A stretch of 64,000 nt of DNA from Acidobacteriota bacterium. GTDB lineage: Bacteria > Acidobacteriota > Thermoanaerobaculia > Gp7-AA8. The notes beneath the pieces were generated by a model. The model was not told where the DNA came from. It was given only the letters and a program-made list of their open reading frames with translations, and ran no database searches. The first letter of the stretch is position 1. Each line of letters begins with the position of its first letter. Position numbers and translations under genes: made by a program. Of the stretch, positions 1 through 64,000 are shown piece by piece. Location: positions 224,001-288,000 of the forward strand of contig JAFATB010000022.1 of NCBI GenBank assembly GCA_019244185.1, written 5' to 3'.

Positions 1-189
1 ACCGAAGTCGTGGCCGTCGAGATCGCGAAGCTCGCCCTGCAGCCGGTGCTGCAGGATCATCCCGAGCTCGCGCAGGCGATCTCCGAGGAAGTGACGGCGC
101 GGCGCGGCGACCTCGACTCGCGGCGCAGCGAGGAGCCGGAGGCGCAGAGCAGCGTGCTGTCGCGCATCCGCGCGTACTTTGGACTCTGA
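1..189 (+). CDS. 3' end of a gene, probably an MscS-family channel with a C-terminal cyclic-nucleotide-binding domain (partial)
   Basis: Frame 1 is open from the window start: TEVVAVEIAKLALQPVLQDHPELAQAISEEV...VLSRIRAYFGL*. This resembles the ends of MscS-cNMP fusion proteins. Stop is 3 nt before the next ATG. Confidence 0.5.
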   Translation, partial: TEVVAVEIAKLALQPVLQDHPELAQAISEEVTARRGDLDSRRSEEPEAQSSVLSRIRAYFGL

Positions 190-192
190 CGC

Positions 193-1557
193 ATGAAACG
201 CATGCTCATCGTCGAGGACAAGGAATCGCTCGCGCACATGCTGCGCGAGGCGGTGGAGGCGGACGGCTTCGAAGCCGACGTCGCGCCGAACGGCTCGCAG
301 GCGCAATCGTGGCTCGCGGAAGGACGCCGCTACGTGGCTGTGCTGACGGATCTGCGGCTGCCCGGCGCCGACGGCATCGCCGTGCTGCGCCAGGCGAAGG
401 AAAGCGACCCGGAGCTGCCGGTGATCGTGATGACCGCGTACGGCACGATCGAGAACGCGGTCGAGGCGATGAAGCTCGGCGCGTACGACTTCATCCAGAA
501 GCCGATCGACGTCGATCATCTCTCGCTGCTCCTGCGCCGCTGCCGCGAGCATCGCGAGCTGCGCTTCGAAAATCTTTTGCTGAAAGACGAGTTCCAGAAG
601 CGCTACGGACTGCCCGCGATCGTCGGCGACTCGCGTCCGATCGTCGAGGTGTCGCACGCCATCCAGCGCGTCGCACCGACCGATTCCACCGTGCTCCTGC
701 AAGGCGAGTCGGGCACGGGCAAGGAGCTCTTCGCGCGCGCGATTCACCAGCTCTCGCCGCGCCGCGACCGCCCGTTCGTCGCCATCAACTGCGCGGCCAT
801 TCCTGACACGCTCATCGAGAACGAGCTGTTCGGCCACGAGAAGGGCGCGTTCACCGGCGCGACCGCGCGACAGCTCGGCAAGTTCGAGCTCGCCGACAGC
901 GGAACGATCTTTCTCGACGAGATCGGCGAGCTGGGATTCGGCGTGCAGTCGAAGATCCTGCGCGTGCTGCAGGAGCGCCGCTTCGAGCGCATCGGCGGCA
1001 CCGCTCCCATCGACGTCGACCTCCGCGTGATCTGCGCCACGAACCGCGACCTCGGCGAGGCCGTTCGCCGCAACACGTTCCGCGACGATCTCTACTTTCG
1101 CATCCACGTTTTTCCCGTGACCATCCCGCCGCTGCGCGCGCGCCGCGAGGACATCGACGCGCTGGTCGACTTCTTCCTGCAGCGCTTCGCGCGCGAGCTC
1201 GCGCGGCCCGGCCTGAAGATGACGGACGAGGCGCGCGCGCTGCTCCGCGCCTACGACTGGCCGGGCAACATCCGTGAGCTGCAGAACTGCATCGAGCGCG
1301 CGGCGATCCTCTGCGACCGCAACACGATCGAGCCGCGCGACATCAGCGTCTCCGCCGCGACGGGCGATCGCCTCCGCGACGCGCTCGATCTCTCCGGTAC
1401 GTTGTCCGACGCGGCCGAACGCGCGCTGCGTGCGGTGGAGCGCGTGAAGATCGCCGAGACGCTGGAACGCAGCGCGTCGCGCAACGAGGCGGCGGAGGCG
1501 CTTGGCATCAGCGCGCGACAGCTGGCGGCGAAACTCAAAGAGCTGGGCTTGGAATGA
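193..1557 (+). CDS. Sigma-54-dependent response regulator (NtrC/AtoC family: receiver, AAA+, Fis-type HTH)
   Basis: Receiver motif VLTDLRLPG, Walker A GESGTGKE, GAFTGA, FLDEIGE, WPGNIREL, C-terminal AAEALGIS HTH. Confidence 0.95.
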   Translation: MKRMLIVEDKESLAHMLREAVEADGFEADVAPNGSQAQSWLAEGRRYVAVLTDLRLPGADGIAVLRQAKESDPELPVIVMTAYGTIENAVEAMKLGAYDFIQKPIDVDHLSLLLRRCREHRELRFENLLLKDEFQKRYGLPAIVGDSRPIVEVSHAIQRVAPTDSTVLLQGESGTGKELFARAIHQLSPRRDRPFVAINCAAIPDTLIENELFGHEKGAFTGATARQLGKFELADSGTIFLDEIGELGFGVQSKILRVLQERRFERIGGTAPIDVDLRVICATNRDLGEAVRRNTFRDDLYFRIHVFPVTIPPLRARREDIDALVDFFLQRFARELARPGLKMTDEARALLRAYDWPGNIRELQNCIERAAILCDRNTIEPRDISVSAATGDRLRDALDLSGTLSDAAERALRAVERVKIAETLERSASRNEAAEALGISARQLAAKLKELGLE

Positions 1558-1778
1558 TCCCGACGTCGAAGGATGTGATCGCGTTTCTCAACGCGCGTCT
1601 CGCCGCGCGCGGGCTGCCGCATCGCGTCGACCAGATCGTCGTGCTGCCGTACGTGAATCCGATGTGGCTCGCGAACTGGGACGCGCCGCAACTGCACGAC
1701 GCGCCCGAGCGCGAGATCATCGAGGAAGAGCTGCGCGAGGCGCGCTGGCAGTATCCGCAGATCCTCGAGGAGTTCTGA
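1554..1778 (+). CDS. Small hypothetical protein (74 aa)
   Basis: ATGA overlap with the upstream stop, host-like codon usage, protein-like composition. Confidence 0.7.
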   Translation: MIPTSKDVIAFLNARLAARGLPHRVDQIVVLPYVNPMWLANWDAPQLHDAPEREIIEEELREARWQYPQILEEF

Positions 1779-3552
1779 ACGCGTAGACGGCGTCGCTGCC
1801 GAAGCGGCGCTCGAACGCAAGCCGCTGTACGAATGCGGCGACGGCGCCGCGCTCCTCCGGCGCGAGCTCGGCCTCGTGCACGATGACGGTGGTGCAGCCG
1901 TCGTTTGCGAGCGCGCGCGAGAACTCGTCGTCGAATGCGAGCGCGTCCTCCTTCTTCCGCAGAAACTCGTGCAGCGGCGACTCCCAGCCCGACGTGCCGT
2001 TGATGATCGGCACGCGGTGCAGCGTCGAGGCGAGCACGTAGCGGAAGGCCGCGCCGTTGCGCGTCATCGGCAGTTCGAGCACGACGCCCGGACGCGCGTC
2101 CGCGAGCCAGTGATAGACCGGCGGGAACTCGCGCGGCACGTGCTGCCAGCGGATGTGCGGGACGACTTCGACGAGCGCGACGAGGATCAGCGGGATGGCC
2201 AGACGTCGTCGTCGTTGCAGGAGTCGCGTCGCGCCGATCGCTGCCCAGACGGCGAGACCGACGTACGCGACGGCGGCCCAGCGCGCGGGCGTGCGCGTGG
2301 CGCGAAACGGCGGCAGTACGCGAAACAGAAACGGATGCAGAAACGCGTTCCAGCCGAGGGACGCGATGACGCCGATGGCGAGCCAGAGCGCGGCCGCGCG
2401 TTCTTCGACGCGGAAGCGCGAGACGCGCAACGCATCGCGTTGTCGATAGATCAGGAGCGCAACAGTGATCGTCGCTGGAACGTCCGAGCCGGTGAACGTG
2501 AGGTGGCCGAGGGTGATGCGGTCTTCGACGAGCGTGAGATACGTGGCGATCGCGAAGACGCCGATGGCGACGTCGAGTGCGAGCGGCGTGCGGCGTCGCG
2601 TCATGCGCGGCTGCGCGTCGCGTTCGCGCGAGACGAATGCATACGCTGCGAGAACGATCGCGAGCAGGCCGGGGAACAGCTCGCGTTCGTCGCGCTGCAA
2701 CTTCGGATCGACGATCTGTCCGTACGTCGCGTTGCGCGAGGAGGCGACCAGCCAGTCGGTCCAGGTCGCGGCGCCGAGGCGTGACTCGAAGGTCGTGCGG
2801 CGCTCGCCGTACGTGCTTGCCACGATTTGATACGGCACGAGGAACGGCAGCAGCACGAGACCGGCAATCGCGAGCGCGCCGAAAAGCCGCAGCCAGAACG
2901 CGCGGTCGCGGCGCGGCTCGAGCCACGCGAGATACGCGATCGTGGCCGCGAGCGCGAAGCCGCCGAAGAGCAGCCAGTAGATGTTGGTGAGGCCGTTCAT
3001 CGCGAACGCGGCGGCGAGCCACGCCGCGTGCTTCGTCGCGCGCGTGCGCCAGTAGACGAGCAGCGCCGCGAGCATCAGCGGCAGCCAGCCGCTCCAGACG
3101 ATCTGCACGTGCTGGATGTGCGAGATCGGGAAGGACGCAAACGCGAAGACGATCCCGGCAAGAAACGCCGCGGCGTCGTTGCCGGTGACGACGCGCGCGA
3201 GGACGTTCGCGGCGTAGCCGGAGAACGCGAAGCCGAGGAGCAGCGCGATGCCGTAGAGCGCGATCGCGTTCGCGCCGGCGAGATGAAACGGCAGCACGAA
3301 GAGCGCGATGCCGGTCATGTGCTCGCTGTACGCGAGCGGATAGATGCCGCCGTGGAAGATCGGCGCGTTGAACAGATGCAGCGGCTCGTGTGTGAGCGCG
3401 TGACAAACCCAGTCGAGCACCCACGCGATGAACAGCGGATCGCCGGGATCAGCGACGGTCGTCGACAGCTCGCGCACGAGCGGCCACGTCACCGCCACCG
3501 CGAGCGCGAGATAGCAGGCGAACAGCGCGAGCTCGCGCGCGAGTCGTTTCAT
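1717..3552 (-). CDS. Polytopic membrane protein, YfhO-like/GT-C-fold glycosyltransferase candidate
   Basis: True start MKRLARELA at 3552 (ATGA overlap with the upstream paralog). DPGDP after TM1, LAYSEH, ELFPG, RTPARW, INGTSG; many TM segments. Confidence 0.7.
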   Translation of the reverse strand: MKRLARELALFACYLALAVAVTWPLVRELSTTVADPGDPLFIAWVLDWVCHALTHEPLHLFNAPIFHGGIYPLAYSEHMTGIALFVLPFHLAGANAIALYGIALLLGFAFSGYAANVLARVVTGNDAAAFLAGIVFAFASFPISHIQHVQIVWSGWLPLMLAALLVYWRTRATKHAAWLAAAFAMNGLTNIYWLLFGGFALAATIAYLAWLEPRRDRAFWLRLFGALAIAGLVLLPFLVPYQIVASTYGERRTTFESRLGAATWTDWLVASSRNATYGQIVDPKLQRDERELFPGLLAIVLAAYAFVSRERDAQPRMTRRRTPLALDVAIGVFAIATYLTLVEDRITLGHLTFTGSDVPATITVALLIYRQRDALRVSRFRVEERAAALWLAIGVIASLGWNAFLHPFLFRVLPPFRATRTPARWAAVAYVGLAVWAAIGATRLLQRRRRLAIPLILVALVEVVPHIRWQHVPREFPPVYHWLADARPGVVLELPMTRNGAAFRYVLASTLHRVPIINGTSGWESPLHEFLRKKEDALAFDDEFSRALANDGCTTVIVHEAELAPEERGAVAAFVQRLAFERRFGSDAVYAFRTPRGSADTASAPRAALPR

Positions 3553-5855
3553 TCGAGATCCCAGTCGATCGGTACGTCTCTCGTGCGCATCACGCGATGC
3601 GCGGCGTCTTCGATCTCGACTTGAAACTGCGTCTGCCGCGGCACGTTGTCCGGCCGTCGCGGCAAGTCGACGACGAAGCCGGGTTTCGGCACGAAGTAGT
3701 ACCAGGTGTAAATCGCGCGCAGATCGGGACGTTCGACGAGCGTGGCGTCGACGCGCACTCGCGCGTTGTCGAGCAGCACGGTGACGCGGCGGAGGCCGTG
3801 CGGCGACAGCGCCCATCCGCGAATGTGCAGCGCCCCTCGGATGCCCTCATACGGTTGCGGCGTGTCGATGAAGGCCATGATCGCGTCGCTGTGCGTCGTC
3901 TCGCCGGCGAGCATGCGCGCGAGCCGCTCGTCGGGCATGTGCCCCGCGCCGTCGGGCACGCGCGGCTCGCGCAGCGGCGCGAAGTCGCGGAAGTTGCGCG
4001 TGACGGCGAAGACGTAGTCGCCGCCGATCTCGTGGTCGAAGCTGCGCAGGAAGGCGAGACGTCCGCTCGCGAGATTGCGCGCGAGCCACGCGCGCGGCGC
4101 GCCCTTCGGAAAGAGATGCGCGTGCACGACGATCAGGCGGCAGCCGTACGTCTCGAGCGTGCGCAGAAAGTCGTCGTCGTAGACGCCGGCGTCCGCTTTC
4201 GTGCGCAGCCGCGCGTGCACGGGATCGGAGAACGTCGAGATGCCGTTGAACTGCCGCAGATGGTGCGCGGTCGATCCGAGGAGGTAGCTGAACTCCGCGC
4301 CGTTGCCGCTCATCGGCAGCTCGATCAGCGGCGCGACCCGCGGTTGCGTGGCGAGCCAGCGGTAGACGGGCGCGATCGTTGGCACCGCGTGTTCCCATCG
4401 AATGACCGGCCAGAGATCGGCGACGCAGAGCGCGACGAGCAGCGCCGCCATGACACGGCGGCGCGCGCGACAGCGTTCGAGGATCGCGGCGGCGCCGATC
4501 GCCGACCAGACCGCGAGTCCCATGTACGCGACGATGGCCCAGCGCACGGACGCGCGCGTGGCGTGGAAGAGCGCGATGCGGCGGTAGAGAAACGCGTGAA
4601 AGAACGCGTTCATCCCGAGCGAGCCGAGGTAGCCGATCGCGATCCAGAGCGCCGCGGCCCACGCGTCAGCGGAGAAGCGCGAGCGTTGCGCCGCGGCGTG
4701 CAGCGCGGGCGCGAAGCGGAGCGCGAGCAACACGATGAGGATCACTGCGAACGATTCGGCGGTGTTGAACGAGAGAAGGCGGAACGAACCGATCGCCCAT
4801 TCGATGCGGTCGGTCACGATGCCGAGATAGGTGAGCGTCGCGAAGAGGAGGATCAGCGCGTCGAGCACGAACGTGCGGCGCGGTGCGCGCGGTGTCTGGT
4901 CCGGTTCGCGCGTGCGGCGCATTCCGGCGAACGCGCCGATGACGGCGAGCATGAGCGCGGCGAGTCCCGGGAAGAGCTGCTTTTCGTGCTGGTGCATCTC
5001 GGCGGCGCCGAGGTCGCCGTAGACGGCGCTGCGCGGGGTTGCGTAGAGCCAGTTCGACGGGATGCCGGAGCCGCCGATCGCTTCGCCTTCGCCGCGCGTC
5101 ATGTGGTACGCCTTCGACACGATGCGATACGGCAGCAGGAACGGAATCGTCGCGACGCAGCCGAGCGCGAGCGACAGGACGAGTCCGAGCCAGAAGCGAC
5201 GCTCGCGGCGCGGATCGGCGATCTGCAGCGCGGCGACCGTCAGCGCGAGCGTCACCAGCGCGAAGAGGAAGTAGTAGACGTTCGTGATCGCGGCGAGCAG
5301 CAGCGACGCGGCGATGCCGGCACCGTACGCGCGCGCGGGCTTGCGCCAGTACGCGAGCAGCGCCGCGAAGAGAAACGGCAGCGCCGCGCTCCAGACGATC
5401 TGCACGTGCGAGAGGTGATCGAACTTGTGCGGCACGAACGCGTAGATGACGCCGGCGATGAGCGCGGCGGGGGCGGAACGGGTGACGAGGCGCGCGAGGA
5501 CGAACGCGGCGTAGCCGGAGAGCGCGAAGCCGAGCAGCAGCGCGAGGTTGTAGACGGCGATCGGCGGCACGCCGGCGAGATGGAACGGCAGGACGGCGAT
5601 GGCCACGCCGATGAGGTTCTCGCTGAAGGCCAGCGTGAGGTGCGCGGGGTAGTAGATCGGCGACTCGTATAGATGCAGCGGCGCGTGCGTCAGCGCGTGG
5701 CAGACCCAGTCGATGGTCCACATGTTGATCATCGGGTCGCCGAGGTCGGGGAGGGCGGTGTTGAGTTGCCGGCCGAGCGGCCAGGTCATCCAGAGCGCGA
5801 CCGCGAGATAGAAGGCGAAGACGGCGAGCTCGCGCGGGACGCGCTTCGCCGTCAC
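3549..5855 (-). CDS. Polytopic membrane protein, YfhO-like/GT-C candidate with an extra C-terminal beta-rich domain
   Basis: Paralog of 1717-3552 (DLGDP, LAFSEN, QLFPG, FNGIS). C-terminal extension with IDTP..IRGWAL..PGF suggests an Ig-like domain. Confidence 0.7.
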   Translation of the reverse strand: MTAKRVPRELAVFAFYLAVALWMTWPLGRQLNTALPDLGDPMINMWTIDWVCHALTHAPLHLYESPIYYPAHLTLAFSENLIGVAIAVLPFHLAGVPPIAVYNLALLLGFALSGYAAFVLARLVTRSAPAALIAGVIYAFVPHKFDHLSHVQIVWSAALPFLFAALLAYWRKPARAYGAGIAASLLLAAITNVYYFLFALVTLALTVAALQIADPRRERRFWLGLVLSLALGCVATIPFLLPYRIVSKAYHMTRGEGEAIGGSGIPSNWLYATPRSAVYGDLGAAEMHQHEKQLFPGLAALMLAVIGAFAGMRRTREPDQTPRAPRRTFVLDALILLFATLTYLGIVTDRIEWAIGSFRLLSFNTAESFAVILIVLLALRFAPALHAAAQRSRFSADAWAAALWIAIGYLGSLGMNAFFHAFLYRRIALFHATRASVRWAIVAYMGLAVWSAIGAAAILERCRARRRVMAALLVALCVADLWPVIRWEHAVPTIAPVYRWLATQPRVAPLIELPMSGNGAEFSYLLGSTAHHLRQFNGISTFSDPVHARLRTKADAGVYDDDFLRTLETYGCRLIVVHAHLFPKGAPRAWLARNLASGRLAFLRSFDHEIGGDYVFAVTRNFRDFAPLREPRVPDGAGHMPDERLARMLAGETTHSDAIMAFIDTPQPYEGIRGALHIRGWALSPHGLRRVTVLLDNARVRVDATLVERPDLRAIYTWYYFVPKPGFVVDLPRRPDNVPRQTQFQVEIEDAAHRVMRTRDVPIDWDLE

Positions 5856-5859
5856 GAGG

Positions 5860-7521
5860 TCACTCCGCCGCCGCGGGCGGCTGGATGCCGAGCAGCGACG
5901 TCACGAAGCGCGCGATCTTCGTCTGCGCGATCGTGCCGAAGCTGCCGTGCGGCACGCCTGCCCCTGCGGCGAGGAGCACGGTGTGCAGTTCGGGATGCGT
6001 GTTGAGCGCGCCGTGGTTGCCGTTGCCGGGCGGCTTGCCGGTCGACGGCGCGTCGCGTCCCTCGTCGACGGCGACGTTCGGCTTGGCGATGGCGACGACG
6101 TCGCCGCTGTTGCGGTGCGACGACGCGTCTTTGACCGTCACCTGCTCGAAGAAGCCGCTGTCGGTCAACGTCTTGACCAGTTCGTCGCGGCGGTCCTCGC
6201 CGTAGAGCTCGGCGACATGTCCCGTCGCGAATGCGCGCCACGCGTCGAAGCCGTGCTCGGGAAGCCACGCGTTCATGTGCACGAGCGTGTCGAGATGCAT
6301 CAGGCCGTGATCGCCGACGACGACGAGCGCGTCGCGCGCGGGATCGAGTCGCGCGCGGATCGCGGCGAGCGCGTCGTCGGACAGATGAAACGCGAGGCCG
6401 ATGGCGCGGTCGCCGTCGGGCGTACCGAGGAACTGATGCGAGGCGGAGTCGATCTGCGGCTGATAGGCGAGGAGGAGATCGAACGGCATCCGCTCAATGG
6501 CGAGCGTCTGCACGCGCGTGAGGAAGGCGCTGAGGCGTTCCATCTGCTCGGCGATCGTCGTGACGTCGAGGCCCGCGTGCTCGTCGGGCGAGCCGGGCCA
6601 GAAGCCGATCTCGTCATCGAGCATCGTGCGGAACGATTCCGGATACGCGTCCGTGCGGCCGATCGCGCCCCAGTAGATCGTGACGTCGTGCAGCGCGGGA
6701 TCGGGGGCGAGGAGCTTCGACCACGAGCCGTACGTGCCGTCGGCGGTGCGTTGCGCGATCGCGAACCAGCCGCGCGCGTCGGGAGCCTGTTCGTGCTCGC
6801 CGCTCTCGATGAAGAACGTGTCGTAGTTCTCTGTGCGGTCGTCCGTCGAGTCGTACGCGACGAGGTCGACGTCCGCGCGCGCGTGCTGCGGCGCATTCCA
6901 GTCGAGGCGCGCGCGCAGTACGGGACTGAACGACGGATGGCGCGACGCGGTCGCGGTCCACGTGGGCGGCACCCACTCGCGATGAAAGTCGTCGCGCGTG
7001 AGATGCACGACTTGGCCTTTGGTCAAAGGCCGCGGCCACGCGACGCCAAAGTCTGCGGCGCGTCGCGGCGTACGCGCATCGACGGTCGGGAAGACCACCG
7101 CGCCGACGCGCTTGCCCTGACGCCGCGCTGCCTCGACGAGCGTCTCGACGTCGATGTCCGTCATCATCCCTTCGGCGACGGCGTCCGGCGGCGTGCCGGG
7201 AACGTGAAAGCGATTCGCGACGATGCCGTTTACCTGCGGCGATGCGCCGGTGAGGATCGCGACGTGCGCGCTCGACGTCTGCGTCGGATTGACTGGCACG
7301 ACGCGCGCGACCGCGCCGTCGCTCGCGAGCTGCGCGAACGCGGGAAGATCGGTGTGCGATGCGAGCGCGTCGGCGCCCATCCCGTCGAAGGAGACGAGCA
7401 CGACGCGTTGCGCGGTGGCGGTTGCCGTGAGCCGCGGTGTCTGCGGCGGCGCGGGTGCGACCTGTGGACGCGGCGCGCACGCAGCGAGCGCGACGACGAG
7501 AAGGAGCGTGCGGCGGTTCAC
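5860..7521 (-). CDS. Lipoprotein of the alkaline phosphatase superfamily (nucleotide pyrophosphatase/phosphodiesterase)
   Basis: GTG start at 7521 overlaps the upstream stop. Lipobox MNRRTLLLVVALAAC; motifs SFDG, PTQTSSAH, DSASH, GDHG, NHG. Confidence 0.85.
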   Translation of the reverse strand: MNRRTLLLVVALAACAPRPQVAPAPPQTPRLTATATAQRVVLVSFDGMGADALASHTDLPAFAQLASDGAVARVVPVNPTQTSSAHVAILTGASPQVNGIVANRFHVPGTPPDAVAEGMMTDIDVETLVEAARRQGKRVGAVVFPTVDARTPRRAADFGVAWPRPLTKGQVVHLTRDDFHREWVPPTWTATASRHPSFSPVLRARLDWNAPQHARADVDLVAYDSTDDRTENYDTFFIESGEHEQAPDARGWFAIAQRTADGTYGSWSKLLAPDPALHDVTIYWGAIGRTDAYPESFRTMLDDEIGFWPGSPDEHAGLDVTTIAEQMERLSAFLTRVQTLAIERMPFDLLLAYQPQIDSASHQFLGTPDGDRAIGLAFHLSDDALAAIRARLDPARDALVVVGDHGLMHLDTLVHMNAWLPEHGFDAWRAFATGHVAELYGEDRRDELVKTLTDSGFFEQVTVKDASSHRNSGDVVAIAKPNVAVDEGRDAPSTGKPPGNGNHGALNTHPELHTVLLAAGAGVPHGSFGTIAQTKIARFVTSLLGIQPPAAAE

Positions 7522-8900
7522 TTTTTCAGGCTCGCGAGCACTTTGTCGCGGTACTCCTTCGCCTTCGCGATGGCTTGTTTCTCGTCGACGGTCAGCACCG
7601 TGCCGTGGCGATAGAGGATGCGGCCGTCGACGATGGTCGTGACGACCGCGCTGCCGGAAGCCGCGTAGACAATCGCGGATTCGACGGAGTAGACGGGCTG
7701 CGTTTTCGCCTGCTGCAGATCGATGAGCACGACGTCGGCGCGCTTGCCCGGCTCGAGCGTGCCGATCTTGTCGGCGAGGCCGAGGACTTGCGCGCCGCCG
7801 ATGGTGGCGAGGCGCAGCACCTCGCGCGCGCTGATCGCTTTCGGATCGAGCTTCGACACTTTCTGCAGGCGCGCGGCGCTGGCCATCTCCTCGACCATGT
7901 CGAGGTTGTTGTTGGAGCCGGCGGGGCCGTCGGTGCCGAGGCCGACTTCCATGCCGGCGTGGATCATGTCGACGACCGGCGCGGCGCCGGAGGCGAGCAT
8001 CTCGTTCGACTCGGGGCAATGCGCGACGCCGGTCTTGCGCGACGCGAAGAGTTTCAGCTCGTCGGGCGTGAGCCAGACGCCGTGCGCGGCGATGACGTCG
8101 TCGCCGAGAAAGCCGAGCGAGTCGAGGTAGTTGCCGGGCGTCATGCCGTTGTGCGCGGCGGCGACCTGCTGCAGTTCGTTCTTCGTCTCGCTGACGTGGA
8201 TGAGGATCGGCACGCCGAGCTCGGTGGCGAGCGCGCGGACCTGTTTCAAGTGATCCGCGGAGACGGTGAACGGCGCGTGCGGCGCGAGCGCGGGCGTGAT
8301 CAGCGCATCGCCCTTCCACGTCTTCACGTACTGGCGGATGTAGGCGACGGCGGCGTCCCAGGTCTTGTTGTCGGGCGCGGGGAAGTCGATGAGCGTTTCG
8401 CCGAGGACGCCGCGGAGGCCGGCCGCTTTCGCCTCGCGCGCGATGTCGGACTCGTAGTAGTACATGTCGGCGAATGTCGTGGTGCCGGAGCGGATCATCT
8501 CCGCCGCGGCGAGGCGCGTGCCCCACTTCACAAAGTCGCGATCGACATTCTTCGCTTCTGCCGGAAAGATGAAGTTCTGCAGCCAGTCCATCAAATCGCG
8601 GTCGTCGGCGATGCCGCGGAAGAGCGTCATCGGCACGTGCGTGTGCGCGTTGACGAAGCCGGGCACGACGGCGTGGCCGCCGGCGCGGATGACGGTCTTC
8701 GCGGTGAACTGACGGTCGATTTCGGACGACGGTCCGACGGCGACGATGGCGCCGTTGGCGATGGCCACCGAGCCGTTCTCGATGTTCGGCCCGGCCATCG
8801 TCACGACGGTGCCGCCCGTGATGAGGATGTCGGCGTTGCGGGCGAGGAGCGGCAGCGCGAGGACGAGCGAAGCGAGGAGGAGCAGCAGGCGTCGCAGCAT
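7518..8900 (-). CDS. Amidohydrolase, MtaD-like (MTA/SAH deaminase family), with N-terminal signal peptide
   Basis: PGFVNAHTH, SGTTTFADMY, HVSET, HCPESN, GLGTDG, GTLEPGKRAD. Confidence 0.85.
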   Translation of the reverse strand: MLRRLLLLLASLVLALPLLARNADILITGGTVVTMAGPNIENGSVAIANGAIVAVGPSSEIDRQFTAKTVIRAGGHAVVPGFVNAHTHVPMTLFRGIADDRDLMDWLQNFIFPAEAKNVDRDFVKWGTRLAAAEMIRSGTTTFADMYYYESDIAREAKAAGLRGVLGETLIDFPAPDNKTWDAAVAYIRQYVKTWKGDALITPALAPHAPFTVSADHLKQVRALATELGVPILIHVSETKNELQQVAAAHNGMTPGNYLDSLGFLGDDVIAAHGVWLTPDELKLFASRKTGVAHCPESNEMLASGAAPVVDMIHAGMEVGLGTDGPAGSNNNLDMVEEMASAARLQKVSKLDPKAISAREVLRLATIGGAQVLGLADKIGTLEPGKRADVVLIDLQQAKTQPVYSVESAIVYAASGSAVVTTIVDGRILYRHGTVLTVDEKQAIAKAKEYRDKVLASLKK

Positions 8901-8908
8901 GGGCGGGA

Positions 8909-8916
8909 ACTATAAT
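8909..8916. promoter_or_regulatory. Overlapping divergent -10 elements: TATAAT on + (8911-8916) and TATAGT on - (8914-8909)
   Basis: 22-bp intergenic gap. The + hexamer is 6 nt before ATG 8923; the - hexamer is 8 nt before ATG 8900. Confidence 0.6.
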
Positions 8917-8922
8917 GGAGAC

Positions 8923-9492
8923 ATGGCCGCGCGATTACGCGAGCACGCCACGTACGACGACCTGCTGCAGGTGCCGGACACGATGGTGGCGGAGCTGATC
9001 GAGGGGGAGTTGTTCGCGTCGCCGCGGCCCGGGTGGGCGCACGCGCGGGCGTCGTCGCGTCTCGGGATGATCCTCGGCACTCCGTTTGATCTCGGCGACA
9101 ACGGTCCCGGCGGTTGGTGGATCATCGATGAGCCGGAACTCCACTTCAGGCATAACGTGGTCGTGCCCGATCTTGCTGGATGGCGGCGCGAGCACATGCC
9201 GGTGCCGCCGAAGAATCACATCTTCAACGTGGTGCCGGATTGGATCTGCGAGGTCACCTCACCTTCAAACGGCCGGCTCGACCGGCTCAAGAAATTGCCG
9301 CTCTACGCGCGCGAAGGCGTCGCATACGCGTGGCTCATTGATCCTGAGCAGCAGGTTCTCGAAGTGCACCGGAACGAGGATGGCCACTGGGCGTCCGACG
9401 CGACATACGGTGAGAACCAGGTTGTTCGCGCCAATCCCTTCTCTGAAATCGAGATTGACCTCAGCCGCCTCTGGGGCCCGCCACCCGCCTAA
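8923..9492 (+). CDS. Uma2 family (DUF820) PD-(D/E)XK putative endonuclease
   Basis: ATYDDL, ELIEGEL, PRP..H, VPDLAGWR, PDWICEVTSPS, DR..KL..YA..GV..AWLIDP. Confidence 0.9.
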   Translation: MAARLREHATYDDLLQVPDTMVAELIEGELFASPRPGWAHARASSRLGMILGTPFDLGDNGPGGWWIIDEPELHFRHNVVVPDLAGWRREHMPVPPKNHIFNVVPDWICEVTSPSNGRLDRLKKLPLYAREGVAYAWLIDPEQQVLEVHRNEDGHWASDATYGENQVVRANPFSEIEIDLSRLWGPPPA

Positions 9493-9621
9493 GCCCGCCC
9501 ACCCCACGTGTATCCGCCCTGACCAACCTTCCCTGCAGCAGCACGTGCAACTAGGCTATGCCCTTAGCGCAGCCGGCCGAGCCGGCGCGCAGCTGGCCGG
9601 GGCGGCTACAATCCCGCGACT

Positions 9622-10827
9622 ATGAATCTCGAGGAACAACTGGAGTACCTCGGCAAGGGGACCGTCGATCTCATCGAGCGCGCGGACCTCAAAGCCAAGA
9701 TCCAGCGCGGCAAACCGCTCACCATCAAAGTCGGCTTCGATCCGACCGCGCCCGACATCCACCTCGGCCACACGGTCGTGATCCGCAAGATGAAGCACTT
9801 CCAGCAGCTCGGCCATCGCGTCATCTTCCTCATCGGCGACTTCACCGGTCTCATCGGCGATCCGACGGGAAAGAAAGCGACGCGGCCCGCGCTCTCGCGT
9901 GAAGAAGTGCTCGCGAACGCGGAGACCTACCGCCGCCAGGTCTACAAGATCCTCGACGCCGAAAAGACGGAAGTCCGCTTCAACTCCGAATGGCTCGGCG
10001 CCCTCGGCGCGGAAGGGATGATCCGCCTCGCCGCGAAGTACACGCTGGCGCGCATCCTCGAGCGCGACGACTTTCGCAAACGCTTCGACGCGCATCAGCC
10101 GATCGCGATCCACGAGCTGCTCTATCCGCTCGCGCAGGGCTACGACTCCGTCGCGCTGAAGTGCGACGTCGAGATGGGCGGCACCGATCAGCTCTTCAAT
10201 CTGCTCGTCGGCCGCGATCTCATGCGCGAGTACGGGCTCGAGCCGCAGGTCGTCATCACCATGCCGCTGCTCGAAGGGCTCGACGGCGTCGAGAAGATGT
10301 CGAAGTCGCTCGGCAACTACATCGGTATCGACGAGGAGCCGGGCTCGATCTTCGGCAAGATCATGTCCATCTCCGACGCGCTGATGTGGAAGTACTACAC
10401 GCTCTGCACCGACTTCACGCCCGCGCAGGTCGACACGCTGCGGGCGCGCGTCGAAGCGGGCGAGGTGCATCCGATGGACGCGAAGAAGGAGCTCGCGAAG
10501 TCGATCATCCGCGACTTCCATGACGAGGCCGCGGCCGACGCCGCCGACGCCGAATTCCGCCGCGTCTTCAGCGAGCGTCAGGCGCCGACCGACATCGAGG
10601 AAACATCGCTCCCCGCCAGCGACGAGCCGCAGCCGCTCGCGAAGATCATCACCGCGGCGGGACTGGCGGCGAGCAACAAAGACGCGCAGCGCCTCATCGC
10701 GCAGGGCGGCGTGCTCGTCGACGACGCGAAGGTCGAGTCGACGCGCCACGCGCTCGACGCCGCGGCGGGGAAGACGTATCTGCTGAAAGTCGGCAAACGC
10801 CGCTTCGCGCGCATCACCTTCGCGTAA
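9622..10827 (+). CDS. tyrS: Tyrosine--tRNA ligase
   Basis: [24 protein letters not shown]-terminal S4 domain ending KVGKRRF. Confidence 0.97.
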
Positions 10828-10832
10828 AACGA

Positions 10833-10860
10833 AACGCGCCGGCATCGCTGCCGGCGCGTT
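10833..10860. terminator. Hairpin between convergent genes (probable bidirectional terminator)
   Basis: AACGCGCCGGCA-TCGC-TGCCGGCGCGTT, a 12-bp perfect stem. Confidence 0.7.
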
Positions 10861-10887
10861 CGTGCGTGTTGATTCGCGTTCGGGTTC

Positions 10888-11970
10888 CTACTGATAGCGG
10901 ACCGGAATGCGGAGCAGCGTCGTGGCGAAGTCGGACGTCGCGCGCACGACCAACTCGCCGGTGCGGCCTTTCAGCTCGCCCGGCGCGCCGACGCGCACGG
11001 TGCCGTTCGCGTCGAGCAGCGTCGCGGCGGCGGGCTCGTCGATCGAGACGATCTCCAGCGTCACGTTCTCGCCGAACTCGCCGGCGGCGACGACGCGGAA
11101 GTACTGCGGAAAGGCGAGCGTCGAGATCGCGATCGGCGCGTCGAGCACGCCGTCGCCGTTCGCATCGGCCACGTCGACGGTGCCGTTCTCATCGAGATCG
11201 ACGCCGGCGAAGAGGATGTTCACGTCGTCGCGCGTGCGCACGCTCGGGACGAACGACGGATCGCCGGTGTTGTTGTTGATCGCGCTGCCGTAGAAGATCG
11301 CGTTGCCGGACGTGACGCGCGCCTGCACGGTGTCGTTGTTCTGTTCCTGCACGCCGAGGAGGGAAGCGATGCCGCTGTTGTACTGCACGTGCTCGCCGGC
11401 GGCGTAAGTCACATCTTTCGACGTCGCGACGGTGCCGTTCGCACGCACGACTTCCCACGTCACGCTCGCGGCGTTGACGGCGTAAACACCGAAGTTGAAG
11501 CGCGTGATGGCGGCGTTCGAAGGACCGGTGAGCGCGGCGATGTCGCCGGCGCCGCTGGCGTTCGCGACGTCGACCGCGGGGATGTCCTGTCCGAACTCGC
11601 CGGCGGGTGAGGTGTTGAACGTGCGCGAGGTGACGGCGACGGACTTGGCGCTCTTGTCGTCGACGGTGATCACGATCGCGCCGGTGGCGGACGAGAGACC
11701 GAAGCGCGTCTTCGCGATGTCGGCAATCGACACCGTCTCGCGCGGCTGCAGCGTCACCTCGACGGGACCGCGCACGTCGGTGCCGGTGTGGAACGCGAGC
11801 GACAGCGTGACCGCACGCGGACCGGACGTGTGCAGCGTGAGCTCGCTCTGCCACTGGCTGTTGTTCGCGCCCGGGCCCGTGCCCGCGGCCGGAACGACGA
11901 TGGTCGCCGCCTGCGCGGCGAGCGGCAGCAGCGAGAGTGCGGCCGCGGTGATGAGATTGCGATAGTTCAT
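10888..11970 (-). CDS. Secreted beta-rich hypothetical protein
   Basis: Start MNYRNLITAAALSLLPLAAQA (signal peptide, GGAGG RBS). DLDENG and DANGDG Ca-binding-like motifs. Confidence 0.8.
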   Translation of the reverse strand: MNYRNLITAAALSLLPLAAQAATIVVPAAGTGPGANNSQWQSELTLHTSGPRAVTLSLAFHTGTDVRGPVEVTLQPRETVSIADIAKTRFGLSSATGAIVITVDDKSAKSVAVTSRTFNTSPAGEFGQDIPAVDVANASGAGDIAALTGPSNAAITRFNFGVYAVNAASVTWEVVRANGTVATSKDVTYAAGEHVQYNSGIASLLGVQEQNNDTVQARVTSGNAIFYGSAINNNTGDPSFVPSVRTRDDVNILFAGVDLDENGTVDVADANGDGVLDAPIAISTLAFPQYFRVVAAGEFGENVTLEIVSIDEPAAATLLDANGTVRVGAPGELKGRTGELVVRATSDFATTLLRIPVRYQ

Positions 11971-12159
11971 GGTGATGCCTCCTGGTTTGTGCGGGCCGCT
12001 GATTTGCGGCCGCCGTTGTTGCCCGTAAGTACGGAGGCGTCGCGAAAACTGTCTATCGAATTGTGTGCTGTAAAAGAGAGACGGAAAAGAAGTCTGGCGA
12101 GGCGTTCGTGATACGCGGCGCGGCGCGAAAACGTCCAATGAACTAGACTGCGCGGCGCC

Positions 12160-13284
12160 ATGGCCATCCCGCTGCTCGACCTCAAACAGCAATACGCCGC
12201 GATCCGCGACGAGGCGCTCCGCGTCACCGCCGAGATCTACGAATCCCAGCTCTTCATCCTCGGCAAACGCGTCGACGACTTCGAGCGCGACTTCGCCGCC
12301 TACTGCACGACCAGGCACGCCGTCGGCGTCTCGTCCGGCACCGACGCGCTGCTCGAAGCGCTGATGGTGCTCGGCGTCGGACCGGGCGACGAAGTGATCG
12401 TCCCCGCGTACAGCTTCTTCGCCACCGCCGGCGTCGTGGCGCGGCTCGGCGCGATTCCCGTGTTCGTCGACATCACGCTCGACGACTACAACCTCGATCC
12501 CGCGCAGATCGAAGCGCGCATCACGCCGCGCACGAAAGCGATCATGCCGGTGCACCTCTACGGCCAGTGCGCGCCGATGGACGAGATCATGGCCATCGCG
12601 AACGCCCGCAACATTCCGGTCGTCGAAGACGCCGCGCAGGCGGTCGGCGCCGACTATCGCGGCAAACGCGCGGGCGCGATCGGCGCGATGGGCGCGTTCT
12701 CGTTCTTCCCGTCGAAGAACCTCGGCGCGTTCGGCGATGCCGGCGCGATCACGACCAACGACGACGAGCTCGCGGTGAAGCTCATCGACTATCGCGTGCA
12801 CGGCATGCGGCCGAAGTACTTCCATCACGTCGTCGGCGGCAACTTCCGCATCGACGCGCTGCAGGCGGCGATGCTCCACATCAAACTGCCGCATCTCGAG
12901 TCGTGGCACGACGGACGCCGCCGCAACGCGGAGCTCTATCGCCGCCACTTCGCCGCGACCAATGCGGGCGAGCGCGTCGTGCTGCCGGAAGAACTGCCGG
13001 GACGTCGCCACATCTACAACCAGTTCGTGATTCGCTTTCCAGAAGGCAGCGAAACGCGCGATCGCGTGATGGCGCATCTCAAGAGCGTGGCCATCGGCTG
13101 CGAGGTCTATTACCCGCTCACGCTGCCGCAGCAGGAATGCTTCCGCGACGTGCCGGGCGCGCATGACGCATATCCGAACTCCGACGCCGCGGCGGCGCAG
13201 ACGCTGGCCATTCCGATCTTCCCGGAGCTGACCGAAGCGCAGATCGCAGAAGTGGTGAGGGAGATCGTTCAGGGACTCGGATGA
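12160..13284 (+). CDS. DegT/DnrJ/EryC1/StrS PLP-dependent nucleotide-sugar aminotransferase
   Basis: SGTDAL, PVHLYGQ, EDAAQA, SFFPSKNLGAFGDAG. Confidence 0.95.
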   Translation: MAIPLLDLKQQYAAIRDEALRVTAEIYESQLFILGKRVDDFERDFAAYCTTRHAVGVSSGTDALLEALMVLGVGPGDEVIVPAYSFFATAGVVARLGAIPVFVDITLDDYNLDPAQIEARITPRTKAIMPVHLYGQCAPMDEIMAIANARNIPVVEDAAQAVGADYRGKRAGAIGAMGAFSFFPSKNLGAFGDAGAITTNDDELAVKLIDYRVHGMRPKYFHHVVGGNFRIDALQAAMLHIKLPHLESWHDGRRRNAELYRRHFAATNAGERVVLPEELPGRRHIYNQFVIRFPEGSETRDRVMAHLKSVAIGCEVYYPLTLPQQECFRDVPGAHDAYPNSDAAAAQTLAIPIFPELTEAQIAEVVREIVQGLG

Positions 13285-13976
13285 TTCCGATCCGCCACAC
13301 CATCGAGCGGACGAGGCCTCCGCTCGTCAACCGCGCGCTCGTTGCGGCGAACGTCGTCGTGTTCCTCGCGCAGCTCTTCATGGGCGACACGACCGAGCGC
13401 ATCATCCAGACGTTCGGCTTCATGCCCGCGCGCCTCGTCGATCCCGGCGCGTACGGTTACGCCGGCTGGGAAGTGTCGATCACGCTCTTCACGTCGCTCT
13501 TCCTGCACGGCGGTTTCGTGCATCTGATCGGAAACCTCATCTACCTCTGGGTGTTCGGCGGCGCGGTCGAGGACGCGGTGGGGCACTTCCGCTTTTTCCT
13601 GATGTACATCGCGTGCGGCGCGATCGGCAGTCTCACGCACACCGTGCTGTTCCCGCATTCCACCGTGCCGTCGATCGGTGCGTCCGGCAGTATTGCCGGA
13701 CTGCTCGGCGCCTTTCTGGTCTTACGGCCGCACGCGAAAATCGTGACGCTGTTCCCGCTCGTCGTTTATTGGGCGATGGCGGAGATTCCGGCGGTGCTCT
13801 TCCTGCCGGTGTGGTTCGGCATGCAGTTCTTCAACGGCTTCCTCGCGCTGCAGGCCGCGCGCGGCACGCAGGAAGTGGTCGGCATTGCGTGGTGGGCGCA
13901 CGTCGGCGGCTTTCTCTTCGGCGCGCTGCTGGCGGCGCTGTTCCGGCGCAACGATAGAATGCGCGCCCATGCGTAA
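13281..13976 (+). CDS. Rhomboid intramembrane serine protease
   Basis: [25 protein letters not shown]. Confidence 0.93.
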
Positions 13977-14841
13977 AGGTCTCATTCTCGCCGGAGGCTC
14001 GGGAACGCGCCTCTATCCGATCACCTCGGTCGTCTCGAAGCAGCTCCTGCCGGTGTACGACAAGCCGATGGTGTACTACCCGCTGACGACGTTGATGCTC
14101 GCCGGCATCCGCGAGTTCCTCATCATCACCACGCCGCAGGACCAGGCCTCGTTCATCAAGCTTCTCGGCGACGGCCATCAGTGGGGCATCGACATTCAGT
14201 ACGCCGTTCAGACCGCGCCGCGAGGACTCGCCGATGCCTTCATCGTCGGCCGCGACTTCGTCGGCGACGATCCGAGCTGTCTCATCCTCGGCGACAACAT
14301 CTTCTACGGCCACGGTCTGACGGATGGTCTGCAGCGCGCCGCCGCGCGCATCGAAGGCGCGACCGTTTTCGCGTATCGCGTGCAGGATCCCGAGCGCTAC
14401 GGCGTCGTCGACATCGACGCGGAGGGCCGCGCGCTGTCGATCGAGGAGAAGCCCGCGCAGCCGAAGTCGAATCTCGCCGTGACGGGTTTGTACTTTTACG
14501 ATCCGCAGGTCGTCGAGATCGCGGCGACGCTGCCGCCGTCGAAGCGCGGCGAGCTCGAGATCACCGACGTCAACCGCATCTATCTCGAGCGCGGCGCATT
14601 GCACGTCGAACAGCTCGGGCGCGGCTTCGCGTGGTTCGACACGGGAACGCAGGAGTCGCTGCTGGCCGCGTCGAACTTCGTGGCGACGGTGGAGATGCGG
14701 CAGGGACTGAAGATCGCCTGCCCCGAAGAGGTCGCCTACTTCATGGGCGCGATCGATGCCGACCGCGTCCGCGAGCACGCGGCGTCGTTGAAAAACAGTA
14801 CATACGGCCGGTATCTGCTCACCATCGCCAACGGGGAATAA
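13969..14841 (+). CDS. rfbA: Glucose-1-phosphate thymidylyltransferase
   Basis: [46 protein letters not shown]. Confidence 0.96.
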
Positions 14842-14860
14842 CGCCGCGCCGCTTGGTACT

Positions 14861-15991
14861 ATGGACGCGAGCATGTCCATCCCCCGGCGCGTCGTGGTTC
14901 TGGTCGCTGTCCTTCTGCTCGCCGCAGCGACGTTTGCGGTGCTCCTCGCGCCGCCGCGCTTCCTGCTGCGGAGCATCTCGGTGGCCAGCGCGGACCTGCT
15001 GCTGAGCGGCGCGAATCCGAACGACGGCCGCGTCGTCGCCGCGGGCAGGCGGTTCTTCAGCGCGTGGGTGCAGTCGTCGCTGGCGGCGTCCGTCGCCGAC
15101 CGCGTGGCCACGTCCGCACGCGATGAGGTCGCGCTCGGCCAGATCGTCGTGACGGTGCGCAACGCGATCATCAATCACGAGCAACTCGATCACGTCCCGA
15201 AGACGTGGCCGGCGCTGATCTCCGGACTCGGCTACTGCGACCAGATCAACGGCTCGGTCGCCGCCGTCGCCGCGCGCCGTTTCGGCCAGGCCGAGCTCTT
15301 CGCGTTGTACGACCGCAACGGACTGACGTCGCCGCATACGATCGGCCGTGTATGGTCGCCGCAGCGGAACGAATGGCTTTACTTCGACGCCTTCTACTCG
15401 GTGCCGATCGTCTTCACGAAAGACGCGCGGGGCCGCGCGCATTACGCGCGCGTCGACGGCGGCGTGCTGCCGTCGCGCGGCGTGCCGCTGTACTGGGAGT
15501 ACGACCTCTCCGGCTGGACGCTCTCGCGGTTCCGCGCGTCGTTCGCGGCGCAGGTCGTCGCGCGCGCGCGGCGTGAGGCGTTTGCGCCGCCGGCCGTCGT
15601 CGTTGCGGAAGCGGTCGCACGCGGCGGCGAAGCGGGCTTGCAGAAACCGCCGTCGTACTCCGCGGCCGTCGCGCAGCGCCGGTACGCGGGACCGCCGCCG
15701 TCCGCCGCGGCATCCGCGATCTGCTGCGGCTTCGACGCACCGCCGCCGCGTCGCGCGAGCGACGTGCGTCCTCCGGCGGCGGAAGTGCTCGAGCATCGCG
15801 ACGACGCGACGTACGAGCGCCTCGCGCGTGCCTTCGTCGAAGCGCGCTTTGACACGCTCACCGAAGGCGCGAACGTCGAGGCGTATCGCGCGATCGCCGA
15901 GGATCCGAGGGCAGAGCGGGATGACCGCGCGCGGCAGATTGCGCAGGTCGCGCGGAAGCTCGTCGGACAGATGGTGACGCAGCCGCAATGA
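14861..15991 (+). CDS. Membrane-anchored hypothetical protein with a putative transglutaminase-like Cys-His-Asp triad
   Basis: N-terminal TM; GLGYCDQIN ... PHTIGRV ... WLYFDAF. Start may be 14873. Confidence 0.6.
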
Positions 15992-17046
15992 CGAAGCGCG
16001 CGCTGGTCACGGGCATCACCGGGCAGGACGGTTCGTACCTCACCGAGCTTTTGCTCGAGAAAGGGTACGAGGTGCACGGCATCATCCGCCGTTCGTCCTC
16101 GTTCAACACGGGACGCATCGATCATCTGTATCAGGACGTCCACGATCCCGAGCGGAAGCTCTTCCTGCACTACGGCGACATGAACGACGCGTCGTCGCTC
16201 AACCGCGTGCTGCGCCTCTGCACGCCCGACGAGATCTACAACCTCGCCGCGCAGAGCCACGTGAAAGTGTCGTTCGAGACGCCGGAGTACACGAGCGAGA
16301 TCAACGCCGTCGGTCAACTGCGGCTGCTCGAGGCGATCCGCGAAGTCGACCTGCGTCCGCGCATCTACCAGGCGTCGTCGTCGGAGATGTTCGGCAGCTC
16401 GCCGTCGCCGCAGAGCGAGACCACGCCGTTCGCGCCGCGCAGTCCGTATGCGATCGCGAAGCTCGACGCGTACTGGATGACCGTCAACTACCGCGAGGCG
16501 TACGGCCTCTTCGCCGTCAACGGCATCCTCTTCAACCACGAGTCGCCGCGGCGCGGCGAGACGTTCGTCACGCGCAAGGTCACGCGCGCGGTCGGGCGCA
16601 TCGTGCACGGATTGCAGGACCGGCTGTACGTCGGCAACCTCGAGGCGCGGCGCGACTGGGGTTACGCGCGCGACTATGTCGAGGCGATGTGGCTCATGCT
16701 GCAGCAGTCCGAGCCCGACGACTACGTCGTGGCCACCGGTGAGTCGCACACCGTGCGCGAGCTGTGCGAGGTCGCGTTCGCGCGCGCCGGCTTCGCGCTC
16801 GAATGGAGCGGGGCGGGGGAGAAGGAGCGGGGGATCGACCGCACGTCGGGACGCACGCTCGTCGAGATCGATCCGCGCTACTTCCGTCCGACGGAAGTCG
16901 ACGATCTGCGCGGCGATGCGTCGAAAGCGCGGCGCGCGCTCGGCTGGTCGCCGCGCGTCACGTTCCGTGAGCTCATCGAAATGATGGTCGACTCCGATCT
17001 CGCCCTCGCCGAACGCGAGAAGCGCGCGAACGGAGACGGCGCGTGA
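15988..17046 (+). CDS. gmd: GDP-mannose 4,6-dehydratase
   Basis: [51 protein letters not shown]. Confidence 0.96.
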
Positions 17047-17996
17047 CGCTCTGGCCGGCGCGCCGCGTGCTGCTGACCGGCGCCGGCGGCTTTCTCGGCT
17101 CGCACCTGCGCGAGCGGCTCGAATCCCTCGGCGTCGCCGCGCTGTTCGCACCGCCGCGCGCCGAGCTCGATCTGCGCGACGGTGTCGCGGTCACGCGCTA
17201 TCTCGACGAGAAGCGTCCGAACCTCGTCATCCACGCCGCGGCGAACGTCGGCGGCATCGGCGCGAACCGCGCACACCCCGGCCAGTTCTTCCACGACAAC
17301 GCGCTGATGGGCATTCAGCTCATCGAAGCCTCGCGCCGTGCCGGCGTCGAGAAGTTCCTCTGCCTCGGCACCGTCTGCGCGTATCCGAAGTTCACGCCGC
17401 TGCCGTTCCGCGAGAGCGATCTGTGGAACGGCTATCCCGAAGAGACCAACGCGCCGTACGGCCTCGCGAAGCGCATGCTGCTCGTGCAGCTGCAGGCGTA
17501 CCGGCAGGAGTACGGCTTCAACGGCATCTACCTGCTGCCGGCGAATCTCTACGGTCCACGCGACAACTTCGATCTCGAGACCAGTCACGTCATTCCGGCG
17601 ATGATCCGCAAGTTCGTCGAAGCGGACGAAGAGAGCGCGCCGGTCGTCACGCTGTGGGGCGACGGCACGCCGACGCGCGAGTTTCTGCACGTCACCGACG
17701 CCGCCGACGCCGTGCTGCTCGCGGCCGAGCGGTACGACGGCGCGGAGCCGGTGAACATCGGCACCGGCGAGTCGGTATCGATCGCGCAGCTCGCCGATCT
17801 CGTCGCGGATGCCACCGGCTATCGCGGCCGGATCGAATGGAACGTCGCGCAGCCCGGCGGACAACCGAAGCGGCAGCTCGACACCACGCGTGCGCGGGAA
17901 GCGTTCGGTTTCACCGCGCGCGTGCGGCTCGCCGACGGGCTGCGGGAAGCGGTGGCGTGGTATAAAACGCGCCGCCCGCCGCGGCCCACGCCATGA
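17043..17996 (+). CDS. fcl: GDP-L-fucose synthase
   Basis: [40 protein letters not shown]; directly follows gmd. Confidence 0.92.
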
Positions 17997-19003
17997 AGAT
18001 TCTTCTCACCGGCGCCGCCGGTTTCATCGGGTTCCACGTCACGCAACGCCTGCTCGCGCGCGGCGACTCCGTCGTCGGCATCGACAACCTCAACGACTAC
18101 TACGATCCGTCGTTGAAGGACGCGCGTCTGGCGATGTTGCGCGAGTCGCCGCGGTTCACGTTCGAACGCGCCGACATCTCCGACACCGGCGCGGTGCTGC
18201 GACTCTTTGATATCCATCGACCCGAGCGCGTGGTCAACCTCGCCGCGCAGGCGGGCGTGCGCTACTCGCTCATCAATCCGCACGCGTACACGCAGAGCAA
18301 CGTCAGCGGATTTCTGAACATCCTCGAAGGCTGCCGCGCGACGAACGTCGAGCATCTCGTGTACGCGTCGTCGAGCTCCGTCTACGGTGCGAACACGCGC
18401 CAGCCGTTCGCCGAAGACGACAACGTCGATCATCCGGTGTCGCTGTACGCCGCGACGAAGAAGGCGAACGAGCTGATGGCGCATACGTACTCGCATCTCT
18501 TCGGCGTGCCCACCACCGGCCTGCGCTTCTTCACCGTGTACGGTCCGTGGGGGCGCCCCGACATGGCGCTCTTCAAGTTCACGCGCGGCATCCTCGAAGA
18601 GACGCCGATCGAGGTCTACAACGAAGGCCGCATGGTGCGCGACTTCACGTATGTCGACGACGTCGCGGAAGGCGTCGTGCGGGTGCTCGATCATGTCGCC
18701 GCGCCCGATCCCGACTTCGATCCCACGCAGCCGCGCCCGTCGCGCAGCCGCGCGCCGTATCGCGTCTTCAACATCGGCAACAACCGGCCGGTGCAGCTCC
18801 TCGACTACATCCACGTCCTCGAAGAGTGCCTCGGGAAGAAAGCAAGGATGGAACTGCTTCCGATGCAGCCGGGAGACGTGCCGTCGACGATGGCCGACGT
18901 CTCGCAGCTCGAGGAAGCGGTCGGCTTCCGGCCCGTCACCAGCGTCCGCGACGGCGTGGCCGCGTTCGTGGCGTGGTACAAAAACTACTATCGGATCCCC
19001 TGA
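17993..19003 (+). CDS. NAD-dependent epimerase, UDP-glucuronate 4-epimerase-like
   Basis: [45 protein letters not shown]. Confidence 0.92.
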
Positions 19004-19041
19004 TCCTCTTCAATCGGATCGGCGGAGCCGCGGAGAATCCG

Positions 19042-20385
19042 ATGTCCATCCAGGAGCAAGTCGCAGGAACGGCGCTGCTCGATCGTTTCCTCGAGGCGGT
19101 CGATGCGCGGACGGCGCGCGTCGGCGTGATCGGCCTCGGCTACGTCGGGCTGCCGCTCGTGCTGCTCTACGCCGACGGCGGCTTTCCGGTGATCGGCTTC
19201 GACGTCGACGCGAAGAAGACCCGCGCGCTCAACGCCGGCGAGTCGTACATCCGCCACATCGGCGTCGATCGCATCCGCTCCGCGTTCGCGCGCGAGCAGG
19301 TCGAGGCCACCACCGACTTCGACCGCCTCGCCGAATGCGACGCGATCATCATCTGCGTCCCGACGCCGCTCGGCGCGCATCGCGAGCCCGACCTCGACTA
19401 CATCCGCGCCACCTCCACCGAAATCGCGAAACGCCTGCGCACCGGACAACTGGTGGTGCTCGAATCGACGACCTATCCCGGCACCACGCGCGAGGAACTG
19501 CTCGCGCCGTTCGAAGCGCGCGGACTCGCGTGCGGCCGCGACTTCTTCCTCGCGTTCTCGCCCGAGCGCGAAGATCCGGGCAACGAGCGCTTCAACACGC
19601 GCACGATCCCGAAAGTCGTCGGCGGCATCGACGAGCCGTCGCTGCGCGCCGCGAAGGCGCTCTACTCGACCGTCATCAACACCGTCGTTCCTGTCTCCAG
19701 CGCCGAAGTCGCGGAGTCGTCGAAGCTGCTCGAGAACATCTTCCGCGCCGTGAACATCGCGCTCGTCAACGAGATGAAGATCGTCTTCGAGCGGATGGGC
19801 ATCGACGTCTGGGAAGTGATCGAGGCCGCGCGCACGAAGCCGTTCGGCTTCATGCCGTTCTATCCCGGCCCCGGACTCGGCGGCCACTGCATTCCGCTCG
19901 ATCCGTTCTATCTCACGTGGAAAGCCGCGGAGTACGGGACGTGGGCGCGCTTCATCGAGCTTGCGGGCGAGGTGAACACCGCCATGCCGCGCTACGTCGT
20001 CGACCGCACGGTCGAAGCGGTGAACGCCGCGGGCCGCAGCATCGTCGGTGCGCGCGTGCTCGTCCTCGGCCTCTCGTACAAGCCGGACATCGACGACGAC
20101 CGCGAGTCGCCGTCGTTTGAGCTCATCGAGCTGCTGCAGGAGCGCGGCGCGGACGTCGCGTATTGCGACCCGTACATCCCCGAGGCGCGACGAGGGCGCA
20201 AGCACGACCTGGGATTGCATTCGGTGCCGTGCACGGCGGAAGAGTTCGGAACGTACGATGCGGTCGTCGTGTCGACGCCGCACAGCCAGTTCAAGGATGC
20301 GGCGCTGTGGTCCAACGTGCGCGTCGCGGTCGATACGCGAAACATCGTGCCGCGGGACACGGCGACGCGCGTCATTCGCGCGTAG
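19042..20385 (+). CDS. UDP-N-acetylhexosamine/UDP-sugar 6-dehydrogenase (WbpA/WecC family)
   Basis: GLGYVGLP, CVPTP, ESTTYPGTT, SPER, GGHCIPLDP; ATG 19042 follows GGAG. Confidence 0.92.
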   Translation: MSIQEQVAGTALLDRFLEAVDARTARVGVIGLGYVGLPLVLLYADGGFPVIGFDVDAKKTRALNAGESYIRHIGVDRIRSAFAREQVEATTDFDRLAECDAIIICVPTPLGAHREPDLDYIRATSTEIAKRLRTGQLVVLESTTYPGTTREELLAPFEARGLACGRDFFLAFSPEREDPGNERFNTRTIPKVVGGIDEPSLRAAKALYSTVINTVVPVSSAEVAESSKLLENIFRAVNIALVNEMKIVFERMGIDVWEVIEAARTKPFGFMPFYPGPGLGGHCIPLDPFYLTWKAAEYGTWARFIELAGEVNTAMPRYVVDRTVEAVNAAGRSIVGARVLVLGLSYKPDIDDDRESPSFELIELLQERGADVAYCDPYIPEARRGRKHDLGLHSVPCTAEEFGTYDAVVVSTPHSQFKDAALWSNVRVAVDTRNIVPRDTATRVIRA

Positions 20386-20394
20386 ACTGACGCC

Positions 20395-22386
20395 ATGTGC
20401 GGCATCGCCGGCGCATTTCTTCGAGGCGCGGGCTCGCGCGCCGAGCTCGAGTCGGTCGTGACCGGGATGACGTGTGCCATCGAGCACCGCGGCCCCGACG
20501 ACAGCGGCGTCTTCATCGACGAGCGCGCCGGACTCTCGCTCGGCTTCCGCAGGCTCTCGATCATCGACCTCTCGCCGGCCGGACATCAGCCGATGCAGTC
20601 GGCGAGCGGCCGTTACGTTCTCATCTACAACGGTGAGGTCTACAACTACGAGGCCGTGCGCGCGGAGCTCGAGCGCGCCGGCGCGATGTCGTGGCGCGGG
20701 CATTCGGATACGGAAGTCATGCTCGCGGCGATCGAACGCTGGGGACTCGACGGCGCGTTGTCGCGCTTCATCGGCATGTTCGCGATGGCGCTCTGGGATC
20801 GCGCGGAGCAGACGCTGCATCTCGTCCGCGACCGGCTCGGCGTGAAGCCGCTGTACTACAGCTTCGCCGGCAACGCGGTGCTGTTCGCGTCGGAGCTGAA
20901 GGCGATCGAAGCGCATCCGCGCTTCCGCGGCGAGATCGACCGCGACGTCGTCGGTTTGTACGCGCGCTACAGCTACATCCCCGCGCCGTACACGATCTAT
21001 CGCGACACGTGGAAGCTACCGCCGGGTTGCGTGCTCTCGATCAAGCCCGGCGACGCGCGTCCCGAGCCGCGCGCGTACTGGGACCTGCAGGAAGTCGCGC
21101 CACGCGCGATCGCCTCGCGGTTCCGCGGCGGCGATGACGAGGCGCTCGATGCGCTGGATGCGCTCGTCGCCGACGCCGTTCGTCTGCGCATGGTCGCGGA
21201 CGTGCCGCTCGGCGTGTTCCTCTCCGGCGGCATCGACTCCTCGCTGATCGCCGCGGCGATGCAGGCGCAGAACAGCAGTCCGGTGAAGACGTTCTCCATC
21301 GGCTTCCACGAGTCGCTCTACGACGAGGCGCAATACGCCGCCGCGGTCGCGCGCCATCTCGGCACCGCGCACACGGAGCTCTACGTCACGCCGCGCGAAG
21401 CGCAGGACGTCATTCCGCTGCTGCCGCGCATGTACGACGAGCCGTTCGCCGACTCCTCGCAGATCCCGACGTATCTCGTCTCGAAGCTCGCGCGGCAATC
21501 CGTCACCGTGAGCCTCTCCGGCGACGGCGGCGACGAGCTGTTCGGCGGCTACCACCGCTACTTCCTCGGGCAGAAACTGCTGCGCGGCGTCGCGCGCGTG
21601 CCGCGAGCGTTGCGTCCTCCCGCGGGTGCCGCGTTGCGCGCGGTGCCGGTGTGGATGTGGAACCGCCTGCTCTCGCCGGAGTCGCGCATCATGCCGCGCG
21701 CGCTGCGCCGCGACCGCGCCGGCGAACGGCTGCACAAGTTCGCGCGCGCAATGAACGACCGCAGCGACGACGCGCTCTACCACGAGATCGTCACGCAGTG
21801 GTCGAGCGTCGTCCCGGGCGCGCGTCCGCTGCCGATCGCGATCACCGCACGCGCCGCGCGCGCGCCGATCGCCGACACGATCGAGCGCATGATGTTCTTC
21901 GATCAGCTCTCGTATCTGCCCGACGACATCCTCGTGAAAGTCGATCGCGCGAGCATGGCCGTGAGCCTCGAGGCGCGCGAGCCGCTGCTCGATCATCGCC
22001 TCGTCGAGTTCGCGTGGTCGCTGCCGCTGTCGATGAAGATCCGCGACGGCAAGGGGAAGTGGATCCTGCGCAAGCTGCTGACGCGCTACGTGCCGGAGGC
22101 GCTCATCGAGCGGCCGAAGATGGGCTTCGGCCTGCCGATCGATCAGTGGCTGCGCGGTCCGCTACGCGGCTGGGCCGAAGAGCTGCTCGATCCGCGGCGG
22201 CTGCGGCAGGATGGTTTCTTCGATGCGACCGAGGTCCGCACGAAGTGGGACGAACACCTCGGCGGCCGCGGCGAATGGCAGCAGCCGCTCTGGACCATTC
22301 TCATGTTCCAGGCGTGGCGTGCGGAGCGCCGCGCATCAGCGGACGGAACGGCGCTTCCCGCCGCCGCCGCCACCGCAATCGGTTAG
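20395..22386 (+). CDS. asnB: Asparagine synthase (glutamine-hydrolysing) family amidotransferase, probably glycan-amidating
   Basis: N-terminal MCGIAG, HRGPD, RLSIID, FLSGGIDSS, SGDGGDELFGGY. Confidence 0.93.
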   Translation: MCGIAGAFLRGAGSRAELESVVTGMTCAIEHRGPDDSGVFIDERAGLSLGFRRLSIIDLSPAGHQPMQSASGRYVLIYNGEVYNYEAVRAELERAGAMSWRGHSDTEVMLAAIERWGLDGALSRFIGMFAMALWDRAEQTLHLVRDRLGVKPLYYSFAGNAVLFASELKAIEAHPRFRGEIDRDVVGLYARYSYIPAPYTIYRDTWKLPPGCVLSIKPGDARPEPRAYWDLQEVAPRAIASRFRGGDDEALDALDALVADAVRLRMVADVPLGVFLSGGIDSSLIAAAMQAQNSSPVKTFSIGFHESLYDEAQYAAAVARHLGTAHTELYVTPREAQDVIPLLPRMYDEPFADSSQIPTYLVSKLARQSVTVSLSGDGGDELFGGYHRYFLGQKLLRGVARVPRALRPPAGAALRAVPVWMWNRLLSPESRIMPRALRRDRAGERLHKFARAMNDRSDDALYHEIVTQWSSVVPGARPLPIAITARAARAPIADTIERMMFFDQLSYLPDDILVKVDRASMAVSLEAREPLLDHRLVEFAWSLPLSMKIRDGKGKWILRKLLTRYVPEALIERPKMGFGLPIDQWLRGPLRGWAEELLDPRRLRQDGFFDATEVRTKWDEHLGGRGEWQQPLWTILMFQAWRAERRASADGTALPAAAATAIG

Positions 22387-22773
22387 CGACGTCACCACCG
22401 CGCGGCCGTCCGGAACGCTCAGCACGATCGGCGCGTGACACATGTCCATGCCGTCGTAGTGATTCGTCGCGCCGTCCATCGAGTCGAACACCTCGCACGC
22501 GAACGGCTCCTCGGGCGGAATGTAGATCGAGCCTTCCTCGACGCGGCGGAGGATCAGCCACGGCCGGTCGTCGCGTCCGGTCGGCAGCGTGATCACGTAC
22601 TTGTCGCCGCCGGCCATGACGAGCGCGGCCGCGGCGCAGTTCCACGTCGCGCACGACGTGACGATCCAGGTGTAGCGAATCGGGTTGGTGGTCGGCGGTG
22701 CATCGTCCGCCTGAGCGGCCGCGGCAGTGAGCAACAGCGCGGCGGCGAGCACAGCTCCAATCGATCGGTTCAT
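22336..22773 (-). CDS. Secreted hypothetical protein with a Gly-rich/basic C-terminal tail
   Basis: Signal peptide MNRSIGAVLAAALLLTAAAAQA; five Cys; ends DCGGGGGGKRRSVR. Confidence 0.75.
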   Translation of the reverse strand: MNRSIGAVLAAALLLTAAAAQADDAPPTTNPIRYTWIVTSCATWNCAAAALVMAGGDKYVITLPTGRDDRPWLILRRVEEGSIYIPPEEPFACEVFDSMDGATNHYDGMDMCHAPIVLSVPDGRAVVTSLTDCGGGGGGKRRSVR

Positions 22774-22814
22774 GACACGGGTCTCCAACGATCGCCTCTG
22801 AAATCCACGTGCCA

Positions 22815-22828
22815 GTGACATGCGTCAC
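22815..22828. promoter_or_regulatory. CRP/FNR-type palindrome GTGA-N6-TCAC
   Basis: GTGACATGCGTCAC in the divergent intergenic region. Confidence 0.5.
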
Positions 22829-22881
22829 GTGCAAAGAAGTAGGCAGGCTCTTTTCATACGTATAACTTTTTCGGAGGCCCC

Positions 22882-24816
22882 ATGAGACGCACAGCGGTAA
22901 TCTTCCTCTCCGTCGTCCTGCTCCTGCTCGCGGGAAGCGCGCTGGCCGGCACGTTCATCGTGCCCGACGACGACGAGATGGTGACGAAAGCAGATGCAAT
23001 CGTCGTCGGCACGGTCGAGGGCGCTTACGCGCAGGAAGCCGACAACACGATCGAAACGGTGTACGAGATTCGCCTCGAGCGCGCGGTCAAAGGGATCGCG
23101 GAACCCAATGCGTTGCTTCGCGTCGTGACGATGGGCGGCGTGATCGGCGACCGCGGCGTCATCGTGTCCGGCGAGGCGCAGTACGAACAGGGCGAGCGCG
23201 TGCTGGTCTTTCTCACGCGCGACCGCGGCCGCTGGCGCACGACCGATCTCACGCTCGGCAAATTCAAGTTCGCGACGTCGACGACCGGCGAGCGTCTTCT
23301 CGTCCGCGACATGGACGACGTCCTCGGCTGGGACCGCTCCGGCGCCGTGCATCAGGAGCCGGTGCGCAAAGAAGAAGGCTTCATGCGCTTCGTCGAGGCG
23401 CGCGCGCACGGACGCGCCGCGCAGCAGGACTACAGCGTCGATCCGTCCGAGGTGATGTTGCCGGCGAAACCGGCACCGCTTGCGAAGGCGTTGCAGCAGA
23501 TGAGCAGCTACGGATTGCAGCAGGCGGCGACGACGTACGACCCCGCGACGTACACGAGCTGGGTGAACAACACGCCGACGCGCTGGCCGAACATCTCCGC
23601 CGGCGTGACCTGGTACAAACGCTCCGATCAGAACATCTCCGGCGCCGCGGACGGCGGCGTGAGCGTGATTCAGGGCGGACTGGCCGCATGGACGAATGAA
23701 TGCGGCTCGAACATCAACCTGATGTACGGCGGCCAGACGGCGACGGTGTCGAAGAACTTCGACAGCACGAACGTCGTCGAGTTCAACGATCCGCAGGGCC
23801 GCGTTTCGGGGTCGTGGACCGGCGCCGGAACCGTGGCCATCACGTTCACGTCGTTCGGCAGCAACCACACGTTTCTCAACCGGTCGTGGCTCAGCATCAC
23901 CGACGCGGACGTCGTCTTTCAGGACGGCTTTCCGGGAACCAGCTCCGCGTTTGCGCCCGCGATGACGCATGAGCTCGGACATGGCATCGGCTGGCGCCAC
24001 TCGAACCAGAGCCATCTCAACGGCGGCACGTGCGACTCGACGGTCGAAGAGTGCACGAGCGCCGCGATCATGAACTCGAGCGTCAACGGCAACTACGGCT
24101 TCACGCTGCAGCCGTGGGACATTCACGCCGCGCAGGGCGTATATCCGGGCGGCACGTGCGGGGGCGGGACGACGTGCACGCCTCCGACGATCACGACGCA
24201 GCCGACGGCGAGGACGGTGGCGGCGGGGATCTCCACCACCATCACCGTCACCGCAACCGGCACCGGGCTCACGTACGAGTGGTACGTCGGCGCGCCGGGC
24301 AACACGGCCAATCGCATCCCCGGCGTCAGCGGGCCGTCGCTCACCGTGACGCCGGGCGCGACGACGACGTACTGGGTGCGCGTCGTCGGCCAATGCGGCA
24401 CCGCGAACAGCACCGCCGCGACCGTGACCGTCACGGCGGGAACGGCCGCCGCGAGCACGGCCTCGAAGCTGTATCTCGTCACGCCGTGCCGTACGCTCGA
24501 CACGCGCGCCGGCAGCCCGCTGTATCCCGCGAGCACGCAGCTCGTCACGATCACGGGTAAGTGCGGCGTGCCGGCCGGCGCGAAGGCGATCGTCATGAAC
24601 ATCACCGCGGTCACGCCGGCGTCGAACGGAACGCTCATCGCGTATCCCGGCACCGGCGAGGCGCCGCCGGGCACGAGCACGGTCAGCTACCGCACGGGTC
24701 GCACGCGTGCGAACAACTCGATCATGCGTCTCTCGTCCGATGGACGTCTGGCCATCTACAACAGCGGCCCGAGCGCGATTCACTTTCTCATCGACGTCAC
24801 GGGCTACTTCCAATGA
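22882..24816 (+). CDS. Secreted metzincin (matrixin/M10-like) metalloprotease with an Ig-like domain and the conserved CTD
   Basis: Signal peptide; HELGHGIGWRH; Met-turn AIMNS; CTD YLVTPCR...IDVTGYFQ. Confidence 0.85.
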   Translation: MRRTAVIFLSVVLLLLAGSALAGTFIVPDDDEMVTKADAIVVGTVEGAYAQEADNTIETVYEIRLERAVKGIAEPNALLRVVTMGGVIGDRGVIVSGEAQYEQGERVLVFLTRDRGRWRTTDLTLGKFKFATSTTGERLLVRDMDDVLGWDRSGAVHQEPVRKEEGFMRFVEARAHGRAAQQDYSVDPSEVMLPAKPAPLAKALQQMSSYGLQQAATTYDPATYTSWVNNTPTRWPNISAGVTWYKRSDQNISGAADGGVSVIQGGLAAWTNECGSNINLMYGGQTATVSKNFDSTNVVEFNDPQGRVSGSWTGAGTVAITFTSFGSNHTFLNRSWLSITDADVVFQDGFPGTSSAFAPAMTHELGHGIGWRHSNQSHLNGGTCDSTVEECTSAAIMNSSVNGNYGFTLQPWDIHAAQGVYPGGTCGGGTTCTPPTITTQPTARTVAAGISTTITVTATGTGLTYEWYVGAPGNTANRIPGVSGPSLTVTPGATTTYWVRVVGQCGTANSTAATVTVTAGTAAASTASKLYLVTPCRTLDTRAGSPLYPASTQLVTITGKCGVPAGAKAIVMNITAVTPASNGTLIAYPGTGEAPPGTSTVSYRTGRTRANNSIMRLSSDGRLAIYNSGPSAIHFLIDVTGYFQ

Positions 24817-24825
24817 TCCGCGAGC

Positions 24826-24861
24826 GGCGGGCGGCGGGTTTTGTCCCGCCGCCTGCCTTTT
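24826..24861 (+). terminator. Intrinsic terminator
   Basis: GGCGGGCGGCGGG-TTTTGT-CCCGCCGCCTGCC-TTTT just after the stop. Confidence 0.75.
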
Positions 24862-24872
24862 CCGAGAATTTC

Positions 24873-24914
24873 GTGAGCGGCGTCACCGGTTCATGTGCCA
24901 ATAACCCTTATCGT
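24873..24914 (+). promoter_or_regulatory. CRP-type box GTGAGCGGCGTCAC (24873-24886) with -10 TATCGT (24909-24914): class II geometry (-41.5)
   Basis: Box centre is 29.5 nt upstream of the first base of the -10 hexamer. Confidence 0.55.
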
Positions 24915-24930
24915 CAACCGGGTTCAACAC

Positions 24931-27258
24931 ATGAGCAAGCGAGCATCCTCTGTTCTCTTTGTCGCTGTCGTTGCGTTCATCGCGGCCACTCGTGCCGACG
25001 CGGGCATTCAGTCGCGCGCCGACGGAGACGTGATCTCGCCGCTCCTGCGGCCGATGGCGACCGGCACGCGCGTGCAGCTGCGCCACATTCCGGTGGGCGA
25101 TGCACTCGACGCGTCTCTCGATCTCGAGCGCTTCGAAGTGTGGGCGCCGAATGCGGAGCTCGTCGTGGAGCATGACGGCGGACAGCGCACGCACATCGCG
25201 CCGCCGCCGGTGCAGTACTTCCGCGGCACCGTCTCCGGCGATCCGGAATCGATGGTGTTCCTGGCGGTGCGCAGCGATGGCGCGACCGAGGGTCTCGTGA
25301 TTTCGAAGGAGCGCAGGTTCACGGTGCGCTCGCGTTCGCCGAAAGACATCGTGGTCGAAGACGTCGCGGCGACGGATGACTACACGCCGGGCGGCGGCTT
25401 CATGTGCGATCTCGACGGCGCGCCGGTCTCGTTGAAAGGCGGCACGCTTCCGAGCGTCCGCTCGCTGGTTTCCGGCATCGATCCGCAGACGAACGGCACG
25501 CTCAGCGCCACGGGCACGTGGACGCTGAACCTCGCCATCGAGACCGACAACGAGCTGTATGTCGACTTCAGCTCGAATCCGACCACTGTCGCGACGTTCA
25601 TCGGCAACGTCGTCGGCGCGGCATCGACGATCTACAAGCGCGATCTGCAGACGGATCTGCTCATCACGTTCTCGCGCATCCAGGCCACGGCGTCCGATCC
25701 GTGGACCATCAATCCCGGCTCGACCGGTACGTGGAACGGCTCGTCGACGACGTACACGACCTCGCACGCGCTCGCCGAACTCGGCGACGTCTGGGCCAAC
25801 AGCGGCACGCGTCCTTACAACGGTCCGCGTTCTTCCGTCGTGCTGATGAGCGGCAAGTCGCAGACCGCCGGCGTCGCGTGGATCGGCGCGTCGTGCACCG
25901 CCGACTCGCTTTGCAGCGGCGCGGGATGCGGCATCTTCAACGGCCACTACTCGGGCGGCTTTGCCTACATCGGCCTCGGCAATCCGAGCGCGACCGTGCC
26001 CAATCCCGATGCGACCGTCAATGGCGTTCCGTATGGTCTTCCGTCGACGAACTACTGGCCCGTCCTCGGCTTCGCGCACGAGCTCGGACACAACGTCGGC
26101 TCGCAGCACACGCACTGCGTCGCGCTGACCGCGGATCAGAAGACCGCGTACAACGTCACGCGCAGCTACATCGACGAGTGCTACGCCGGCGAAGGCGGCT
26201 GCTACGGTGGCGCCACGAGCGTTCCCCCGGAGAAGGGGACGATCATGAGCTACTGCCATCTCACGTTCTCCGGCGGCTTTCCGCAGAGCCGGTTTCTCTT
26301 CGGCAAAGCCGGTGAGCCGAGCGAGTTGATTCAGCAGGCGATCAAGAGCTACATCAACAGCCGCACGCCCGCGTCGCCGGCGATCAGCGCGCCCGCTTCG
26401 GTCGCATCGGGCGCGAGCGGCAACGCGTCGATCAATTCGCCCGTAGCCGGCCTCACGTACGACTGGACGATCACGAACGGCACGATCAACGGCAGTACGC
26501 AGGGCTCTTCGATCAACTTCACCGCGACGACGAACCCCGTCACGCTGCGCGTGCGCGGCACGAACACGTCGGGCTGCTCCGCATCCGATTCCGTGAACGT
26601 CACCGTCACCGCCGCCTGCACGCCGCCTTCGATCACCAGCGTCAATGCGAACGTCGTCATCACGAGCGGCACCACCGTCGAGTTGAACGCCACGGCGACC
26701 GGCACCGGACCGATCACGTATCAGTGGTACGTGGGAGAGTCGGGCGACGTCTCGACGCCGGCAGCGGTCGGCAATCCGATCAACGCCACGCCGTTGTCCA
26801 CGACCGCGTATTGGGTGCGCGCGTCGAACGCGTGCGGATCTGCGGACAGCCGCACCGTGCGTCTCGGGGTGGTCGACCCGCCGACGACGAGCGCATTGCT
26901 CTACATCGTCACGCCGTGCCGCCTCATCGATACACGCGGTCCCGCCGGACCGCACGGCGGACCCGCGATCGCGAACCTCGGCACGCGCGACGTCGCCGTC
27001 GCCGGCTCGTGCGGAATCCCCGCCGACGCCAAGGCCGTGGTCGCCAACATCACGGCGGTCGCGCCCGCGACCACCGGCTTCCTCGCTTTTTATCCCACTG
27101 GCTCTACCTGGCCAGGAAATAGCACCATGAACTACCGGACGGGCAAAACCCGCGCGAATAATGCGACACTGGTGTTGTCTGCTGCCGGAAGCGTCACGGT
27201 GTTGAATAATGGCTCTACGCAGAATTTCATTGTCGATGTGACCGGCTACTACAAGTGA
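24931..27258 (+). CDS. Secreted reprolysin-like (M12B) zinc metalloprotease with Ig-like domains and the CTD
   Basis: Signal peptide; LAIETDNE, GVAWIG, HELGHNVGSQH, GTIMSYC; CTD YIVTPCR...VDVTGYYK. Confidence 0.85.
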   Translation: MSKRASSVLFVAVVAFIAATRADAGIQSRADGDVISPLLRPMATGTRVQLRHIPVGDALDASLDLERFEVWAPNAELVVEHDGGQRTHIAPPPVQYFRGTVSGDPESMVFLAVRSDGATEGLVISKERRFTVRSRSPKDIVVEDVAATDDYTPGGGFMCDLDGAPVSLKGGTLPSVRSLVSGIDPQTNGTLSATGTWTLNLAIETDNELYVDFSSNPTTVATFIGNVVGAASTIYKRDLQTDLLITFSRIQATASDPWTINPGSTGTWNGSSTTYTTSHALAELGDVWANSGTRPYNGPRSSVVLMSGKSQTAGVAWIGASCTADSLCSGAGCGIFNGHYSGGFAYIGLGNPSATVPNPDATVNGVPYGLPSTNYWPVLGFAHELGHNVGSQHTHCVALTADQKTAYNVTRSYIDECYAGEGGCYGGATSVPPEKGTIMSYCHLTFSGGFPQSRFLFGKAGEPSELIQQAIKSYINSRTPASPAISAPASVASGASGNASINSPVAGLTYDWTITNGTINGSTQGSSINFTATTNPVTLRVRGTNTSGCSASDSVNVTVTAACTPPSITSVNANVVITSGTTVELNATATGTGPITYQWYVGESGDVSTPAAVGNPINATPLSTTAYWVRASNACGSADSRTVRLGVVDPPTTSALLYIVTPCRLIDTRGPAGPHGGPAIANLGTRDVAVAGSCGIPADAKAVVANITAVAPATTGFLAFYPTGSTWPGNSTMNYRTGKTRANNATLVLSAAGSVTVLNNGSTQNFIVDVTGYYK

Positions 27259-27268
27259 GGTGACCCTG

Positions 27269-27718
27269 ATGCGACGCCTGATCCTTTCCGCAGTTTTCTT
27301 CGCCCTGCTCGCCCTTCCGCGAATCGCTTCCGCGCAGAGCGGGCCGTACTCGTACTATCCGCTGTCGCCGTGCCGCGTCGTCGACACGCGCAATGCGAAC
27401 GGCACGAACGGCGGTCCCGCGTTCGGCACCGACGCCACGCGTAACTTCCAGATTCGCGGCTTCTGCGGCGTTCCGACGACTGCGAAGGCGGTGTCGCTGA
27501 ACGTAACCGTGACGCAGGCCAGCCAGGCCAGCTGGCTCGCCGTGTGGCCGTCCGGCACGGCCCGTCCCGTGGTCTCGATGATCAACTTCGAGCCGACCGA
27601 CCCCGCGCTCGCGAACGGCATCATCGTCGGCCTCTCGTCGGCGACACAGGACCTTTCCGTCTACAACAACTTCGGCAGCGTCCACGTGATCATCGACGTC
27701 ACCGGCTATTTCCAATAG
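27269..27718 (+). CDS. Small secreted protein consisting only of a signal peptide and the CTD
   Basis: GAGG RBS then MRRLILSAVFFALLALPRIASA; YYPLSPCRVVDTR...CGVP...IDVTGYFQ. Confidence 0.85.
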   Translation: MRRLILSAVFFALLALPRIASAQSGPYSYYPLSPCRVVDTRNANGTNGGPAFGTDATRNFQIRGFCGVPTTAKAVSLNVTVTQASQASWLAVWPSGTARPVVSMINFEPTDPALANGIIVGLSSATQDLSVYNNFGSVHVIIDVTGYFQ

Positions 27719-27744
27719 CCGGCGTCGCCGCGTGCGATCGGGAA

Positions 27745-27776
27745 CGGCGCGCCTCCGGGCGTGCCGAATTTTTTTT
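27745..27776 (+). terminator. Intrinsic terminator after the CTD-only gene
   Basis: CGGCGCGCC-TCCG-GGCGTGCCG-AA-T8. Confidence 0.75.
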
Positions 27777-27809
27777 GGGGCATTTCACGTTCCTCGCCGC
27801 AGGTCCATC

Positions 27810-30800
27810 ATGCTCAAGCCATCGAACGCGTTCCTGCGGCGCACGCTCCCGCTTTGTCTCGCGCTTGTTCTGCTCGCGCCGTCTGTGTTTGCACAGGCAC
27901 TCACCGTGACGCGGTTCGCCGGCTCCGATTCCGGACCGGGTTATGCCGACGGCACGGGCAGCGCCGCACGCGTCCATGACGTGCGGGCGATTGCAACGGA
28001 TGCAGCCGGGAACGGCTACATTGTCGATCGGACGCAAAACGTCATTCGCAAGATGACGCCATCGGGCGTGGTGACGACGTTTGCCGGCCGTGAAGGAGCG
28101 TCGGGATTCGCGGATGGGCGTGGCGCTGCTGCGCGCTTCGACAGCCCGGAAGGCATCGCCGTGGATGATCGCGGCTACGTCTACGTCGCCGACTCCGCTA
28201 ACGGACGGATCCGTGTGATCTCTCCCGAAGGCGTGGTCACGTCACTCACTCCGGCGTACGCGTTCAACTGGCCGGATGGTGTGGCCGTGGACAATGTGGG
28301 CAACGTGTATGTGGCCGAGGTGACCGGCCATACCGTGCGCGTCATCCGCCCCAACGGAGCGGTGTCGCTGGTCGCCGGCTCGGCGGGTGTCTCAGGAACG
28401 GCGGACGGGATTGGCGCCGCGGCGAGGTTCGGGAACATCTTCAGTCTCACCTGGAATCGTGCGACGGGAGAGTTGCTCGTCGCCGAGTCCGACCGCATTC
28501 GGAAAATCACGATCGATCGCGCGACGCTGCAAGGCACGGTCGCTACAGTGGCGGTCCCCGGCAATTACGTGAATGCAGTCACGGTCGATGCTTCCGGCGT
28601 TCTGTATGCGGCGGTCAGCACCAGCGTCGTGTTGCGCGTCAGCGGGGGCGTTGCCTCCATCTACGCCGGCAGTCAGTATCACCTGCAGGGCAGCAACGAC
28701 GGCTCGCTCGATGCGGCGAGGTTCATTTTTCCCTCCGGGATCGCTGCCGCCCCCGGCGGTGTCCTGTACGTGGTTGATTTCGGCACGACCGACGTCCGCA
28801 AGCTTGCCGGCGGCTTCGTCACGACCATCGCCGGCACGCCGGTGCGATACGGGTCGTCCGGTGGTACGTGCGATACGACGCAGTTCCGCTACCCGACGGA
28901 TACGGTCGTGGACAGTCACGGCAACGTCTTCGTTGCGGACCAGCTCGTGATCGCCAAGATCACGCCCGCCTGTCAGGTGCAGGTGTTTGCCGGCTCTTAC
29001 GACCACTACGTTTCGCACGACGGAACGGGAGTCAACGCCGCGTTTTCCAGCCTCGGGACGCTCGCCATCGACGCCAACGACAATCTGTACGCCGTCGATG
29101 CGAATGCGATCCGCAAGATCACGCCGGCCGGAGTCGTCACGACGTACGCTGGAGTCGCGGACCAGAGCGGCAGCGCGAACGGCAACGGAATCAACGCGCG
29201 TTTCTCGTCTCCATTCGGCATCGCCGTCGACGCCTCCGGCAACGTGTTCGTCGCCGATCAGAACCACGTCATCCGCAAGATCACGACCTCCGGAGACGTG
29301 AGTCTGGTTGCCGGTGCCGTCGGTCAGCAGGGCTCCTCGGACGGCACGGCGGGAGCGGCGCGTTTCAATGTGCCGGCGGGAATGGCCTTCGGAGCCGACG
29401 GAACTCTCTACGTCGCCGACTACATGAATGACACCATCCGGAAAATCACGATGCCGGACGCGGTCGTCTCGACGCTCGCCGGTAGTCCTGGCCAGTGGGG
29501 GTGGACGGACGGCACCGGTGCGAGCGCACTGTTCGACGCCCCGTCCGACGTGGTCATCGGCAGTGACGGTCGTCTCTACGTCTCCGATGGGAACCACGTC
29601 ATCCGGCAGATCGTGGGCAATGTCGTGTCGACCGTGGCCGGCCGCGCCCGGCAGTCGGGGAACGTCGACGGAACCGGCCAGATCGCGCGGTTCCACACGA
29701 ACGGCGGTCTCAGCGCAGACACCCAGGGGAATCTCTACATCGCCGACGTGGCTGCGTACAACGTCCGCCGCGCGCGGCTGCCGGGCATCGACGACGTCGC
29801 GACGGCATCGACGACGACGCCGGCCCTCCACACGACCGTACAGCTTGGAACCGCGCCCGCCACGGCGACGAGCTGGCAGTGGAGCATCGTGCGCCGGCCG
29901 TCCGGCTCGACGGCGGAGCTCTCGTCTTCGATCAGCCGCACTCCGACGTTTGCTCCGGACGTCGCCGACGTCTATACGCTCATGCTGCGTGCCGAAGGCG
30001 CGGCCGGCGTACGCTACTCCACTATCGACGTCGCGCCCACGGATCCGTGTTCACCGATTGCGTCCGTCGTTGCGACGCTGAGTGGTTCCTCCTGCGTCGC
30101 GTCGGGCAGCACCGCCACGGTGAACGTCAGCGGAGGCGGCGCGGTGACGTACCAGTGGGGCTGGCGCTCGGTCTCCGCCGGCACGATCACGCCGCTCCCG
30201 GGGAAGACATCCTCAGCCTATACGATCGATGCCGCGGACTTTGGCGCCGGCAGCCCGGCCTATCTCGTTGCCACCGTGACATCCGAATGCGGTGTCGTCA
30301 CGACGTCCAACGAAGTGCCTGTCAGCACGGGTCCGTCGGCGACGATCTCCGCGAGCAGCAATGTCTTCGCGAATGCCGCAGACAACTACGCCTCCGTATC
30401 TGCCGCCGGAGCGTCCGCGACCTACGCATGGTCGATCACGAACGGCACCATCTCCGCGGGGCAGGGAACGAATCGCATCGTCTACACCGCGGGAGCGAGC
30501 GGCGAAGTGGTGCTGAGCGTGACGGTCACCGATGGTTGTCCCACGACGAGCGAGGTGCATGTGCCGGTCGTGCCGCGCCCCGCGGGTGCATCGATGCTGT
30601 ATCTCGTCACGCCGTGCCGCGTGTTCGACAGCCGTAACGGCGCGCCGCTCGCGAATCACAGCATTCGCACGGTCGCGATCGGAGGCTCGTGCGGCGTGCC
30701 GGTGGACGCGCGGAGCATCGCGGCGAACATCACCGTCGTCGCGCCGGCGACGACCGGATGGGTGTCGCTCTTTCCCGACGCGAACAACTGGCCGGGCACG

Positions 30801-30938
30801 AGCACGCTCAACTATCGCGGCGGCAAAACGCGGGCGGGGAACGCGATCGTCAGTCTGAACGCGAGCGGACAGCTCGCGCTGAAGAACGAAGGCTCGAGTG
30901 TGAACGTGCTCATCGATGTCACCGGCTATTTCAAGTAA
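27810..30938 (+). CDS. Secreted NHL-repeat (beta-propeller) protein with PKD/Ig-like domains and the CTD, copy 1
   Basis: Signal peptide; repeated DG.G.AARF..P.GIAVD..GN.YVAD...IRKI; CTD YLVTPCR...IDVTGYFK. Confidence 0.88.
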   Translation: MLKPSNAFLRRTLPLCLALVLLAPSVFAQALTVTRFAGSDSGPGYADGTGSAARVHDVRAIATDAAGNGYIVDRTQNVIRKMTPSGVVTTFAGREGASGFADGRGAAARFDSPEGIAVDDRGYVYVADSANGRIRVISPEGVVTSLTPAYAFNWPDGVAVDNVGNVYVAEVTGHTVRVIRPNGAVSLVAGSAGVSGTADGIGAAARFGNIFSLTWNRATGELLVAESDRIRKITIDRATLQGTVATVAVPGNYVNAVTVDASGVLYAAVSTSVVLRVSGGVASIYAGSQYHLQGSNDGSLDAARFIFPSGIAAAPGGVLYVVDFGTTDVRKLAGGFVTTIAGTPVRYGSSGGTCDTTQFRYPTDTVVDSHGNVFVADQLVIAKITPACQVQVFAGSYDHYVSHDGTGVNAAFSSLGTLAIDANDNLYAVDANAIRKITPAGVVTTYAGVADQSGSANGNGINARFSSPFGIAVDASGNVFVADQNHVIRKITTSGDVSLVAGAVGQQGSSDGTAGAARFNVPAGMAFGADGTLYVADYMNDTIRKITMPDAVVSTLAGSPGQWGWTDGTGASALFDAPSDVVIGSDGRLYVSDGNHVIRQIVGNVVSTVAGRARQSGNVDGTGQIARFHTNGGLSADTQGNLYIADVAAYNVRRARLPGIDDVATASTTTPALHTTVQLGTAPATATSWQWSIVRRPSGSTAELSSSISRTPTFAPDVADVYTLMLRAEGAAGVRYSTIDVAPTDPCSPIASVVATLSGSSCVASGSTATVNVSGGGAVTYQWGWRSVSAGTITPLPGKTSSAYTIDAADFGAGSPAYLVATVTSECGVVTTSNEVPVSTGPSATISASSNVFANAADNYASVSAAGASATYAWSITNGTISAGQGTNRIVYTAGASGEVVLSVTVTDGCPTTSEVHVPVVPRPAGASMLYLVTPCRVFDSRNGAPLANHSIRTVAIGGSCGVPVDARSIAANITVVAPATTGWVSLFPDANNWPGTSTLNYRGGKTRAGNAIVSLNASGQLALKNEGSSVNVLIDVTGYFK

Positions 30939-31020
30939 GGTGACGTCGATTCTGTTTTGACAGAGCCCGAGAGTCACCTCAGATCCCTCATCGCGGCCGT
31001 GCCGGTGATCGCGTACCGCG
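30939..31020 (+). pseudogene. Duplicated 5' fragment of the downstream flippase gene plus its upstream spacer
   Basis: Near-identical to 34324-34405 (MTEPESHLRSLIAAVPVIAYR), then breaks off. Confidence 0.85.
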
Positions 31021-31041
31021 CCGCCGGTACCGGGTCGCGCG

Positions 31042-31203
31042 GTGGTCTCGATGATCAACTTCGAGCCGGACCGATCCGGCGCTCGCGAACGGCATCATCG
31101 TCGGCCTCTCATCGGCGACAGGACCGTCCGTTGACAACGTTCGAACTCCAACGGCGCGCCGATTTTTCTTTGAGCATTTCGCGTTCCTCGCCGAAGGTCC
31201 ATC
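31042..31203 (+). pseudogene. Degenerate copy of the 3' part of the CTD-only gene and of the 27743-27809 leader
   Basis: GTGGTCTCGATGATCAACTTCGAGCCG...GCTCGCGAACGGCATCATCGTCGGCCTCTC matches 27569-27636 with indels; GCATTTC.CGTTCCTCGCCG.AGGTCCATCATG matches 27780-27812. Confidence 0.85.
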
Positions 31204-34200
31204 ATGCCCAAACCATCGGACGCACACGTGCGGCTCTCGTTCTGTCTCGTACTGCTCCTGCTTGCGTCCGCCTCGTTTGCACAGGAGCTCACCGTCACGC
31301 GTTTTGCCGGGACGGATGTGGGAAAGGGCCATACGGACGGCACCGGCAGCGACGCTCGATTCAGCATGCCCGAGGCGGTTGCTGTCGATTCCGCGGGCGA
31401 CGTCTACATCGCAGATTCCGAACAGAACGTCATACGCAAGATGACGCCGGCGGGGGTCGTGACGACGTTTGCGGGCCGGGTGGGCGTCGAAGGATCCGCT
31501 GACGGTCATGGCGGTGCGGCGAGTTTCTCAGCGCCGCGAGGAATCGCGGTCGACTCGCGCGGATACGTCTATGTCGCCGATCGTGATTCCGGAGCGGTTC
31601 GCCGGATCTCGCCGCAGGGCGTCGTAACTCACGTCGTCCCTGCCGGCACCTTTCAGTATCCGCAAGGGATCGCCGTGGACAACCTCGGCAACATCTACCT
31701 TTCAGACGGTTACTTCGGACAGGTTTATGTGATTCGTCCGGACGGCAACGTGTCGCTGGTGGCGGGATCCACGACACCGGGGCACGCCGACGGGATCAGT
31801 GATCAGGCGTCGTTCTACGCCATCTATGGACTTGCGTGGAACGCGCAGACCGGCGAGCTGCTCGTTGCAGATGATGATCGCGTTCGGAAAATCGCGATCA
31901 ATTCATCGACGCTGGTGGGAACCGTCACGACGGTCGCGGTTCTCGAACCCGACGTTTTGGCGGTCACGGTCGATGCGTCGGGCGTCGTTTACGCCGCGCT
32001 CGATACCGACGCGATCATGCGCATCAGTGGTGGCTCAGCCACCGTCTATGCGGGCGCCGGGATGCCGACGGGTTCGGACGATGGTGCGCTGATCCAGGCG
32101 CGGTTCCTCTATCCGAGGGGCATTGCTGCCGCACCTGGCGGAGTGCTGTACGTGGTCGATGCGGAAGGACAGAACGTACGGAAGATCGCCGGCGGATTCG
32201 TCTCAACGATCGCGGGTACCGCGGCGCCATCGGGCTTGTCCGGCGGCACGTGCGACACAGTTCGGTTTTCCGCGCCGATTGCCACTGTCCGGGACAGGCA
32301 CGGTAATCTGTTCGTGTCCGATTTTCAGAACTCGACCATCGACAAAATCACGCCGGCCTGTCAGGTGGAAGTATTCGCCGGCCGCGCCAATCAATTCATC
32401 GCTCAGGACGGCACGGGCACCGATGCGTCGTTCTGGTCTCTCGGCTCGCTCGCGATCGACGCGAATGACAATCTGTTTGTTGCTGACGGTCATGCCGTTC
32501 GCAAGATCGCGCCGGATGCCGTGGTCACGACGTACGCGGGAAACCCTAATATCCCAGGTACTGCCGACGGCGATGGCGCCAGCGCGCGCTTCCATTACGT
32601 GGACAGGCTTGCCGTCGATGCCGCCGGAAACGTCTTCGTCACCGATGAATCGCACCGCATCCGGAAGATCTCCACGTCACGTGACGTCAGCGTCGTTGCC
32701 GGCGGCCTCAATGATCCCGGCTCCAGCGATGGAACGGGTACCGCGGCGCGGTTCGATGAACCGGCTGGACTGGCGTTCGGTCCGGACGGCGCGTTGTATG
32801 TCGCCGATGCCTTCAACCGCACCATCCGGAAGGTGACGATGCCGGACGCCGTCGTCACGACGATCGCCGGCGCGCCGGAAACGATCGGTTCCGCCGATGG
32901 GACTGGTGCCGATGCGCGCTTCAACCTGCCGTTTGACCTCGCTTTCGGGAGCGACGGCAATCTGTACGTTTCCGATGAGCCAGGCACGATCCGGCGGATC
33001 GCGGGGAATGTCGTAACGACGGTGGCCGGCCTCCAGGAGCAGCAGGGGAACGTCTCCGGCACGGGAAGGCTCGCGCGCCTCGGGTATGCCGGCGGACTCA
33101 CCGCTGATGCGCAGGGCAATCTTTTCATCATCGACGGTGGCGCGAAGAACATTCGGCGCGCGCAACTCCCGGGGATCGCCGACATTGCCACCGCATCGAC
33201 GACCACGCCTGCGATCCACACCGTCGTGCAACTCGGAACGGCGCCCGATAGCGCGACGAGCTGGCAGTGGAGCATCGTGCGGCGGCCCTCCGGTTCGACC
33301 GCCGAGCTTTCGTCGACGAACATTCGCAATCCCACCTTCACGCCCGATGTCGCGGACCTTTACACGCTGGTGCTACGGGCGGAAGGTCCAGCCGGCGTCC
33401 GCTACTCGAGCGTCGATCTGCTGCCCACCGATTCGTGCGGACTGATCGCATCGGTGGTGGCGACGCTCGACTCGTCCTGTCTCGGAGGCGGAGGAACGGC
33501 GACGGTCACCGTCACCGGTGGTGGCGCGGTCACGTATCAATGGGGTTGGCGTGCGATCTCCGGCGGCACGATCACGCCGCTCGCCGGCAAGACGTCCGCT
33601 ACGTACACGTTGAACGCCGCCGACTTCAGCAGCAGTACGCCCAAGTATCTCGTCGCCGTGGTGACGTCGGAATGCGGCGTCGTGACGTCGTCGAACGAGT
33701 TGCGCATCACCGCGGCCCCGTCGATCGTAATCTCCGCGAGCAGTCGCGTCTTTTCCGGGACGACGGCAAACTACGCCTCCGTGTCTACCGCCGGAGCGTC
33801 CGCGACCTACGCATGGTCGATCACCAACGGCACCATCACCGCGGGGCAGGGGACGAATCGCATCGTCTACACCGCGGGAGCGAGCGGCGAAGTCGTGCTG
33901 AGCGTGACGGTCACCGACGGCTGTCCCACGACGAGCGAGGTGCATGTGCCGGTCGTGCCGCGTCCCGCGGGTGCATCGATGCTGTATCTCGTCACGCCGT
34001 GCCGCGTGTTCGACAGCCGTAACGGCGCGCCGCTCACGAATCACAGCATTCGCACGGTCGCGATCGGAGGCTCGTGCGGCGTGCCGGTGGACGCGCGGAG
34101 CATCGCGGCGAACATCACCGTCGTCGCGCCGGCGACGACCGGATGGGTCTCGCTCTTTCCCGACGCGAACAACTGGCCGGGCACGAGCACGCTCAACTAT

Positions 34201-34323
34201 CGCGGCGGCAAAACGCGGGCGGGGAACGCGATCGTCAGTCTGAACGCGAGCGGACAGCTGGCGCTGAAGAACGAAGGCTCGAGTGTCAACGTGCTCATCG
34301 ATGTCACCGGCTATTTCAAGTAA
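31204..34323 (+). CDS. Secreted NHL-repeat protein with PKD/Ig-like domains and the CTD, copy 2 (tandem paralog)
   Basis: Colinear with 27810-30938; last ~180 aa almost identical. Confidence 0.88.
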   Translation: MPKPSDAHVRLSFCLVLLLLASASFAQELTVTRFAGTDVGKGHTDGTGSDARFSMPEAVAVDSAGDVYIADSEQNVIRKMTPAGVVTTFAGRVGVEGSADGHGGAASFSAPRGIAVDSRGYVYVADRDSGAVRRISPQGVVTHVVPAGTFQYPQGIAVDNLGNIYLSDGYFGQVYVIRPDGNVSLVAGSTTPGHADGISDQASFYAIYGLAWNAQTGELLVADDDRVRKIAINSSTLVGTVTTVAVLEPDVLAVTVDASGVVYAALDTDAIMRISGGSATVYAGAGMPTGSDDGALIQARFLYPRGIAAAPGGVLYVVDAEGQNVRKIAGGFVSTIAGTAAPSGLSGGTCDTVRFSAPIATVRDRHGNLFVSDFQNSTIDKITPACQVEVFAGRANQFIAQDGTGTDASFWSLGSLAIDANDNLFVADGHAVRKIAPDAVVTTYAGNPNIPGTADGDGASARFHYVDRLAVDAAGNVFVTDESHRIRKISTSRDVSVVAGGLNDPGSSDGTGTAARFDEPAGLAFGPDGALYVADAFNRTIRKVTMPDAVVTTIAGAPETIGSADGTGADARFNLPFDLAFGSDGNLYVSDEPGTIRRIAGNVVTTVAGLQEQQGNVSGTGRLARLGYAGGLTADAQGNLFIIDGGAKNIRRAQLPGIADIATASTTTPAIHTVVQLGTAPDSATSWQWSIVRRPSGSTAELSSTNIRNPTFTPDVADLYTLVLRAEGPAGVRYSSVDLLPTDSCGLIASVVATLDSSCLGGGGTATVTVTGGGAVTYQWGWRAISGGTITPLAGKTSATYTLNAADFSSSTPKYLVAVVTSECGVVTSSNELRITAAPSIVISASSRVFSGTTANYASVSTAGASATYAWSITNGTITAGQGTNRIVYTAGASGEVVLSVTVTDGCPTTSEVHVPVVPRPAGASMLYLVTPCRVFDSRNGAPLTNHSIRTVAIGGSCGVPVDARSIAANITVVAPATTGWVSLFPDANNWPGTSTLNYRGGKTRAGNAIVSLNASGQLALKNEGSSVNVLIDVTGYFK

Positions 34324-34341
34324 GGTGACGTCGATTCCGTT

Positions 34342-35556
34342 TTGACAGAGCCCGAGAGTCACCTCAGATCCCTCATCGCGGCCGTGCCGGTGATCGCGTA
34401 CCGCGCGGCCGCCGGCGGCATGCCGATCCTCCTCGGCCTCTTCATCGCGCACCGGTGGGGCGTGACGGAGGTGGCGCCGTTCGCGGTGGCCAACGCGATC
34501 GTGGCGGTGGCGCTGGTCGTGGCGGACTGGGGGGCAACGCGCGCGCTGCCGCGCAATCTCGCGATGCTCGCGGGTGACGCCGGCGCGCGTTTCCTCGCAT
34601 CGGCGAACGCCTTTCGTCTGCTCATCTCCGCGGCGATGGTCGTGCTCGCGGCGGTGCTCGCCGCGGCCGGCGTTATTCAGCGCGACGTCGCGATTTATCT
34701 CGCGATCCTGTTTCCGCTGTGCGTGCTCTCGCTCGTCTCGACCAACGCGCTGAGCGAGCGCATCGTCGTGCGCGACACCCGTCGCGTCGGCATCGCCGTC
34801 GGCTCCGGATTGTCGGCGTTCGCATTGCTCGCCGCGCTTGCCGTGCGCGCGCACGAAGGGCCGCGCTGGTTCGTCGCCGCGTACGTCGCCGGAAAGCTCG
34901 TCGAATCGCTCGTGATGTCTACCGGACGATGGTGGGTGCTCGCAGTGCAGTCGCACGAGCTGCGCGCGACGGCCGCGAGTCTCTGGCCATTCGGCGCGCA
35001 GATGATCCTCGGCGTGATCTATTCGCGCCTCTCCGTCTTCACCGTGGAGCACATGGCATCGCGGACGGAGCTCGGCGTCTTCTCCGTCGCGGCGGCGCTG
35101 CAGTCGGCGCTGCTGCTCATCCCCACGTCGCTCGCGCTGATCTATTTCCCCGAGATGACGCGCCTCGCGAACGACGCGCGCGGCGTGCGCACGATCCTGG
35201 TTCGATATACGATCATCTCCGCAACCGGCGTGACATGTGGATTGACGGCCTTGGGCGTGTTTGCGTCTCGTGTAACGGCTGTTCTGAAGGTGCCGCGCGC
35301 CTTCACGCCGTTCGTCGTCGCGTTCGCGGCGCTGGCGCTGCTGAGTATCTTCAGCACGATCGCCGGCTTTCTCATGCAGGCGCGCGGGCAGGAACATCGC
35401 GCCGCGCGACTCTCGATCGTGACGCTCGGACTCGCGCTCGTCTATCAGCTGACGGCGTTGCACTGGTGGGGACTTCCAGGCATCATCGCGGCCGTCGCGG
35501 CGGCGGAGCTCACCACGGTCGCGGTCTTCGGCGCGGCGTTGCGGCGCGCCGCCTGA
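34342..35556 (+). CDS. Wzx-like oligosaccharide flippase
   Basis: About 12 hydrophobic segments; ADWG, IYSR, ELGVFSVA, YFP patterns typical of PST exporters; glycan-locus context. Confidence 0.7.
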   Translation: MTEPESHLRSLIAAVPVIAYRAAAGGMPILLGLFIAHRWGVTEVAPFAVANAIVAVALVVADWGATRALPRNLAMLAGDAGARFLASANAFRLLISAAMVVLAAVLAAAGVIQRDVAIYLAILFPLCVLSLVSTNALSERIVVRDTRRVGIAVGSGLSAFALLAALAVRAHEGPRWFVAAYVAGKLVESLVMSTGRWWVLAVQSHELRATAASLWPFGAQMILGVIYSRLSVFTVEHMASRTELGVFSVAAALQSALLLIPTSLALIYFPEMTRLANDARGVRTILVRYTIISATGVTCGLTALGVFASRVTAVLKVPRAFTPFVVAFAALALLSIFSTIAGFLMQARGQEHRAARLSIVTLGLALVYQLTALHWWGLPGIIAAVAAAELTTVAVFGAALRRAA

Positions 35557-35569
35557 CGAGAGGCCGCGC

Positions 35570-36214
35570 GTGACGGTCATCGACAAACGCCGCGTCCTCG
35601 AACGACCGGACGCGCTGCGCGACGTCGTCATCGAGCTCGGCTGCGGTCCGGCCAAGCGCCATCCGAACTCGATCGCCGTCGATCTGATCGATACGGACGC
35701 GGCCGACATCGTCGGCGATGCGCTCGAAGTGCTGCAACGCTTCCCCGACGCGAGCGCGCGGCTCGTGACCTCGTCGCACTTTCTCGAGCACGTCAGCGAT
35801 CCCGCGCCGCTGCTCGACGAGATGAGCCGTCTGCTCGCGCCGGGAGGCACGATCGAGATCGTGGTGCCGCATTTCTCGCATCCGTACTTTCACTCCGATC
35901 CGACGCATGCGAATCGTCTCGGCTTCGGCTTGTACACGATGTCGTATTACGCGCGCGATCCGATCTTCCGGCGGCAGGTGCCGGGCTACGTGCGCCGAGA
36001 CCGGCTCACGTTGCGCAGCGTCGATCTGCACTTCAAATCCGCGCGGCCGTTCTATGGCCGCTACGCGATCAAACGCGTCCTCGGCACACTCTTCAACTCC
36101 TGCCGCTATCTGCAGGAGCTGTGGGAAGAGAACCTCTGCTACATCTTTCCCTGCTACGAGATCCGCTACGTCCTCGGGCGCACCGACGACGTCGCGCGGC
36201 GGCGAGCCGAATGA
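35570..36214 (+). CDS. Class I SAM-dependent methyltransferase domain protein
   Basis: IELGCG, SHFLEH, RLLAPGG, VPHFS..DPTH. Confidence 0.8.
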   Translation: MTVIDKRRVLERPDALRDVVIELGCGPAKRHPNSIAVDLIDTDAADIVGDALEVLQRFPDASARLVTSSHFLEHVSDPAPLLDEMSRLLAPGGTIEIVVPHFSHPYFHSDPTHANRLGFGLYTMSYYARDPIFRRQVPGYVRRDRLTLRSVDLHFKSARPFYGRYAIKRVLGTLFNSCRYLQELWEENLCYIFPCYEIRYVLGRTDDVARRRAE

Positions 36215-37314
36215 GCGCGCCGCTGCGGATTCTCGGATTGTCCACGTACCCGGAGCACGCGGCGGCGACGCGTTACCGTCTGCTGCAGTACGTCGCGCCG
36301 CTCGCCGCTGAGGGGATCGCGCTCGACGTGCGGCCGTTTCTCACCGATCGCGTGTTCGACACGCTTTATGACCGCCGCCGCATGCTGCGTACCGCGGGTG
36401 GCATCACCGCGGGTATCGTGCGCCGCGCGTGCGACGTCACGCGTCTCGGGGCGTACGACGCCGCGTTCGTACAACGCGAGGCCGCGCTCATCGGACCGCC
36501 GTTCTTCGAATGGCTGGTGCAGCGTCGCATGCCCTTGGTTCTCGACCTCGACGACTCGACGTACATCGGGCAGCGGAGCGACGTCTTCGGCGTGGTCGCG
36601 GCGCTCCTCAAGTCGCGCAAGAAGCCGGAACGCCTCATCCGCTGGTCCGAACACGTCGTCTGCGGCAACCCGACCATCGCCGCGTACGTCGCGCAGTTCG
36701 GCGTCCCGACGACCGTGCTGCCGACGATCGTCGACGTCGCGCGATTCGTGCCGCGCGCGACGCCAGGCGACGGCGTGCCGGTCATCGGCTGGATCGGGAC
36801 GCATTCGACGTTCGCGTACTTTCGACGGCTCGTGCCGCTGCTCGAAGCGCTCGCGCGGCGCGAGCGGTTTCGCGTGCGCATCGTCGGCGCGGGCGTCGAT
36901 GATGTGCGCATCGCGGGCGTGGAGGTCGAGTCGCTGCCGTGGAAGCTCGAACGCGAGCTCGCCGACCTGCAGTCGTTCGACGTCGCCGTGTATCCGATCG
37001 CTTCCGACGCGTGGGCGGCGGGGAAGTCGGGCTTCAAGGCGATCCAGTATCTCTCCTGCGGCATTCCGTACGTCGCGTCACCGGTGGGCGTGACCGCCGA
37101 CATCGGCGTCGCCGGCGAAACGAACTTTTTCGCGACGACCGATGATGAATGGATCGATGCGCTCGCGCGGCTGCTGCGCGACGCGGAGCTGCGCGCGGCG
37201 ATGGCGCGGCGGGGGAGGGCGTACGCGGTCGAGCACTATTCGCGAGCGCGAACGGCGGAAGTGCTCGCCGGCGTCTTGCGCGCGGCTGCCGAAAAAAAAC
37301 GCAGCCGCCCGTGA
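36211..37314 (+). CDS. Glycosyltransferase family 4 (GT-B)
   Basis: Start MSAPLRIL; TRYR, DLDD, IGWIG, KSGFKAIQYLSCGIP..ASPVG. Confidence 0.88.
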   Translation: MSAPLRILGLSTYPEHAAATRYRLLQYVAPLAAEGIALDVRPFLTDRVFDTLYDRRRMLRTAGGITAGIVRRACDVTRLGAYDAAFVQREAALIGPPFFEWLVQRRMPLVLDLDDSTYIGQRSDVFGVVAALLKSRKKPERLIRWSEHVVCGNPTIAAYVAQFGVPTTVLPTIVDVARFVPRATPGDGVPVIGWIGTHSTFAYFRRLVPLLEALARRERFRVRIVGAGVDDVRIAGVEVESLPWKLERELADLQSFDVAVYPIASDAWAAGKSGFKAIQYLSCGIPYVASPVGVTADIGVAGETNFFATTDDEWIDALARLLRDAELRAAMARRGRAYAVEHYSRARTAEVLAGVLRAAAEKKRSRP

Positions 37315-37325
37315 GGGCGGCTGCG
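37292..37325 (-). terminator. Intrinsic terminator for the minus-strand beta-helix gene
   Basis: A8 followed by CGCAGCCGCCC-GTGA-GGGCGGCTGCG; the GT4 stop codon lies in the loop. Confidence 0.75.
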
Positions 37326-37348
37326 CGGGGACTGCGGATGCCGTCGCG

Positions 37349-38287
37349 TTACTGGTTGCTAGGGACGCAGGTGCCGGTGAAGGCGCCCGGCGCGCCGCCG
37401 GTGACGCGGTTGTTCTGATACGTGCACAGCTCGCCCGAGGCGGCGCTCACGCTCGTGCCGTTGCCCTCGATGAGGGTGTTGGCGACGCGCGTGAAGGCGT
37501 TCGCGCCCGAGTTGCGGATGCCGATGCTCGCGTTGTGACCGACTTCGTCGCCGTCGAGGACGATGGTGACGCTGGCGGCGGTCGTCGACTGCGCGAACAC
37601 GCCGTCGACGGTGTTCTCGGAGACGCGGCTGCGGAAGATGCTGACGTTGCTCGCGGCGGTGCTCGAATCCTGTGCGAGGACGCCGGTCGCGTTCTTGTGG
37701 ATCGACGAGTCGAAGATCGAGACGCGCGCGATGCCGCCGGCCGCCGGCTTCACGAGGATGCCCGCGCCGCCCGCCTGCGTGATCGTCGTGCCCTGCACGA
37801 TGAGGCGCGCGAGGCTGTTCGGCTCGAAATCGATGCCCTGGCCCGAGAACTGTTCGATCGAGCAGTTCTCGACCGTCAGCGAATCACCGGCGATGAAGCG
37901 GATGCCGTTGATGCCGAGGGTCGTACCCGATCCGTCGATCAGGATGTTCCGCAGGACCACGTCGCGGTTCGTGCCGCTGGTGATGTTGATCACAAAACCG
38001 TTCGTGCCCGAGGCCAGCGCTGAGGCCAGCGTGCCGTTGCCTTCGATCGTGATCGGTTTGGTGATGGTCAGCGCACCGTACCCGCCCGGATCGAGGGCAT
38101 CGATGATGCCGCCGCTGGCGGTCTTCGAGATTGCCCCTGCGAACGTCTTGCAGGGCGCGGTGCGGCTGCACGGGTTGACGTCGTCACCGACGCCGGAGAC
38201 CCATGTTCTTGTAGCCTGTGCCTGGACGGTTGCAGGGACGACTAGCAACGCAGCCAGAAGGATGTTTTTCCATCCCGGTACTCGCAT
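37349..38287 (-). CDS. Secreted right-handed parallel beta-helix protein
   Basis: AAGGAGGA RBS; signal peptide; RTWVSGVGDDVNPCSRTAPCKTFAGA then N..G.GI repeats. Confidence 0.85.
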   Translation of the reverse strand: MRVPGWKNILLAALLVVPATVQAQATRTWVSGVGDDVNPCSRTAPCKTFAGAISKTASGGIIDALDPGGYGALTITKPITIEGNGTLASALASGTNGFVINITSGTNRDVVLRNILIDGSGTTLGINGIRFIAGDSLTVENCSIEQFSGQGIDFEPNSLARLIVQGTTITQAGGAGILVKPAAGGIARVSIFDSSIHKNATGVLAQDSSTAASNVSIFRSRVSENTVDGVFAQSTTAASVTIVLDGDEVGHNASIGIRNSGANAFTRVANTLIEGNGTSVSAASGELCTYQNNRVTGGAPGAFTGTCVPSNQ

Positions 38288-38346
38288 TCAATTCCTCCTT
38301 AGTTTTGTGGACGGAGTGAAGTATACGCTCCTTTGCGGCACGCGTC

Positions 38347-38360
38347 GTGACGCGCGTCAC
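38347..38360. promoter_or_regulatory. CRP/FNR-type palindrome GTGACGCGCGTCAC between divergent -10 boxes
   Basis: TATACT on - (38325-38320) and TAGACT on + (38381-38386) flank it almost symmetrically. Confidence 0.55.
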
Positions 38361-38418
38361 GGGCCACTTCTTTTTGCTGGTAGACTGGAAAAAATTCGAC
38401 GCGCGATGCCCTGACCCC

Positions 38419-40089
38419 ATGTTCATCGACTTTCTCCGTCTGCTGGCTCTCCCTCTTGCCGGCATCGCGCTTTTCCTCCTTTACCGCTTCACGGAATCCG
38501 GCGACAGGCGGATTTCCATCCTCGTCGCCGCCGGCTTTTTGTCGCGCGCGCTCGTCGGCCAGGCGCTCTTCTGGATCTCGTATCTCCGCCTTCCGGTGGG
38601 CCGCAGTCTACAAATCGGAGAAGGGCTCTGGTTTTTTGCCCAGGACGGCGTGATGTACGCGGGAACCGCGACCGCCGCCGCCCAACACGGCCTCGACGCG
38701 ATTCTGCGCATGTTCCGCGGCACCTCGTCCGTGTCGTACGTGCAGACCCTGTCGCTCTTCACGCTGCTCTTCGGGAACGCGGTCTCGGTGTCGCTGCTCC
38801 TCAACCTCTTCTGCTATGCCGCCACGTGCGCGATCCTCGTCCGCTGGGCCGAGGCCGTGCCGTCGACGCGGCAGGCCGTGCTGCTGGCGATCGCGGCAAT
38901 CAGCCTCTCACCGGCCGGCATCCTCTGGTCGTTTCAGCCGCTCAAGGAATCGTTCTTCCAGTTTCTCGTGATCGGCTTCGTCGCTGCGTGTTTCCTCTGG
39001 CAGCGCGCGTGGCGCACCGGCGGTCCGTCCGCGAGAACGCTCCTCGGCGCGGCAGCGGCGATGTTCGCGACCTGCTATCTCGCGAGCGGCGTCCGCTGGT
39101 ACATCGGGCTGGCGCTCCTTCTCGCGGCCGCGCTCTTTCTGATGCTCGTCGCGCTCGGCGTGCGCGCGCGCAAGGTGGCTGCGTTCGCCAGCGCTCTCGT
39201 CGTCATCTTCGTGCTGACGCGCACGTTCCTCTTCGCCGCGGACGCGTACGTGCCGCCCGTGATGGCGCGCGCGCTGCGCTTCAATCTCACCTCTGCCGCC
39301 GACGTGCCGAGCGACGTCGAGCGTTACGTCGAGGCGACCCGGAGCGGTTTCGAGCGGACGGGCGGTAAGACGGCGATCCGCACGACCGCGGCGCCGCCGC
39401 CGGTACCTCCACCCACGCGCGCCTCTGTGAACGCACCGCCGAGCCCGCCCGCGGCCTTGACGCCGGTTGCAACGACTGCGGCGACGTCTACGAGGTCCAC
39501 CACGGTCGCCACGACGAGCGCGAATGCGCCGAGCCCGGTGCCCGCTCCGAAACCCGCCACACCGCCCACGACGGTGGCGACGAACGCCAAACCCGCGGTC
39601 ACCGCCACCGCGACCTCCGAGGCGAAGCCGACCGTCGTCGTTTTCTACGTCCCGCGGCGCGTTCCTGAATCGCGCGCGCGTCGTCTGCTGTCGGGCGCCG
39701 CCGCTGCCGCGCTGCCGCGCACGATCGGCGAGCGCCTCGGCCTCGTGAACATCGGCTCGAGCGCGCACGGCGCGTTCTGGCTGTTCGTCGACGTCGACAC
39801 GCTCTTCTTCGATCTGGTGCTCCTCGCCGCCGGCGCGAGCGTCTTCCTCGGATTTCGCAACGGCTGGTATCGCAACGCGCTCTTCTGGCTCGTGCTCGTG
39901 CTGACGCTCGTCACCGGCGTGCTGCTCGTCTATACGGTCACGAACTTCGGCACGCTCTTCCGCTTGCGGGCGATGATCTTCAACACGCTCGTGCTGCTCC
40001 CGCTCGCCGTCGCCACGGTTCCCGTGCGGGAGCCGGACGCGCTGCCCGAGCCGGCCGCCGGAGGAGCCCTGAGCACGGAGCAGGCTTGA
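38419..40089 (+). CDS. Polytopic membrane protein (Wzy/GT-C-like) with a long Pro/Thr/Ala-rich loop
   Basis: About 11 TM segments; FFAQDG..Y, LKES, TNFGTLFRLR; low-complexity insert at ~39385-39630. Confidence 0.65.
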   Translation: MFIDFLRLLALPLAGIALFLLYRFTESGDRRISILVAAGFLSRALVGQALFWISYLRLPVGRSLQIGEGLWFFAQDGVMYAGTATAAAQHGLDAILRMFRGTSSVSYVQTLSLFTLLFGNAVSVSLLLNLFCYAATCAILVRWAEAVPSTRQAVLLAIAAISLSPAGILWSFQPLKESFFQFLVIGFVAACFLWQRAWRTGGPSARTLLGAAAAMFATCYLASGVRWYIGLALLLAAALFLMLVALGVRARKVAAFASALVVIFVLTRTFLFAADAYVPPVMARALRFNLTSAADVPSDVERYVEATRSGFERTGGKTAIRTTAAPPPVPPPTRASVNAPPSPPAALTPVATTAATSTRSTTVATTSANAPSPVPAPKPATPPTTVATNAKPAVTATATSEAKPTVVVFYVPRRVPESRARRLLSGAAAAALPRTIGERLGLVNIGSSAHGAFWLFVDVDTLFFDLVLLAAGASVFLGFRNGWYRNALFWLVLVLTLVTGVLLVYTVTNFGTLFRLRAMIFNTLVLLPLAVATVPVREPDALPEPAAGGALSTEQA

Positions 40090-40931
40090 GCGCGACCGGC
40101 GGCAACATCGACGAGCAGGTCGTCCGCGGCTTCGGCGACGAATGGACGCGCTTCGATCAGTCCGCGCTCTCCGACGCGGAGCTGCGCGCGATGTACGACC
40201 CGTACTTTGCGATCTTTTCGTGGGACGCGCTGCCGCACGACGCCGCCGGCTTCGACGCGGGCTGCGGCACCGGACGCTGGGCGCGCTTCGTCGCGCCGCG
40301 CGTCGGACGCATTCTCTGCGTCGACGCGAGCGAGGACGCGCTGAACGTCGCGCGCCGCAATCTCGCGTCATCGCGCAACGCGGAGTTCGTCCACGCGCCG
40401 ATCGAGCGCATGCCGATCGCCGATGCCTCGCTCGACTTCGGCTACTCCCTCGGTGTGCTGCATCATCTGCCCGACACCGCCGCCGCGATCCGCACGTGCG
40501 TCGCGAAGCTGAAGCCGGGCGCGCCGTTCCTCATCTATCTCTACTACGCGTTCGACAACCGGCCGCTCTGGTTCAAAGCGATCTGGCGCGCGTCGGAGCT
40601 CATCCGCACGACGGTCTCGCGCCTGCCGCACGCGCTGCGTTACGCGATCAGCCAGCTGCTCGCCGCCGTCGTGTACTGGCCGCTCGCGCGCCTCGCACGG
40701 CGCCTCGAGCGCGCGGGCAAGAACGTCGCGAACTTCCCGCTCGCGTACTACCGCGACCGCAGCTTCTACGTGATGCGCAACGACGCGCTCGACCGCTTCG
40801 GCACGAAGCTCGAGCAACGCTTCACGCGCGCGCAGATCGAACGGATGCTGCGCGACGCGGGTCTCGAGCGCATCCGCTTCAGCGATGCCGCGCCGTACTG
40901 GTGCGCGGTCGGCTTCCGCGGCGTCAGTTGA
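40086..40931 (+). CDS. Class I SAM-dependent methyltransferase
   Basis: FGDEW, FDAGCGTGRW, GVLHHLPD, LKPG. Confidence 0.88.
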   Translation: MSATGGNIDEQVVRGFGDEWTRFDQSALSDAELRAMYDPYFAIFSWDALPHDAAGFDAGCGTGRWARFVAPRVGRILCVDASEDALNVARRNLASSRNAEFVHAPIERMPIADASLDFGYSLGVLHHLPDTAAAIRTCVAKLKPGAPFLIYLYYAFDNRPLWFKAIWRASELIRTTVSRLPHALRYAISQLLAAVVYWPLARLARRLERAGKNVANFPLAYYRDRSFYVMRNDALDRFGTKLEQRFTRAQIERMLRDAGLERIRFSDAAPYWCAVGFRGVS

Positions 40932-42855
40932 ACGACTGAGGAACAGCCCGGTGGTGGGAGGCGATGACGAGCTTCTCGTCCACCGGCACGATGGGCGGCG
41001 CGGGGATGTCGGTGTCGCGCGACGGCAGCACCCAACCGAGCTCCGAGTCGGCGACACGCTCGATCTCCAGCGAGAGGCGCTTGACGGGCGCGCCGGCAGT
41101 CTCGCATTCGGCAAGGATGGCGCGTACCTTCAGATTCGGCAGCGCCTGCGTGGAGAGGAACACCTCGTCCGCGCGCGTGCGGCGCACGAGCTCGGCGAGC
41201 GGCTCGCGTCCCGAATGCACTGGCAGTCCGTGCATGACCTTGCCGGCCTTCCGCGGATCGTCGTCGACGAACGCCACCGGCAGGTAGCCGAGCTCCGTGT
41301 TGTTCGTCAGCTCGCGCCACAACAGCTCGCCGCCGTCGCCCGCGCCGTAGATCAGCACGCGCTTGCCGGTGCGCGCGTGCGGCACGCCAAGGGAGCGGCG
41401 GAGCAGGCGGAACGCGAAGCGGCTGCCGGTGAGGAACATCAGCAGCAGCAGCGCGTCGAGCACGAACGCGGTGCGCGAGAAGCCGTCGAAGCGGAACGCG
41501 AAGACGACCAGCACGAGCGTGGCCACCGAGCTCACCGACACCGCTTTGCTGAACAACACGACGTCCGACATACCCGCGTACTTCCAGAGGCCGCGATAGA
41601 CGCCGACGGCGAGGAACGTCGCCAGCTTGATGAAGACGATCGCCGGCAGCGTCTTGAGGAAGAGCTGCCAGTCGGGAGAGCCGGTGCGCGCGGTGCCGAA
41701 GAGCATGCGGTACGACGCGTAGTAGGCGAGCACGATCAGCACGACGTCGAGCGCGACCTCGAAGATGCGCCGCTTGTACGAGAGATCGACGAGGAAGGCC
41801 ACGAGCGGTTTCTGCTGCGCCGCAGAGATCTCGGTTTCGCTGTAGACGCGGACGCCGCCGAGGTAGACGCCGAGGATGCCGAGGACGATCGCGAAGCCGG
41901 CGATCGTGGCCATGCTCACGTCGAGGTCCATGCGCCGCACGGACACCGCCAGCGCGCCGCCGAGGATCGCGAAACCGTAGAGCATCCACACCGCTTTCCG
42001 TTCGGAGAGACCGAGCGCGACGAGACGGTGCGAGGTGTGATCGCGGCCGCCCTGCGACGCCGCGCGTCCGGCCAGCTTGCGCATCAGCGTCACGAACGTC
42101 GTGTCGAAGATGGGGATGCATAGCACGAGCACCGGCACCGCGAGCACGGCCAGAACGCTGCGCGAGCGTCCGCCGCCGCCGCTCTCGGCCATCAGCGCCG
42201 TGCTGGCCAGGAAGAAGCCGACGAACATCGAGCCGCAGTCGCCCATGAAAATCGACGCGGGGTTGTGGTTGTAGATGAGGAAGCCGCCCAGCGCGCCGAA
42301 GAACGCCGACAGCATCAGCGCCTCGGTGAACTGCCCGTTGAGGAAGAAGTTCGTCGCCAGCGACAGCGCCGCGATCGCCGCGACGCCGGCCGAGAGGCCG
42401 TCCATGTTGTCCAGCATGTTCACGGCGTTCGTCACGCCGACCAGCCAGAAGAACGTGATGATCATGTTCAGCACGAACGAGCCGGTCCACGGCAGCACGA
42501 GGCCGAAGTAGACGACCGCGGACGCGCCGAGCAACTGCCCGATCAGCTTCTGGTAGGGCTTGAGATGGAGGAAGTCATCGATGAGACCGACCGCGAACAG
42601 CGCGGAGCTCGCGGCGATGACGACCCAGCTCTGCCTCGTGTGCGGTGCGATGACGACCGTGGAGATCGTGGCGAGGTAGATCGCCACGCCGCCCATCATC
42701 GCCGTCGGCTTGCGGTGCCAGCGGTCTTTCTTCGGAGCCGCGACCGCGCCGATGCGCCGCGCGAACGCGCGTACCGCGGGCGTGACGAGCACGGCGGCCA
42801 GAAACGCCGCCAGCGCCGTGGCGACGATCGTCGTCATGGTGGTCGGGAAGATCAT
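40924..42855 (-). CDS. WecA/MraY-family undecaprenyl-phosphate sugar-1-phosphate transferase fused to a TM plus Rossmann-like (CapD N-terminal-like) domain
   Basis: GLIDD, NAVNMLDNMDGL, IFMGDCGS, DHTSHRL; then VLIYGAGDGG, FVDDD. Confidence 0.85.
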   Translation of the reverse strand: MIFPTTMTTIVATALAAFLAAVLVTPAVRAFARRIGAVAAPKKDRWHRKPTAMMGGVAIYLATISTVVIAPHTRQSWVVIAASSALFAVGLIDDFLHLKPYQKLIGQLLGASAVVYFGLVLPWTGSFVLNMIITFFWLVGVTNAVNMLDNMDGLSAGVAAIAALSLATNFFLNGQFTEALMLSAFFGALGGFLIYNHNPASIFMGDCGSMFVGFFLASTALMAESGGGGRSRSVLAVLAVPVLVLCIPIFDTTFVTLMRKLAGRAASQGGRDHTSHRLVALGLSERKAVWMLYGFAILGGALAVSVRRMDLDVSMATIAGFAIVLGILGVYLGGVRVYSETEISAAQQKPLVAFLVDLSYKRRIFEVALDVVLIVLAYYASYRMLFGTARTGSPDWQLFLKTLPAIVFIKLATFLAVGVYRGLWKYAGMSDVVLFSKAVSVSSVATLVLVVFAFRFDGFSRTAFVLDALLLLMFLTGSRFAFRLLRRSLGVPHARTGKRVLIYGAGDGGELLWRELTNNTELGYLPVAFVDDDPRKAGKVMHGLPVHSGREPLAELVRRTRADEVFLSTQALPNLKVRAILAECETAGAPVKRLSLEIERVADSELGWVLPSRDTDIPAPPIVPVDEKLVIASHHRAVPQSFN

Positions 42856-42952
42856 GCCCCGCAGCAGTTCCTTGTCCGCATGAGGTGAACGCCGACAAAG
42901 TTATTCGGTCGAGCGAAATTATGCAAGCGGCCGCTGCAACATACGTTGCCGC

Positions 42953-43918
42953 TCAGATGCGCTCGGAGTGGTAGGCGATGACCTGCTGAAGGATGCCGTC
43001 GAGTTTCGTCTTCGGCTGAAAGCCCACGAGCTTGCCGATCTTGCCGATGTCGGGCACGCGGCGCGGCATGTCCTCGAAGCCTTCCTCGTACGCCTCGCTG
43101 TACGGGATGTGCACGATCTCGGAAGTCGAGCCGGTGAGCTCGCGGATGCGCTCGGCGAGCTGGCCGATCGAGATCTCCTCGTTCGAGCCGATGTTGAAGA
43201 CCTGGCCGACGGCATCGTCGTGGTCCATGAGCCCCATCAGCGCGCCGACGACGTCGCCGACGTAGCCGAAGCAGCGCGTCTGCGTGCCGTCGCCGTAAAC
43301 CGTGAGCGGCCGTCCGGCGAGCGCCTGTTTGACGAGCGTCGGAATGACCATGCCGTACTGCCCCGTCTGCCGCGGGCCGACGGTGTTGAAGAGGCGCACG
43401 ACGATCGTGGGCAGCTTCTTCTCGCGCCAGTAGGCGAGGGCGAGGAACTCGTCGATCGCTTTCGAGCACGCGTAGCTCCAGCGCCCTTTCGTCGTCGCAC
43501 CCATGACGAGGTTGCCGTCTTCGCGAAACGGGACCTGCTCGCTGAGGCCGTAAACCTCGGACGTCGACGCGACGAGCACTTTCTTCTTCTTCTTGTTCGC
43601 CGCGGCGAGGACGATCTCCGTGCCGCGCACGTTCGTCTCGATGGTGCGCACCGGGCTCTCGACGATCAGCTTCACGCCGACGGCGGCCGCGAGATGGAAG
43701 ACGACGTCGCAGGTGTCGACGAGCTCGGCGAGCACGGGATAGTTCTGCACCGAGTCGATCGTGTAGTGAAAGCGCGGGTTGCGCTTGGCCTGCTGGATGT
43801 TGTCGATGCTGCCGGTGGAGAGGTCGTCGATGATGAAGACCTCGTCGCCGCGCTCGAGATACGCATCGGCGAGATGCGATCCGATGAACCCTGATCCGCC
43901 CGTGATGAGAACTCGCAA
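42953..43918 (-). CDS. NAD-dependent nucleotide-sugar epimerase/dehydratase (extended SDR)
   Basis: TTG start after AGGAG; ITGGSGFIG, HLAAAVG, ASTSEVYG, YACSK, RLFNTVGPRQ. Confidence 0.9.
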   Translation of the reverse strand: MRVLITGGSGFIGSHLADAYLERGDEVFIIDDLSTGSIDNIQQAKRNPRFHYTIDSVQNYPVLAELVDTCDVVFHLAAAVGVKLIVESPVRTIETNVRGTEIVLAAANKKKKKVLVASTSEVYGLSEQVPFREDGNLVMGATTKGRWSYACSKAIDEFLALAYWREKKLPTIVVRLFNTVGPRQTGQYGMVIPTLVKQALAGRPLTVYGDGTQTRCFGYVGDVVGALMGLMDHDDAVGQVFNIGSNEEISIGQLAERIRELTGSTSEIVHIPYSEAYEEGFEDMPRRVPDIGKIGKLVGFQPKTKLDGILQQVIAYHSERI

Positions 43919-43920
43919 TG

Positions 43921-45165
43921 TCACTCCTGGGTGTTGGCTCGCGGATGCACCCGGAGCTCTCGGTATAGCCGGATTATATCGGCGACGAGCCGGTCCTTCG
44001 AATACGTCGCGTGCGCGAATGCTTTGCCGCGCTCCGAGAAGCGCGCGCGCAACGCTGCATCCGTCGCAAGCCGCCGCAAGCCCGCCGCGAAGCCGCGCTC
44101 GTCGTTCGACGCCGCGGTGACGCCGCGCTCGCGGATCTCGTATGCGACGCCGTCGCGTTCGACGCGCTCTTCGATGCGGCCGAGCACGTCGACGACGCCG
44201 CCCACCGCGGTGCTGATCGCCGGGAGGCCCGCGGCGAGCGCCTCGATGAGCGTGAGCGGCGTGCCTTCGTTCAGCGACGTCAGCGCGGCGATGTCGATCG
44301 ACGCGTAGATCTCGTCGATCGTGCGCGTGCCGGCGAACTCCATCCGCGCGCCGAGGCCGAGCTCCCGCGCGCGACGCTCGAGCGCGACGCGCTCGCTGCC
44401 GTCGCCGTACGCGACGAAACGCAGCGATGCGTCCGCGAGCGCGGCGGCGACGCGGAGAAAGAGCTCGTGGTTCTTGATCGGCGCGAGCCGGCCGACAATT
44501 CCGGCGACCAGCGGCTCGTGCTGATGCGGCGGCACATCGCACGACGTGAGATCGAGTCCGAGCGGAATGACGCGGAACTGCTCCGCGCGGCCCACGCCGA
44601 AGGTCTCGTGAATCTCGCGCCGCTGCTGGTCGCTGATCGTGACGATGACGTCGGTCGTGAATCGCGCGAGCAGTTTCTCGATCGTGAGGAACACGCGCGT
44701 CTTCAACCGGCCGTAGTAGCTGTGGAAGACGTGGCCGTGAAACGTGTGCACGAAGCGCACGCGGCGCGGGCGTCCGATGAGCGTGCCGGGCGTGAGCCAG
44801 CGATAGAGCCAGCCCGCGATGCGGCCCGCGGTCCCGGCTTTGGCGGTGTGCGTATGGATGATGTCGGGGCGGAAGCGCTTGAAAAAGCGGAAGAGCTTCA
44901 CGACCGTCACGAGGTCGCGCGGCGAGATCTCGCGGCTCATCTCCGGGATCACGACCGGCGCGACGCCGTGCGCGTGCGCGAACGCGCTCATGTCCTCTTC
45001 GCCGGGCGGCACGATGCCGGTGATGAGCGCGGTCTCGAATTCGCCGTGCGACGCCGCGGGCGCCAGCGCTTCCGACAGCCAGACCACGTGGCGCGCGGGA
45101 CCGCCGACGTTGAGCCGCGCGATGATGCGCGCGATGCGCAGCGGCCGCGGCTCAGCGCGGCGCAC
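43921..45165 (-). CDS. Glycosyltransferase family 4
   Basis: IIARLNVGGPA, HTHTAKAG, HTFHGH, GRLAPIKN, SLNEGTP..LIEA. Confidence 0.9.
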   Translation of the reverse strand: MRRAEPRPLRIARIIARLNVGGPARHVVWLSEALAPAASHGEFETALITGIVPPGEEDMSAFAHAHGVAPVVIPEMSREISPRDLVTVVKLFRFFKRFRPDIIHTHTAKAGTAGRIAGWLYRWLTPGTLIGRPRRVRFVHTFHGHVFHSYYGRLKTRVFLTIEKLLARFTTDVIVTISDQQRREIHETFGVGRAEQFRVIPLGLDLTSCDVPPHQHEPLVAGIVGRLAPIKNHELFLRVAAALADASLRFVAYGDGSERVALERRARELGLGARMEFAGTRTIDEIYASIDIAALTSLNEGTPLTLIEALAAGLPAISTAVGGVVDVLGRIEERVERDGVAYEIRERGVTAASNDERGFAAGLRRLATDAALRARFSERGKAFAHATYSKDRLVADIIRLYRELRVHPRANTQE

Positions 45166-45643
45166 GAAGCCGTTCCTGCACGCGCCGCAGCACTTCCTCC
45201 GACTGGATGATCTCGAGGACGTTCGAGCGGAAGCGCGCGGCGGTGGCGTAGTTCTCGGCGGCATCGTCGGTGCGGCCGAGGCGCACGTCAGCGTCGCCGA
45301 TGGCGACGTAGAACTCCGGACGGCGATCGATCTTCAGCGCGTCCTGCATCACCGGAATGATCTCGTCGTAGCGGCCGAGGCGATCGAGCGTTGCGCCGAT
45401 CATCGTGTACGCGCGCGGCTCGGTGGGGCAGCGGTCGCGCAGCGCATAGAGGTCGGTGAGGTTCTCGCGCGCCATCGCCGTCGCGGCCACGTCGTCCTTC
45501 ATGTCGAGCATCGTCGCGGTGCGGTTGCGGAGATCGGTCACCATGAGATCGCATGCGTACGGCGCGTAAACCCAAACGCGAAACGCGTACACGCAGAACG
45601 CCGCCACGGCGGTGACGATCGCGATGCGCGCGATGCGACTCAC
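45152..45643 (-). CDS. Membrane-anchored TPR protein
   Basis: GTG start overlaps the ligase stop; N-terminal TM then TPR-like helices (AY..IG..L..LGRYDE; IGDA..RLGRTDDA..Y). Confidence 0.7.
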   Translation of the reverse strand: MSRIARIAIVTAVAAFCVYAFRVWVYAPYACDLMVTDLRNRTATMLDMKDDVAATAMARENLTDLYALRDRCPTEPRAYTMIGATLDRLGRYDEIIPVMQDALKIDRRPEFYVAIGDADVRLGRTDDAAENYATAARFRSNVLEIIQSEEVLRRVQERLRAPR

Positions 45644-46893
45644 AACTCGCTCCAGCCGGCCAGCAGCGCGCCGAACGAGACGATGAGCTCCCGCGTCACC
45701 GCGACCTGCAACGGAAACTGCGCGAGACAGAGCACGAGCAGCGTGCCCCCGAGCGGCAGCGCGACGCGCGCGGCCAAACGCGTGCGCGCGTGGTCGAGCG
45801 TCGTCACGCGCCGAGCGGTGAAGACGATCGCGATCACGATCGCGAGGAACAGCGCGTAGCCGACGACGCCCGTCTCCGCGAGCGTCTGCAGATGATCGTT
45901 GTGCGTCTCGCCGAAGTTCGTGCCGCTCTGCTCGACGAGCGACGGCGGATACCGCTGCTCGACGCGCACGATGTACGGCATGTAGTGGTACTTGTACGTG
46001 CCCGGCCCCATGCCGGTGAGCGGCCGGTCGCGCGTCATCTCGATCGCGGCGAGCGCCGCCGACACGCGCTCGGACGCGACGACGTTGAGCTGCCCCTGCG
46101 CGATCGCGCGCGGCACCGCGATGAGCGAGGTCACGGCGCGCATGTGCAGCGCGAGCGCGAGTCCGAGTGCGAGCGCGAGTCCGGCCACGAGCAGCAGCGC
46201 GCGCTTCCACGAGCGGCCGATGCTGATCAGCACGACGCCGGCCGCGAGTCCGACGACGGCCGTGCGCGTCTGCGAGAACAGCACGCCGCCCGCGCCGGCG
46301 ATCGCACCGCACGCGTAGAGCCACCGACGCACGCCCGGCACTTCGATCGCCGCGACGATGAGGATCACGACGTTCAGCGCGAGGAACGTCCCGACGATGT
46401 TCGGGTTGCCGAGGCACGCCGTCGCGCGCATGTGCATCGGCATCCGCGGCGAGACCGTGAACGGATTCCAGCGCCCGGTCTCCTGCAGAAAGGCGAGCAT
46501 CGTGTTGAGCACGGTCGCGGGCACGAGCACATCGATCATCACGAGGCCGATCGCGCGCGCGCCGTACCAGACCGTGAGAAAGACGAGCGCCGCCGCGATC
46601 CACGTGACCAGCACCGGCACGCTCAGCAGACGGTTCGTCGAGATGAGCGTCGTGAATGAGATCCAGACGATGCCCGCCGCGATGATGCCGAGGAGCTCAC
46701 GGCGCCGCGCCAGCGTCCGCAACCGCTCGCGATCGCCGAACGTGGCCGCGATCGTGAGCAGCAGCAACCCGAGGAGCGCCTCGGTGCGCATCGCCGATTC
46801 TTTGATCGTGCGGAAGCGGTCGATCTGATCGGCGGCGACGATGAACGGCACGAGCGCAACGCCCGCCACGGCCAGCGTCGCCGCGGCGTTCAC
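45640..46893 (-). CDS. O-antigen ligase / O-oligosaccharyltransferase family protein (Wzy_C)
   Basis: LGNPN, SQTRT, PLTGMGPG, THNDHLQ..AETG; start uncertain. Confidence 0.85.
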   Translation of the reverse strand: MNAAATLAVAGVALVPFIVAADQIDRFRTIKESAMRTEALLGLLLLTIAATFGDRERLRTLARRRELLGIIAAGIVWISFTTLISTNRLLSVPVLVTWIAAALVFLTVWYGARAIGLVMIDVLVPATVLNTMLAFLQETGRWNPFTVSPRMPMHMRATACLGNPNIVGTFLALNVVILIVAAIEVPGVRRWLYACGAIAGAGGVLFSQTRTAVVGLAAGVVLISIGRSWKRALLLVAGLALALGLALALHMRAVTSLIAVPRAIAQGQLNVVASERVSAALAAIEMTRDRPLTGMGPGTYKYHYMPYIVRVEQRYPPSLVEQSGTNFGETHNDHLQTLAETGVVGYALFLAIVIAIVFTARRVTTLDHARTRLAARVALPLGGTLLVLCLAQFPLQVAVTRELIVSFGALLAGWSEL

Positions 46894-47008
46894 GGTCCAG
46901 TCGCGATCGGAGAAAAGTGCGATTTTGCGCAGCGGCGGGAGTATAGCGGACGCGGCGCGGCGGCGAAGGAAGAGGGCGCGGCGGCGCCCGCGTTTCCCCT
47001 CCGCGAGC

Positions 47009-47758
47009 ATGCAGCCGTTCGGCCCGCACACGATCAAGCGCATGTCGCGCGACGAGCTCGCCGAGTTCGTCAGCGACACGCTGCGCAGCCTCACCGAAGA
47101 GGAAACGCTCGCGGTGATCGCGAACCCCTACGTCACGCCGCAGCTCCTCGGCAAGATCGCGCAGACGCAGCGGCTCACCGGCTACTACTCCGTCCGCCTC
47201 GAGCTTGTCGCACACCGGCAGACGCCGCAGGCGCACGCGACGAAGCTCGTGCACTACCTCTACTGGATGGACCTCGTGCGGCTGTCCGTCGAGGTCACGA
47301 TTCCGGCGCCCGTGCGGCGCGCGATCGACACGCAGCTGCTCAACCGCGTCGAGAAGCTCAGCCTCGGCGAGCGCGTCGCGTCCGCGCGCCGCTGCAGCCA
47401 CGCCCTCATCAAGCACTTCCTCTTCGATCCGCATCCGCGCGTCTTCGAGGCGCTGCTCGTCAACAAGCGCCTGCGCGAAGACGATCTCGTCGCGCTCGCG
47501 AGCTCGCCGCATGCGACGCCGGAGAAGCTGACGATGCTCGCCGCCGATCTCAAATGGTCGTACCGCTACGCGATCCGCAAGGCGCTCGTGCTCAATCCGC
47601 TCACGCCGCGCGCCGCGGCGGCGTCGCAGCTGCGCTATCTGTCGCGCGTCGACCTGCGGCACATTCACGCCAATCCGCAGACGTCGGTTTATCTGCGGCG
47701 CTGCATCGAGCGCATTCGCCCGGAGGATTTTTCCGCCTCGGTCGAAGGGATTGAATAA
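47009..47758 (+). CDS. Hypothetical alpha-helical repeat protein (leucine-rich-repeat-variant-like NP.TP motifs)
   Basis: ANPYVTP, HRQTP, ALLVNKRLREDDL, ALVLNPLTP. Confidence 0.7.
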   Translation: MQPFGPHTIKRMSRDELAEFVSDTLRSLTEEETLAVIANPYVTPQLLGKIAQTQRLTGYYSVRLELVAHRQTPQAHATKLVHYLYWMDLVRLSVEVTIPAPVRRAIDTQLLNRVEKLSLGERVASARRCSHALIKHFLFDPHPRVFEALLVNKRLREDDLVALASSPHATPEKLTMLAADLKWSYRYAIRKALVLNPLTPRAAAASQLRYLSRVDLRHIHANPQTSVYLRRCIERIRPEDFSASVEGIE

Positions 47759-47770
47759 AATGCCCGGCGG

Positions 47771-48703
47771 ATGGTCGATCAGGAACCGCAGCCCTCGGCG
47801 AGCGGGTCGGAGCTTGCCTCGTTCGGGGAAGAGCTCCGTCGCGAGCGGGAGATCCGCGGCATCTCGCTGAAAGAGATCGCCGACGCGACGAAGATCAGCA
47901 AGCGGTTCCTCGAGGCGCTCGAACGCAACGACCACCGCACGCTCCCGGCGCCGGTCTTCACGCGCGGCTTCGTGCGCGAGTACGCGCGCTACGTCGGCCT
48001 CAACGCCGAGGAGATGGTGAACCGCTACAACTTCGCGGCGGCGAACGACGATCGCATCGAGAAGCCGCCGCACGTCGAACGGCATCCGGCCGCGCCGGTG
48101 CGCGACATCACGCCGAAGGCGCCGCCGAAGCGCGGCATCCCGCCGGCGTACGCGCGCATCAACATGGGCGCGGTCGTGCTCGTGCTCATCATCATCGCGC
48201 TCGGCGGCGTCGCGTACTGGGCGATCCAGCACAAGCGCGACGGTGAGCTCGGCGCGGACATCAACGCCACGCCGCCCGTGAGTGCCGCGAAGAACGTGGT
48301 GGCGCCGCCGGTCGTGCCGCCCGCGCCGAAGCCCGCGGACGACTCGGTCCTGCGCCTCGGCATCGAAGTCACGGCCGACTCGTGGATCGACCTGAAAGCG
48401 GACGGCAAGCCGGTCTTCCACGACGTCCTCGCGCACGGCGAGCATCGCAGCTTCGAGGCGCAGCAGCAGTTCCGCTTCGACCGCATCGGCAACGCCGCGG
48501 GCGTGCAGCTCACGCTCAACGGCACGCGCGTGCCGCCGCTCGGCGGAGACGGCGAGGTCGTGAAGAACCGCGTCTTCGACCGCGACACGCTGCGGCAGTT
48601 GCGCGCGGCGCCGCAAACGGCGACCGCATCGTCGACAACCGCGCCCACCACCACCGCGCAGTCCGCGACGCAGGCCACGCCTCTGCAGCCGGAACGGCCA
48701 TGA
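47771..48703 (+). CDS. RodZ-like protein (HTH, TM, DUF4115)
   Basis: FGEELRRERE.RGISL..IA..TKI, RGFVREYA, TM, DSWI..ADG, IGNAAGV. Confidence 0.85.
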   Translation: MVDQEPQPSASGSELASFGEELRREREIRGISLKEIADATKISKRFLEALERNDHRTLPAPVFTRGFVREYARYVGLNAEEMVNRYNFAAANDDRIEKPPHVERHPAAPVRDITPKAPPKRGIPPAYARINMGAVVLVLIIIALGGVAYWAIQHKRDGELGADINATPPVSAAKNVVAPPVVPPAPKPADDSVLRLGIEVTADSWIDLKADGKPVFHDVLAHGEHRSFEAQQQFRFDRIGNAAGVQLTLNGTRVPPLGGDGEVVKNRVFDRDTLRQLRAAPQTATASSTTAPTTTAQSATQATPLQPERP

Positions 48704-49788
48704 GCACCACCGCTCCCGGCGAGCTGACCGCATCGGCCGTCATCAGCCTCATCGAAAGCGGCGCGTATCCGCGCGACGTGGTGCTGACCATCGCGCGCGG
48801 CTTTCTGCCGCTCGAGCAGGAAGACCTCGTGGCGGTGCTCGCGTACCTCGGCGCGTTGGACGACGACGAGATCTCGGCGACGGCGCGCACCGCGCTGGCG
48901 GACGTGCCGTCGCGCATCGTGGCCGGCTTCGCCGCGAACGAGGACGTCGAGGCCGTGCACCTCGAGCGGCTGCTCGGCATCGCCAGCGATCCGCTCGTGC
49001 TCGAGGCGCTCATCCGCAACCGCGCCGTGAGCGATGCCGCGGTGGCCGCGCTCGCCGCGCGTGCCGAGGCACGCGTGCAGGAAGTCATCGTCATCAACCA
49101 CGCGCGCATCCTCCGCGCGCCGGAGATCCTCGACGCGCTGCTCGCGAACCCCACGCTCGCGCCGGAAGCGCGGCGCCGCGCGCTCGAAACGCGCGAGGAG
49201 TTCTTCGACAAAAAAGCGCGGCTGCAGCAGGAAGAGGAAGAGCCGGAGGTCGTCGAGCTGCCGCTCGAGCCGATCCTGGACCTGCTCGAAAAAGCGCGGG
49301 AGCTCGAACACGATGGTGCCGCGGCGCCCACGCCGTCGCTCACCGAGAGCGAGCGCGAGAAGATGAAAGCGTCCGTCGTCTGGGCGCGGCTCGCGTACAT
49401 GTCGATCTCCGAGAAAGTGCAGCTGGCGTTCAAAGGCGACCGCATGCTGCGCATGCTTCTCGTACGCGAGCGCGTGAAGCTGATCGCCTCGGCGGTCATG
49501 CGCAATCCGCGTCTGACGGATCAGGAAATCGAGAGCATCGCCGGCATGCGCAACGTCGACGAAGAGGTTCTGCGCATGATCGGCACGCGCCGCGACTGGA
49601 TCAGCAAGTACAACCTGATCGTCATCCTCTGCCGCAATCCAAAGGCTCCTGTGGGGGTTGTCCTGCCGTTGATCAATCGTTTAACCTTACGAGATTTGAA
49701 GGGGTTGAAAGACGACAAGGGAGTCTCGCAAGTGGTCCGTGAAACGGCCAAGCGGATTTACCTGTCGCGGACCCAGAAAACCGGATGA
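48700..49788 (+). CDS. Hypothetical alpha-helical repeat protein
   Basis: ATGA overlap; ALIRN, ALLANP, EKVQLA.KG, VMRNPRLT, LCRNPKAP. Confidence 0.75.
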   Translation: MSTTAPGELTASAVISLIESGAYPRDVVLTIARGFLPLEQEDLVAVLAYLGALDDDEISATARTALADVPSRIVAGFAANEDVEAVHLERLLGIASDPLVLEALIRNRAVSDAAVAALAARAEARVQEVIVINHARILRAPEILDALLANPTLAPEARRRALETREEFFDKKARLQQEEEEPEVVELPLEPILDLLEKARELEHDGAAAPTPSLTESEREKMKASVVWARLAYMSISEKVQLAFKGDRMLRMLLVRERVKLIASAVMRNPRLTDQEIESIAGMRNVDEEVLRMIGTRRDWISKYNLIVILCRNPKAPVGVVLPLINRLTLRDLKGLKDDKGVSQVVRETAKRIYLSRTQKTG

Positions 49789-50429
49789 AGGTCAATTACT
49801 ACGAGATTCTGGGCGTCGAGCGCTCCGCGACCGACGAGCAGATCAAGAGGCGCTTCCGCGATCTCGCGCGGGAGCAGCACCCGGACCGCTACCGAGGCCC
49901 TGACAAGGCCGACGCGGAGCGCCGCTTTCAGACCCTCACCGAAGCCTTCAACGTGCTCACCAACGCCGAGAAACGCCGCCAGCACGACTCCGAGATCGCC
50001 GGCGGCGGAACGCGCGGGGCGGACTTCGTGCAAGTGGCCAAGGTCTACATGGCCAAAGGCGTGAAGGCATACAAGGACGGCGACATGCGCGCCGCGTACG
50101 AAAACTTCGACATGGCCGTCAAGCACAACCCGCAGGACGGCAAAGGCTTTCATTACCTCGCGCTCGCCGGCGCGCGCATCCGCGGCTACGAGCGCCAGGC
50201 CGTGCAGGCCATCGAGAGCGCCGTGCAGCGTGATCCGATGAACGGACAATATCTGCGCGACGCGGGTCTGATCTGCAAACGCGCCGGCCTCAATGCGAAA
50301 GCCGAGCGGTACCTCGAAGAGGCGCTGCAGTGGGACGGCTCGAACGTTGAAGTGCAGGCGGCGCTCGCGGAACTGCGCGGCACGAAGGAAAGCGGAAAGG
50401 GCGGCTTCTCGATTTTCGGGAAGCGCTGA
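49785..50429 (+). CDS. DnaJ-domain plus TPR protein
   Basis: NYYEILGV, HPD motif, C-terminal TPR helices. Confidence 0.88.
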   Translation: MKVNYYEILGVERSATDEQIKRRFRDLAREQHPDRYRGPDKADAERRFQTLTEAFNVLTNAEKRRQHDSEIAGGGTRGADFVQVAKVYMAKGVKAYKDGDMRAAYENFDMAVKHNPQDGKGFHYLALAGARIRGYERQAVQAIESAVQRDPMNGQYLRDAGLICKRAGLNAKAERYLEEALQWDGSNVEVQAALAELRGTKESGKGGFSIFGKR

Positions 50430-50433
50430 TTGC

Positions 50434-51192
50434 ATGGACGTCAAGGCATACGGCCTCACCCACGTCGGCCGCCAGAGGCAGCACAACGAAGACGCGTTTC
50501 TCGTCGAAGACGATGCGCGGCTCTTCCTCGTCGCCGACGGCATGGGAGGTCACGCCGCGGGCGAGATCGCCTCGCGGATCGCCGTCGACTCGATCTCGGA
50601 ATTCATCCTCCACACGAAAGAAGACGACGGCACCTGGCCGCACGCGTACGACGAGCATTTCCGCCGCTCGACGAATCGCCTCATGGCCGCCGTGCGCATG
50701 GCCAACTCGCGCGTGCTCGAGGCGATGCGCAAGGACGCGCGCCTGCGCGGCATGGGCACGACCGTCGTGGCCTGCCTCGCCGACGAGGGCACGGTCTCGG
50801 TCGCGCACGTCGGCGACTCGCGCGCGTATCTGATTCGCGCCGGCCAGCTCTCGCGTATCACGAACGATCACTCGTGGGTCTTCGAGCAGGTGCAGGCGGG
50901 CATGCTCACCGAGGCGGAAGCGGAGAAGCATCCGCTGCGCAACGTCATCACGCGCGCGCTCGGCGGCGCGCTGCAGGTGACGCCGGACGCGTCCGAGACC
51001 GAGGCGCAGAAGGGCGACGTCTTCCTGCTCTGCTCGGACGGACTGACCGGCATGGTCCCTGAAAGTGAGATCCTGCGCATCGTGACGGCGAATGACGGCG
51101 ATCTGCAGAAAGCCTGTCAACAGCTCATCGATGCGGCCAACGAGCGCGGCGGTCTCGACAACGTCACCGCGGTCCTCGTGAAAACCGTTTAG
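50434..51192 (+). CDS. PP2C-family Ser/Thr phosphatase (Stp1-like)
   Basis: R.HNED, VADGMGGH, GMGTT, HVGDSRAY, LCSDGL, GGLDNVT. Confidence 0.95.
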   Translation: MDVKAYGLTHVGRQRQHNEDAFLVEDDARLFLVADGMGGHAAGEIASRIAVDSISEFILHTKEDDGTWPHAYDEHFRRSTNRLMAAVRMANSRVLEAMRKDARLRGMGTTVVACLADEGTVSVAHVGDSRAYLIRAGQLSRITNDHSWVFEQVQAGMLTEAEAEKHPLRNVITRALGGALQVTPDASETEAQKGDVFLLCSDGLTGMVPESEILRIVTANDGDLQKACQQLIDAANERGGLDNVTAVLVKTV

Positions 51193-51203
51193 AAGGATCG
51201 CAC

Positions 51204-51431
51204 GTGCACGTTCGAATCGATTACTGCGGCGTCTGAAACTACTTGCCACGGGCCTCCAGTCTGGCGGCCGAGATCAAGAAGACCCTGGGATACGACAGCG
51301 AGATCGTTCGCGGCAGCGGCGGCATCTTCGTCGTGACCGTCGACAACCGCGTCCTCTTCTCGAAGAAAGAAGAAGGACGCTTCCCGCGCGAGAGCGAGAT
51401 CATCGAGAAGATTCGCGAGATCCAGTCTTGA
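51204..51431 (+). CDS. Rdx family (SelW/SelT/SelH-like) selenoprotein; in-frame TGA at 51234-51236 read as selenocysteine
   Basis: AGAAGGA RBS, GTG start; MHVRIDYCGV-U-NYLPRASSLAAEI...GSGGIFVV.VD...FSK...GRFP; CxxU motif. Confidence 0.9.
51251..51269 (+). promoter_or_regulatory. Putative bacterial SECIS hairpin
   Basis: GGCC-T-CCA-GTC-TGG-C-GGCC starting 15 nt after the UGA, with G in the apical loop. Confidence 0.65.
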
Positions 51432-51772
51432 GCAGCAACGAGCCGTCTTTCATCGAGCGCATCGCCGAAAGCGTGCAGATGCACGCGAACGCGAAGCAGG
51501 TCTACGGCGAGCCGATCGAGCGCGGCGGCATGACGCTCATTCCGGTCGCGCGCGTGCAGTGGGGCTTCGGCGCCGGCACCCTCGGGCGCGGCACGCGCGG
51601 CGGCGGCGGAGGCGGCGGCGTGCGCGCGTATCCCTCCGGCTTCATCGAACTGCACGACGGCCACGCGGCGTTCCGCGCCATTCACGACGCACACTCGACC
51701 GCTCTCCTCGGCGGCGTCGCGCTCGGCGGCCTCGTCGCCGGTCTCGTTCTCGGACGGCTTCTCCGCCGCTAG
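51428..51772 (+). CDS. YtfJ/GerW-like protein
   Basis: VYGEPIE..G.TLIPVARV..GFGAG...GGGGGG...P.GFI; C-terminal TM. Confidence 0.75.
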   Translation: MSSNEPSFIERIAESVQMHANAKQVYGEPIERGGMTLIPVARVQWGFGAGTLGRGTRGGGGGGGVRAYPSGFIELHDGHAAFRAIHDAHSTALLGGVALGGLVAGLVLGRLLRR

Positions 51773-51790
51773 CCCACTACAATCATCGCC

Positions 51791-53545
51791 GTGCATCCCG
51801 ACGTCGAGGAAGTGCGGCCGAAGCTGAAGGAGATCCTCTACGACTGCGCGGTCGAGATCCGCGCGACGAAGGCCGCGCTTTATCTGTCGACTGCCGCGAG
51901 CCGCTACGAGCTCGTCACCGAGTACGGCTTCCGCGGCAACCTGCGCACGCTGACGGACGACACGGATCCCGTCGTCGATCGCTGCGGCCGCGGCCGGACG
52001 CCGTTCTACGTGAACGGCGTCGGCGCCGAGCCGCGCTTCTCGCAGCGGCTGTTCGAGGCGTCGACCGATCGCCTGCTCGTCGCGCCGCTCTACTCGCGCG
52101 GCAAGCTCGTCGGCCTCATCGACATGCGCGACAAAGCCGGCAAGGCGCCGTTCGAGGAAGCGGACGTGCTCAAGGCGCAGTCCATCGCCGACCGCATCGT
52201 CGCGCTGTTCGCGAAGTCGAACCTCTTCGGCCATCACTACATCGCGCTCTCGCGCGCGTCGGGCGAGCATCTCGCGGTCAGCAGCGACCGCGCGGACGAT
52301 GGTCCCGACCGCCCGCTCGTCAGCGCGACGCCGCCCGTGCGCGAGAAGCCGCGCGTCGCGCCCGCGCCACCGCCGCAGCAACAGGCGCCGCCGCCCGCCG
52401 CCGCGCCCGAGCTCGCGCCGCCGCGCGCGATCGGCAACAGCGCGTTCGACGCGAACCGCCTCGCGATTCTCGTCCGCAGCGCGCACGAGGCCGCGAGCCG
52501 CATCGGAACGGCGGATGCCGAGGCGATCGGCGAGACGGAAGTCTCCGCGGCGCGCGACGTGCTGCGCTCGATCCTCCTCGTCCCCGGCGCCATCGCGGCG
52601 GTGTTCTCGACCTTCGGCCACCTCGGCGGCGTGCAGGAGATCGCCGCGCGCACCGCGCTCACCGACGACGCGCAGCGGCTGATTCAGGAGAAGCTCAACG
52701 CGTGGCTCGCCAAGCGCGGCGAAGCGGGCGCGTTCGTGCGCACGAACATCAACGCGCCGTTCGGCACGTCCGCCGCGCCGATCACCGCCGCCGACATCCA
52801 GAAGGTCGTCACCGCGCCGCTGTCTTCGCCCGTGCCGCGCGGTCTGTATCTGACAGTCGTCTTCGCCGCGAAGCCGGAGCGCGCGACGCACGATCTCCTC
52901 GCGGTGCTGCACGCGCACCTGCAGCTCGTGCTCGAACAATCGCTGCAGCGCGGTGCGGCCGGCTCGCTGCGCGCGCGCATCGCGGAGAAGCTCGTCGAGC
53001 CCGACTTCGCGAAGCTGCCCGCGCTGCGGAGGCACTCCGATCTCGTCTCGCGGCTGACGGAATCGTTCGCGCGTTACATCGGACTGCCCGCCGCCGACGT
53101 CGAGAACGCGCGTCTCGCCGCGCTGGTGCACGACTGCGGCATGCGCCTACTCGACTACGAACGCCTCTATCGCAAGCGCCAGCTCACGCACGAGGATCTG
53201 GCGATGCTGCGCGAGCACGCCACCGTCGGCGCCGCGCTCGTCGAGCCGCTCCTCGGCCCCGACGTCGCGCGCGTCGTGCTCGCGCATCACGAGCGCGTCG
53301 ACGGCCGCGGCTATCCGCACGAGCTGCGCGGCGACGACATCCCGCTCGCCGCGCGCCTGCTGCAGATCGCCGACGCGTGGGTGACGATGATCGATCCGGA
53401 GAGCTACCACGCGCCGGAGCCGTTCTCGAACGCAATCGCCTCCGTCGCGCGCGGCGCGGGCTCGCAGTTCGACGCCGAGCTCGCGCAGAAGTTCATTGAG
53501 TTGATCCGGAGCGGGTCGGCGCGGCCGGCAGCGCCAAAAGCGTAG
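51791..53545 (+). CDS. GAF plus HD-GYP domain protein (cyclic dinucleotide phosphodiesterase)
   Basis: N-terminal GAF-like region (LLVAPL...GKLVGLI); HDCG, HHERVDGRGYP, IADAW. Confidence 0.88.
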   Translation: MHPDVEEVRPKLKEILYDCAVEIRATKAALYLSTAASRYELVTEYGFRGNLRTLTDDTDPVVDRCGRGRTPFYVNGVGAEPRFSQRLFEASTDRLLVAPLYSRGKLVGLIDMRDKAGKAPFEEADVLKAQSIADRIVALFAKSNLFGHHYIALSRASGEHLAVSSDRADDGPDRPLVSATPPVREKPRVAPAPPPQQQAPPPAAAPELAPPRAIGNSAFDANRLAILVRSAHEAASRIGTADAEAIGETEVSAARDVLRSILLVPGAIAAVFSTFGHLGGVQEIAARTALTDDAQRLIQEKLNAWLAKRGEAGAFVRTNINAPFGTSAAPITAADIQKVVTAPLSSPVPRGLYLTVVFAAKPERATHDLLAVLHAHLQLVLEQSLQRGAAGSLRARIAEKLVEPDFAKLPALRRHSDLVSRLTESFARYIGLPAADVENARLAALVHDCGMRLLDYERLYRKRQLTHEDLAMLREHATVGAALVEPLLGPDVARVVLAHHERVDGRGYPHELRGDDIPLAARLLQIADAWVTMIDPESYHAPEPFSNAIASVARGAGSQFDAELAQKFIELIRSGSARPAAPKA

Positions 53546-53564
53546 GCGCCTTTATCATGCGCGC

Positions 53565-53849
53565 GTGAACATCGACCGCAACGAAGCGCGCCGCATCGCC
53601 GCGCTCGCGCATCTCGAGCTCGACGAGCCCGCGCTCGACCGTATGGCCGCCGAGATGACGAAGATCCTCACGTACATCGATCAGCTGCGCGAGATCGACA
53701 CGACCGGCTTCGACGAACGCGCCGCGACGGAGACGCCGCTGCGCGACGACCATCCACGGCCGTCGACCGAGCGCGACGCCGTCGCCGCGAATGCGCCCGC
53801 GTGGCGCGACGGTTTCTTCGTCGTGCCGAAGGTGATCGGCGGTGAGTGA
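53565..53849 (+). CDS. gatC: Asp-tRNA(Asn)/Glu-tRNA(Gln) amidotransferase subunit C
   Basis: IAALAHLEL, ILTYIDQL.EIDT, LRDD, NAP..DGFFVVPKVI. Confidence 0.93.
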   Translation: MNIDRNEARRIAALAHLELDEPALDRMAAEMTKILTYIDQLREIDTTGFDERAATETPLRDDHPRPSTERDAVAANAPAWRDGFFVVPKVIGGE

Positions 53850-55245
53850 CGTTCTCGAACTGCCGTGGACCGAGGCGCGCGAGGAAGTCTCGCCGCGCGA
53901 GTACGTCGACGCCTGCCTGCGCGCGATCGGCACGCACAATCGTTCGCTGAACGCATTTCTCAGCGTCAACGACGTTGCGCCCGAAGGCTCGCTGCCGATC
54001 GCGGTCAAAGACAACATCGTCACCACAGACTTGCCGACGACATGCGCGTCGGCGATCCTGCGGAACTTCCGCTCGCCGTTCGATGCCACCGCCATCGCGC
54101 GGCTGCGCGCGCGCGGCGCGTCGATCGTCGGCAAGACGAACCTCGACGAGTTCGCGATGGGCTCATCGACGGAGCACTCCGCGTTCGGTCCGACGCGCAA
54201 TCCGTGGGATCCGACGCGCGTGCCCGGCGGCTCGTCGGGCGGATCCACCGCCGCGGTGGCGGCGCGGCTCGTCCCCGCGGCGCTCGGGTCGGAAACGGGC
54301 GGCTCGGTGCGGCAGCCGGCGGCGCTCTGCGGCATCGTCGGACTCAAGCCGACGTACGGCCGCATCAGCCGCAACGGCCTCGTCGCGTTCGCGTCGAGCC
54401 TCGATCAGATCGGCATCGCCACGAAGACCGTTCGCGACTGCGCGGAAATCCTCGGCATCATCGCGGGGCACGATCCGTACGACTCGACGTCGAGCACCGA
54501 ACCGGTCGACGACTACGCCGCCGATCTCGCATCGGGCGTGAAGGGTCTCCGCTTCGGCATCGTGCGCGAGGCGCTCGCGCAGCTCACCGGCGAAGTGCGC
54601 GCGAACTTCGACGCCGCGGTCGCGGTGCTGCGCGGCGGCGGCGCGATCGTGGAGGAAGCGTCCGTGCCGTCGATCGGCAGCGCGGTCGCCATCTACTACA
54701 TCGTCGCGAACGCGGAGGCGAGCGCGAACCTGTCGCGGTTCGACGGCATCCGCTACGGCTATCGCAGCGAACGCGCGCGGACGCTCGACGCGGTGTACGC
54801 GGAGTCGCGCGGCGACGGCTTCGGCCCGGAAGTGAAGCGGCGGATCATGCTCGGCACGTTCGCGCTCTCGTCCGGCTACTACGACGCGTACTACAGCCGC
54901 GCGCAGCGCGTGCGCGCGAAGCTGCGGCACGAGTTCGCGGAAGCGTTCCGCGCGTTCGATTTCCTGATCACGCCGACGACGCCGGAGTCCGCGTTTCCGA
55001 TCGGCGCGAAGACGGACGATCCGCTGTCGATGTACCTCAACGACATCTTCACCGCGCCCGCGAACCTCGTCGGCATTCCGGCGATCGCCGTGCCGTCCGG
55101 CTTCGATCGCGCCGGGCTGCCGCTCTCGCTGCAGTTCATGGCCACGCATTTCGCGGAGCGCGCGCTCTTTCGCGCCGCGGCGTTTTACGAGCGCGAGACC
55201 CACTACTGGCGCCGCGCGCCGATGCTACAATCGGAGCGTGCGTAG
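53842..55245 (+). CDS. gatA: Asp-tRNA(Asn)/Glu-tRNA(Gln) amidotransferase subunit A
   Basis: AVKDNI, KTNLDEFAMGSS, PGGSSGGS, GSETGGSVRQPA, EVKRRIMLG. Confidence 0.95.
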   Translation: MSDVLELPWTEAREEVSPREYVDACLRAIGTHNRSLNAFLSVNDVAPEGSLPIAVKDNIVTTDLPTTCASAILRNFRSPFDATAIARLRARGASIVGKTNLDEFAMGSSTEHSAFGPTRNPWDPTRVPGGSSGGSTAAVAARLVPAALGSETGGSVRQPAALCGIVGLKPTYGRISRNGLVAFASSLDQIGIATKTVRDCAEILGIIAGHDPYDSTSSTEPVDDYAADLASGVKGLRFGIVREALAQLTGEVRANFDAAVAVLRGGGAIVEEASVPSIGSAVAIYYIVANAEASANLSRFDGIRYGYRSERARTLDAVYAESRGDGFGPEVKRRIMLGTFALSSGYYDAYYSRAQRVRAKLRHEFAEAFRAFDFLITPTTPESAFPIGAKTDDPLSMYLNDIFTAPANLVGIPAIAVPSGFDRAGLPLSLQFMATHFAERALFRAAAFYERETHYWRRAPMLQSERA

Positions 55246-57130
55246 TGGGTGGGTGGGCTCGATCCTCATAATTGCGGCTTCTGTACTGACGGCCGCCCCC
55301 TCGTCTCCGATCGCCACCGCACAAATCAACAACGAACTGCGCGCGAGCCTCACACGCGACTACGAGCTCGAAGTCCTCGTGCAGCCGCACGACGGCGACG
55401 CGTGGACGCGGCTCGCCAAACGCGTCACCGGCGACGCCGCGAACTGGGAAACGATCGCCGCGTACAGCCAGCTCGACGACCGCCTGCAGAGCGAACAGAA
55501 AGTGCGCGTGCCGTTCGCGCTGCTCCGTCCCTCGCTGCAGCGTGACGTCATCAAGGCGCTCTTTCCGAACGACCACTCCACCGCCGGCGGCTGGCAGCAC
55601 GTCGTCGCCGGCACGTACGGCATCGAAGGCGAATCGCTCTGGAACATCGCGGAGTGGCTCACCGGCGACGGCGCGAACTACACCCTCATCCGCAAAGCCA
55701 ATCCTTCCCAGGGACTCTCGACCCGCAAAGGTGACGTGATCCTCGTTCCCAAACGACTGCTCACCGCCGCATTCGGCGGGAGCATGGAGGAAGAGAATGC
55801 ACCGAAGACGGCAGCAGAGGTTCGGCAACCCGCGGACGATCCGGTTCAGCGTGCAGCAGCGGATGAAAATGTACCGGAGACGACTGCGCAGCCTCTGGGA
55901 ACTGCGGCGCTGACGCCGTCTCCGATTCCGGCGTCCACGCCGTCGCTGTCGCCGGCGTCGCTGTCTTACGTCCGCACGGGCGCCGAGCCGTACGCCGTCT
56001 ATCGACTGCAGCCGGGCGAGGCGCTCTACTCGTCCGTCGCCATCCGCTTCACCGGCCGCGTCTACTCGAAGGACGTCGGCGACGTCGTCGAACGCATCGT
56101 GAAGTTCAACGAGATCGACGACGTCGCCAGGATCCCGGCGAACTATCCGGTGAAGATCCCGATCGCGCTGCTGCTGCCCGAGTATCTGCCGCAGGACGAT
56201 CCGGCGCGCGTCGCGCGCGAGGCCACGCGCCGCGAAAGCGCGAAGGTCGCGCGCCGCACGCGCGCGGCTGGGCTCTCCGGCGTGCAGGTGATCCTCGACG
56301 CGGGCCACGGCGGACGCGACGTCGGCACCGAGCACGAGGACGTGTGGGAGTCGACGTACGTGTACGACGTCGCCTGCCGGCTCAAGGCGCTGCTCGAGAA
56401 AAAGAGCGCGGCGAAAGTGTCGATGACCACGAAGTCGAAGAGCCGCGGCTTTGCGTTCACCGACAGCAACGTCCTCGACGGCGCGAGCGATCACTACGTG
56501 CAGACGACGCCGAAGTATCTGCTCGACGACGCCATCGTCGGCGTGAACCTCCGCTGGTATCTCGCGAACTCGCTCTTCCGCCGTGCGATCAAACAGGGAC
56601 TCGCGCGCGAGAAGGTGCTCTTCCTCTCCATCCACGCCGACTCGCTCCATCCGTCGCTGCGCGGCGCGATGGCGTACATCCCCGGCGCGGGCTACGTGCC
56701 GCCGTCGTATCGCAAGAACGGCGACATCTATCTGACGCGCGAGGAAGTGCGCGAGCAGCCGACCGTGAAGCAGTCGCGCGAGGAAGCGCTCGCCGCCGAA
56801 GGTCTCTCACGCGATTTCGCTGAGTCGATCATGACCTCCTTCCGCAACCTCGGCCTCAAGGTCCATCCGTTCGAAGCGGTGCGCGACAACGTCGTGCGCG
56901 GCGGTCACGAATGGGTTCCCGCCGTCATCCGCTACAACCAGGTTCCCACGCGCATGCTCCTCGAGGTCTGCAACCTCGGCAATCGCTCCGACCGCGAGCT
57001 GATCAAGACCGCGAAGTACCGCCAGCAGCTCGCCGAGGGGATCTATCGCGGCATGATCGACTTCTATGCGACGCAGCAGCAGGACGCGCCCGCGCCCGCC
57101 GTCGTCGCCTCGCGCGGCGCATCGAAGTAG
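55238..57130 (+). CDS. N-acetylmuramoyl-L-alanine amidase (Amidase_3) with LysM-like N-terminal domains
   Basis: Signal peptide; GESLWNIA, YRLQPGEALYS; ILDAGHGGRD, FLSIHAD, LLEVCN. Confidence 0.88.
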   Translation: MRSGWVGSILIIAASVLTAAPSSPIATAQINNELRASLTRDYELEVLVQPHDGDAWTRLAKRVTGDAANWETIAAYSQLDDRLQSEQKVRVPFALLRPSLQRDVIKALFPNDHSTAGGWQHVVAGTYGIEGESLWNIAEWLTGDGANYTLIRKANPSQGLSTRKGDVILVPKRLLTAAFGGSMEEENAPKTAAEVRQPADDPVQRAAADENVPETTAQPLGTAALTPSPIPASTPSLSPASLSYVRTGAEPYAVYRLQPGEALYSSVAIRFTGRVYSKDVGDVVERIVKFNEIDDVARIPANYPVKIPIALLLPEYLPQDDPARVAREATRRESAKVARRTRAAGLSGVQVILDAGHGGRDVGTEHEDVWESTYVYDVACRLKALLEKKSAAKVSMTTKSKSRGFAFTDSNVLDGASDHYVQTTPKYLLDDAIVGVNLRWYLANSLFRRAIKQGLAREKVLFLSIHADSLHPSLRGAMAYIPGAGYVPPSYRKNGDIYLTREEVREQPTVKQSREEALAAEGLSRDFAESIMTSFRNLGLKVHPFEAVRDNVVRGGHEWVPAVIRYNQVPTRMLLEVCNLGNRSDRELIKTAKYRQQLAEGIYRGMIDFYATQQQDAPAPAVVASRGASK

Positions 57131-57186
57131 CGTCGCGCGCGTTGCAACGGCGCTTCATCGGAGCGGATCGTGCACCGAATGTTGCT

Positions 57187-58107
57187 ATGGGAGAGTCGCT
57201 GCCGGTCTCGACGAAGATCATCGCTTCGTTGATTGTGCTGGCCGTCGCGTGGGCGCTCTCGGCGCTCGCGCGCTGGATCGCCGAGCGCCGCGGCTCGGCC
57301 GAGCACGTCCGCCGCAAGTTCTGGATTCACCAGCTCGCGCGCGTGCTGATCACGAGCTTGTGGCTCTTCGCGCTGGCGACGTTGTGGATCACCGGCACCG
57401 CGCGCATGGGGACGATCGCCGCCGTGCTGACGGCAGGGCTCACGGTCGCGCTGCAGCGCGTCATCACCTCGATCGCCGGCTACTTCTCGATCCTGCGCGG
57501 GAGCACGTTCACCGTCGGCGACCGCATTACGATGGGCGGCGTGCGCGGCGACGTTGTCGCGCTGAGCTATCTCCGCACGACCATCATGGAGATGGGGCAG
57601 CCGCCCGCCGTGAAGAGCGACGAGCCGGCGATGTGGATCGAAGGGCGCCAGTACACGGGCCGCATCGTGACCATCACGAACGACAAGGACTTCGACACGC
57701 CGGTCTACAACTACACGCGGGAGTTCCCGTACATCTGGGAAGAGATCCGCATCCCCATCAAGTTCGACGCCGACTGGCGCCGCGTCGAGCGCACGCTTCT
57801 GGAACTCGCGGGCAAACACACGGATCCGATCGTGGCCGAGGCGCGCGCCGCGCTGCCGCGTCTTCTCGCGCGGTTCACGTTGTTCGAGCCGCCGCGCATC
57901 GAGCCGGCGACGTTCGTGCGCATCACCGACAACTGGATCGAGCTGACGGTGCGCTTCATCGCCCGCGACCGCGGCGTGCGCGAGCTCAAAAGCGCGATGA
58001 GCCGCGACATCCTCGGCGCGCTCGCGGAGGCGAACATCGACGTCGCATCGACCACGTTCGCGGTCGTCGGGGTGCCGCCGCTGCAGCTCGAGCACGCGCC
58101 GCGCTGA
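57187..58107 (+). CDS. Small-conductance mechanosensitive channel (MscS family)
   Basis: Three TMs, ALQ..ITSIAG, FTVGDRI..GGVRGDV, TGRIVTITN, NYT. Confidence 0.9.
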   Translation: MGESLPVSTKIIASLIVLAVAWALSALARWIAERRGSAEHVRRKFWIHQLARVLITSLWLFALATLWITGTARMGTIAAVLTAGLTVALQRVITSIAGYFSILRGSTFTVGDRITMGGVRGDVVALSYLRTTIMEMGQPPAVKSDEPAMWIEGRQYTGRIVTITNDKDFDTPVYNYTREFPYIWEEIRIPIKFDADWRRVERTLLELAGKHTDPIVAEARAALPRLLARFTLFEPPRIEPATFVRITDNWIELTVRFIARDRGVRELKSAMSRDILGALAEANIDVASTTFAVVGVPPLQLEHAPR

Positions 58108-58373
58108 CGCATGCACGGAGTCGCGGCACGCACGAGGGATATCACCTCATATCGATCGTGCACGGCGTCGACGTATGCACGGACTCGCGACATGCATGAG
58201 GGATATCACCTCATATCGATCGTGCGTGAAGTCGACGCATGCACAGACTCGCAGCATGCACGCGGGATATCACCCCATATCGATCGCGCGTGAAGTCGAC
58301 GCATGCATGGACTCGCGGCACGCATGAGGGATATCACCGCACATCGATCGTGCGTGCCGTCGACGCATACACG
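58106..58373. repeat. Tandem array of four 64-bp units plus a partial fifth, non-coding and palindrome-rich
   Basis: GGGATATCACC recurs at 58136, 58200, 58264 and 58328; units start 58106, 58170, 58234, 58298, 58362. Confidence 0.95.
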
Positions 58374-58406
58374 CGTGCGGCTCGAACGCGCCCGAATGAC
58401 GCGCGC

Positions 58407-59069
58407 TCAGCCGCCGCAACTGCCGGTGACGATGACGTTGACCGGCGGCACATCGACCGTGCCTCCGCCGCTCGGACCGCCGCCGCCCCCCGCTTCCTTG
58501 CAGACGAGCTGTCCCGCGAGGCCCGGCACCTGAATCGTGTACGTGCCTGCCGCGGGCACGCCGCCCGGCACGCCGCCGATCGGGCCGCCGCCCGCCTGCA
58601 GCGGGATCTCCTGGCCGTTGATGAAGACGTGCACCGGCCAGTCCGCATCCGTCTGCAGGTTGGTGATGAAGCCCGGAATCTCCGCGGCGCTGATCGACGC
58701 CGTCGTGAACGCCGGCGTGTTGCTGCCGGAGAGGCACTGGCCGGTGAAGTGGAGCGATTTCGCCGGCGCGTTCGTGTGCACGACGACGGTCTTCTCGCGA
58801 TGTCCGGCGCCGGGATAGAAGTAGCCGAACGTCGTCGTCTGCTGCACGGTCACGACCTGCGAGCCCTGATCCGGCGCGGGATCGGGGAGCGGGGGACTGA
58901 CCGGCTTGTCGGCGACGAGATGTCCGCCCGCGGCATCGCCCTGCCACGTCACGGTCACGTTCCCCGCGCACGGAAGATCGGCGGGCGTGACGTCGAATTT
59001 CCGGATGAGCGGATCGCAGGCCGCGAGGAAGAGCAGACTGACGGCAGAAGGATGTTGCGCATGCCTCAT
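58407..59069 (-). CDS. Hypothetical lipoprotein, beta-rich with a Gly-rich C-terminal part
   Basis: AGGA RBS; lipobox SLLFLAAC; four further Cys. Confidence 0.7.
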   Translation of the reverse strand: MRHAQHPSAVSLLFLAACDPLIRKFDVTPADLPCAGNVTVTWQGDAAGGHLVADKPVSPPLPDPAPDQGSQVVTVQQTTTFGYFYPGAGHREKTVVVHTNAPAKSLHFTGQCLSGSNTPAFTTASISAAEIPGFITNLQTDADWPVHVFINGQEIPLQAGGGPIGGVPGGVPAAGTYTIQVPGLAGQLVCKEAGGGGGPSGGGTVDVPPVNVIVTGSCGG

Positions 59070-59087
59070 CCTAAGCCGGGCGCGGCG

Positions 59088-59141
59088 CTCACTGGAAGTA
59101 GCCGAAGACGTCGATGACGAGATGCACGCTGCCGCCCCTGA
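59088..59141 (-). repeat. Orphan copy of the last 54 bp of the CTD gene at 60499-60552 (direct repeat, 51/54 identical)
   Basis: Encodes GGSVHLVIDVFGYFQ* versus GGSVHLIIDVFGYFQ*. Confidence 0.9.
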
Positions 59142-59188
59142 GCCGGCGATCGCGGTAGGGAACGGCTTGCAGCCGTCACTCCTTAGTC

Positions 59189-60490
59189 ATGGCATTCCAT
59201 CAGGATTTGACGGGCAGTGCGAAGTATCTTCTCGAGAGTATCCATCCGCAGATCTTCGCCCAGTCACCACACGAGATACTCGCCACGGCCGCCTCGCGGA
59301 TACGCGATCGCGTGCGAGAGTGGTGGGCGCGGCTCGAACCAGAGGCGACGGCAGGAGTGTCTGTCGACATGGCGGAAGAAGGTTTGGTCCGGATTGCCGG
59401 CGGAGCGATCGCGGATTCTCATCATTCGGTCGGACGTACGTGGGCGAAGCAATTGGACTGGAAGGCCCGCATGCTGGATATCTCCGCGGAAGAGGTCATT
59501 GCTGAACGCTTTTTGACCGCCGCGGAACGTTTAGGAGTCCTTGTTTCGCAAGGCAAGAACGTCAAGTTCACGCACGATTGCCTTTTAGAAATTTACTTCG
59601 CCATCGGAATCGCAAAGTCGAAAGTTCTTCCAATGGAACTGCGGCGCGAATCCCGAACCTCTGTCCTCCCACTGCGTACGTCGACGGGGCGATCCGCGCT
59701 GGCGCTGCCTGCTTTGGTACGGCCGGATGATGCTGACGAATGGTTCATTGCGATCGCCAACGAAAACCTGAACATGGGCGCCTGGTTCCTGTACTTCAAT
59801 GAATCCGCGAGAAAGACGCACGGCGAGTGGCTGTGCGCCGAACTTCTCTCGACGTTTGATTGGGACCTCGACGGCGCTACGTACGAAACACTGCACGCTG
59901 CGCTCGTGAGTCTCGGAGAAGTCTCGCTTCCAGCCGCACGGCGGTTCATCGATGCCCGTGCCGGTAGTCTTCCCGCCTATCCGTCCGCAGTCTCTGTCAT
60001 TGCACGGTACGGCGATGAGAGCGATATCCCGCGTCTGCGTGGTCTCAGTCACGAACACTCCCTCGGCTCCTGGGAAATCGAGCGAATGCGCCACCTGATT
60101 CGCGACGCGGAAATCCATGTTTTCGACGAAGCGGCGCGAGCGAGATACGAGCGCGAAAAGGGAGCGGAGGTCGCAAGACAGACCGTTAGCTTCGTCCTGA
60201 AAACGGCCGGGATGATCCTCGCGAAAACAGCTGCACCGCACACGCATTGGAACCACGAGATGAAGCAATGGTCGGCTGGTCAAGCTGTCAAAGGAGCGGG
60301 TAGCCTGATGACGGTCCTGGCAAACACGGAGTTTCTGCAGCAACAGGCCGCACTCCGCGAGCTCCTGGCGCGTTTGCCGGCGCAAATCGAAAAGCGCAAG
60401 ACTCAGGTGGCGGCCACAGCGCCGCAGGTTGTCGCCGGGTGTGGCGCTGCCATCGAGCGCTTGATGAGTCGGGGCACGCATTCGACGTAG
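59189..60490 (+). CDS. Atypical-composition hypothetical protein with a NACHT-type winged-helix motif and HEAT-like helices but no P-loop
   Basis: FLTAAERLGVL...VKFTHDCLLEIYFA; AALVSLGE..LP and VIARYGDESDIPRL; visibly more AT-rich than the flanks. Confidence 0.6.
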   Translation: MAFHQDLTGSAKYLLESIHPQIFAQSPHEILATAASRIRDRVREWWARLEPEATAGVSVDMAEEGLVRIAGGAIADSHHSVGRTWAKQLDWKARMLDISAEEVIAERFLTAAERLGVLVSQGKNVKFTHDCLLEIYFAIGIAKSKVLPMELRRESRTSVLPLRTSTGRSALALPALVRPDDADEWFIAIANENLNMGAWFLYFNESARKTHGEWLCAELLSTFDWDLDGATYETLHAALVSLGEVSLPAARRFIDARAGSLPAYPSAVSVIARYGDESDIPRLRGLSHEHSLGSWEIERMRHLIRDAEIHVFDEAARARYEREKGAEVARQTVSFVLKTAGMILAKTAAPHTHWNHEMKQWSAGQAVKGAGSLMTVLANTEFLQQQAALRELLARLPAQIEKRKTQVAATAPQVVAGCGAAIERLMSRGTHST

Positions 60491-60499
60491 GTGCGTGTC

Positions 60500-62950
60500 T
60501 CACTGGAAGTAGCCGAAGACGTCGATGATCAGATGCACGCTGCCGCCGCTGATCGACGTGTCGACGCTGATGCTGCCGTCGTCGCCGAGGGGCACGACCG
60601 CGTTGTTTGCGCGCGACTTGGCCGCGCGGAAGTTCATCGTGCTCGAGCCGGGACGCGGATATCCGGCCGGGTAGAAGACGAAGAAGCCGGTCGTGCTCGG
60701 CGAGACGGCGGTGACGTTCAGGGCCAGAGCCGATGCGGTCACCGGAATGCCGCAGCGTCCCGTGAGCGCGAACGTGCGCGTGCCGTCCGTCATCGCGGGA
60801 CCTCCGCGCGTGTCGACGAGGCGGCACGGCGTGACGAGATTCAGACTCGTGCCCGTCGTCGCCGTGAAGTCCGCGCGATACGTCGCCGGCGTCGCGGGGG
60901 TGACGATGTCGTGCGTGCGCGCGCCTCCGTCCGACCAGCTACTAAATTCATAGTTGGCGCCGAACACCAGCTGATCGAACGCCGAGATCGAGAACTGCCA
61001 GTGATCCCATGAGGTGAGCTGGATCGCCGTGCGCACGTCCGTGCCGGCGACGCGCAGCGTCGCGCCGGAAGGTTGCGCGTCGAACGTGAGCGTGACTTTG
61101 CGCGGATCGAGCTGGCGCGTGACCGTAGTCGAGAGGCCGCCGGAGTCGGTCGCGGTGAGCCCGATCTCGAGATACGAGTTCGTCGCCGCCAGCAGATCCT
61201 CGGGTGCCGGCGCCGTGAGCGCGACGTTGTTGCCGGTCACGGGTCCGAGGAACGGATGCGTGTGGGCGGCGTGATGCAGGATCACCGTCCAGCTGAGCGC
61301 GGAGTCGGGGAGCGTGCCGTCCTCGGCATCGGTCGCGCTGCCGGTGAGCGTGAAGTTCTGGCCGACGAAGAAGAGCGTGCCCGCGGCGGGCGCCGTGATC
61401 GCCGGCGCCGGCGGCGTGTTGCCCGACGTGATGCGCACGGTCACCGGCGACGAGAACGCGAAGTGGTTGTCGCGCACGCGCAGCGACGCCGTGTACGCGC
61501 CGGCGGCGTAGGTGTGCTGGATCGTGAGCGACGTCGTCGACGTCTCCGGCGTGCCGTCGCCGAAGGTCCAGAAGTACGTCAGCGTGTCGCCCGCGTCGGG
61601 ATCGCTGCTGCCGGTGGCGTTCAGCGTGACGGTCAGCGGCGTGTTGCCGCTCGTCGGCGCGGTCTGGCTCGCGTTCGCAATCGGCGCGTTGTTGCCCGCG
61701 CTGTTGTTGAGCTGGACGCGGCGCACTTCGCCGCCGCCCGCGTAGGTCGTGTAGTAGAGCGCCTGCGTCGCGCCGAACGGGCCGAAGAGCAGATGCACGG
61801 CGCTGCTCCCGCCGAGGGAGGTGGCGAAGGCGGTGGCGTTCGCGGGCGCGTTGCTGTCGATGGTGAACATCGCGCCGCAGTTATAGTCGGCGAAGAGGTA
61901 CTTGTTGTCGTAGCCGGGCCAGATGCCGTTCGGCACGAACGCGCCGCCGGTGATCGATCCGCAGCCGCTGACGCTCGTGCCCGGAACATTGGCCGAATGC
62001 GAGTACTCGAAGATCGGATCGACCAGGTTCGGCGGCGTCGGGCTGCACGGACCGCTGGTGTTGTTGGTGTGCGCGCCTTCGCGGCAGTTCCAGCCGTAGT
62101 CGGCGCCGGCCTGCGCGACGTCGATCTCCTCCCACGCGTTCTGGCCGACGTCGTCGACGAAGATGCGCGTCGACGCGGCGTTCGGATCCATGGTGAAGCG
62201 GAACGGATTGCGGAAGCCCCAGGCGAACGTCTCCTGGCACTTGTTGCCCGCGGTCGTGGAGCCGGTGACGTTGCAGCGCGCGGTGCCGGCGCCCTGGAAC
62301 GGATTCGACGGCGGAATGCCGCCGGTGGACGTGATGCGCAGCAGCTTGCCGAGGAGGATGTTCTGGTCGCGCGAGGCATCGTTCGCGCCGCCGCAGCCGC
62401 CGCCCGCCGCGTAGTCGCAGCCGCCGTCGCCGATCGTGATGTACAGATAGCCGTCCTTGCCGAACTGCAGGTGTCCGGCGTTATGGTTCCCGGCCGTGGA
62501 CGGCATGTTGTCGATCAGCACGAGCTCGGACCCCGCATCGACGGTGTTGCCGCTCATCGTGAAGCGGGCCACGCGGTTGACGCACGTGCCGCCGGAGTTG
62601 ACGGTGCGGAAGAGATACACGAAGCCGTTCGTCGCGAACGACGGATCGACGGCGACGCCGAGGAGGCCGCGCTCGGAGTTCGTGCAGATCGTGCTCGCCG
62701 CGAACGTGATCGCGGGCGTCGCGAGCAGCGCGTTGTTTTGATAGACCCGCAGGCTGCCGGTCTGCTGCGTGATGAGCAGGCGTCCGTCGGGCGTGAACGC
62801 GAGTGCGGTCGGACCGGTGACGGACGTCAGCGAGACATCGGTGAAGCCGGCGGGGACCGTTGCGAAGACGGAGTGCGCGAGCGCGAGGCACACAATCGCC
62901 GACGTACCCAGCACAGCTGCGAATCGCCGCGTGCCGCGAGGAGAGGGCAT
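60500..62950 (-). CDS. Secreted PQQ-dependent sugar dehydrogenase (glucose/sorbosone dehydrogenase family) with PKD/Ig domains and the CTD
   Basis: ERGLLG, NHNAG.L.FG.DG.LY...GD, GKLLRI, WGFRNPFR, DVGQNAWEEI; PKD YFWTFGDG; CTD LVTPCRLVDTR...IDVFGYFQ. Start 62950 preferred over 62980 because of the promoter position. Confidence 0.88.
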   Translation of the reverse strand: MPSPRGTRRFAAVLGTSAIVCLALAHSVFATVPAGFTDVSLTSVTGPTALAFTPDGRLLITQQTGSLRVYQNNALLATPAITFAASTICTNSERGLLGVAVDPSFATNGFVYLFRTVNSGGTCVNRVARFTMSGNTVDAGSELVLIDNMPSTAGNHNAGHLQFGKDGYLYITIGDGGCDYAAGGGCGGANDASRDQNILLGKLLRITSTGGIPPSNPFQGAGTARCNVTGSTTAGNKCQETFAWGFRNPFRFTMDPNAASTRIFVDDVGQNAWEEIDVAQAGADYGWNCREGAHTNNTSGPCSPTPPNLVDPIFEYSHSANVPGTSVSGCGSITGGAFVPNGIWPGYDNKYLFADYNCGAMFTIDSNAPANATAFATSLGGSSAVHLLFGPFGATQALYYTTYAGGGEVRRVQLNNSAGNNAPIANASQTAPTSGNTPLTVTLNATGSSDPDAGDTLTYFWTFGDGTPETSTTSLTIQHTYAAGAYTASLRVRDNHFAFSSPVTVRITSGNTPPAPAITAPAAGTLFFVGQNFTLTGSATDAEDGTLPDSALSWTVILHHAAHTHPFLGPVTGNNVALTAPAPEDLLAATNSYLEIGLTATDSGGLSTTVTRQLDPRKVTLTFDAQPSGATLRVAGTDVRTAIQLTSWDHWQFSISAFDQLVFGANYEFSSWSDGGARTHDIVTPATPATYRADFTATTGTSLNLVTPCRLVDTRGGPAMTDGTRTFALTGRCGIPVTASALALNVTAVSPSTTGFFVFYPAGYPRPGSSTMNFRAAKSRANNAVVPLGDDGSISVDTSISGGSVHLIIDVFGYFQ

Positions 62951-62963
62951 CGTCTCGCCGCGG

Positions 62964-63008
62964 AGCATAGACCGCGCCACGCGCGGCGCACGTGAGCGGG
63001 CTCACGTG
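62964..63008 (-). promoter_or_regulatory. CRP-type box (CACGTGAGC-GG-GCTCACGTG, core 62992-63005) with -10 TATGCT (62969-62964): class II geometry
   Basis: Perfect 9-bp-arm palindrome; centre 29.5 nt from the -10 start on the minus strand; also abuts the ribH TATAAT at 63011. Confidence 0.6.
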
Positions 63009-63027
63009 GTTATAATCCGCGCCCGCA

Positions 63028-63501
63028 ATGCCCCGTTCTTTCGAAGGTGAGCTCCGCGCGGACGGATTGCGCTTCGCCGTGATCGCCAGCCGCTTCAATG
63101 ACGAGATCGTCTCCGGCCTTCTCGATGGCACGCTGGAGTGCCTCGCGCGTCACGGCGCCACGGACGACGCGATCGCGCTCTACCGCGTGCCGGGCGCCTT
63201 CGAGATTCCGACGCTCGCGGCGAAGCTCGTCAGCGACTGCGATGCCGTCATCGCGCTCGGCTGTCTCATTCGCGGCGACACGCCGCACTTCGACTTCATC
63301 TCCGCGCAGGTGACGAACGAGCTCTCGCGCATCTCCGTCGACACGCGCGTGCCGGTGGCGTTCGGCGTGATCACGTGCAACACGTACGAGCAGGCTGTCG
63401 AACGCTCGTCGAAGGGGCGCGGAAACAAAGGGTGGGAAGCGGCGCTCGCGGCCATCGAGATGGCCAGTCTCTGGCGCAAGCTTCGCACGAAGGAGTCGTA
63501 A
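63028..63501 (+). CDS. ribH: 6,7-dimethyl-8-ribityllumazine synthase
   Basis: SRFN, VPGAFEIP, LGCLIRGDTPHFD, PVAFGVIT, NKG.EAA. Confidence 0.96.
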   Translation: MPRSFEGELRADGLRFAVIASRFNDEIVSGLLDGTLECLARHGATDDAIALYRVPGAFEIPTLAAKLVSDCDAVIALGCLIRGDTPHFDFISAQVTNELSRISVDTRVPVAFGVITCNTYEQAVERSSKGRGNKGWEAALAAIEMASLWRKLRTKES

Positions 63502-63945
63502 ATGGGTGCCCGCCGCAAAGCGCGCGAGCTCGCGCTGCAGATGCTCTTTCAGCACGACATGTCGGGCAACCAGCCGGACCAGATCATCGACACGTTCGAA
63601 GAACTGCAGAAGTCGAAGCCGAACACGCGCGAGTTCGCCACGAAGATCTTCCGCGGCACCGTCGATCACGTGAGCGAGATCGACGAGATGATCCAGAACC
63701 AGGCCGAGAACTGGCGCCTCTCGCGCATGGCCGCCGTCGACCGCAACATCATCCGCATGTCGATCTACGAGTTCCTCCACGAGAACGACACGCCGAAGCT
63801 CGTGATCATCGACGAGGCCATCGAGATCGCGAAAAAGTACGGCACGCAGAAGTCGAGTCAGTTCATCAACGGGATATTGGACGGGATACTGAAACGCTAC
63901 AATCTCGCGGGTGAAGACGAACGCAGAACGCAGAACGCAGAATGA
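63502..63945 (+). CDS. nusB: Transcription antitermination factor NusB
   Basis: RRKARELALQMLF, NWRLSRM..VDRNI.R, IDEAIEIAK, FINGILD. Confidence 0.96.
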   Translation: MGARRKARELALQMLFQHDMSGNQPDQIIDTFEELQKSKPNTREFATKIFRGTVDHVSEIDEMIQNQAENWRLSRMAAVDRNIIRMSIYEFLHENDTPKLVIIDEAIEIAKKYGTQKSSQFINGILDGILKRYNLAGEDERRTQNAE

Positions 63946-64000
63946 AGAATTGAGAAACGCTCCCGCGCCTCGTTCTACGTTCTGCATTCTGCATTCTGCA
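63919..64000. repeat. Inverted arrays of 7-bp repeats (GAACGCA/GAATGAA versus TTCTGCA), runs off the window
   Basis: GAACGCA x3, GAATGAA, GAATTGA ... CGTTCTA CGTTCTG CATTCTG CATTCTG. Confidence 0.85.

Follow-up and report, generated by a model that had tools for sequence, protein, structure and literature searches.

The Bdellovibrio Bd2133 fibre ends in a trimeric tip described as a trimerising beta-sandwich (PMC10769870). That tip is the sole clear structural match of a C-terminal domain of about 125 residues (CTD) which, by alignment, is common to five co-directional plus-strand ORFs (22882–34323) in the window, by which we mean the whole 64,000-nucleotide stretch analyzed here, from the 5.3-Mb genome of a soil acidobacterium. 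The five copies share 24 invariant columns and the pattern PCR..DTR ... G.CG.P ... N.T ... DVTGY[FY][QK]-stop, and neither Pfam nor NCBIfam holds a model for the family. When the whole 5.3-Mb genome was searched with a CTD HMM, nine ORFs matched, five within one 11.5-kb stretch and a sixth elsewhere in the window, so the clustering is not chance. We conclude, with a probability of roughly 0.6, that the CTD proteins are trimer-forming jelly-roll carriers encoded as a variable cargo block in a conserved surface-glycan locus. The CTD genes and the features around them are as follows.

22336–22821, minus strand: Cys-rich secreted protein of 161 residues with a signal-peptide-like N terminus, divergent from CTD1; no match in a Pfam search.
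22882–24816, plus strand: CTD1, with signal peptide, metzincin (HELGHGIGWRH), Ig_7 and CTD (24412–24813).
24895–27258, plus strand: CTD2, with reprolysin-like metzincin (HELGHNVGSQH; PF13688, E 2.3e-14), PKD_6, Ig_7 and CTD (26854–27255); likely start ATG 24931.
27260–27718, plus strand: CTD3, a signal peptide and a bare CTD, 1–10 bp past the CTD2 stop.
27732–30938, plus strand: CTD4, with NHL beta-propeller repeats (PF01436, E 1.3e-28; PF25021, E 1.4e-33), PKD_6 and CTD (30534–30935); likely start 27810.
27745–27766, plus strand: terminator-like GC hairpin and T-run directly 3' of CTD3, from a consensus scan alone, which found 6 such sites in the region vs 10.0 expected from shuffles.
30939–31203, no strand: mosaic spacer between CTD4 and CTD5 (blastn).
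31204–34323, plus strand: CTD5, a CTD4 paralogue.
60500–63001, minus strand: the window's sixth CTD gene (GSDH, PKD, CTD), located beyond the glycan locus.

As the preliminary description of this DNA had claimed, the five genes lie between asnB and a flippase-like gene, which begins at 34342, 18 bp past the stop at 34323; the 161-residue protein gene between asnB and CTD1 had been overlooked.

According to its AF2 model (CTD3, pLDDT 90.5), the CTD is a folded eight-stranded jelly-roll and not a sorting tag. Compared with 48,161 chains, the model reached a Z score of at least 8 for only two, both from the Bd2133 tip (Z 9.9, rmsd 2.7 over 106 residues; and Z 9.7), the next best chain having Z 7.5. 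Modeled as a homotrimer, CTD3 scored 0.96 vs 0.06 for the best of three controls; in a calibration based on two copies, not three, 20 of 30 solved one-chain pairs attained this mark, as did 1 of 23 solved single chains. Contacts agreed in at least 98% across the homotrimer runs, with a partner pLDDT of at least 95, and the predicted interface contains the invariant motifs at residues 33–36 (PCR), 76–82 (the N.T strand), 111–121 and 143–149 (DVTGYFQ). Trimerization is thus model-supported, and the solved Bd2133 trimer may account in part for the homotrimer pass.

The family is very large, matching 25,873 representative clusters, and it is abundant in single-membrane Actinomycetota. Judged from sequence, the CTD in other phyla usually comes in 3, 6 or 9 tandem copies, which would amount to built-in pseudo-trimers; among the best 150 of the 25,873 matches, tandem stretches counted 3 in 129, 6 in 10 and 9 in 2, a tally biased upward for triples because the ranking favors multi-copy proteins. 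In this class the CTD occurs once per protein, at the C terminus, so a trimer would need three separate chains. The bare CTD3 has 797 short homologues, and none of the 120 listed carries a precomputed Pfam domain. Of the 14 CTD3-like copies (at least 73% identity), 12 stand immediately after the CTD of a larger gene, and this pairing also occurs away from glycan genes (L072, L077). A bare-CTD gene placed in this way would probably be the source of partner chains; putative mixed trimers of bare and larger CTD chains are accordingly possible in our estimate, at somewhat less than an even chance.

In each of the five proteins the CTD comes last, at the extreme C terminus and behind Ig_7 or PKD_6 domains, an arrangement that resembles T9SS cargo, and the locus has a rhomboid gene. 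Both would fit a C-terminal tag for export or attachment, comparable to T9SS-CTD, PEP-CTERM or rhombosortase signals, on which the nearby rhomboid or some other sortase-like enzyme would act. We consider this highly improbable. The domain is a folded unit of 125 residues with no membrane helix, and it gave no match to Por_Secre_tail, CHU_C or PEP-CTERM models in Pfam/NCBIfam. The rhomboid, which scores 21 bits against the rhombosortase model TIGR03902 (cut-off 84), is kept beside degT in G023, a congener with no CTD genes, and the abundance of the family in Actinomycetota also speaks against a tag of this kind. The reading is largely refuted by the positions of the domain, which is also N-terminal, internal and in tandem (e.g., in ORFs of contigs C23 and C26) and makes up the whole of CTD3.

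The carrier reading places the five genes inside a locus that runs from tyrS-degT to Wzy_C-rodZ, with these genes on either side of the cluster.

12160–13284, plus strand: DegT/EryC1-type sugar aminotransferase, left end of the locus (PF01041, E 4.6e-118).
13281–13976, plus strand: rhomboid intramembrane protease (PF01694, E 4.9e-31).
13975–14841, plus strand: RmlA glucose-1-phosphate thymidylyltransferase (TIGR01207, 483 bits, cut-off 360.65); the ORF opens at 13885 and the family match begins at residue 31.
14861–15991, plus strand: 376-residue protein with one N-terminal membrane helix (one hydrophobic segment); no match in Pfam and NCBIfam searches.
15988–17046, plus strand: GDP-mannose 4,6-dehydratase, Gmd (TIGR01472, 569 bits, cut-off 415).
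17043–17996, plus strand: GDP-fucose-synthase-like (Fcl-like) SDR (PF01370, E 1.8e-59; NF047922, 290 bits, under the cut-off of 500).
17993–19003, plus strand: NAD-dependent sugar epimerase/dehydratase (PF01370, E 3.5e-58).
19114–20385, plus strand, start approximate: nucleotide-sugar 6-dehydrogenase (TIGR03026, 421 bits, cut-off 189.8).
20395–22386, plus strand: AsnB-type glutamine amidotransferase (PF00733, E 7.8e-123); best NCBIfam match TIGR03108, XrtA-associated amidotransferase (593 bits, under the cut-off of 816.9).
34342–35556, plus strand: 404-residue multi-pass membrane protein of MOP-superfamily (Wzx-like) fold, with 9 hydrophobic segments in a hydropathy scan.
35570–36214, plus strand: methyltransferase, 13 bp past the MOP gene (PF08241, E 5.2e-9).
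36121–37314, plus strand: GT-B (GT1/GT4-like) glycosyltransferase (PF13692, E 2e-9); likely start ATG 36211, overlapping the methyltransferase stop.
37349–38287, minus strand: secreted right-handed beta-helix protein (PF13229, E 5.8e-11) with a signal-peptide-like N terminus.
38347–40089, plus strand: 580-residue membrane protein with 12 hydrophobic segments and a Pro/Thr/Ala-rich loop; GT-C-like lead.
40086–40931, plus strand: class I SAM methyltransferase (PF08241, E 1.1e-19).
40924–42855, minus strand: WecA/MraY-family polyprenyl-phosphate HexNAc-1-P transferase with a fused CoA_binding_3 region (PF00953, E 1e-33; PF13727, E 7.8e-16).
42953–43915, minus strand: SDR sugar epimerase/dehydratase (PF01370, E 5.2e-51), 86–90% identical in congeners.
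43921–45264, minus strand: GT4 glycosyltransferase (PF00534, E 1.5e-26; PF13439, E 1.8e-20).
45640–47094, minus strand: Wzy_C-family membrane protein (PF04932, E 9.1e-18); real start probably near 46893.

These matches bear out the WecA-like initiating transferase, the amidotransferase, the rhomboid, the methyltransferases (two, by Pfam/NCBIfam) and the GT4s of the preliminary description, the last being one GT4 (43921–45264) and one GT1-fold gene (36121–37314). It had also seen no Wza or Wzc capsule-export genes in the window, and indeed the genome's only Poly_export match is on contig C4 and 0 of 53 scanned ORF translations match a Wzz/Wzc family. Other assignments held in part. The Wzx-like flippase is upheld by fold and language-model features, and not by Pfam or NCBIfam, where searches gave no match: its nearest ESM Atlas clusters carry Polysacc_synt (score 0.99), an orthologue matches PF01943 at E 0.011, and its Foldseek matches, from a low-confidence model (pLDDT 62), are all MATE/WzxE/MurJ; no support came from comparing profiles with the canonical Polysacc_synt genes of the genome. 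For the gene called Wzy/GT-C-like (38347–40089), only the GT-C lead stands, from ESM Atlas matches to PMT_2/GT39/ArnT clusters (score 0.96–0.97, TM 0.57/0.67), its one Pfam match being a weak, sub-threshold TgpA_N (E 0.0054). The "transglutaminase-like" gene is probably 14861–15991, and that label rests on sub-threshold matches, the TgpA_N just mentioned and a Transglut_core match in the L031 orthologue (E 6.9e-4, 20.3 bits, under the cut-off of 23). The protein named a WaaL/O-OTase-like ligase belongs to the Wzy_C family, and its sequence is equally compatible with a ligase, a polymerase or an O-OTase.

The preliminary description had proposed synteny in related genomes as a check, and this check passes; its interpretation of the cluster is partly supported. 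The trio of two metzincins and a bare CTD follows asnB in the window and in five related loci (L065–L068, L086), and the synteny of CTD genes with asnB and glycan genes was confirmed in six further genomes of the genus; these are kin sharing one ancestral locus and are therefore not independent. Homologues of the 161-residue secreted protein occupy the same position in every trio-bearing locus (54–64% identical; 39% in L045), and the methyltransferase at 35570–36214 accompanies the CTD block in relatives. Two further families of the class have CTD clusters intermixed with glycan loci of other types, one on G038 contig C23 (glycosyltransferases, ABC-2 transporter, methyltransferases) and one on contig C77 of G030 (MurJ-like flippase, GT4, AsnB), an unpublished genome and one of only two out-of-genus examples.

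Both kinds of linkage would suit a lectin-like anchor, the first option of the preliminary description, in which the CTD trimer specifically binds the glycan of this locus and holds the proteases and propellers at the outer surface, much as SLH or CWB2 modules attach to secondary cell-wall polymers. The fusion partners in other phyla (Amidase_2, SpoIID, VanY, GH16, GH18, subtilases, sortase) are enzyme kinds usually bearing wall- or glycan-binding modules, the jelly-roll resembles CBM6/22/35/36 (Z 6–7, a range common for the tool), and the strong conservation of the bare CTD (62–93% identity among aligned short homologues) indicates that the domain is functional in its own right. We nevertheless rate this as rather unlikely, and the results give it, like the acceptor role considered below, no direct support and some evidence to the contrary. 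Four of the nine CTD genes in the genome lie outside the glycan locus, one in the window 13 kb past it and three on other contigs, where no glycan genes occur within about 10 kb. Among acidobacterial CTD loci, 12 of 73 have a glycan-gene match, 8 of these 12 being one shared locus; outside it the rate (4 of 65) is about equal to that of background windows (12 of 250, 4.8%). CTD3-like genes keep at least 73% identity whether their glycan neighbors differ or are absent, a pattern not expected of a lectin specific to one glycan type; the conserved residues fall in the predicted subunit interface, and the CTD is one member of a very large domain family. We know of no ligand for the Bd2133 tip.

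The locus is also found with no CTD genes at all: congeners G014, G015 and G023 retain both the glycan genes and their flanks, asnB abutting wecA in G014, and degT orthologues are 79–84% identical in congeners whether CTD genes are present or not. The MOP-fold gene occurs in only 5 of 41 genomes, those richest in CTD genes. Surface-glycan loci being recombination hot spots, the CTD block might simply ride in a serotype-specific variable region and have no interaction with the glycan. Scars of duplication and conversion are consistent with this: the final ~500 nt of CTD5 are 94–99% identical to CTD4, and the mosaic spacer resembles, by blastn, 34324–34411 (nt 1–88, 97.7%; the 18-bp spacer and first 70 nt of the MOP gene), 27569–27667 (nt 104–200, 90%; an internal piece of CTD3) and 27758–27809 (nt 215–265, 86.5%; the CTD4 upstream region). 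L056 has a transposase-like ORF upstream of its MOP gene, other genes replace the MOP gene in L086 while the trio stays, CTD-less G011 has homologous metzincins with a different C-terminal module beside fcl-gmd, and the majority of CTD genes are elsewhere. Linkage without function is still unlikely in our view, given that CTD genes recur in three different glycan-locus types, that two congeners (L031/L095, L040) have extra CTD genes inserted between gmd and rhomboid/rmlA, and that the spacing from CTD5 through the MOP, methyltransferase and glycosyltransferase genes is tight and operon-like (18 bp, 13 bp and finally an overlap). CTD5 is probably co-transcribed with these three genes.

Alternatively, and this was the second option of the preliminary description, the Ser/Thr-rich CTD proteins could be acceptors to which the lipid-linked glycan is O-linked in the periplasm, either by the Wzy_C-family protein as a putative PglL-like O-oligosaccharyltransferase, or by the GT-C-like protein with its PMT_2/GT39 lead; both genes are present in the locus. 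Ser plus Thr make up 17–21% of the five proteins vs 6–13% of cytoplasmic neighbors, and all five CTDs have an invariant N-x-T motif. However, high Ser/Thr content is usual for secreted beta-rich proteins, and the neighboring beta-helix protein is equally rich (19.6%). The Wzy_C gene is found in 24 of 24 congeners, CTD genes present or absent (a count that takes in the unpublished genomes G002 and G024), and GT-C-like homologues persist in CTD-less G014, G015 and G023, so both enzymes occur independently of the CTD proteins. Glycosylation of this kind is improbable.

Our preferred reading thus remains that of trimer-forming carriers. The results above show the identity and fold of the domain, the clustering of its genes, their synteny and the pattern of their presence and absence among relatives. 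The five genes would encode proteins exported by Sec, namely a pair of metzincin proteases, a bare domain and a pair of NHL beta-propellers, and the last ~125 residues of each would assemble into trimers like the Bd2133 tip. Their cluster would be a variable cargo block in a conserved Wzx/Wzy-type surface-glycan locus, whose predicted pathway combines a WecA-like initiating transferase, 6-deoxy-hexose and amino-sugar precursors, methyltransferases and, probably, amidated uronic-acid precursors. The trimer tips may even dock on the locus's own glycan, a putative step that we regard as doubtful, and would in that way keep the enzymes on the cell surface.

Because the window has a G+C content of about 67%, we chose genes by third-position G+C together with family searches. 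This gave the following locus, written from left to right.

From 12160 (left end): DegT-type aminotransferase, then rhomboid, RmlA and a 376-aa membrane-anchored protein without a family
Next, in order: Gmd, Fcl-like reductase, a further SDR, NDP-sugar dehydrogenase, AsnB-type amidotransferase
22882-34323 (+), after asnB, locus middle: five secreted-protein genes, CTD1 to CTD5
34342-35556 (+), 3' of CTD5: 404-aa multi-pass membrane protein, followed by a methyltransferase and a GT-B glycosyltransferase
3' of the GT-B glycosyltransferase (-): secreted beta-helix protein
38347-40089: 580-aa membrane protein with 12 hydrophobic segments, then a second methyltransferase
To about 47094 (-), locus end: WecA/MraY-family transferase fused to a CoA_binding_3 region (40924-42855), SDR, GT4, Wzy_C-family protein

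All five CTD proteins have signal-peptide-like N termini and end in the same ~125-aa domain, which has 24 invariant columns. The preliminary description had pointed to a cluster of five such genes directly ahead of a flippase, and this observation was confirmed, since a domain HMM run against the 5.3-Mb genome found nine ORFs, five of which sit within one 11.5-kb stretch; CTD5 ends with its stop codon at 34323, the membrane gene begins at 34342, and the genes that follow are separated by a gap of 13 bp and then overlap. The third gene of the cluster, CTD3 (27260-27718), encodes a signal peptide and the domain and nothing else (the bare CTD), and elsewhere in the same genome contig C23 has an N-terminal copy of the domain and contig C26 has tandem copies. 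The CTD is covered by no Pfam or NCBIfam model in the window proteins or in 28 multi-domain homologues, and a precomputed Pfam domain is present on none of 120 listed short homologues. It is in this family, which lacks both a model in those libraries and a name, that the main interest lies. A CTD profile searched against 1.84 billion representatives returned 25,873 matches at E <= 1e-3. Named sources include Thermoanaerobaculia (the name carried by close homologues), Bryobacterales, Streptomyces, Kitasatospora, Acidimicrobiales, Limnocylindrales, and Dormibacteria, and fusion partners include subtilases, kumamolisin, M10, GH16, GH18, CAP, SpoIID, VanY, Amidase_2, PQQ propellers, and sortase.

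A role as a sorting signal (for rhombosortase, as PEP-CTERM or as another tag) is rejected on account of the anatomy of the domain, which is folded and occurs in bare, N-terminal, and tandem forms. A PEP motif, a membrane helix, and a basic tail are absent from the CTD, whose C termini read DVTGYF[QK] and lie inside the folded beta-domain without a hydrophobic helix. The window's rhomboid scores 21 bits against the rhombosortase model TIGR03902 (cut-off 84) and is kept in a CTD-less congener (G023). In a separate observation, the CTD-less congener G011 has two homologous metzincins beside fcl-gmd (L059:497-4353 (-)) with a different C-terminal module, FN3-like and then three ~35-aa repeats with the motif 'HI..LR..VN'; C-terminal modules seem exchangeable on the same passenger.

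An AlphaFold2 model of the CTD built from 49 sequences (pLDDT 90.5) is an eight-stranded jelly-roll. When it was compared with 48,161 PDB representatives, only two chains reached Z >= 8, and both were the trimeric beta-sandwich at the C-terminal tip of Bd2133, the 'MAT' fibre protein of Bdellovibrio bacteriovorus (PDB 8OND, 8OK3; PMC10769870). These alignments (Z 9.9 and 9.7, rmsd 2.7-2.8, 104-106 aligned residues) span the whole domain, and Foldseek agrees (E 6.3e-4). The next matches, at Z 6-7.5, are carbohydrate-binding modules, nucleoplasmins, and capsid jelly-rolls, and a viral fold library gave weak jelly-roll matches only (TM 0.45-0.53), a few of them named tail-fibre, tail-collar or C1q-like. 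Sequence homology with the Bd2133 tip is not detectable at the 11-13% identity of the structural alignments, and a CTD profile search of PDB sequences returned only 8wac (E 0.36) and did not recover Bd2133. The Bd2133 tip is therefore the sole clear structural match and the closest system to the CTD in fold and predicted assembly. Unlike that tip, the CTD follows enzymes and Ig/PKD domains rather than a beta-helix fibre, and it can make up a bare protein or, in other phyla, be repeated in tandem triples.

Two lines point to CTD assembly in threes. Among the best 150 of the 25,873 representative hits, three matched stretches were found in 129 proteins, six in 10, and nine in two, with four in six and five in three making up the remainder; the ranking of these 150 favours multi-copy proteins, although multiples of three would not be preferred on that account. 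In addition, a three-copy model of the bare CTD gave an ipSAE of 0.96 versus 0.06 for the best of three controls, with contact agreement of at least 98% and partner pLDDT of at least 95 over three trimer runs; when the tool was calibrated, with two copies and not three, 20 of 30 solved one-chain pairs and one of 23 solved single chains attained this mark, and the model may have drawn on the solved Bd2133 trimer. The predicted interface includes the invariant family motifs PCR, the N.T strand, and DVTGYF, so the conservation that defines the family would be explained by subunit packing.

Across 73 acidobacterial CTD loci we found 14 copies at least 73% identical to the bare CTD. Twelve lie directly 3' of a larger gene's CTD, one follows another bare copy, and one is at a contig edge. 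Pairs of a larger and a bare CTD gene also occur at loci without a detected glycan gene (L072 and L077), so the tightest conserved linkage of CTD genes is with each other. This linkage suggests that the bare CTD and the larger CTD proteins may form mixed trimers.

The glycan locus around the cluster is itself ordinary. It has an initiating polyprenyl-phosphate sugar-phosphate transferase (PF00953, E 1e-33) and a Wzy_C-family polymerase or ligase (PF04932, E 9.1e-18), a family in which sequence cannot separate ligase, polymerase, and O-OTase. The fusion of the WecA/MraY-family transferase with a CoA_binding_3 region is unusual; its C-terminal half is similar to the membrane/CoA_binding_3 part at the N terminus of WbaP/WcaJ-type transferases. 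As the preliminary description had noted for capsule export, a Poly_export (Wza) gene is absent from the locus, the genome's only PF02563 match being on contig C4. We found no literature on O-antigen in Thermoanaerobaculia. Two further observations concern the same genome. Two ORFs of 709 and 783 aa at 1717-5900 (-) have coding-like composition and no Pfam family, and a second glycan locus (G000:C26:282-303 kb) has gmd, a sugar dehydrogenase, asnB, several GT4 genes, and a canonical Polysacc_synt flippase, with no CTD gene near it.

Several of the preliminary assignments within the locus had to be qualified. For the 404-aa protein, called a Wzx-like flippase, the Polysacc_synt models gave no hit even at E <= 5 (one orthologue reached E 0.011, below the cut-off), and hhalign of its alignment against the genome's two canonical members gave probabilities of 1.2% and 0.2%, which at a Neff of 1.7 are little informative. 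However, its ESM Atlas neighbours carry Polysacc_synt, and all listed Foldseek matches of its low-confidence model (pLDDT 62, pTM 0.60) are MATE, WzxE or MurJ (best E 2.1e-5; WzxE TM 0.49-0.56). A MOP fold is likely, and the protein is a putative flippase. The canonical Polysacc_synt genes and the exosortase-like gene of this genome sit on contigs other than the window's. The GT-C-like label of the 580-aa protein is retained as a lead from ESM Atlas, where it neighbours PMT_2/GT39/ArnT clusters (score 0.96-0.97, TM 0.57/0.67, flagged 'under the bar'); its only Pfam match is TgpA_N at E 0.0054, and the transglutaminase-like call is weakly supported.

We surveyed 41 genomes consisting of the own genome, 24 congeners, and 16 others of the class, among them the unpublished genome G030. 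The CTD was found in 13 of 41, and the membrane gene in five (G000, G004, G005, G008, G022), G030 being among the genomes searched in both cases; the Wzy_C gene was found in 32 of 41, including all 24 congeners, a tally that includes unpublished G030, G002, and G024. By tblastn with window proteins, a block of the small opposite-strand gene, CTD1, CTD2, and the bare CTD lies 3' of asnB in L065, L066, L067, L068, and L086, and in L086 the block is kept while the membrane gene is replaced by other genes. On the contigs of G004, G005, G008, and G022 the membrane gene is followed by methyltransferase, glycosyltransferase, and beta-helix genes. It lies less than 100 bp from a CTD gene in three genomes and less than 4 kb in two more; in G022 it is on a contig different from the CTD, with transposase-like and repressor-like ORFs upstream. 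By eye, the translations of these ORFs (L056:514-2103 (-) and 4003-4782 (-), G022:C381) resemble an IS200/RayT-like transposase and an HTH-S24 repressor, and they lie just upstream of the MOP orthologue, the position held by CTD genes in other genomes. Two congeners have extra CTD genes between rhomboid/rmlA and gmd. Three CTD-less congeners (G014, G015, G023) have neither a CTD gene nor a copy of the window's membrane gene, yet their sugar genes are still enclosed by the frame tyrS-degT-rhomboid ... wecA-SDR-GT4-Wzy_C-p305-rodZ-dnaJ-PP2C; in G014, asnB adjoins wecA directly. Because these congeners keep the frame, we take the glycan genes to be the core of the locus and the CTD block to be part of its variable middle.

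The block also has traces of rearrangement. The spacer between CTD4 and CTD5 (30939-31203) is a mosaic of the MOP gene 5' end with its 18-bp spacer, an internal bare-CTD fragment, and the CTD4 leader, and is the scar of a tandem duplication. CTD4 and CTD5 are 94-99% identical over their final ~500 nt (30440-30938 and 33825-34323) versus about 70-78% further upstream, a pattern that indicates recent gene conversion between the two at the PKD_6 and CTD end. Terminator-like GC hairpins with T-runs follow the bare-CTD gene (27745-27766 (+)) and separate the convergent glycosyltransferase and beta-helix genes (37326-37299 (-)), suggesting three transcription units, namely CTD1-3, CTD4, and CTD5 with the MOP, methyltransferase, and glycosyltransferase genes; CTD5 is probably cotranscribed with the flippase-like gene and the two that follow. 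Divergent from the first metzincin gene, 22336-22821 (-) encodes a conserved 161-aa Cys-rich secreted protein, which has no Pfam family and has homologues of 54-64% identity in the same place in every related block-bearing locus. Speculatively, this protein may act as a protease inhibitor or as a metzincin partner.

Two further cases lie beyond the genus. In G038, a member of another family, eight CTD matches (44-85 kb of its contig C23) are interspersed with epimerases, methyltransferases, GT1/GT2, an ABC-2 permease-ATPase pair, and GT9, with LpxC upstream. In G030, a member of a third family, four CTD genes lie next to a MurJ-like flippase, methyltransferases, GT4, and AsnB, a case that depends on this one unpublished genome. 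Both cases speak for a genuine link of CTD clusters with glycan loci. Both clusters also contain genes joining glucose/sorbosone dehydrogenase (GSDH) and CTD. Across the family, however, CTD genes show no general tie to glycan loci. Three CTD genes of the own genome are on other contigs among chemotaxis, sulfatase, RHS, pentose-phosphate, and DUF11 genes, and a sixth CTD gene of the window (60500-63001 (-), glucose/sorbosone dehydrogenase, PKD, and CTD) is 13 kb past the glycan locus. A match to one of 14 glycan queries was found at 12 of the 73 acidobacterial loci, eight of which represent the shared genus locus. Outside it, matches were near background (4/65, 6%, versus 12 of 250, 4.8%, for 20-kb windows drawn at random from this genome), in a rough tblastn test where the queries were 14 window proteins, unrelated glycan genes can be missed, and many loci are shorter than the 20-kb background windows. 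In five genomes searched with PF00534, almost no CTD gene was less than 10 kb from a GT1 match apart from the G038:C23 island (five GT1 matches at 55.7-89.7 kb amid its eight CTD matches), a comparison that is descriptive only since clustered genes and fragmented contigs make for poor statistics. We consider it rather unlikely that the CTD block merely hitch-hikes in a recombination-prone region.

We favour, at a probability of roughly 0.6, a reading in which the CTD would act as a tip domain through which Sec-exported enzymes trimerise, and the cluster would form a variable block of cargo genes in a surface-glycan locus of the Wzx/Wzy type. Like Wzx/Wzy O-antigen and EPS clusters, the locus has a WecA-like transferase, sugar-nucleotide genes, glycosyltransferases, a flippase-like gene with a probable MOP fold, and Wzy_C, laid out with conserved flanks around a species-variable middle. 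Unlike the usual cluster, this middle has six secreted-protein genes embedded in it. The preliminary description had gone further and proposed that the CTD binds the glycan or that the CTD proteins are its acceptors. Glycosylation of the CTD proteins is less probable, and we give it little credence, because candidate transferases are present with or without CTD genes. Docking of the CTD trimer on the locus's own glycan is plausible, with the odds against it.

SLH and CWB2 are Gram-positive triple cell-wall-binding modules on proteases, amidases, and glycosidases, whose genes are often near the cognate glycopolymer genes. The CTD family resembles them in logic, in its multiples of three, its fusion partners, and its genes near glycan loci; in contrast, their folds are unrelated to the jelly-roll, the CTD host has two membranes, and CTD binding is a hypothesis only. 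In the T9SS, C-terminal beta-sandwich domains on secreted proteases with Ig/PKD-like domains are attached to A-LPS; a Wzx/Wzy/WaaL pathway, in which a DegT-type aminotransferase and uronic-acid chemistry take part, produces this anchor glycan. The window locus likewise has DegT, a sugar dehydrogenase, an amidotransferase, and a C-terminal beta-sandwich on proteases, but the CTD is longer than T9SS tails, is not confined to the C terminus, and is abundant in phyla without T9SS. The Por_Secre_tail/CHU_C models (PF18962, PF13585, TIGR04183) did not hit the five CTD proteins, and neither TIGR04183 nor SprA_N matched in the genome, where control genomes were equally silent. As for PEP-CTERM/exosortase EPS loci, the best NCBIfam match of AsnB is the XrtA-associated amidotransferase, and GT4 and Wzy_C weakly match exosortase-associated models; all of these matches are below cut-offs, the CTD lacks the motif and helix of such proteins, and the exosortase-like gene is at C10:203 kb. 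A trimeric jelly-roll can be a bacterial lectin, as in the N-terminal domain of BC2L-C, a TNF-like trimeric fucose lectin (PMC3164656). The window locus encodes a GDP-6-deoxyhexose (fucose-type) branch, a parallel that is an analogy only, and BC2L-C is not among the listed fold matches of the CTD.

A broader proposal, which we put forward tentatively and regard as rather improbable, is that the CTD is the docking module of an undescribed Acidobacteriota surface-display system, in which secreted enzymes would trimerise through their jelly-roll tips, with the bare CTD in mixed trimers, and the tips would bind a cognate O-antigen-type glycan made with cotravelling flippase and tailoring genes. 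If true, SLH/SCWP or CWB2/PSII display would have a counterpart in a host with two membranes, and a family that comprises more than 25,000 sequence clusters and lacks a Pfam or NCBIfam model would gain a function. The bare 150-aa CTD, with its fixed place after a larger CTD gene, is a simple expressible test object. The 25,873 representative clusters extend over Acidobacteriota, Actinomycetota, and Chloroflexota on proteases, peptidoglycan hydrolases, and glycosidases, and their sole clear solved relative is the adhesive fibre tip of a predator; a trimerising, possibly glycan-docking module would explain the assembly, and perhaps the surface retention, of many secreted enzymes of little-studied soil bacteria.

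What the first reader, a model, noticed from the sequence alone, without database searches (positions are those of the whole stretch)
22882..34323. Family of exported proteins sharing a terminal ~115-120 aa Cys-paired domain (PCR...DVTGYF): candidate new surface display/sorting system
Seen: six proteins (22882, 24931, 27269, 27810, 31204 and 62950-) have a signal peptide and end in the same domain, PCRxxD[T/S]R-x-CG[V/I]P-x-N[I/V]T-x-P-x-S-x-[I/V]DV[T/F]GY[F/Y][Q/K]-stop. It always occurs once and always at the extreme C-terminus. The cargoes are unrelated (M10-like protease, M12B protease, NHL propellers, PQQ sugar dehydrogenase) and are joined by shuffled Ig/PKD stalks. Established: diverse cargo plus a conserved terminal domain is the architecture of T9SS CTDs, SLH-anchored proteins, PEP-CTERM and dockerins. 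This domain matches none of those motifs and has no TM tail. Inference: it is an export, anchoring or assembly tag, and the two invariant Cys probably form a disulfide. I recall similar sequences on hypothetical proteins of other Acidobacteriota and Actinomycetota but cannot assign a named family.
Basis: partly seen in the sequence, partly recalled or inferred. Interest (0 to 1): 0.85.

Follow-up and report, generated by a model that had tools for sequence, protein, structure and literature searches.

The report
Swappable three-part surface anchor module
Several exported enzymes and adhesin-like proteins of this soil bacterium end in an unnamed, very widespread protein module that is predicted to assemble in threes, probably with a small partner made of the module alone, and most likely fastens the proteins to the cell surface; close relatives put other modules on the same proteins instead.

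Summary
All six proteins and their shared ~115-residue terminal domain are real. No Pfam, NCBIfam, PHROG or PDB-sequence family matches the domain, yet a profile finds 37,792 representatives.

'Once and C-terminal' holds only in this window. One of the six is signal peptide plus domain alone. Elsewhere the domain occurs as tandem triplets, at the N-terminus of S74 fibres, and without the cysteines.

It is a predicted jelly-roll working in threes (triplet pTM 0.93; homotrimer score 0.97 against best control 0.03). Its best fold match is the trimeric Bdellovibrio Bd2133 fibre tip (Z 9.9).

Sister genomes end the same proteases in other modules. Among 29 same-genus genomes, none is rich in both this domain and the main alternative. 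In the six relatives whose flanks showed it, the operon lies by surface-polysaccharide genes whichever tail it carries.

Single-copy cargo came with the stand-alone gene in 11 of 11 genomes inspected, and diverged triplets have a cargo-like first and stand-alone-like third repeat.

Best reading: an SLH/CWB2-like, non-covalent, three-fold envelope anchor, here split into cargo-borne and free subunits. Ligand, location and mixed trimers are untested.

The parts
22882..24816 (+). Exported metzincin protease with Ig stalk and one C-terminal copy of the domain (24463-24813)
24931..27258 (+). Exported M12B (reprolysin-like) protease with PKD/Ig stalk and one C-terminal copy (26893-27255)
27269..27718 (+). 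Stand-alone subunit: signal peptide plus the domain only (149 aa); strongly conserved; predicted homotrimer
   Evidence: (476 homologues; best 120 are 62-100% identical)
27745..27776 (+). Terminator-like hairpin and T run directly after the stand-alone gene (consensus match only; such sites are no more frequent in the region than in shuffles)
27810..30938 (+). Exported NHL-propeller protein with PKD stalk and one C-terminal copy (30591-30935)
31042..31138 (+). Relic of part of the stand-alone gene (90% to 27569-27667), left by the duplication that made the second NHL gene
31204..34323 (+). Second NHL-propeller paralogue with one C-terminal copy (33976-34320)
60500..62950 (-). Exported glucose/sorbosone-type PQQ dehydrogenase with PKD stalk and one C-terminal copy (60503-60850)
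59088..59141 (-). 54-bp second copy (94%) of the 3' end of the dehydrogenase gene, beyond a 1.3-kb lower-GC gene
12160..22386 (+). Context: upstream half of a surface-polysaccharide locus (DegT aminotransferase, nucleotidyltransferase, GDP-mannose dehydratase, epimerases, UDP-sugar dehydrogenase, AsnB-type amidotransferase)
34384..47079 (.). Context: downstream half of the locus (flippase-like membrane protein without Pfam hit, methyltransferases, GT4s, GT4/WbpL-like initiator, O-antigen-ligase-like protein)

Best explanation
The domain is one third of a non-covalent cell-envelope anchor. Three jelly-roll domains pack round a three-fold axis, and the assembled head holds the attached enzyme, propeller or fibre on a cell-surface polymer, most likely a glycan made by the surrounding polysaccharide locus. 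The three copies come in three ways: as a tandem triplet in one chain (Bryobacterales, Terriglobales, Actinomycetota), from three chains of a trimeric fibre (N-terminal copy), or, as in this window, from one cargo-borne copy completed by subunits of the stand-alone 149-aa protein. Shown in sequence or by prediction: the architectures, the fold, the three-fold assembly, the swapping of tails between sister genomes, the gene context. Inferred and untested: that it binds a glycan, which polymer and which side of the outer membrane, the mixed trimer, the disulfide, and the export route (Sec, then possibly the type II system encoded on C26).
For: Unit of three: among the 150 top representatives 116 have 3 copies, 20 have 6 and 2 have 9; 153 of 174 tandem runs are exactly three (ranking by score favours multi-copy proteins). 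The AF2 triplet model has pTM 0.93 and aligns across residues 22-395 with a single-chain C1q trimer (Z 7.4, rmsd 5.4, 214 aligned).

Homotrimer of the stand-alone protein: score 0.97 against best of 3 controls 0.03, runs agreeing in at least 97% of contacts, pLDDT 96. The mark was reached by 20 of 30 solved pairs and 1 of 23 monomers in the calibration, which held two copies only. N-terminal single copies sit on YadA-head/S74 fibres (2 of 7 such proteins scanned have an S74 hit).

Anchor slot: the protease orthologues end in an unrelated three-repeat helical module in G003, G006, G007, G011, G014, G016 and G018, in FG-GAP-like repeats in G009, G013 and G191, in another duplicated domain in G012 and G191, or in a short basic tail in G015, G016 and G182. 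The alternative tails were recognised by eye, except the helical module, which was profiled. Of 29 same-genus genomes, 8 have 9 or more copies of this domain and at most 1 of the helical module, 12 have 10 or more of the helical module and at most 3 of this domain, and 9 are rich in neither (Spearman -0.57).

Control for the logic: csaB-like genes were found in 2 of 3 SLH-rich relatives, beside their SLH genes, and not in G000 or G005. Context: the operon lies by surface-polysaccharide genes in G000, G005, G008 and G184 and, with the helical tail, in G011, G188 and G190; domain genes also lie there in G028, G171 and G176.

Split form: 11 of 11 inspected genomes with single-copy C-terminal cargo have the stand-alone gene; 4 without it have only tandem or fibre copies. 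In diverged Cys-bearing triplets repeat 1 is the most cargo-like in 35 of 49, against 51 of 158 in near-identical triplets.
Against: No binding, localisation or expression data. The closest solved fold (Bd2133 tip) is the outward, distal end of an adhesin, not its base (PMC10769870, passages and Discussion read). The genomes are kin and the thresholds were chosen after seeing the counts; the rpoB tree is mostly unresolved and does not reject a single origin of the domain-rich group (p-AU 0.157), so the exclusion may reflect few events. Polysaccharide linkage is not universal: in G017 and G189 the operon and in G005 one stand-alone pair have no glycan genes in the stretch fetched, and the three plasmid loci viewed have none. 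The flippase-like gene was found in only 5 of the 8 domain-rich genomes, and in 0 of the 21 others; the 38419 gene does not track the domain. Stand-alone triplets also exist, which a pure filler role does not explain. Stand-alone and cargo copies are only slightly more alike at the interface than elsewhere (0.40 vs 0.33). The module occurs in both monoderms and diderms, so one shared ligand is not obvious.
Confidence: 0.6

Rival explanations
1. The stand-alone protein is the main subunit of an S-layer-like coat built from trimers, and cargo proteins are displayed by inserting their copy of the domain into the lattice.
For: The stand-alone protein is small, exported and far more conserved than cargo copies (0.66 vs 0.47 mean identity), often present in two or three copies, and followed by a terminator-like hairpin. 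Stand-alone triplets exist in two other genomes. Its codon score is at the 89th percentile against 8-62 for the five cargo genes.
Against: The codon signal is weak in this genome and falls to the 70th percentile for the mature part. Two single-chromosome genomes have 12 and 15 matches that are accounted for by 4 and 5 long triplet proteins, with no stand-alone form evident. No trimer-to-trimer contact was tested. Reviewed S-layer proteins generally have a lattice segment in addition to an anchoring segment (PMC8559796, passages read).
Confidence: 0.17
2. The domain is a trimerising, lectin-like head that targets enzymes to outside substrates or other cells (chitin, plant or microbial glycans), not to the producer's own surface.
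For: Best fold match is an adhesin tip (Z 9.9, rmsd 2.8, 108 aligned, 10% identity), with CBM35-type modules at Z 6-7. It occurs on RHS and cutinase-family proteins of plasmids.
Against: On fibres it lies at the N-terminal end, opposite the S74 chaperone, the end that Caulton et al. expect to be cell-proximal in Bdellovibrio fibres (PMC10769870). Cargo is too varied for one substrate. Genome-wide exchange against another tail and the position in the organism's own polysaccharide locus fit self-attachment better.
Confidence: 0.12
3. The domain is a recognition signal for an outer-membrane export machine, as the T9SS C-terminal domain is.
For: In this genus most copies are single and C-terminal on unrelated Sec-exported proteins (62 of 104 domains classed). 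The genome is diderm (LptD) with a type II secretion-like cluster.
Against: N-terminal, triplet and stand-alone forms; presence in monoderm Streptomyces, Arthrobacter, Curtobacterium and Paenarthrobacter, which have no outer membrane to cross (monoderm status from my own knowledge); no dedicated transporter seen next to the genes in the loci viewed.
Confidence: 0.07

Closest known systems
SLH triplet (PF00395) and CWB2 triplet (PF04122), non-covalent anchors to secondary cell-wall polymers
   Same: Three-fold unit at either end of many unrelated exported proteins; genes beside the polymer locus (PMC4973711, passages read); SLH-rich, csaB-bearing genomes exist among this genome's relatives.
   Different: All-beta jelly-roll rather than mainly helical; no Pfam match; also used as a single copy per chain with a separate stand-alone subunit; ligand unknown; no csaB found in G000.
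C-terminal tip domain of Bdellovibrio Bd2133 MAT fibre (PDB 8ond, 8ok3)
   Same: Top structural match in both searches (Z 9.9, rmsd 2.8, 108 aligned; Foldseek E 2e-4, TM 0.63); a trimeric beta-sandwich (PMC10769870).
   Different: 10-13% identity; Bd2133's domain is the distal tip of one fibre, while this one is a mobile module at the N-terminus of fibres or C-terminus of enzymes. Homology is not shown.
C1q / TNF-type trimeric jelly-roll heads
   Same: The triplet model overlays single-chain C1q and APRIL-BAFF-BAFF trimers over most of its length (Z 7.4 and 6.5); mixed trimers are known in this class.
   Different: 6% identity, rmsd about 5 A, Z in the range of common arrangements; no Pfam match.
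T9SS C-terminal domain, PEP-CTERM and LPXTG sorting signals
   Same: Shared terminal element on diverse signal-peptide cargo.
   Different: Not confined to the C-terminus, no membrane helix or basic tail, predicted to stay as a folded trimer, present in monoderms.

Membership tests
SLH (PF00395) | Profile match to SLH repeats | tested here: not met
   No Pfam hit on the domain at E 0.1; the two SLH hits in G000 are other proteins
SLH (PF00395) | Helical three-pronged fold | tested here: not met
   Model is all-beta, pLDDT 96.8
SLH (PF00395) | csaB pyruvyltransferase in the genome | tested here: not met
   No match in G000 (99% complete); controls and two SLH-rich relatives rang
SLH / CWB2 (works-like) | Three copies form one pseudo-trimeric unit | tested here: met
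   By prediction only:
CWB2 (PF04122) | Profile match to CWB2 | tested here: not met
   No hit for single or triplet forms
SLH / CWB2 (works-like) | Genes beside the surface-polymer locus | tested here: met
   Window and several relatives; exceptions in G017, G189 and plasmids
SLH / CWB2 (works-like) | Non-covalent binding to a cell-surface polymer | not testable with these tools
   Needs binding assays
T9SS CTD (TIGR04183) | Profile match, and SprA translocon in the genome | tested here: inconclusive
   No match for either in G000, but nothing rang in the controls; no NCBIfam hit on the domain
T9SS CTD (TIGR04183) | Strictly C-terminal, single, in diderm hosts | tested here: not met
PEP-CTERM / LPXTG-type signals | Motif, membrane helix and basic tail at the C-terminus | tested here: not met
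   No hydrophobic C-terminal stretch; one exosortase-family gene exists elsewhere in the genome
Dockerin | Pfam match / paired calcium-binding helical repeats | tested here: not met
Bd2133-tip-like domain | Same fold and trimer | tested here: inconclusive
   Z 9.9, 10% identity, no sequence-profile hit in PDB; trimer geometry not compared directly
C1q / TNF | Family profile and topology | tested here: inconclusive
   No Pfam hit; Z 5.8-7.4
Known carbohydrate-binding modules (CBM35 and others) | Family match with conserved binding site | tested here: inconclusive
   No Pfam hit on the window's domains; fold matches Z 7.0 or lower

The most novel reading that the evidence does not exclude
A new surface-display system shared by monoderm and diderm soil bacteria, in which a free subunit builds a trimer or a whole coat and any enzyme that carries one compatible subunit is plugged into it. 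In this genus it would be one of several interchangeable, undescribed anchoring chemistries (jelly-roll trimer, three-repeat helical module, FG-GAP-like propeller, SLH) that lineages swap genome-wide together with their surface polysaccharide.
Probability: 0.3. Interest if true: 0.88.

Novelty: new variant of a known kind. Interest (0 to 1): 0.7.

Why it matters
A review read here says Gram-negative S-layer proteins have no widespread anchoring domain (PMC8559796). If it is an anchor, it lets one read the surface proteome of abundant uncultured soil bacteria from sequence. It would give a first all-beta counterpart of SLH and CWB2, and a split version in which cargo brings one subunit would be a ready display scaffold. 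The swap against other tails also exposes a second unnamed module and makes the ligand question testable by comparing sister genomes.

Tried and rejected
Family searches on the domain gave nothing: Pfam, NCBIfam, PHROGs, PADLOC (133), PDB sequences with a single protein and with a profile. The Atlas gave only unnamed clusters. The precomputed newer Pfam lists of 120 longer homologues show cargo families only, and '-' for short domain-only proteins.

No match in 50,697 phage records with the triplet query (91), so it was not treated as a phage part, although viral jelly-rolls appear in fold searches (37).

No RNA holder was listed (56), so expression is open. Codon bias was too weak to decide on abundance (48). 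The rpoB tree could not count independent switches (84; 18 rows; G009, G013, G016 and the far relatives left out; the first attempt failed).

Profiling of polysaccharide genes gave a partial result for one gene (107) and none for another (108). The dehydrogenase cargo was not found in 5 genomes tried (124), so direct replacement of the domain by SLH on an orthologous cargo was not shown. A phylum-wide search found the domain in only 5 of 151 genomes (55), but it scored at most 29 candidates per genome, and one search shows the family in other Acidobacteriota orders.

Literature: ten searches found no description of this domain. The library lacks most subscription papers, and supplements were not read; Supplementary Fig. 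20 and Tables 3-4 of PMC10769870 may list relatives.

Rejected: chance match, cytoplasmic role, T9SS or sortase-type signal, SLH, CWB2 or dockerin membership. The mixed trimer could not be modelled because the one complex job went to the homotrimer.
Full report
OBSERVATION. A six-frame motif scan finds the domain at the end of six ORFs, five in tandem at 22882-34323 and one at 62950-60500 on the minus strand. All start with a signal-peptide-like stretch and none has a hydrophobic tail. Pfam confirms M12B, NHL, GSDH and Ig/PKD parts and gives nothing for the domain. One of the six (27269) is signal peptide plus domain only. It has 476 homologues of similar length, the best 120 at 62-100% identity, and the named ones are Thermoanaerobaculia, which places the window in or near that class of Acidobacteriota. 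The two NHL genes are a tandem duplication with a relic of the stand-alone gene between them.

THE RULE 'ONCE, C-TERMINAL' IS LOCAL. An iterated profile finds 12 domain matches in 10 frames of the genome: the six, one more C-terminal case on C10, two N-terminal cases on fibre-like proteins (C23, C2) and a triplet (C26). In relatives four architectures recur: stand-alone, single C-terminal, single N-terminal on fibres, and triplets. Two of seven N-terminal-type proteins scanned have an S74 chaperone hit, one also a YadA head; S74 ensures trimerisation of fibres (PMC10769870, passages read). The family is very large: 37,792 representatives at 50% identity. Among the top 150, copy numbers are 3 (116), 6 (20), 9 (2), 5 (11) and 4 (1), and position is C-terminal in 117, N-terminal in 16, both in 11 and internal in 6; this ranking favours multi-copy proteins. 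Triplets are common in Bryobacterales and Terriglobales (76 loci; architectures) and occur on 25 plasmids of Streptomyces, Arthrobacter, Curtobacterium and Paenarthrobacter. The first Cys never occurs without the second in 462 scorable domains, and 127 lack both, which fits an optional disulfide.

STRUCTURE. AF2 gives an all-beta domain with pLDDT 96.8. Both fold searches rank the trimeric tip of Bdellovibrio Bd2133 first (Z 9.9, rmsd 2.8, 108 aligned, 10% identity), above a field of jelly-rolls at Z 6-7.7. A triplet folds as one rigid body (pTM 0.93) that overlays single-chain C1q and TNF-family trimers at modest Z. Three copies of the stand-alone domain give a complex score of 0.97 against a best control of 0.03, with at least 97% agreement of contacts and pLDDT 96. 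In the calibration 20 of 30 solved pairs and 1 of 23 monomers reached the mark, and this three-copy job is unlike it. Many of the most conserved residues (R13, N55, P77, S80, N83, D120, G123) are in that interface, while D16, T17 and R18 are equally conserved and not listed in it; they are candidates for a ligand site or a structural bridge (inference).

AN INTERCHANGEABLE SLOT. Searching relatives with the M12B cargo alone found it in 13 of 31 genomes. Where this domain is missing or rare, the protein and its upstream metzincin end in an unrelated three-repeat helical module (seven genomes), in FG-GAP-like repeats (G009) or in a short basic tail. The closest orthologues of the 22882 protein (63-66% identical, G013 and G191) end in FG-GAP-like repeats; more distant ones end in another duplicated domain or a basic tail. 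The helical module has no convincing Pfam, PDB or Atlas name either. Across all 29 same-genus genomes at 90% completeness or more, 8 are rich in the jelly-roll, 12 in the helical module, none in both and 9 in neither (Spearman -0.57, or -0.56 without the unpublished G002). Kin are not independent, and the rpoB tree is too unresolved to count switches. SLH is a further option among relatives: G012, G013 and G026 have 5-11 SLH matches, and csaB-like genes were found in G012 and G026 beside their SLH genes but not in G000, G005 or G013. I did not find an orthologous cargo that carries SLH in place of the domain.

CONTEXT. The five tandem genes interrupt a surface-polysaccharide locus. The protease operon lies by such genes in G005, G008 and G184 and, with the helical tail, in G011, G188 and G190. 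Domain genes also sit among glycan genes in another family (G028, G171) and in a Bryobacterales genome. Exceptions are G017, G189 and the plasmid loci. This mirrors the C. difficile layout, where CWB2 proteins lie next to the locus for their ligand PSII (PMC4973711, passages read). The genome has LptD, a pilus secretin and a type II secretion-like cluster, so folded export across the outer membrane is possible but not shown.

THE SPLIT FORM. Every inspected genome with single-copy C-terminal cargo has the stand-alone gene: G000, G004, G005, G008, G010, G017, G028, G171, G184, G186 and G189. The unpublished G024 fits by frame lengths only. G018, G067, G185 and G187 lack it and have only tandem or fibre copies; weak single matches in G001, G002 and G009 were not inspected. 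Stand-alone and cargo copies are distinct subtypes: one motif marks 38 of 62 cargo copies and 1 of 16 stand-alone copies, another 14 of 16 stand-alone and 1 of 62 cargo copies. In 49 diverged Cys-bearing triplets the cargo motif occurs 21, 3 and 0 times at positions 1, 2 and 3, and the stand-alone motif 0, 1 and 12 times; 158 near-identical triplets show no such polarity. The simplest reading is that a single-chain triplet and a cargo-plus-free-subunit trimer are two forms of one asymmetric head. This is inference from related sequences. Stand-alone triplets keep the coat reading alive, while two single-chromosome genomes with only cargo triplets show that a free subunit is not always needed.

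MECHANISM AND ODDS. Sec export; folding, with a disulfide where the Cys pair is present; assembly of three domains; non-covalent capture on a surface polymer, with Ig/PKD stalks holding the cargo away from it. Anchor 0.60, lattice coat 0.17, outward-facing lectin head 0.12, export signal 0.07. The first two can both hold.

KNOWN AND NEW. It works like SLH and CWB2 but fails membership of both, and of T9SS-CTD and sortase-type signals on position and tail. No description was found in ten literature searches (listed under Tried and rejected); for papers other than the three read in passages I saw only listings. Four earlier notes of this scan describe what seems to be the same family in triplet form in Chloroflexota and Actinomycetota; I did not compare sequences with them and they are not independent support. 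This report adds the single-copy form with a free partner, the homotrimer prediction, the repeat polarity and the genome-wide swap of tails. Monoderm status of the actinomycete hosts and the general features of T9SS and sortase signals are from my own knowledge.

Noticed in passing
L050-L060 (G003, G006, G007, G011, G014, G016, G018); G000:C2:444-755: A second unnamed terminal module of about 105 aa with three H-x-x-x-L-R repeats, up to 37 copies per genome, filling the same slot on the same cargo; no convincing Pfam, PDB or Atlas name. One copy ends an RHS-repeat protein in this genome.
   Followed up: partly
window 59088-60552: A 433-aa gene of 59% GC with no Pfam, NCBIfam or PADLOC hit lies between two copies of the last 54 bp of the dehydrogenase gene, as after an insertion or local duplication.
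   Followed up: partly
window 58106-58373: Intergenic tandem repeat, 64-bp unit, 4.2 copies, 85% matches.
   Followed up: no
window 22336-22821 (-): Small exported protein with a basic RRxVR-type tail, divergent from the protease operon and kept in that place in G005, G008, G017, G184, G186 and G189. A pattern for such tails matched 19 predicted proteins of the genome, some by chance.
   Followed up: partly
L186 (G026:C188): Three neighbouring exported proteins of 260-295 aa with SLH repeats, a possible small S-layer family in an SLH/csaB lineage.
   Followed up: no
G000:C19:48948-53126 and C16:58331-59893: The 5' part of the rpoB gene on C19 matches relatives poorly while another rpoB 5' piece ends C16, which suggests a chimeric contig end in the assembly. 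Only the 3' part was used for the tree.
   Followed up: partly
window 1717-5855 (-): Two tandem paralogous membrane proteins (67% DNA identity) without Pfam hits.
   Followed up: no
G000:C10:154691-156343 (L001): A seventh single-copy cargo whose N-terminal domain looks cohesin-like by eye; Pfam gave only PKD_6.
   Followed up: no
L205, L207 (G012, G191): A further unnamed duplicated C-terminal domain on metzincin homologues.
   Followed up: no
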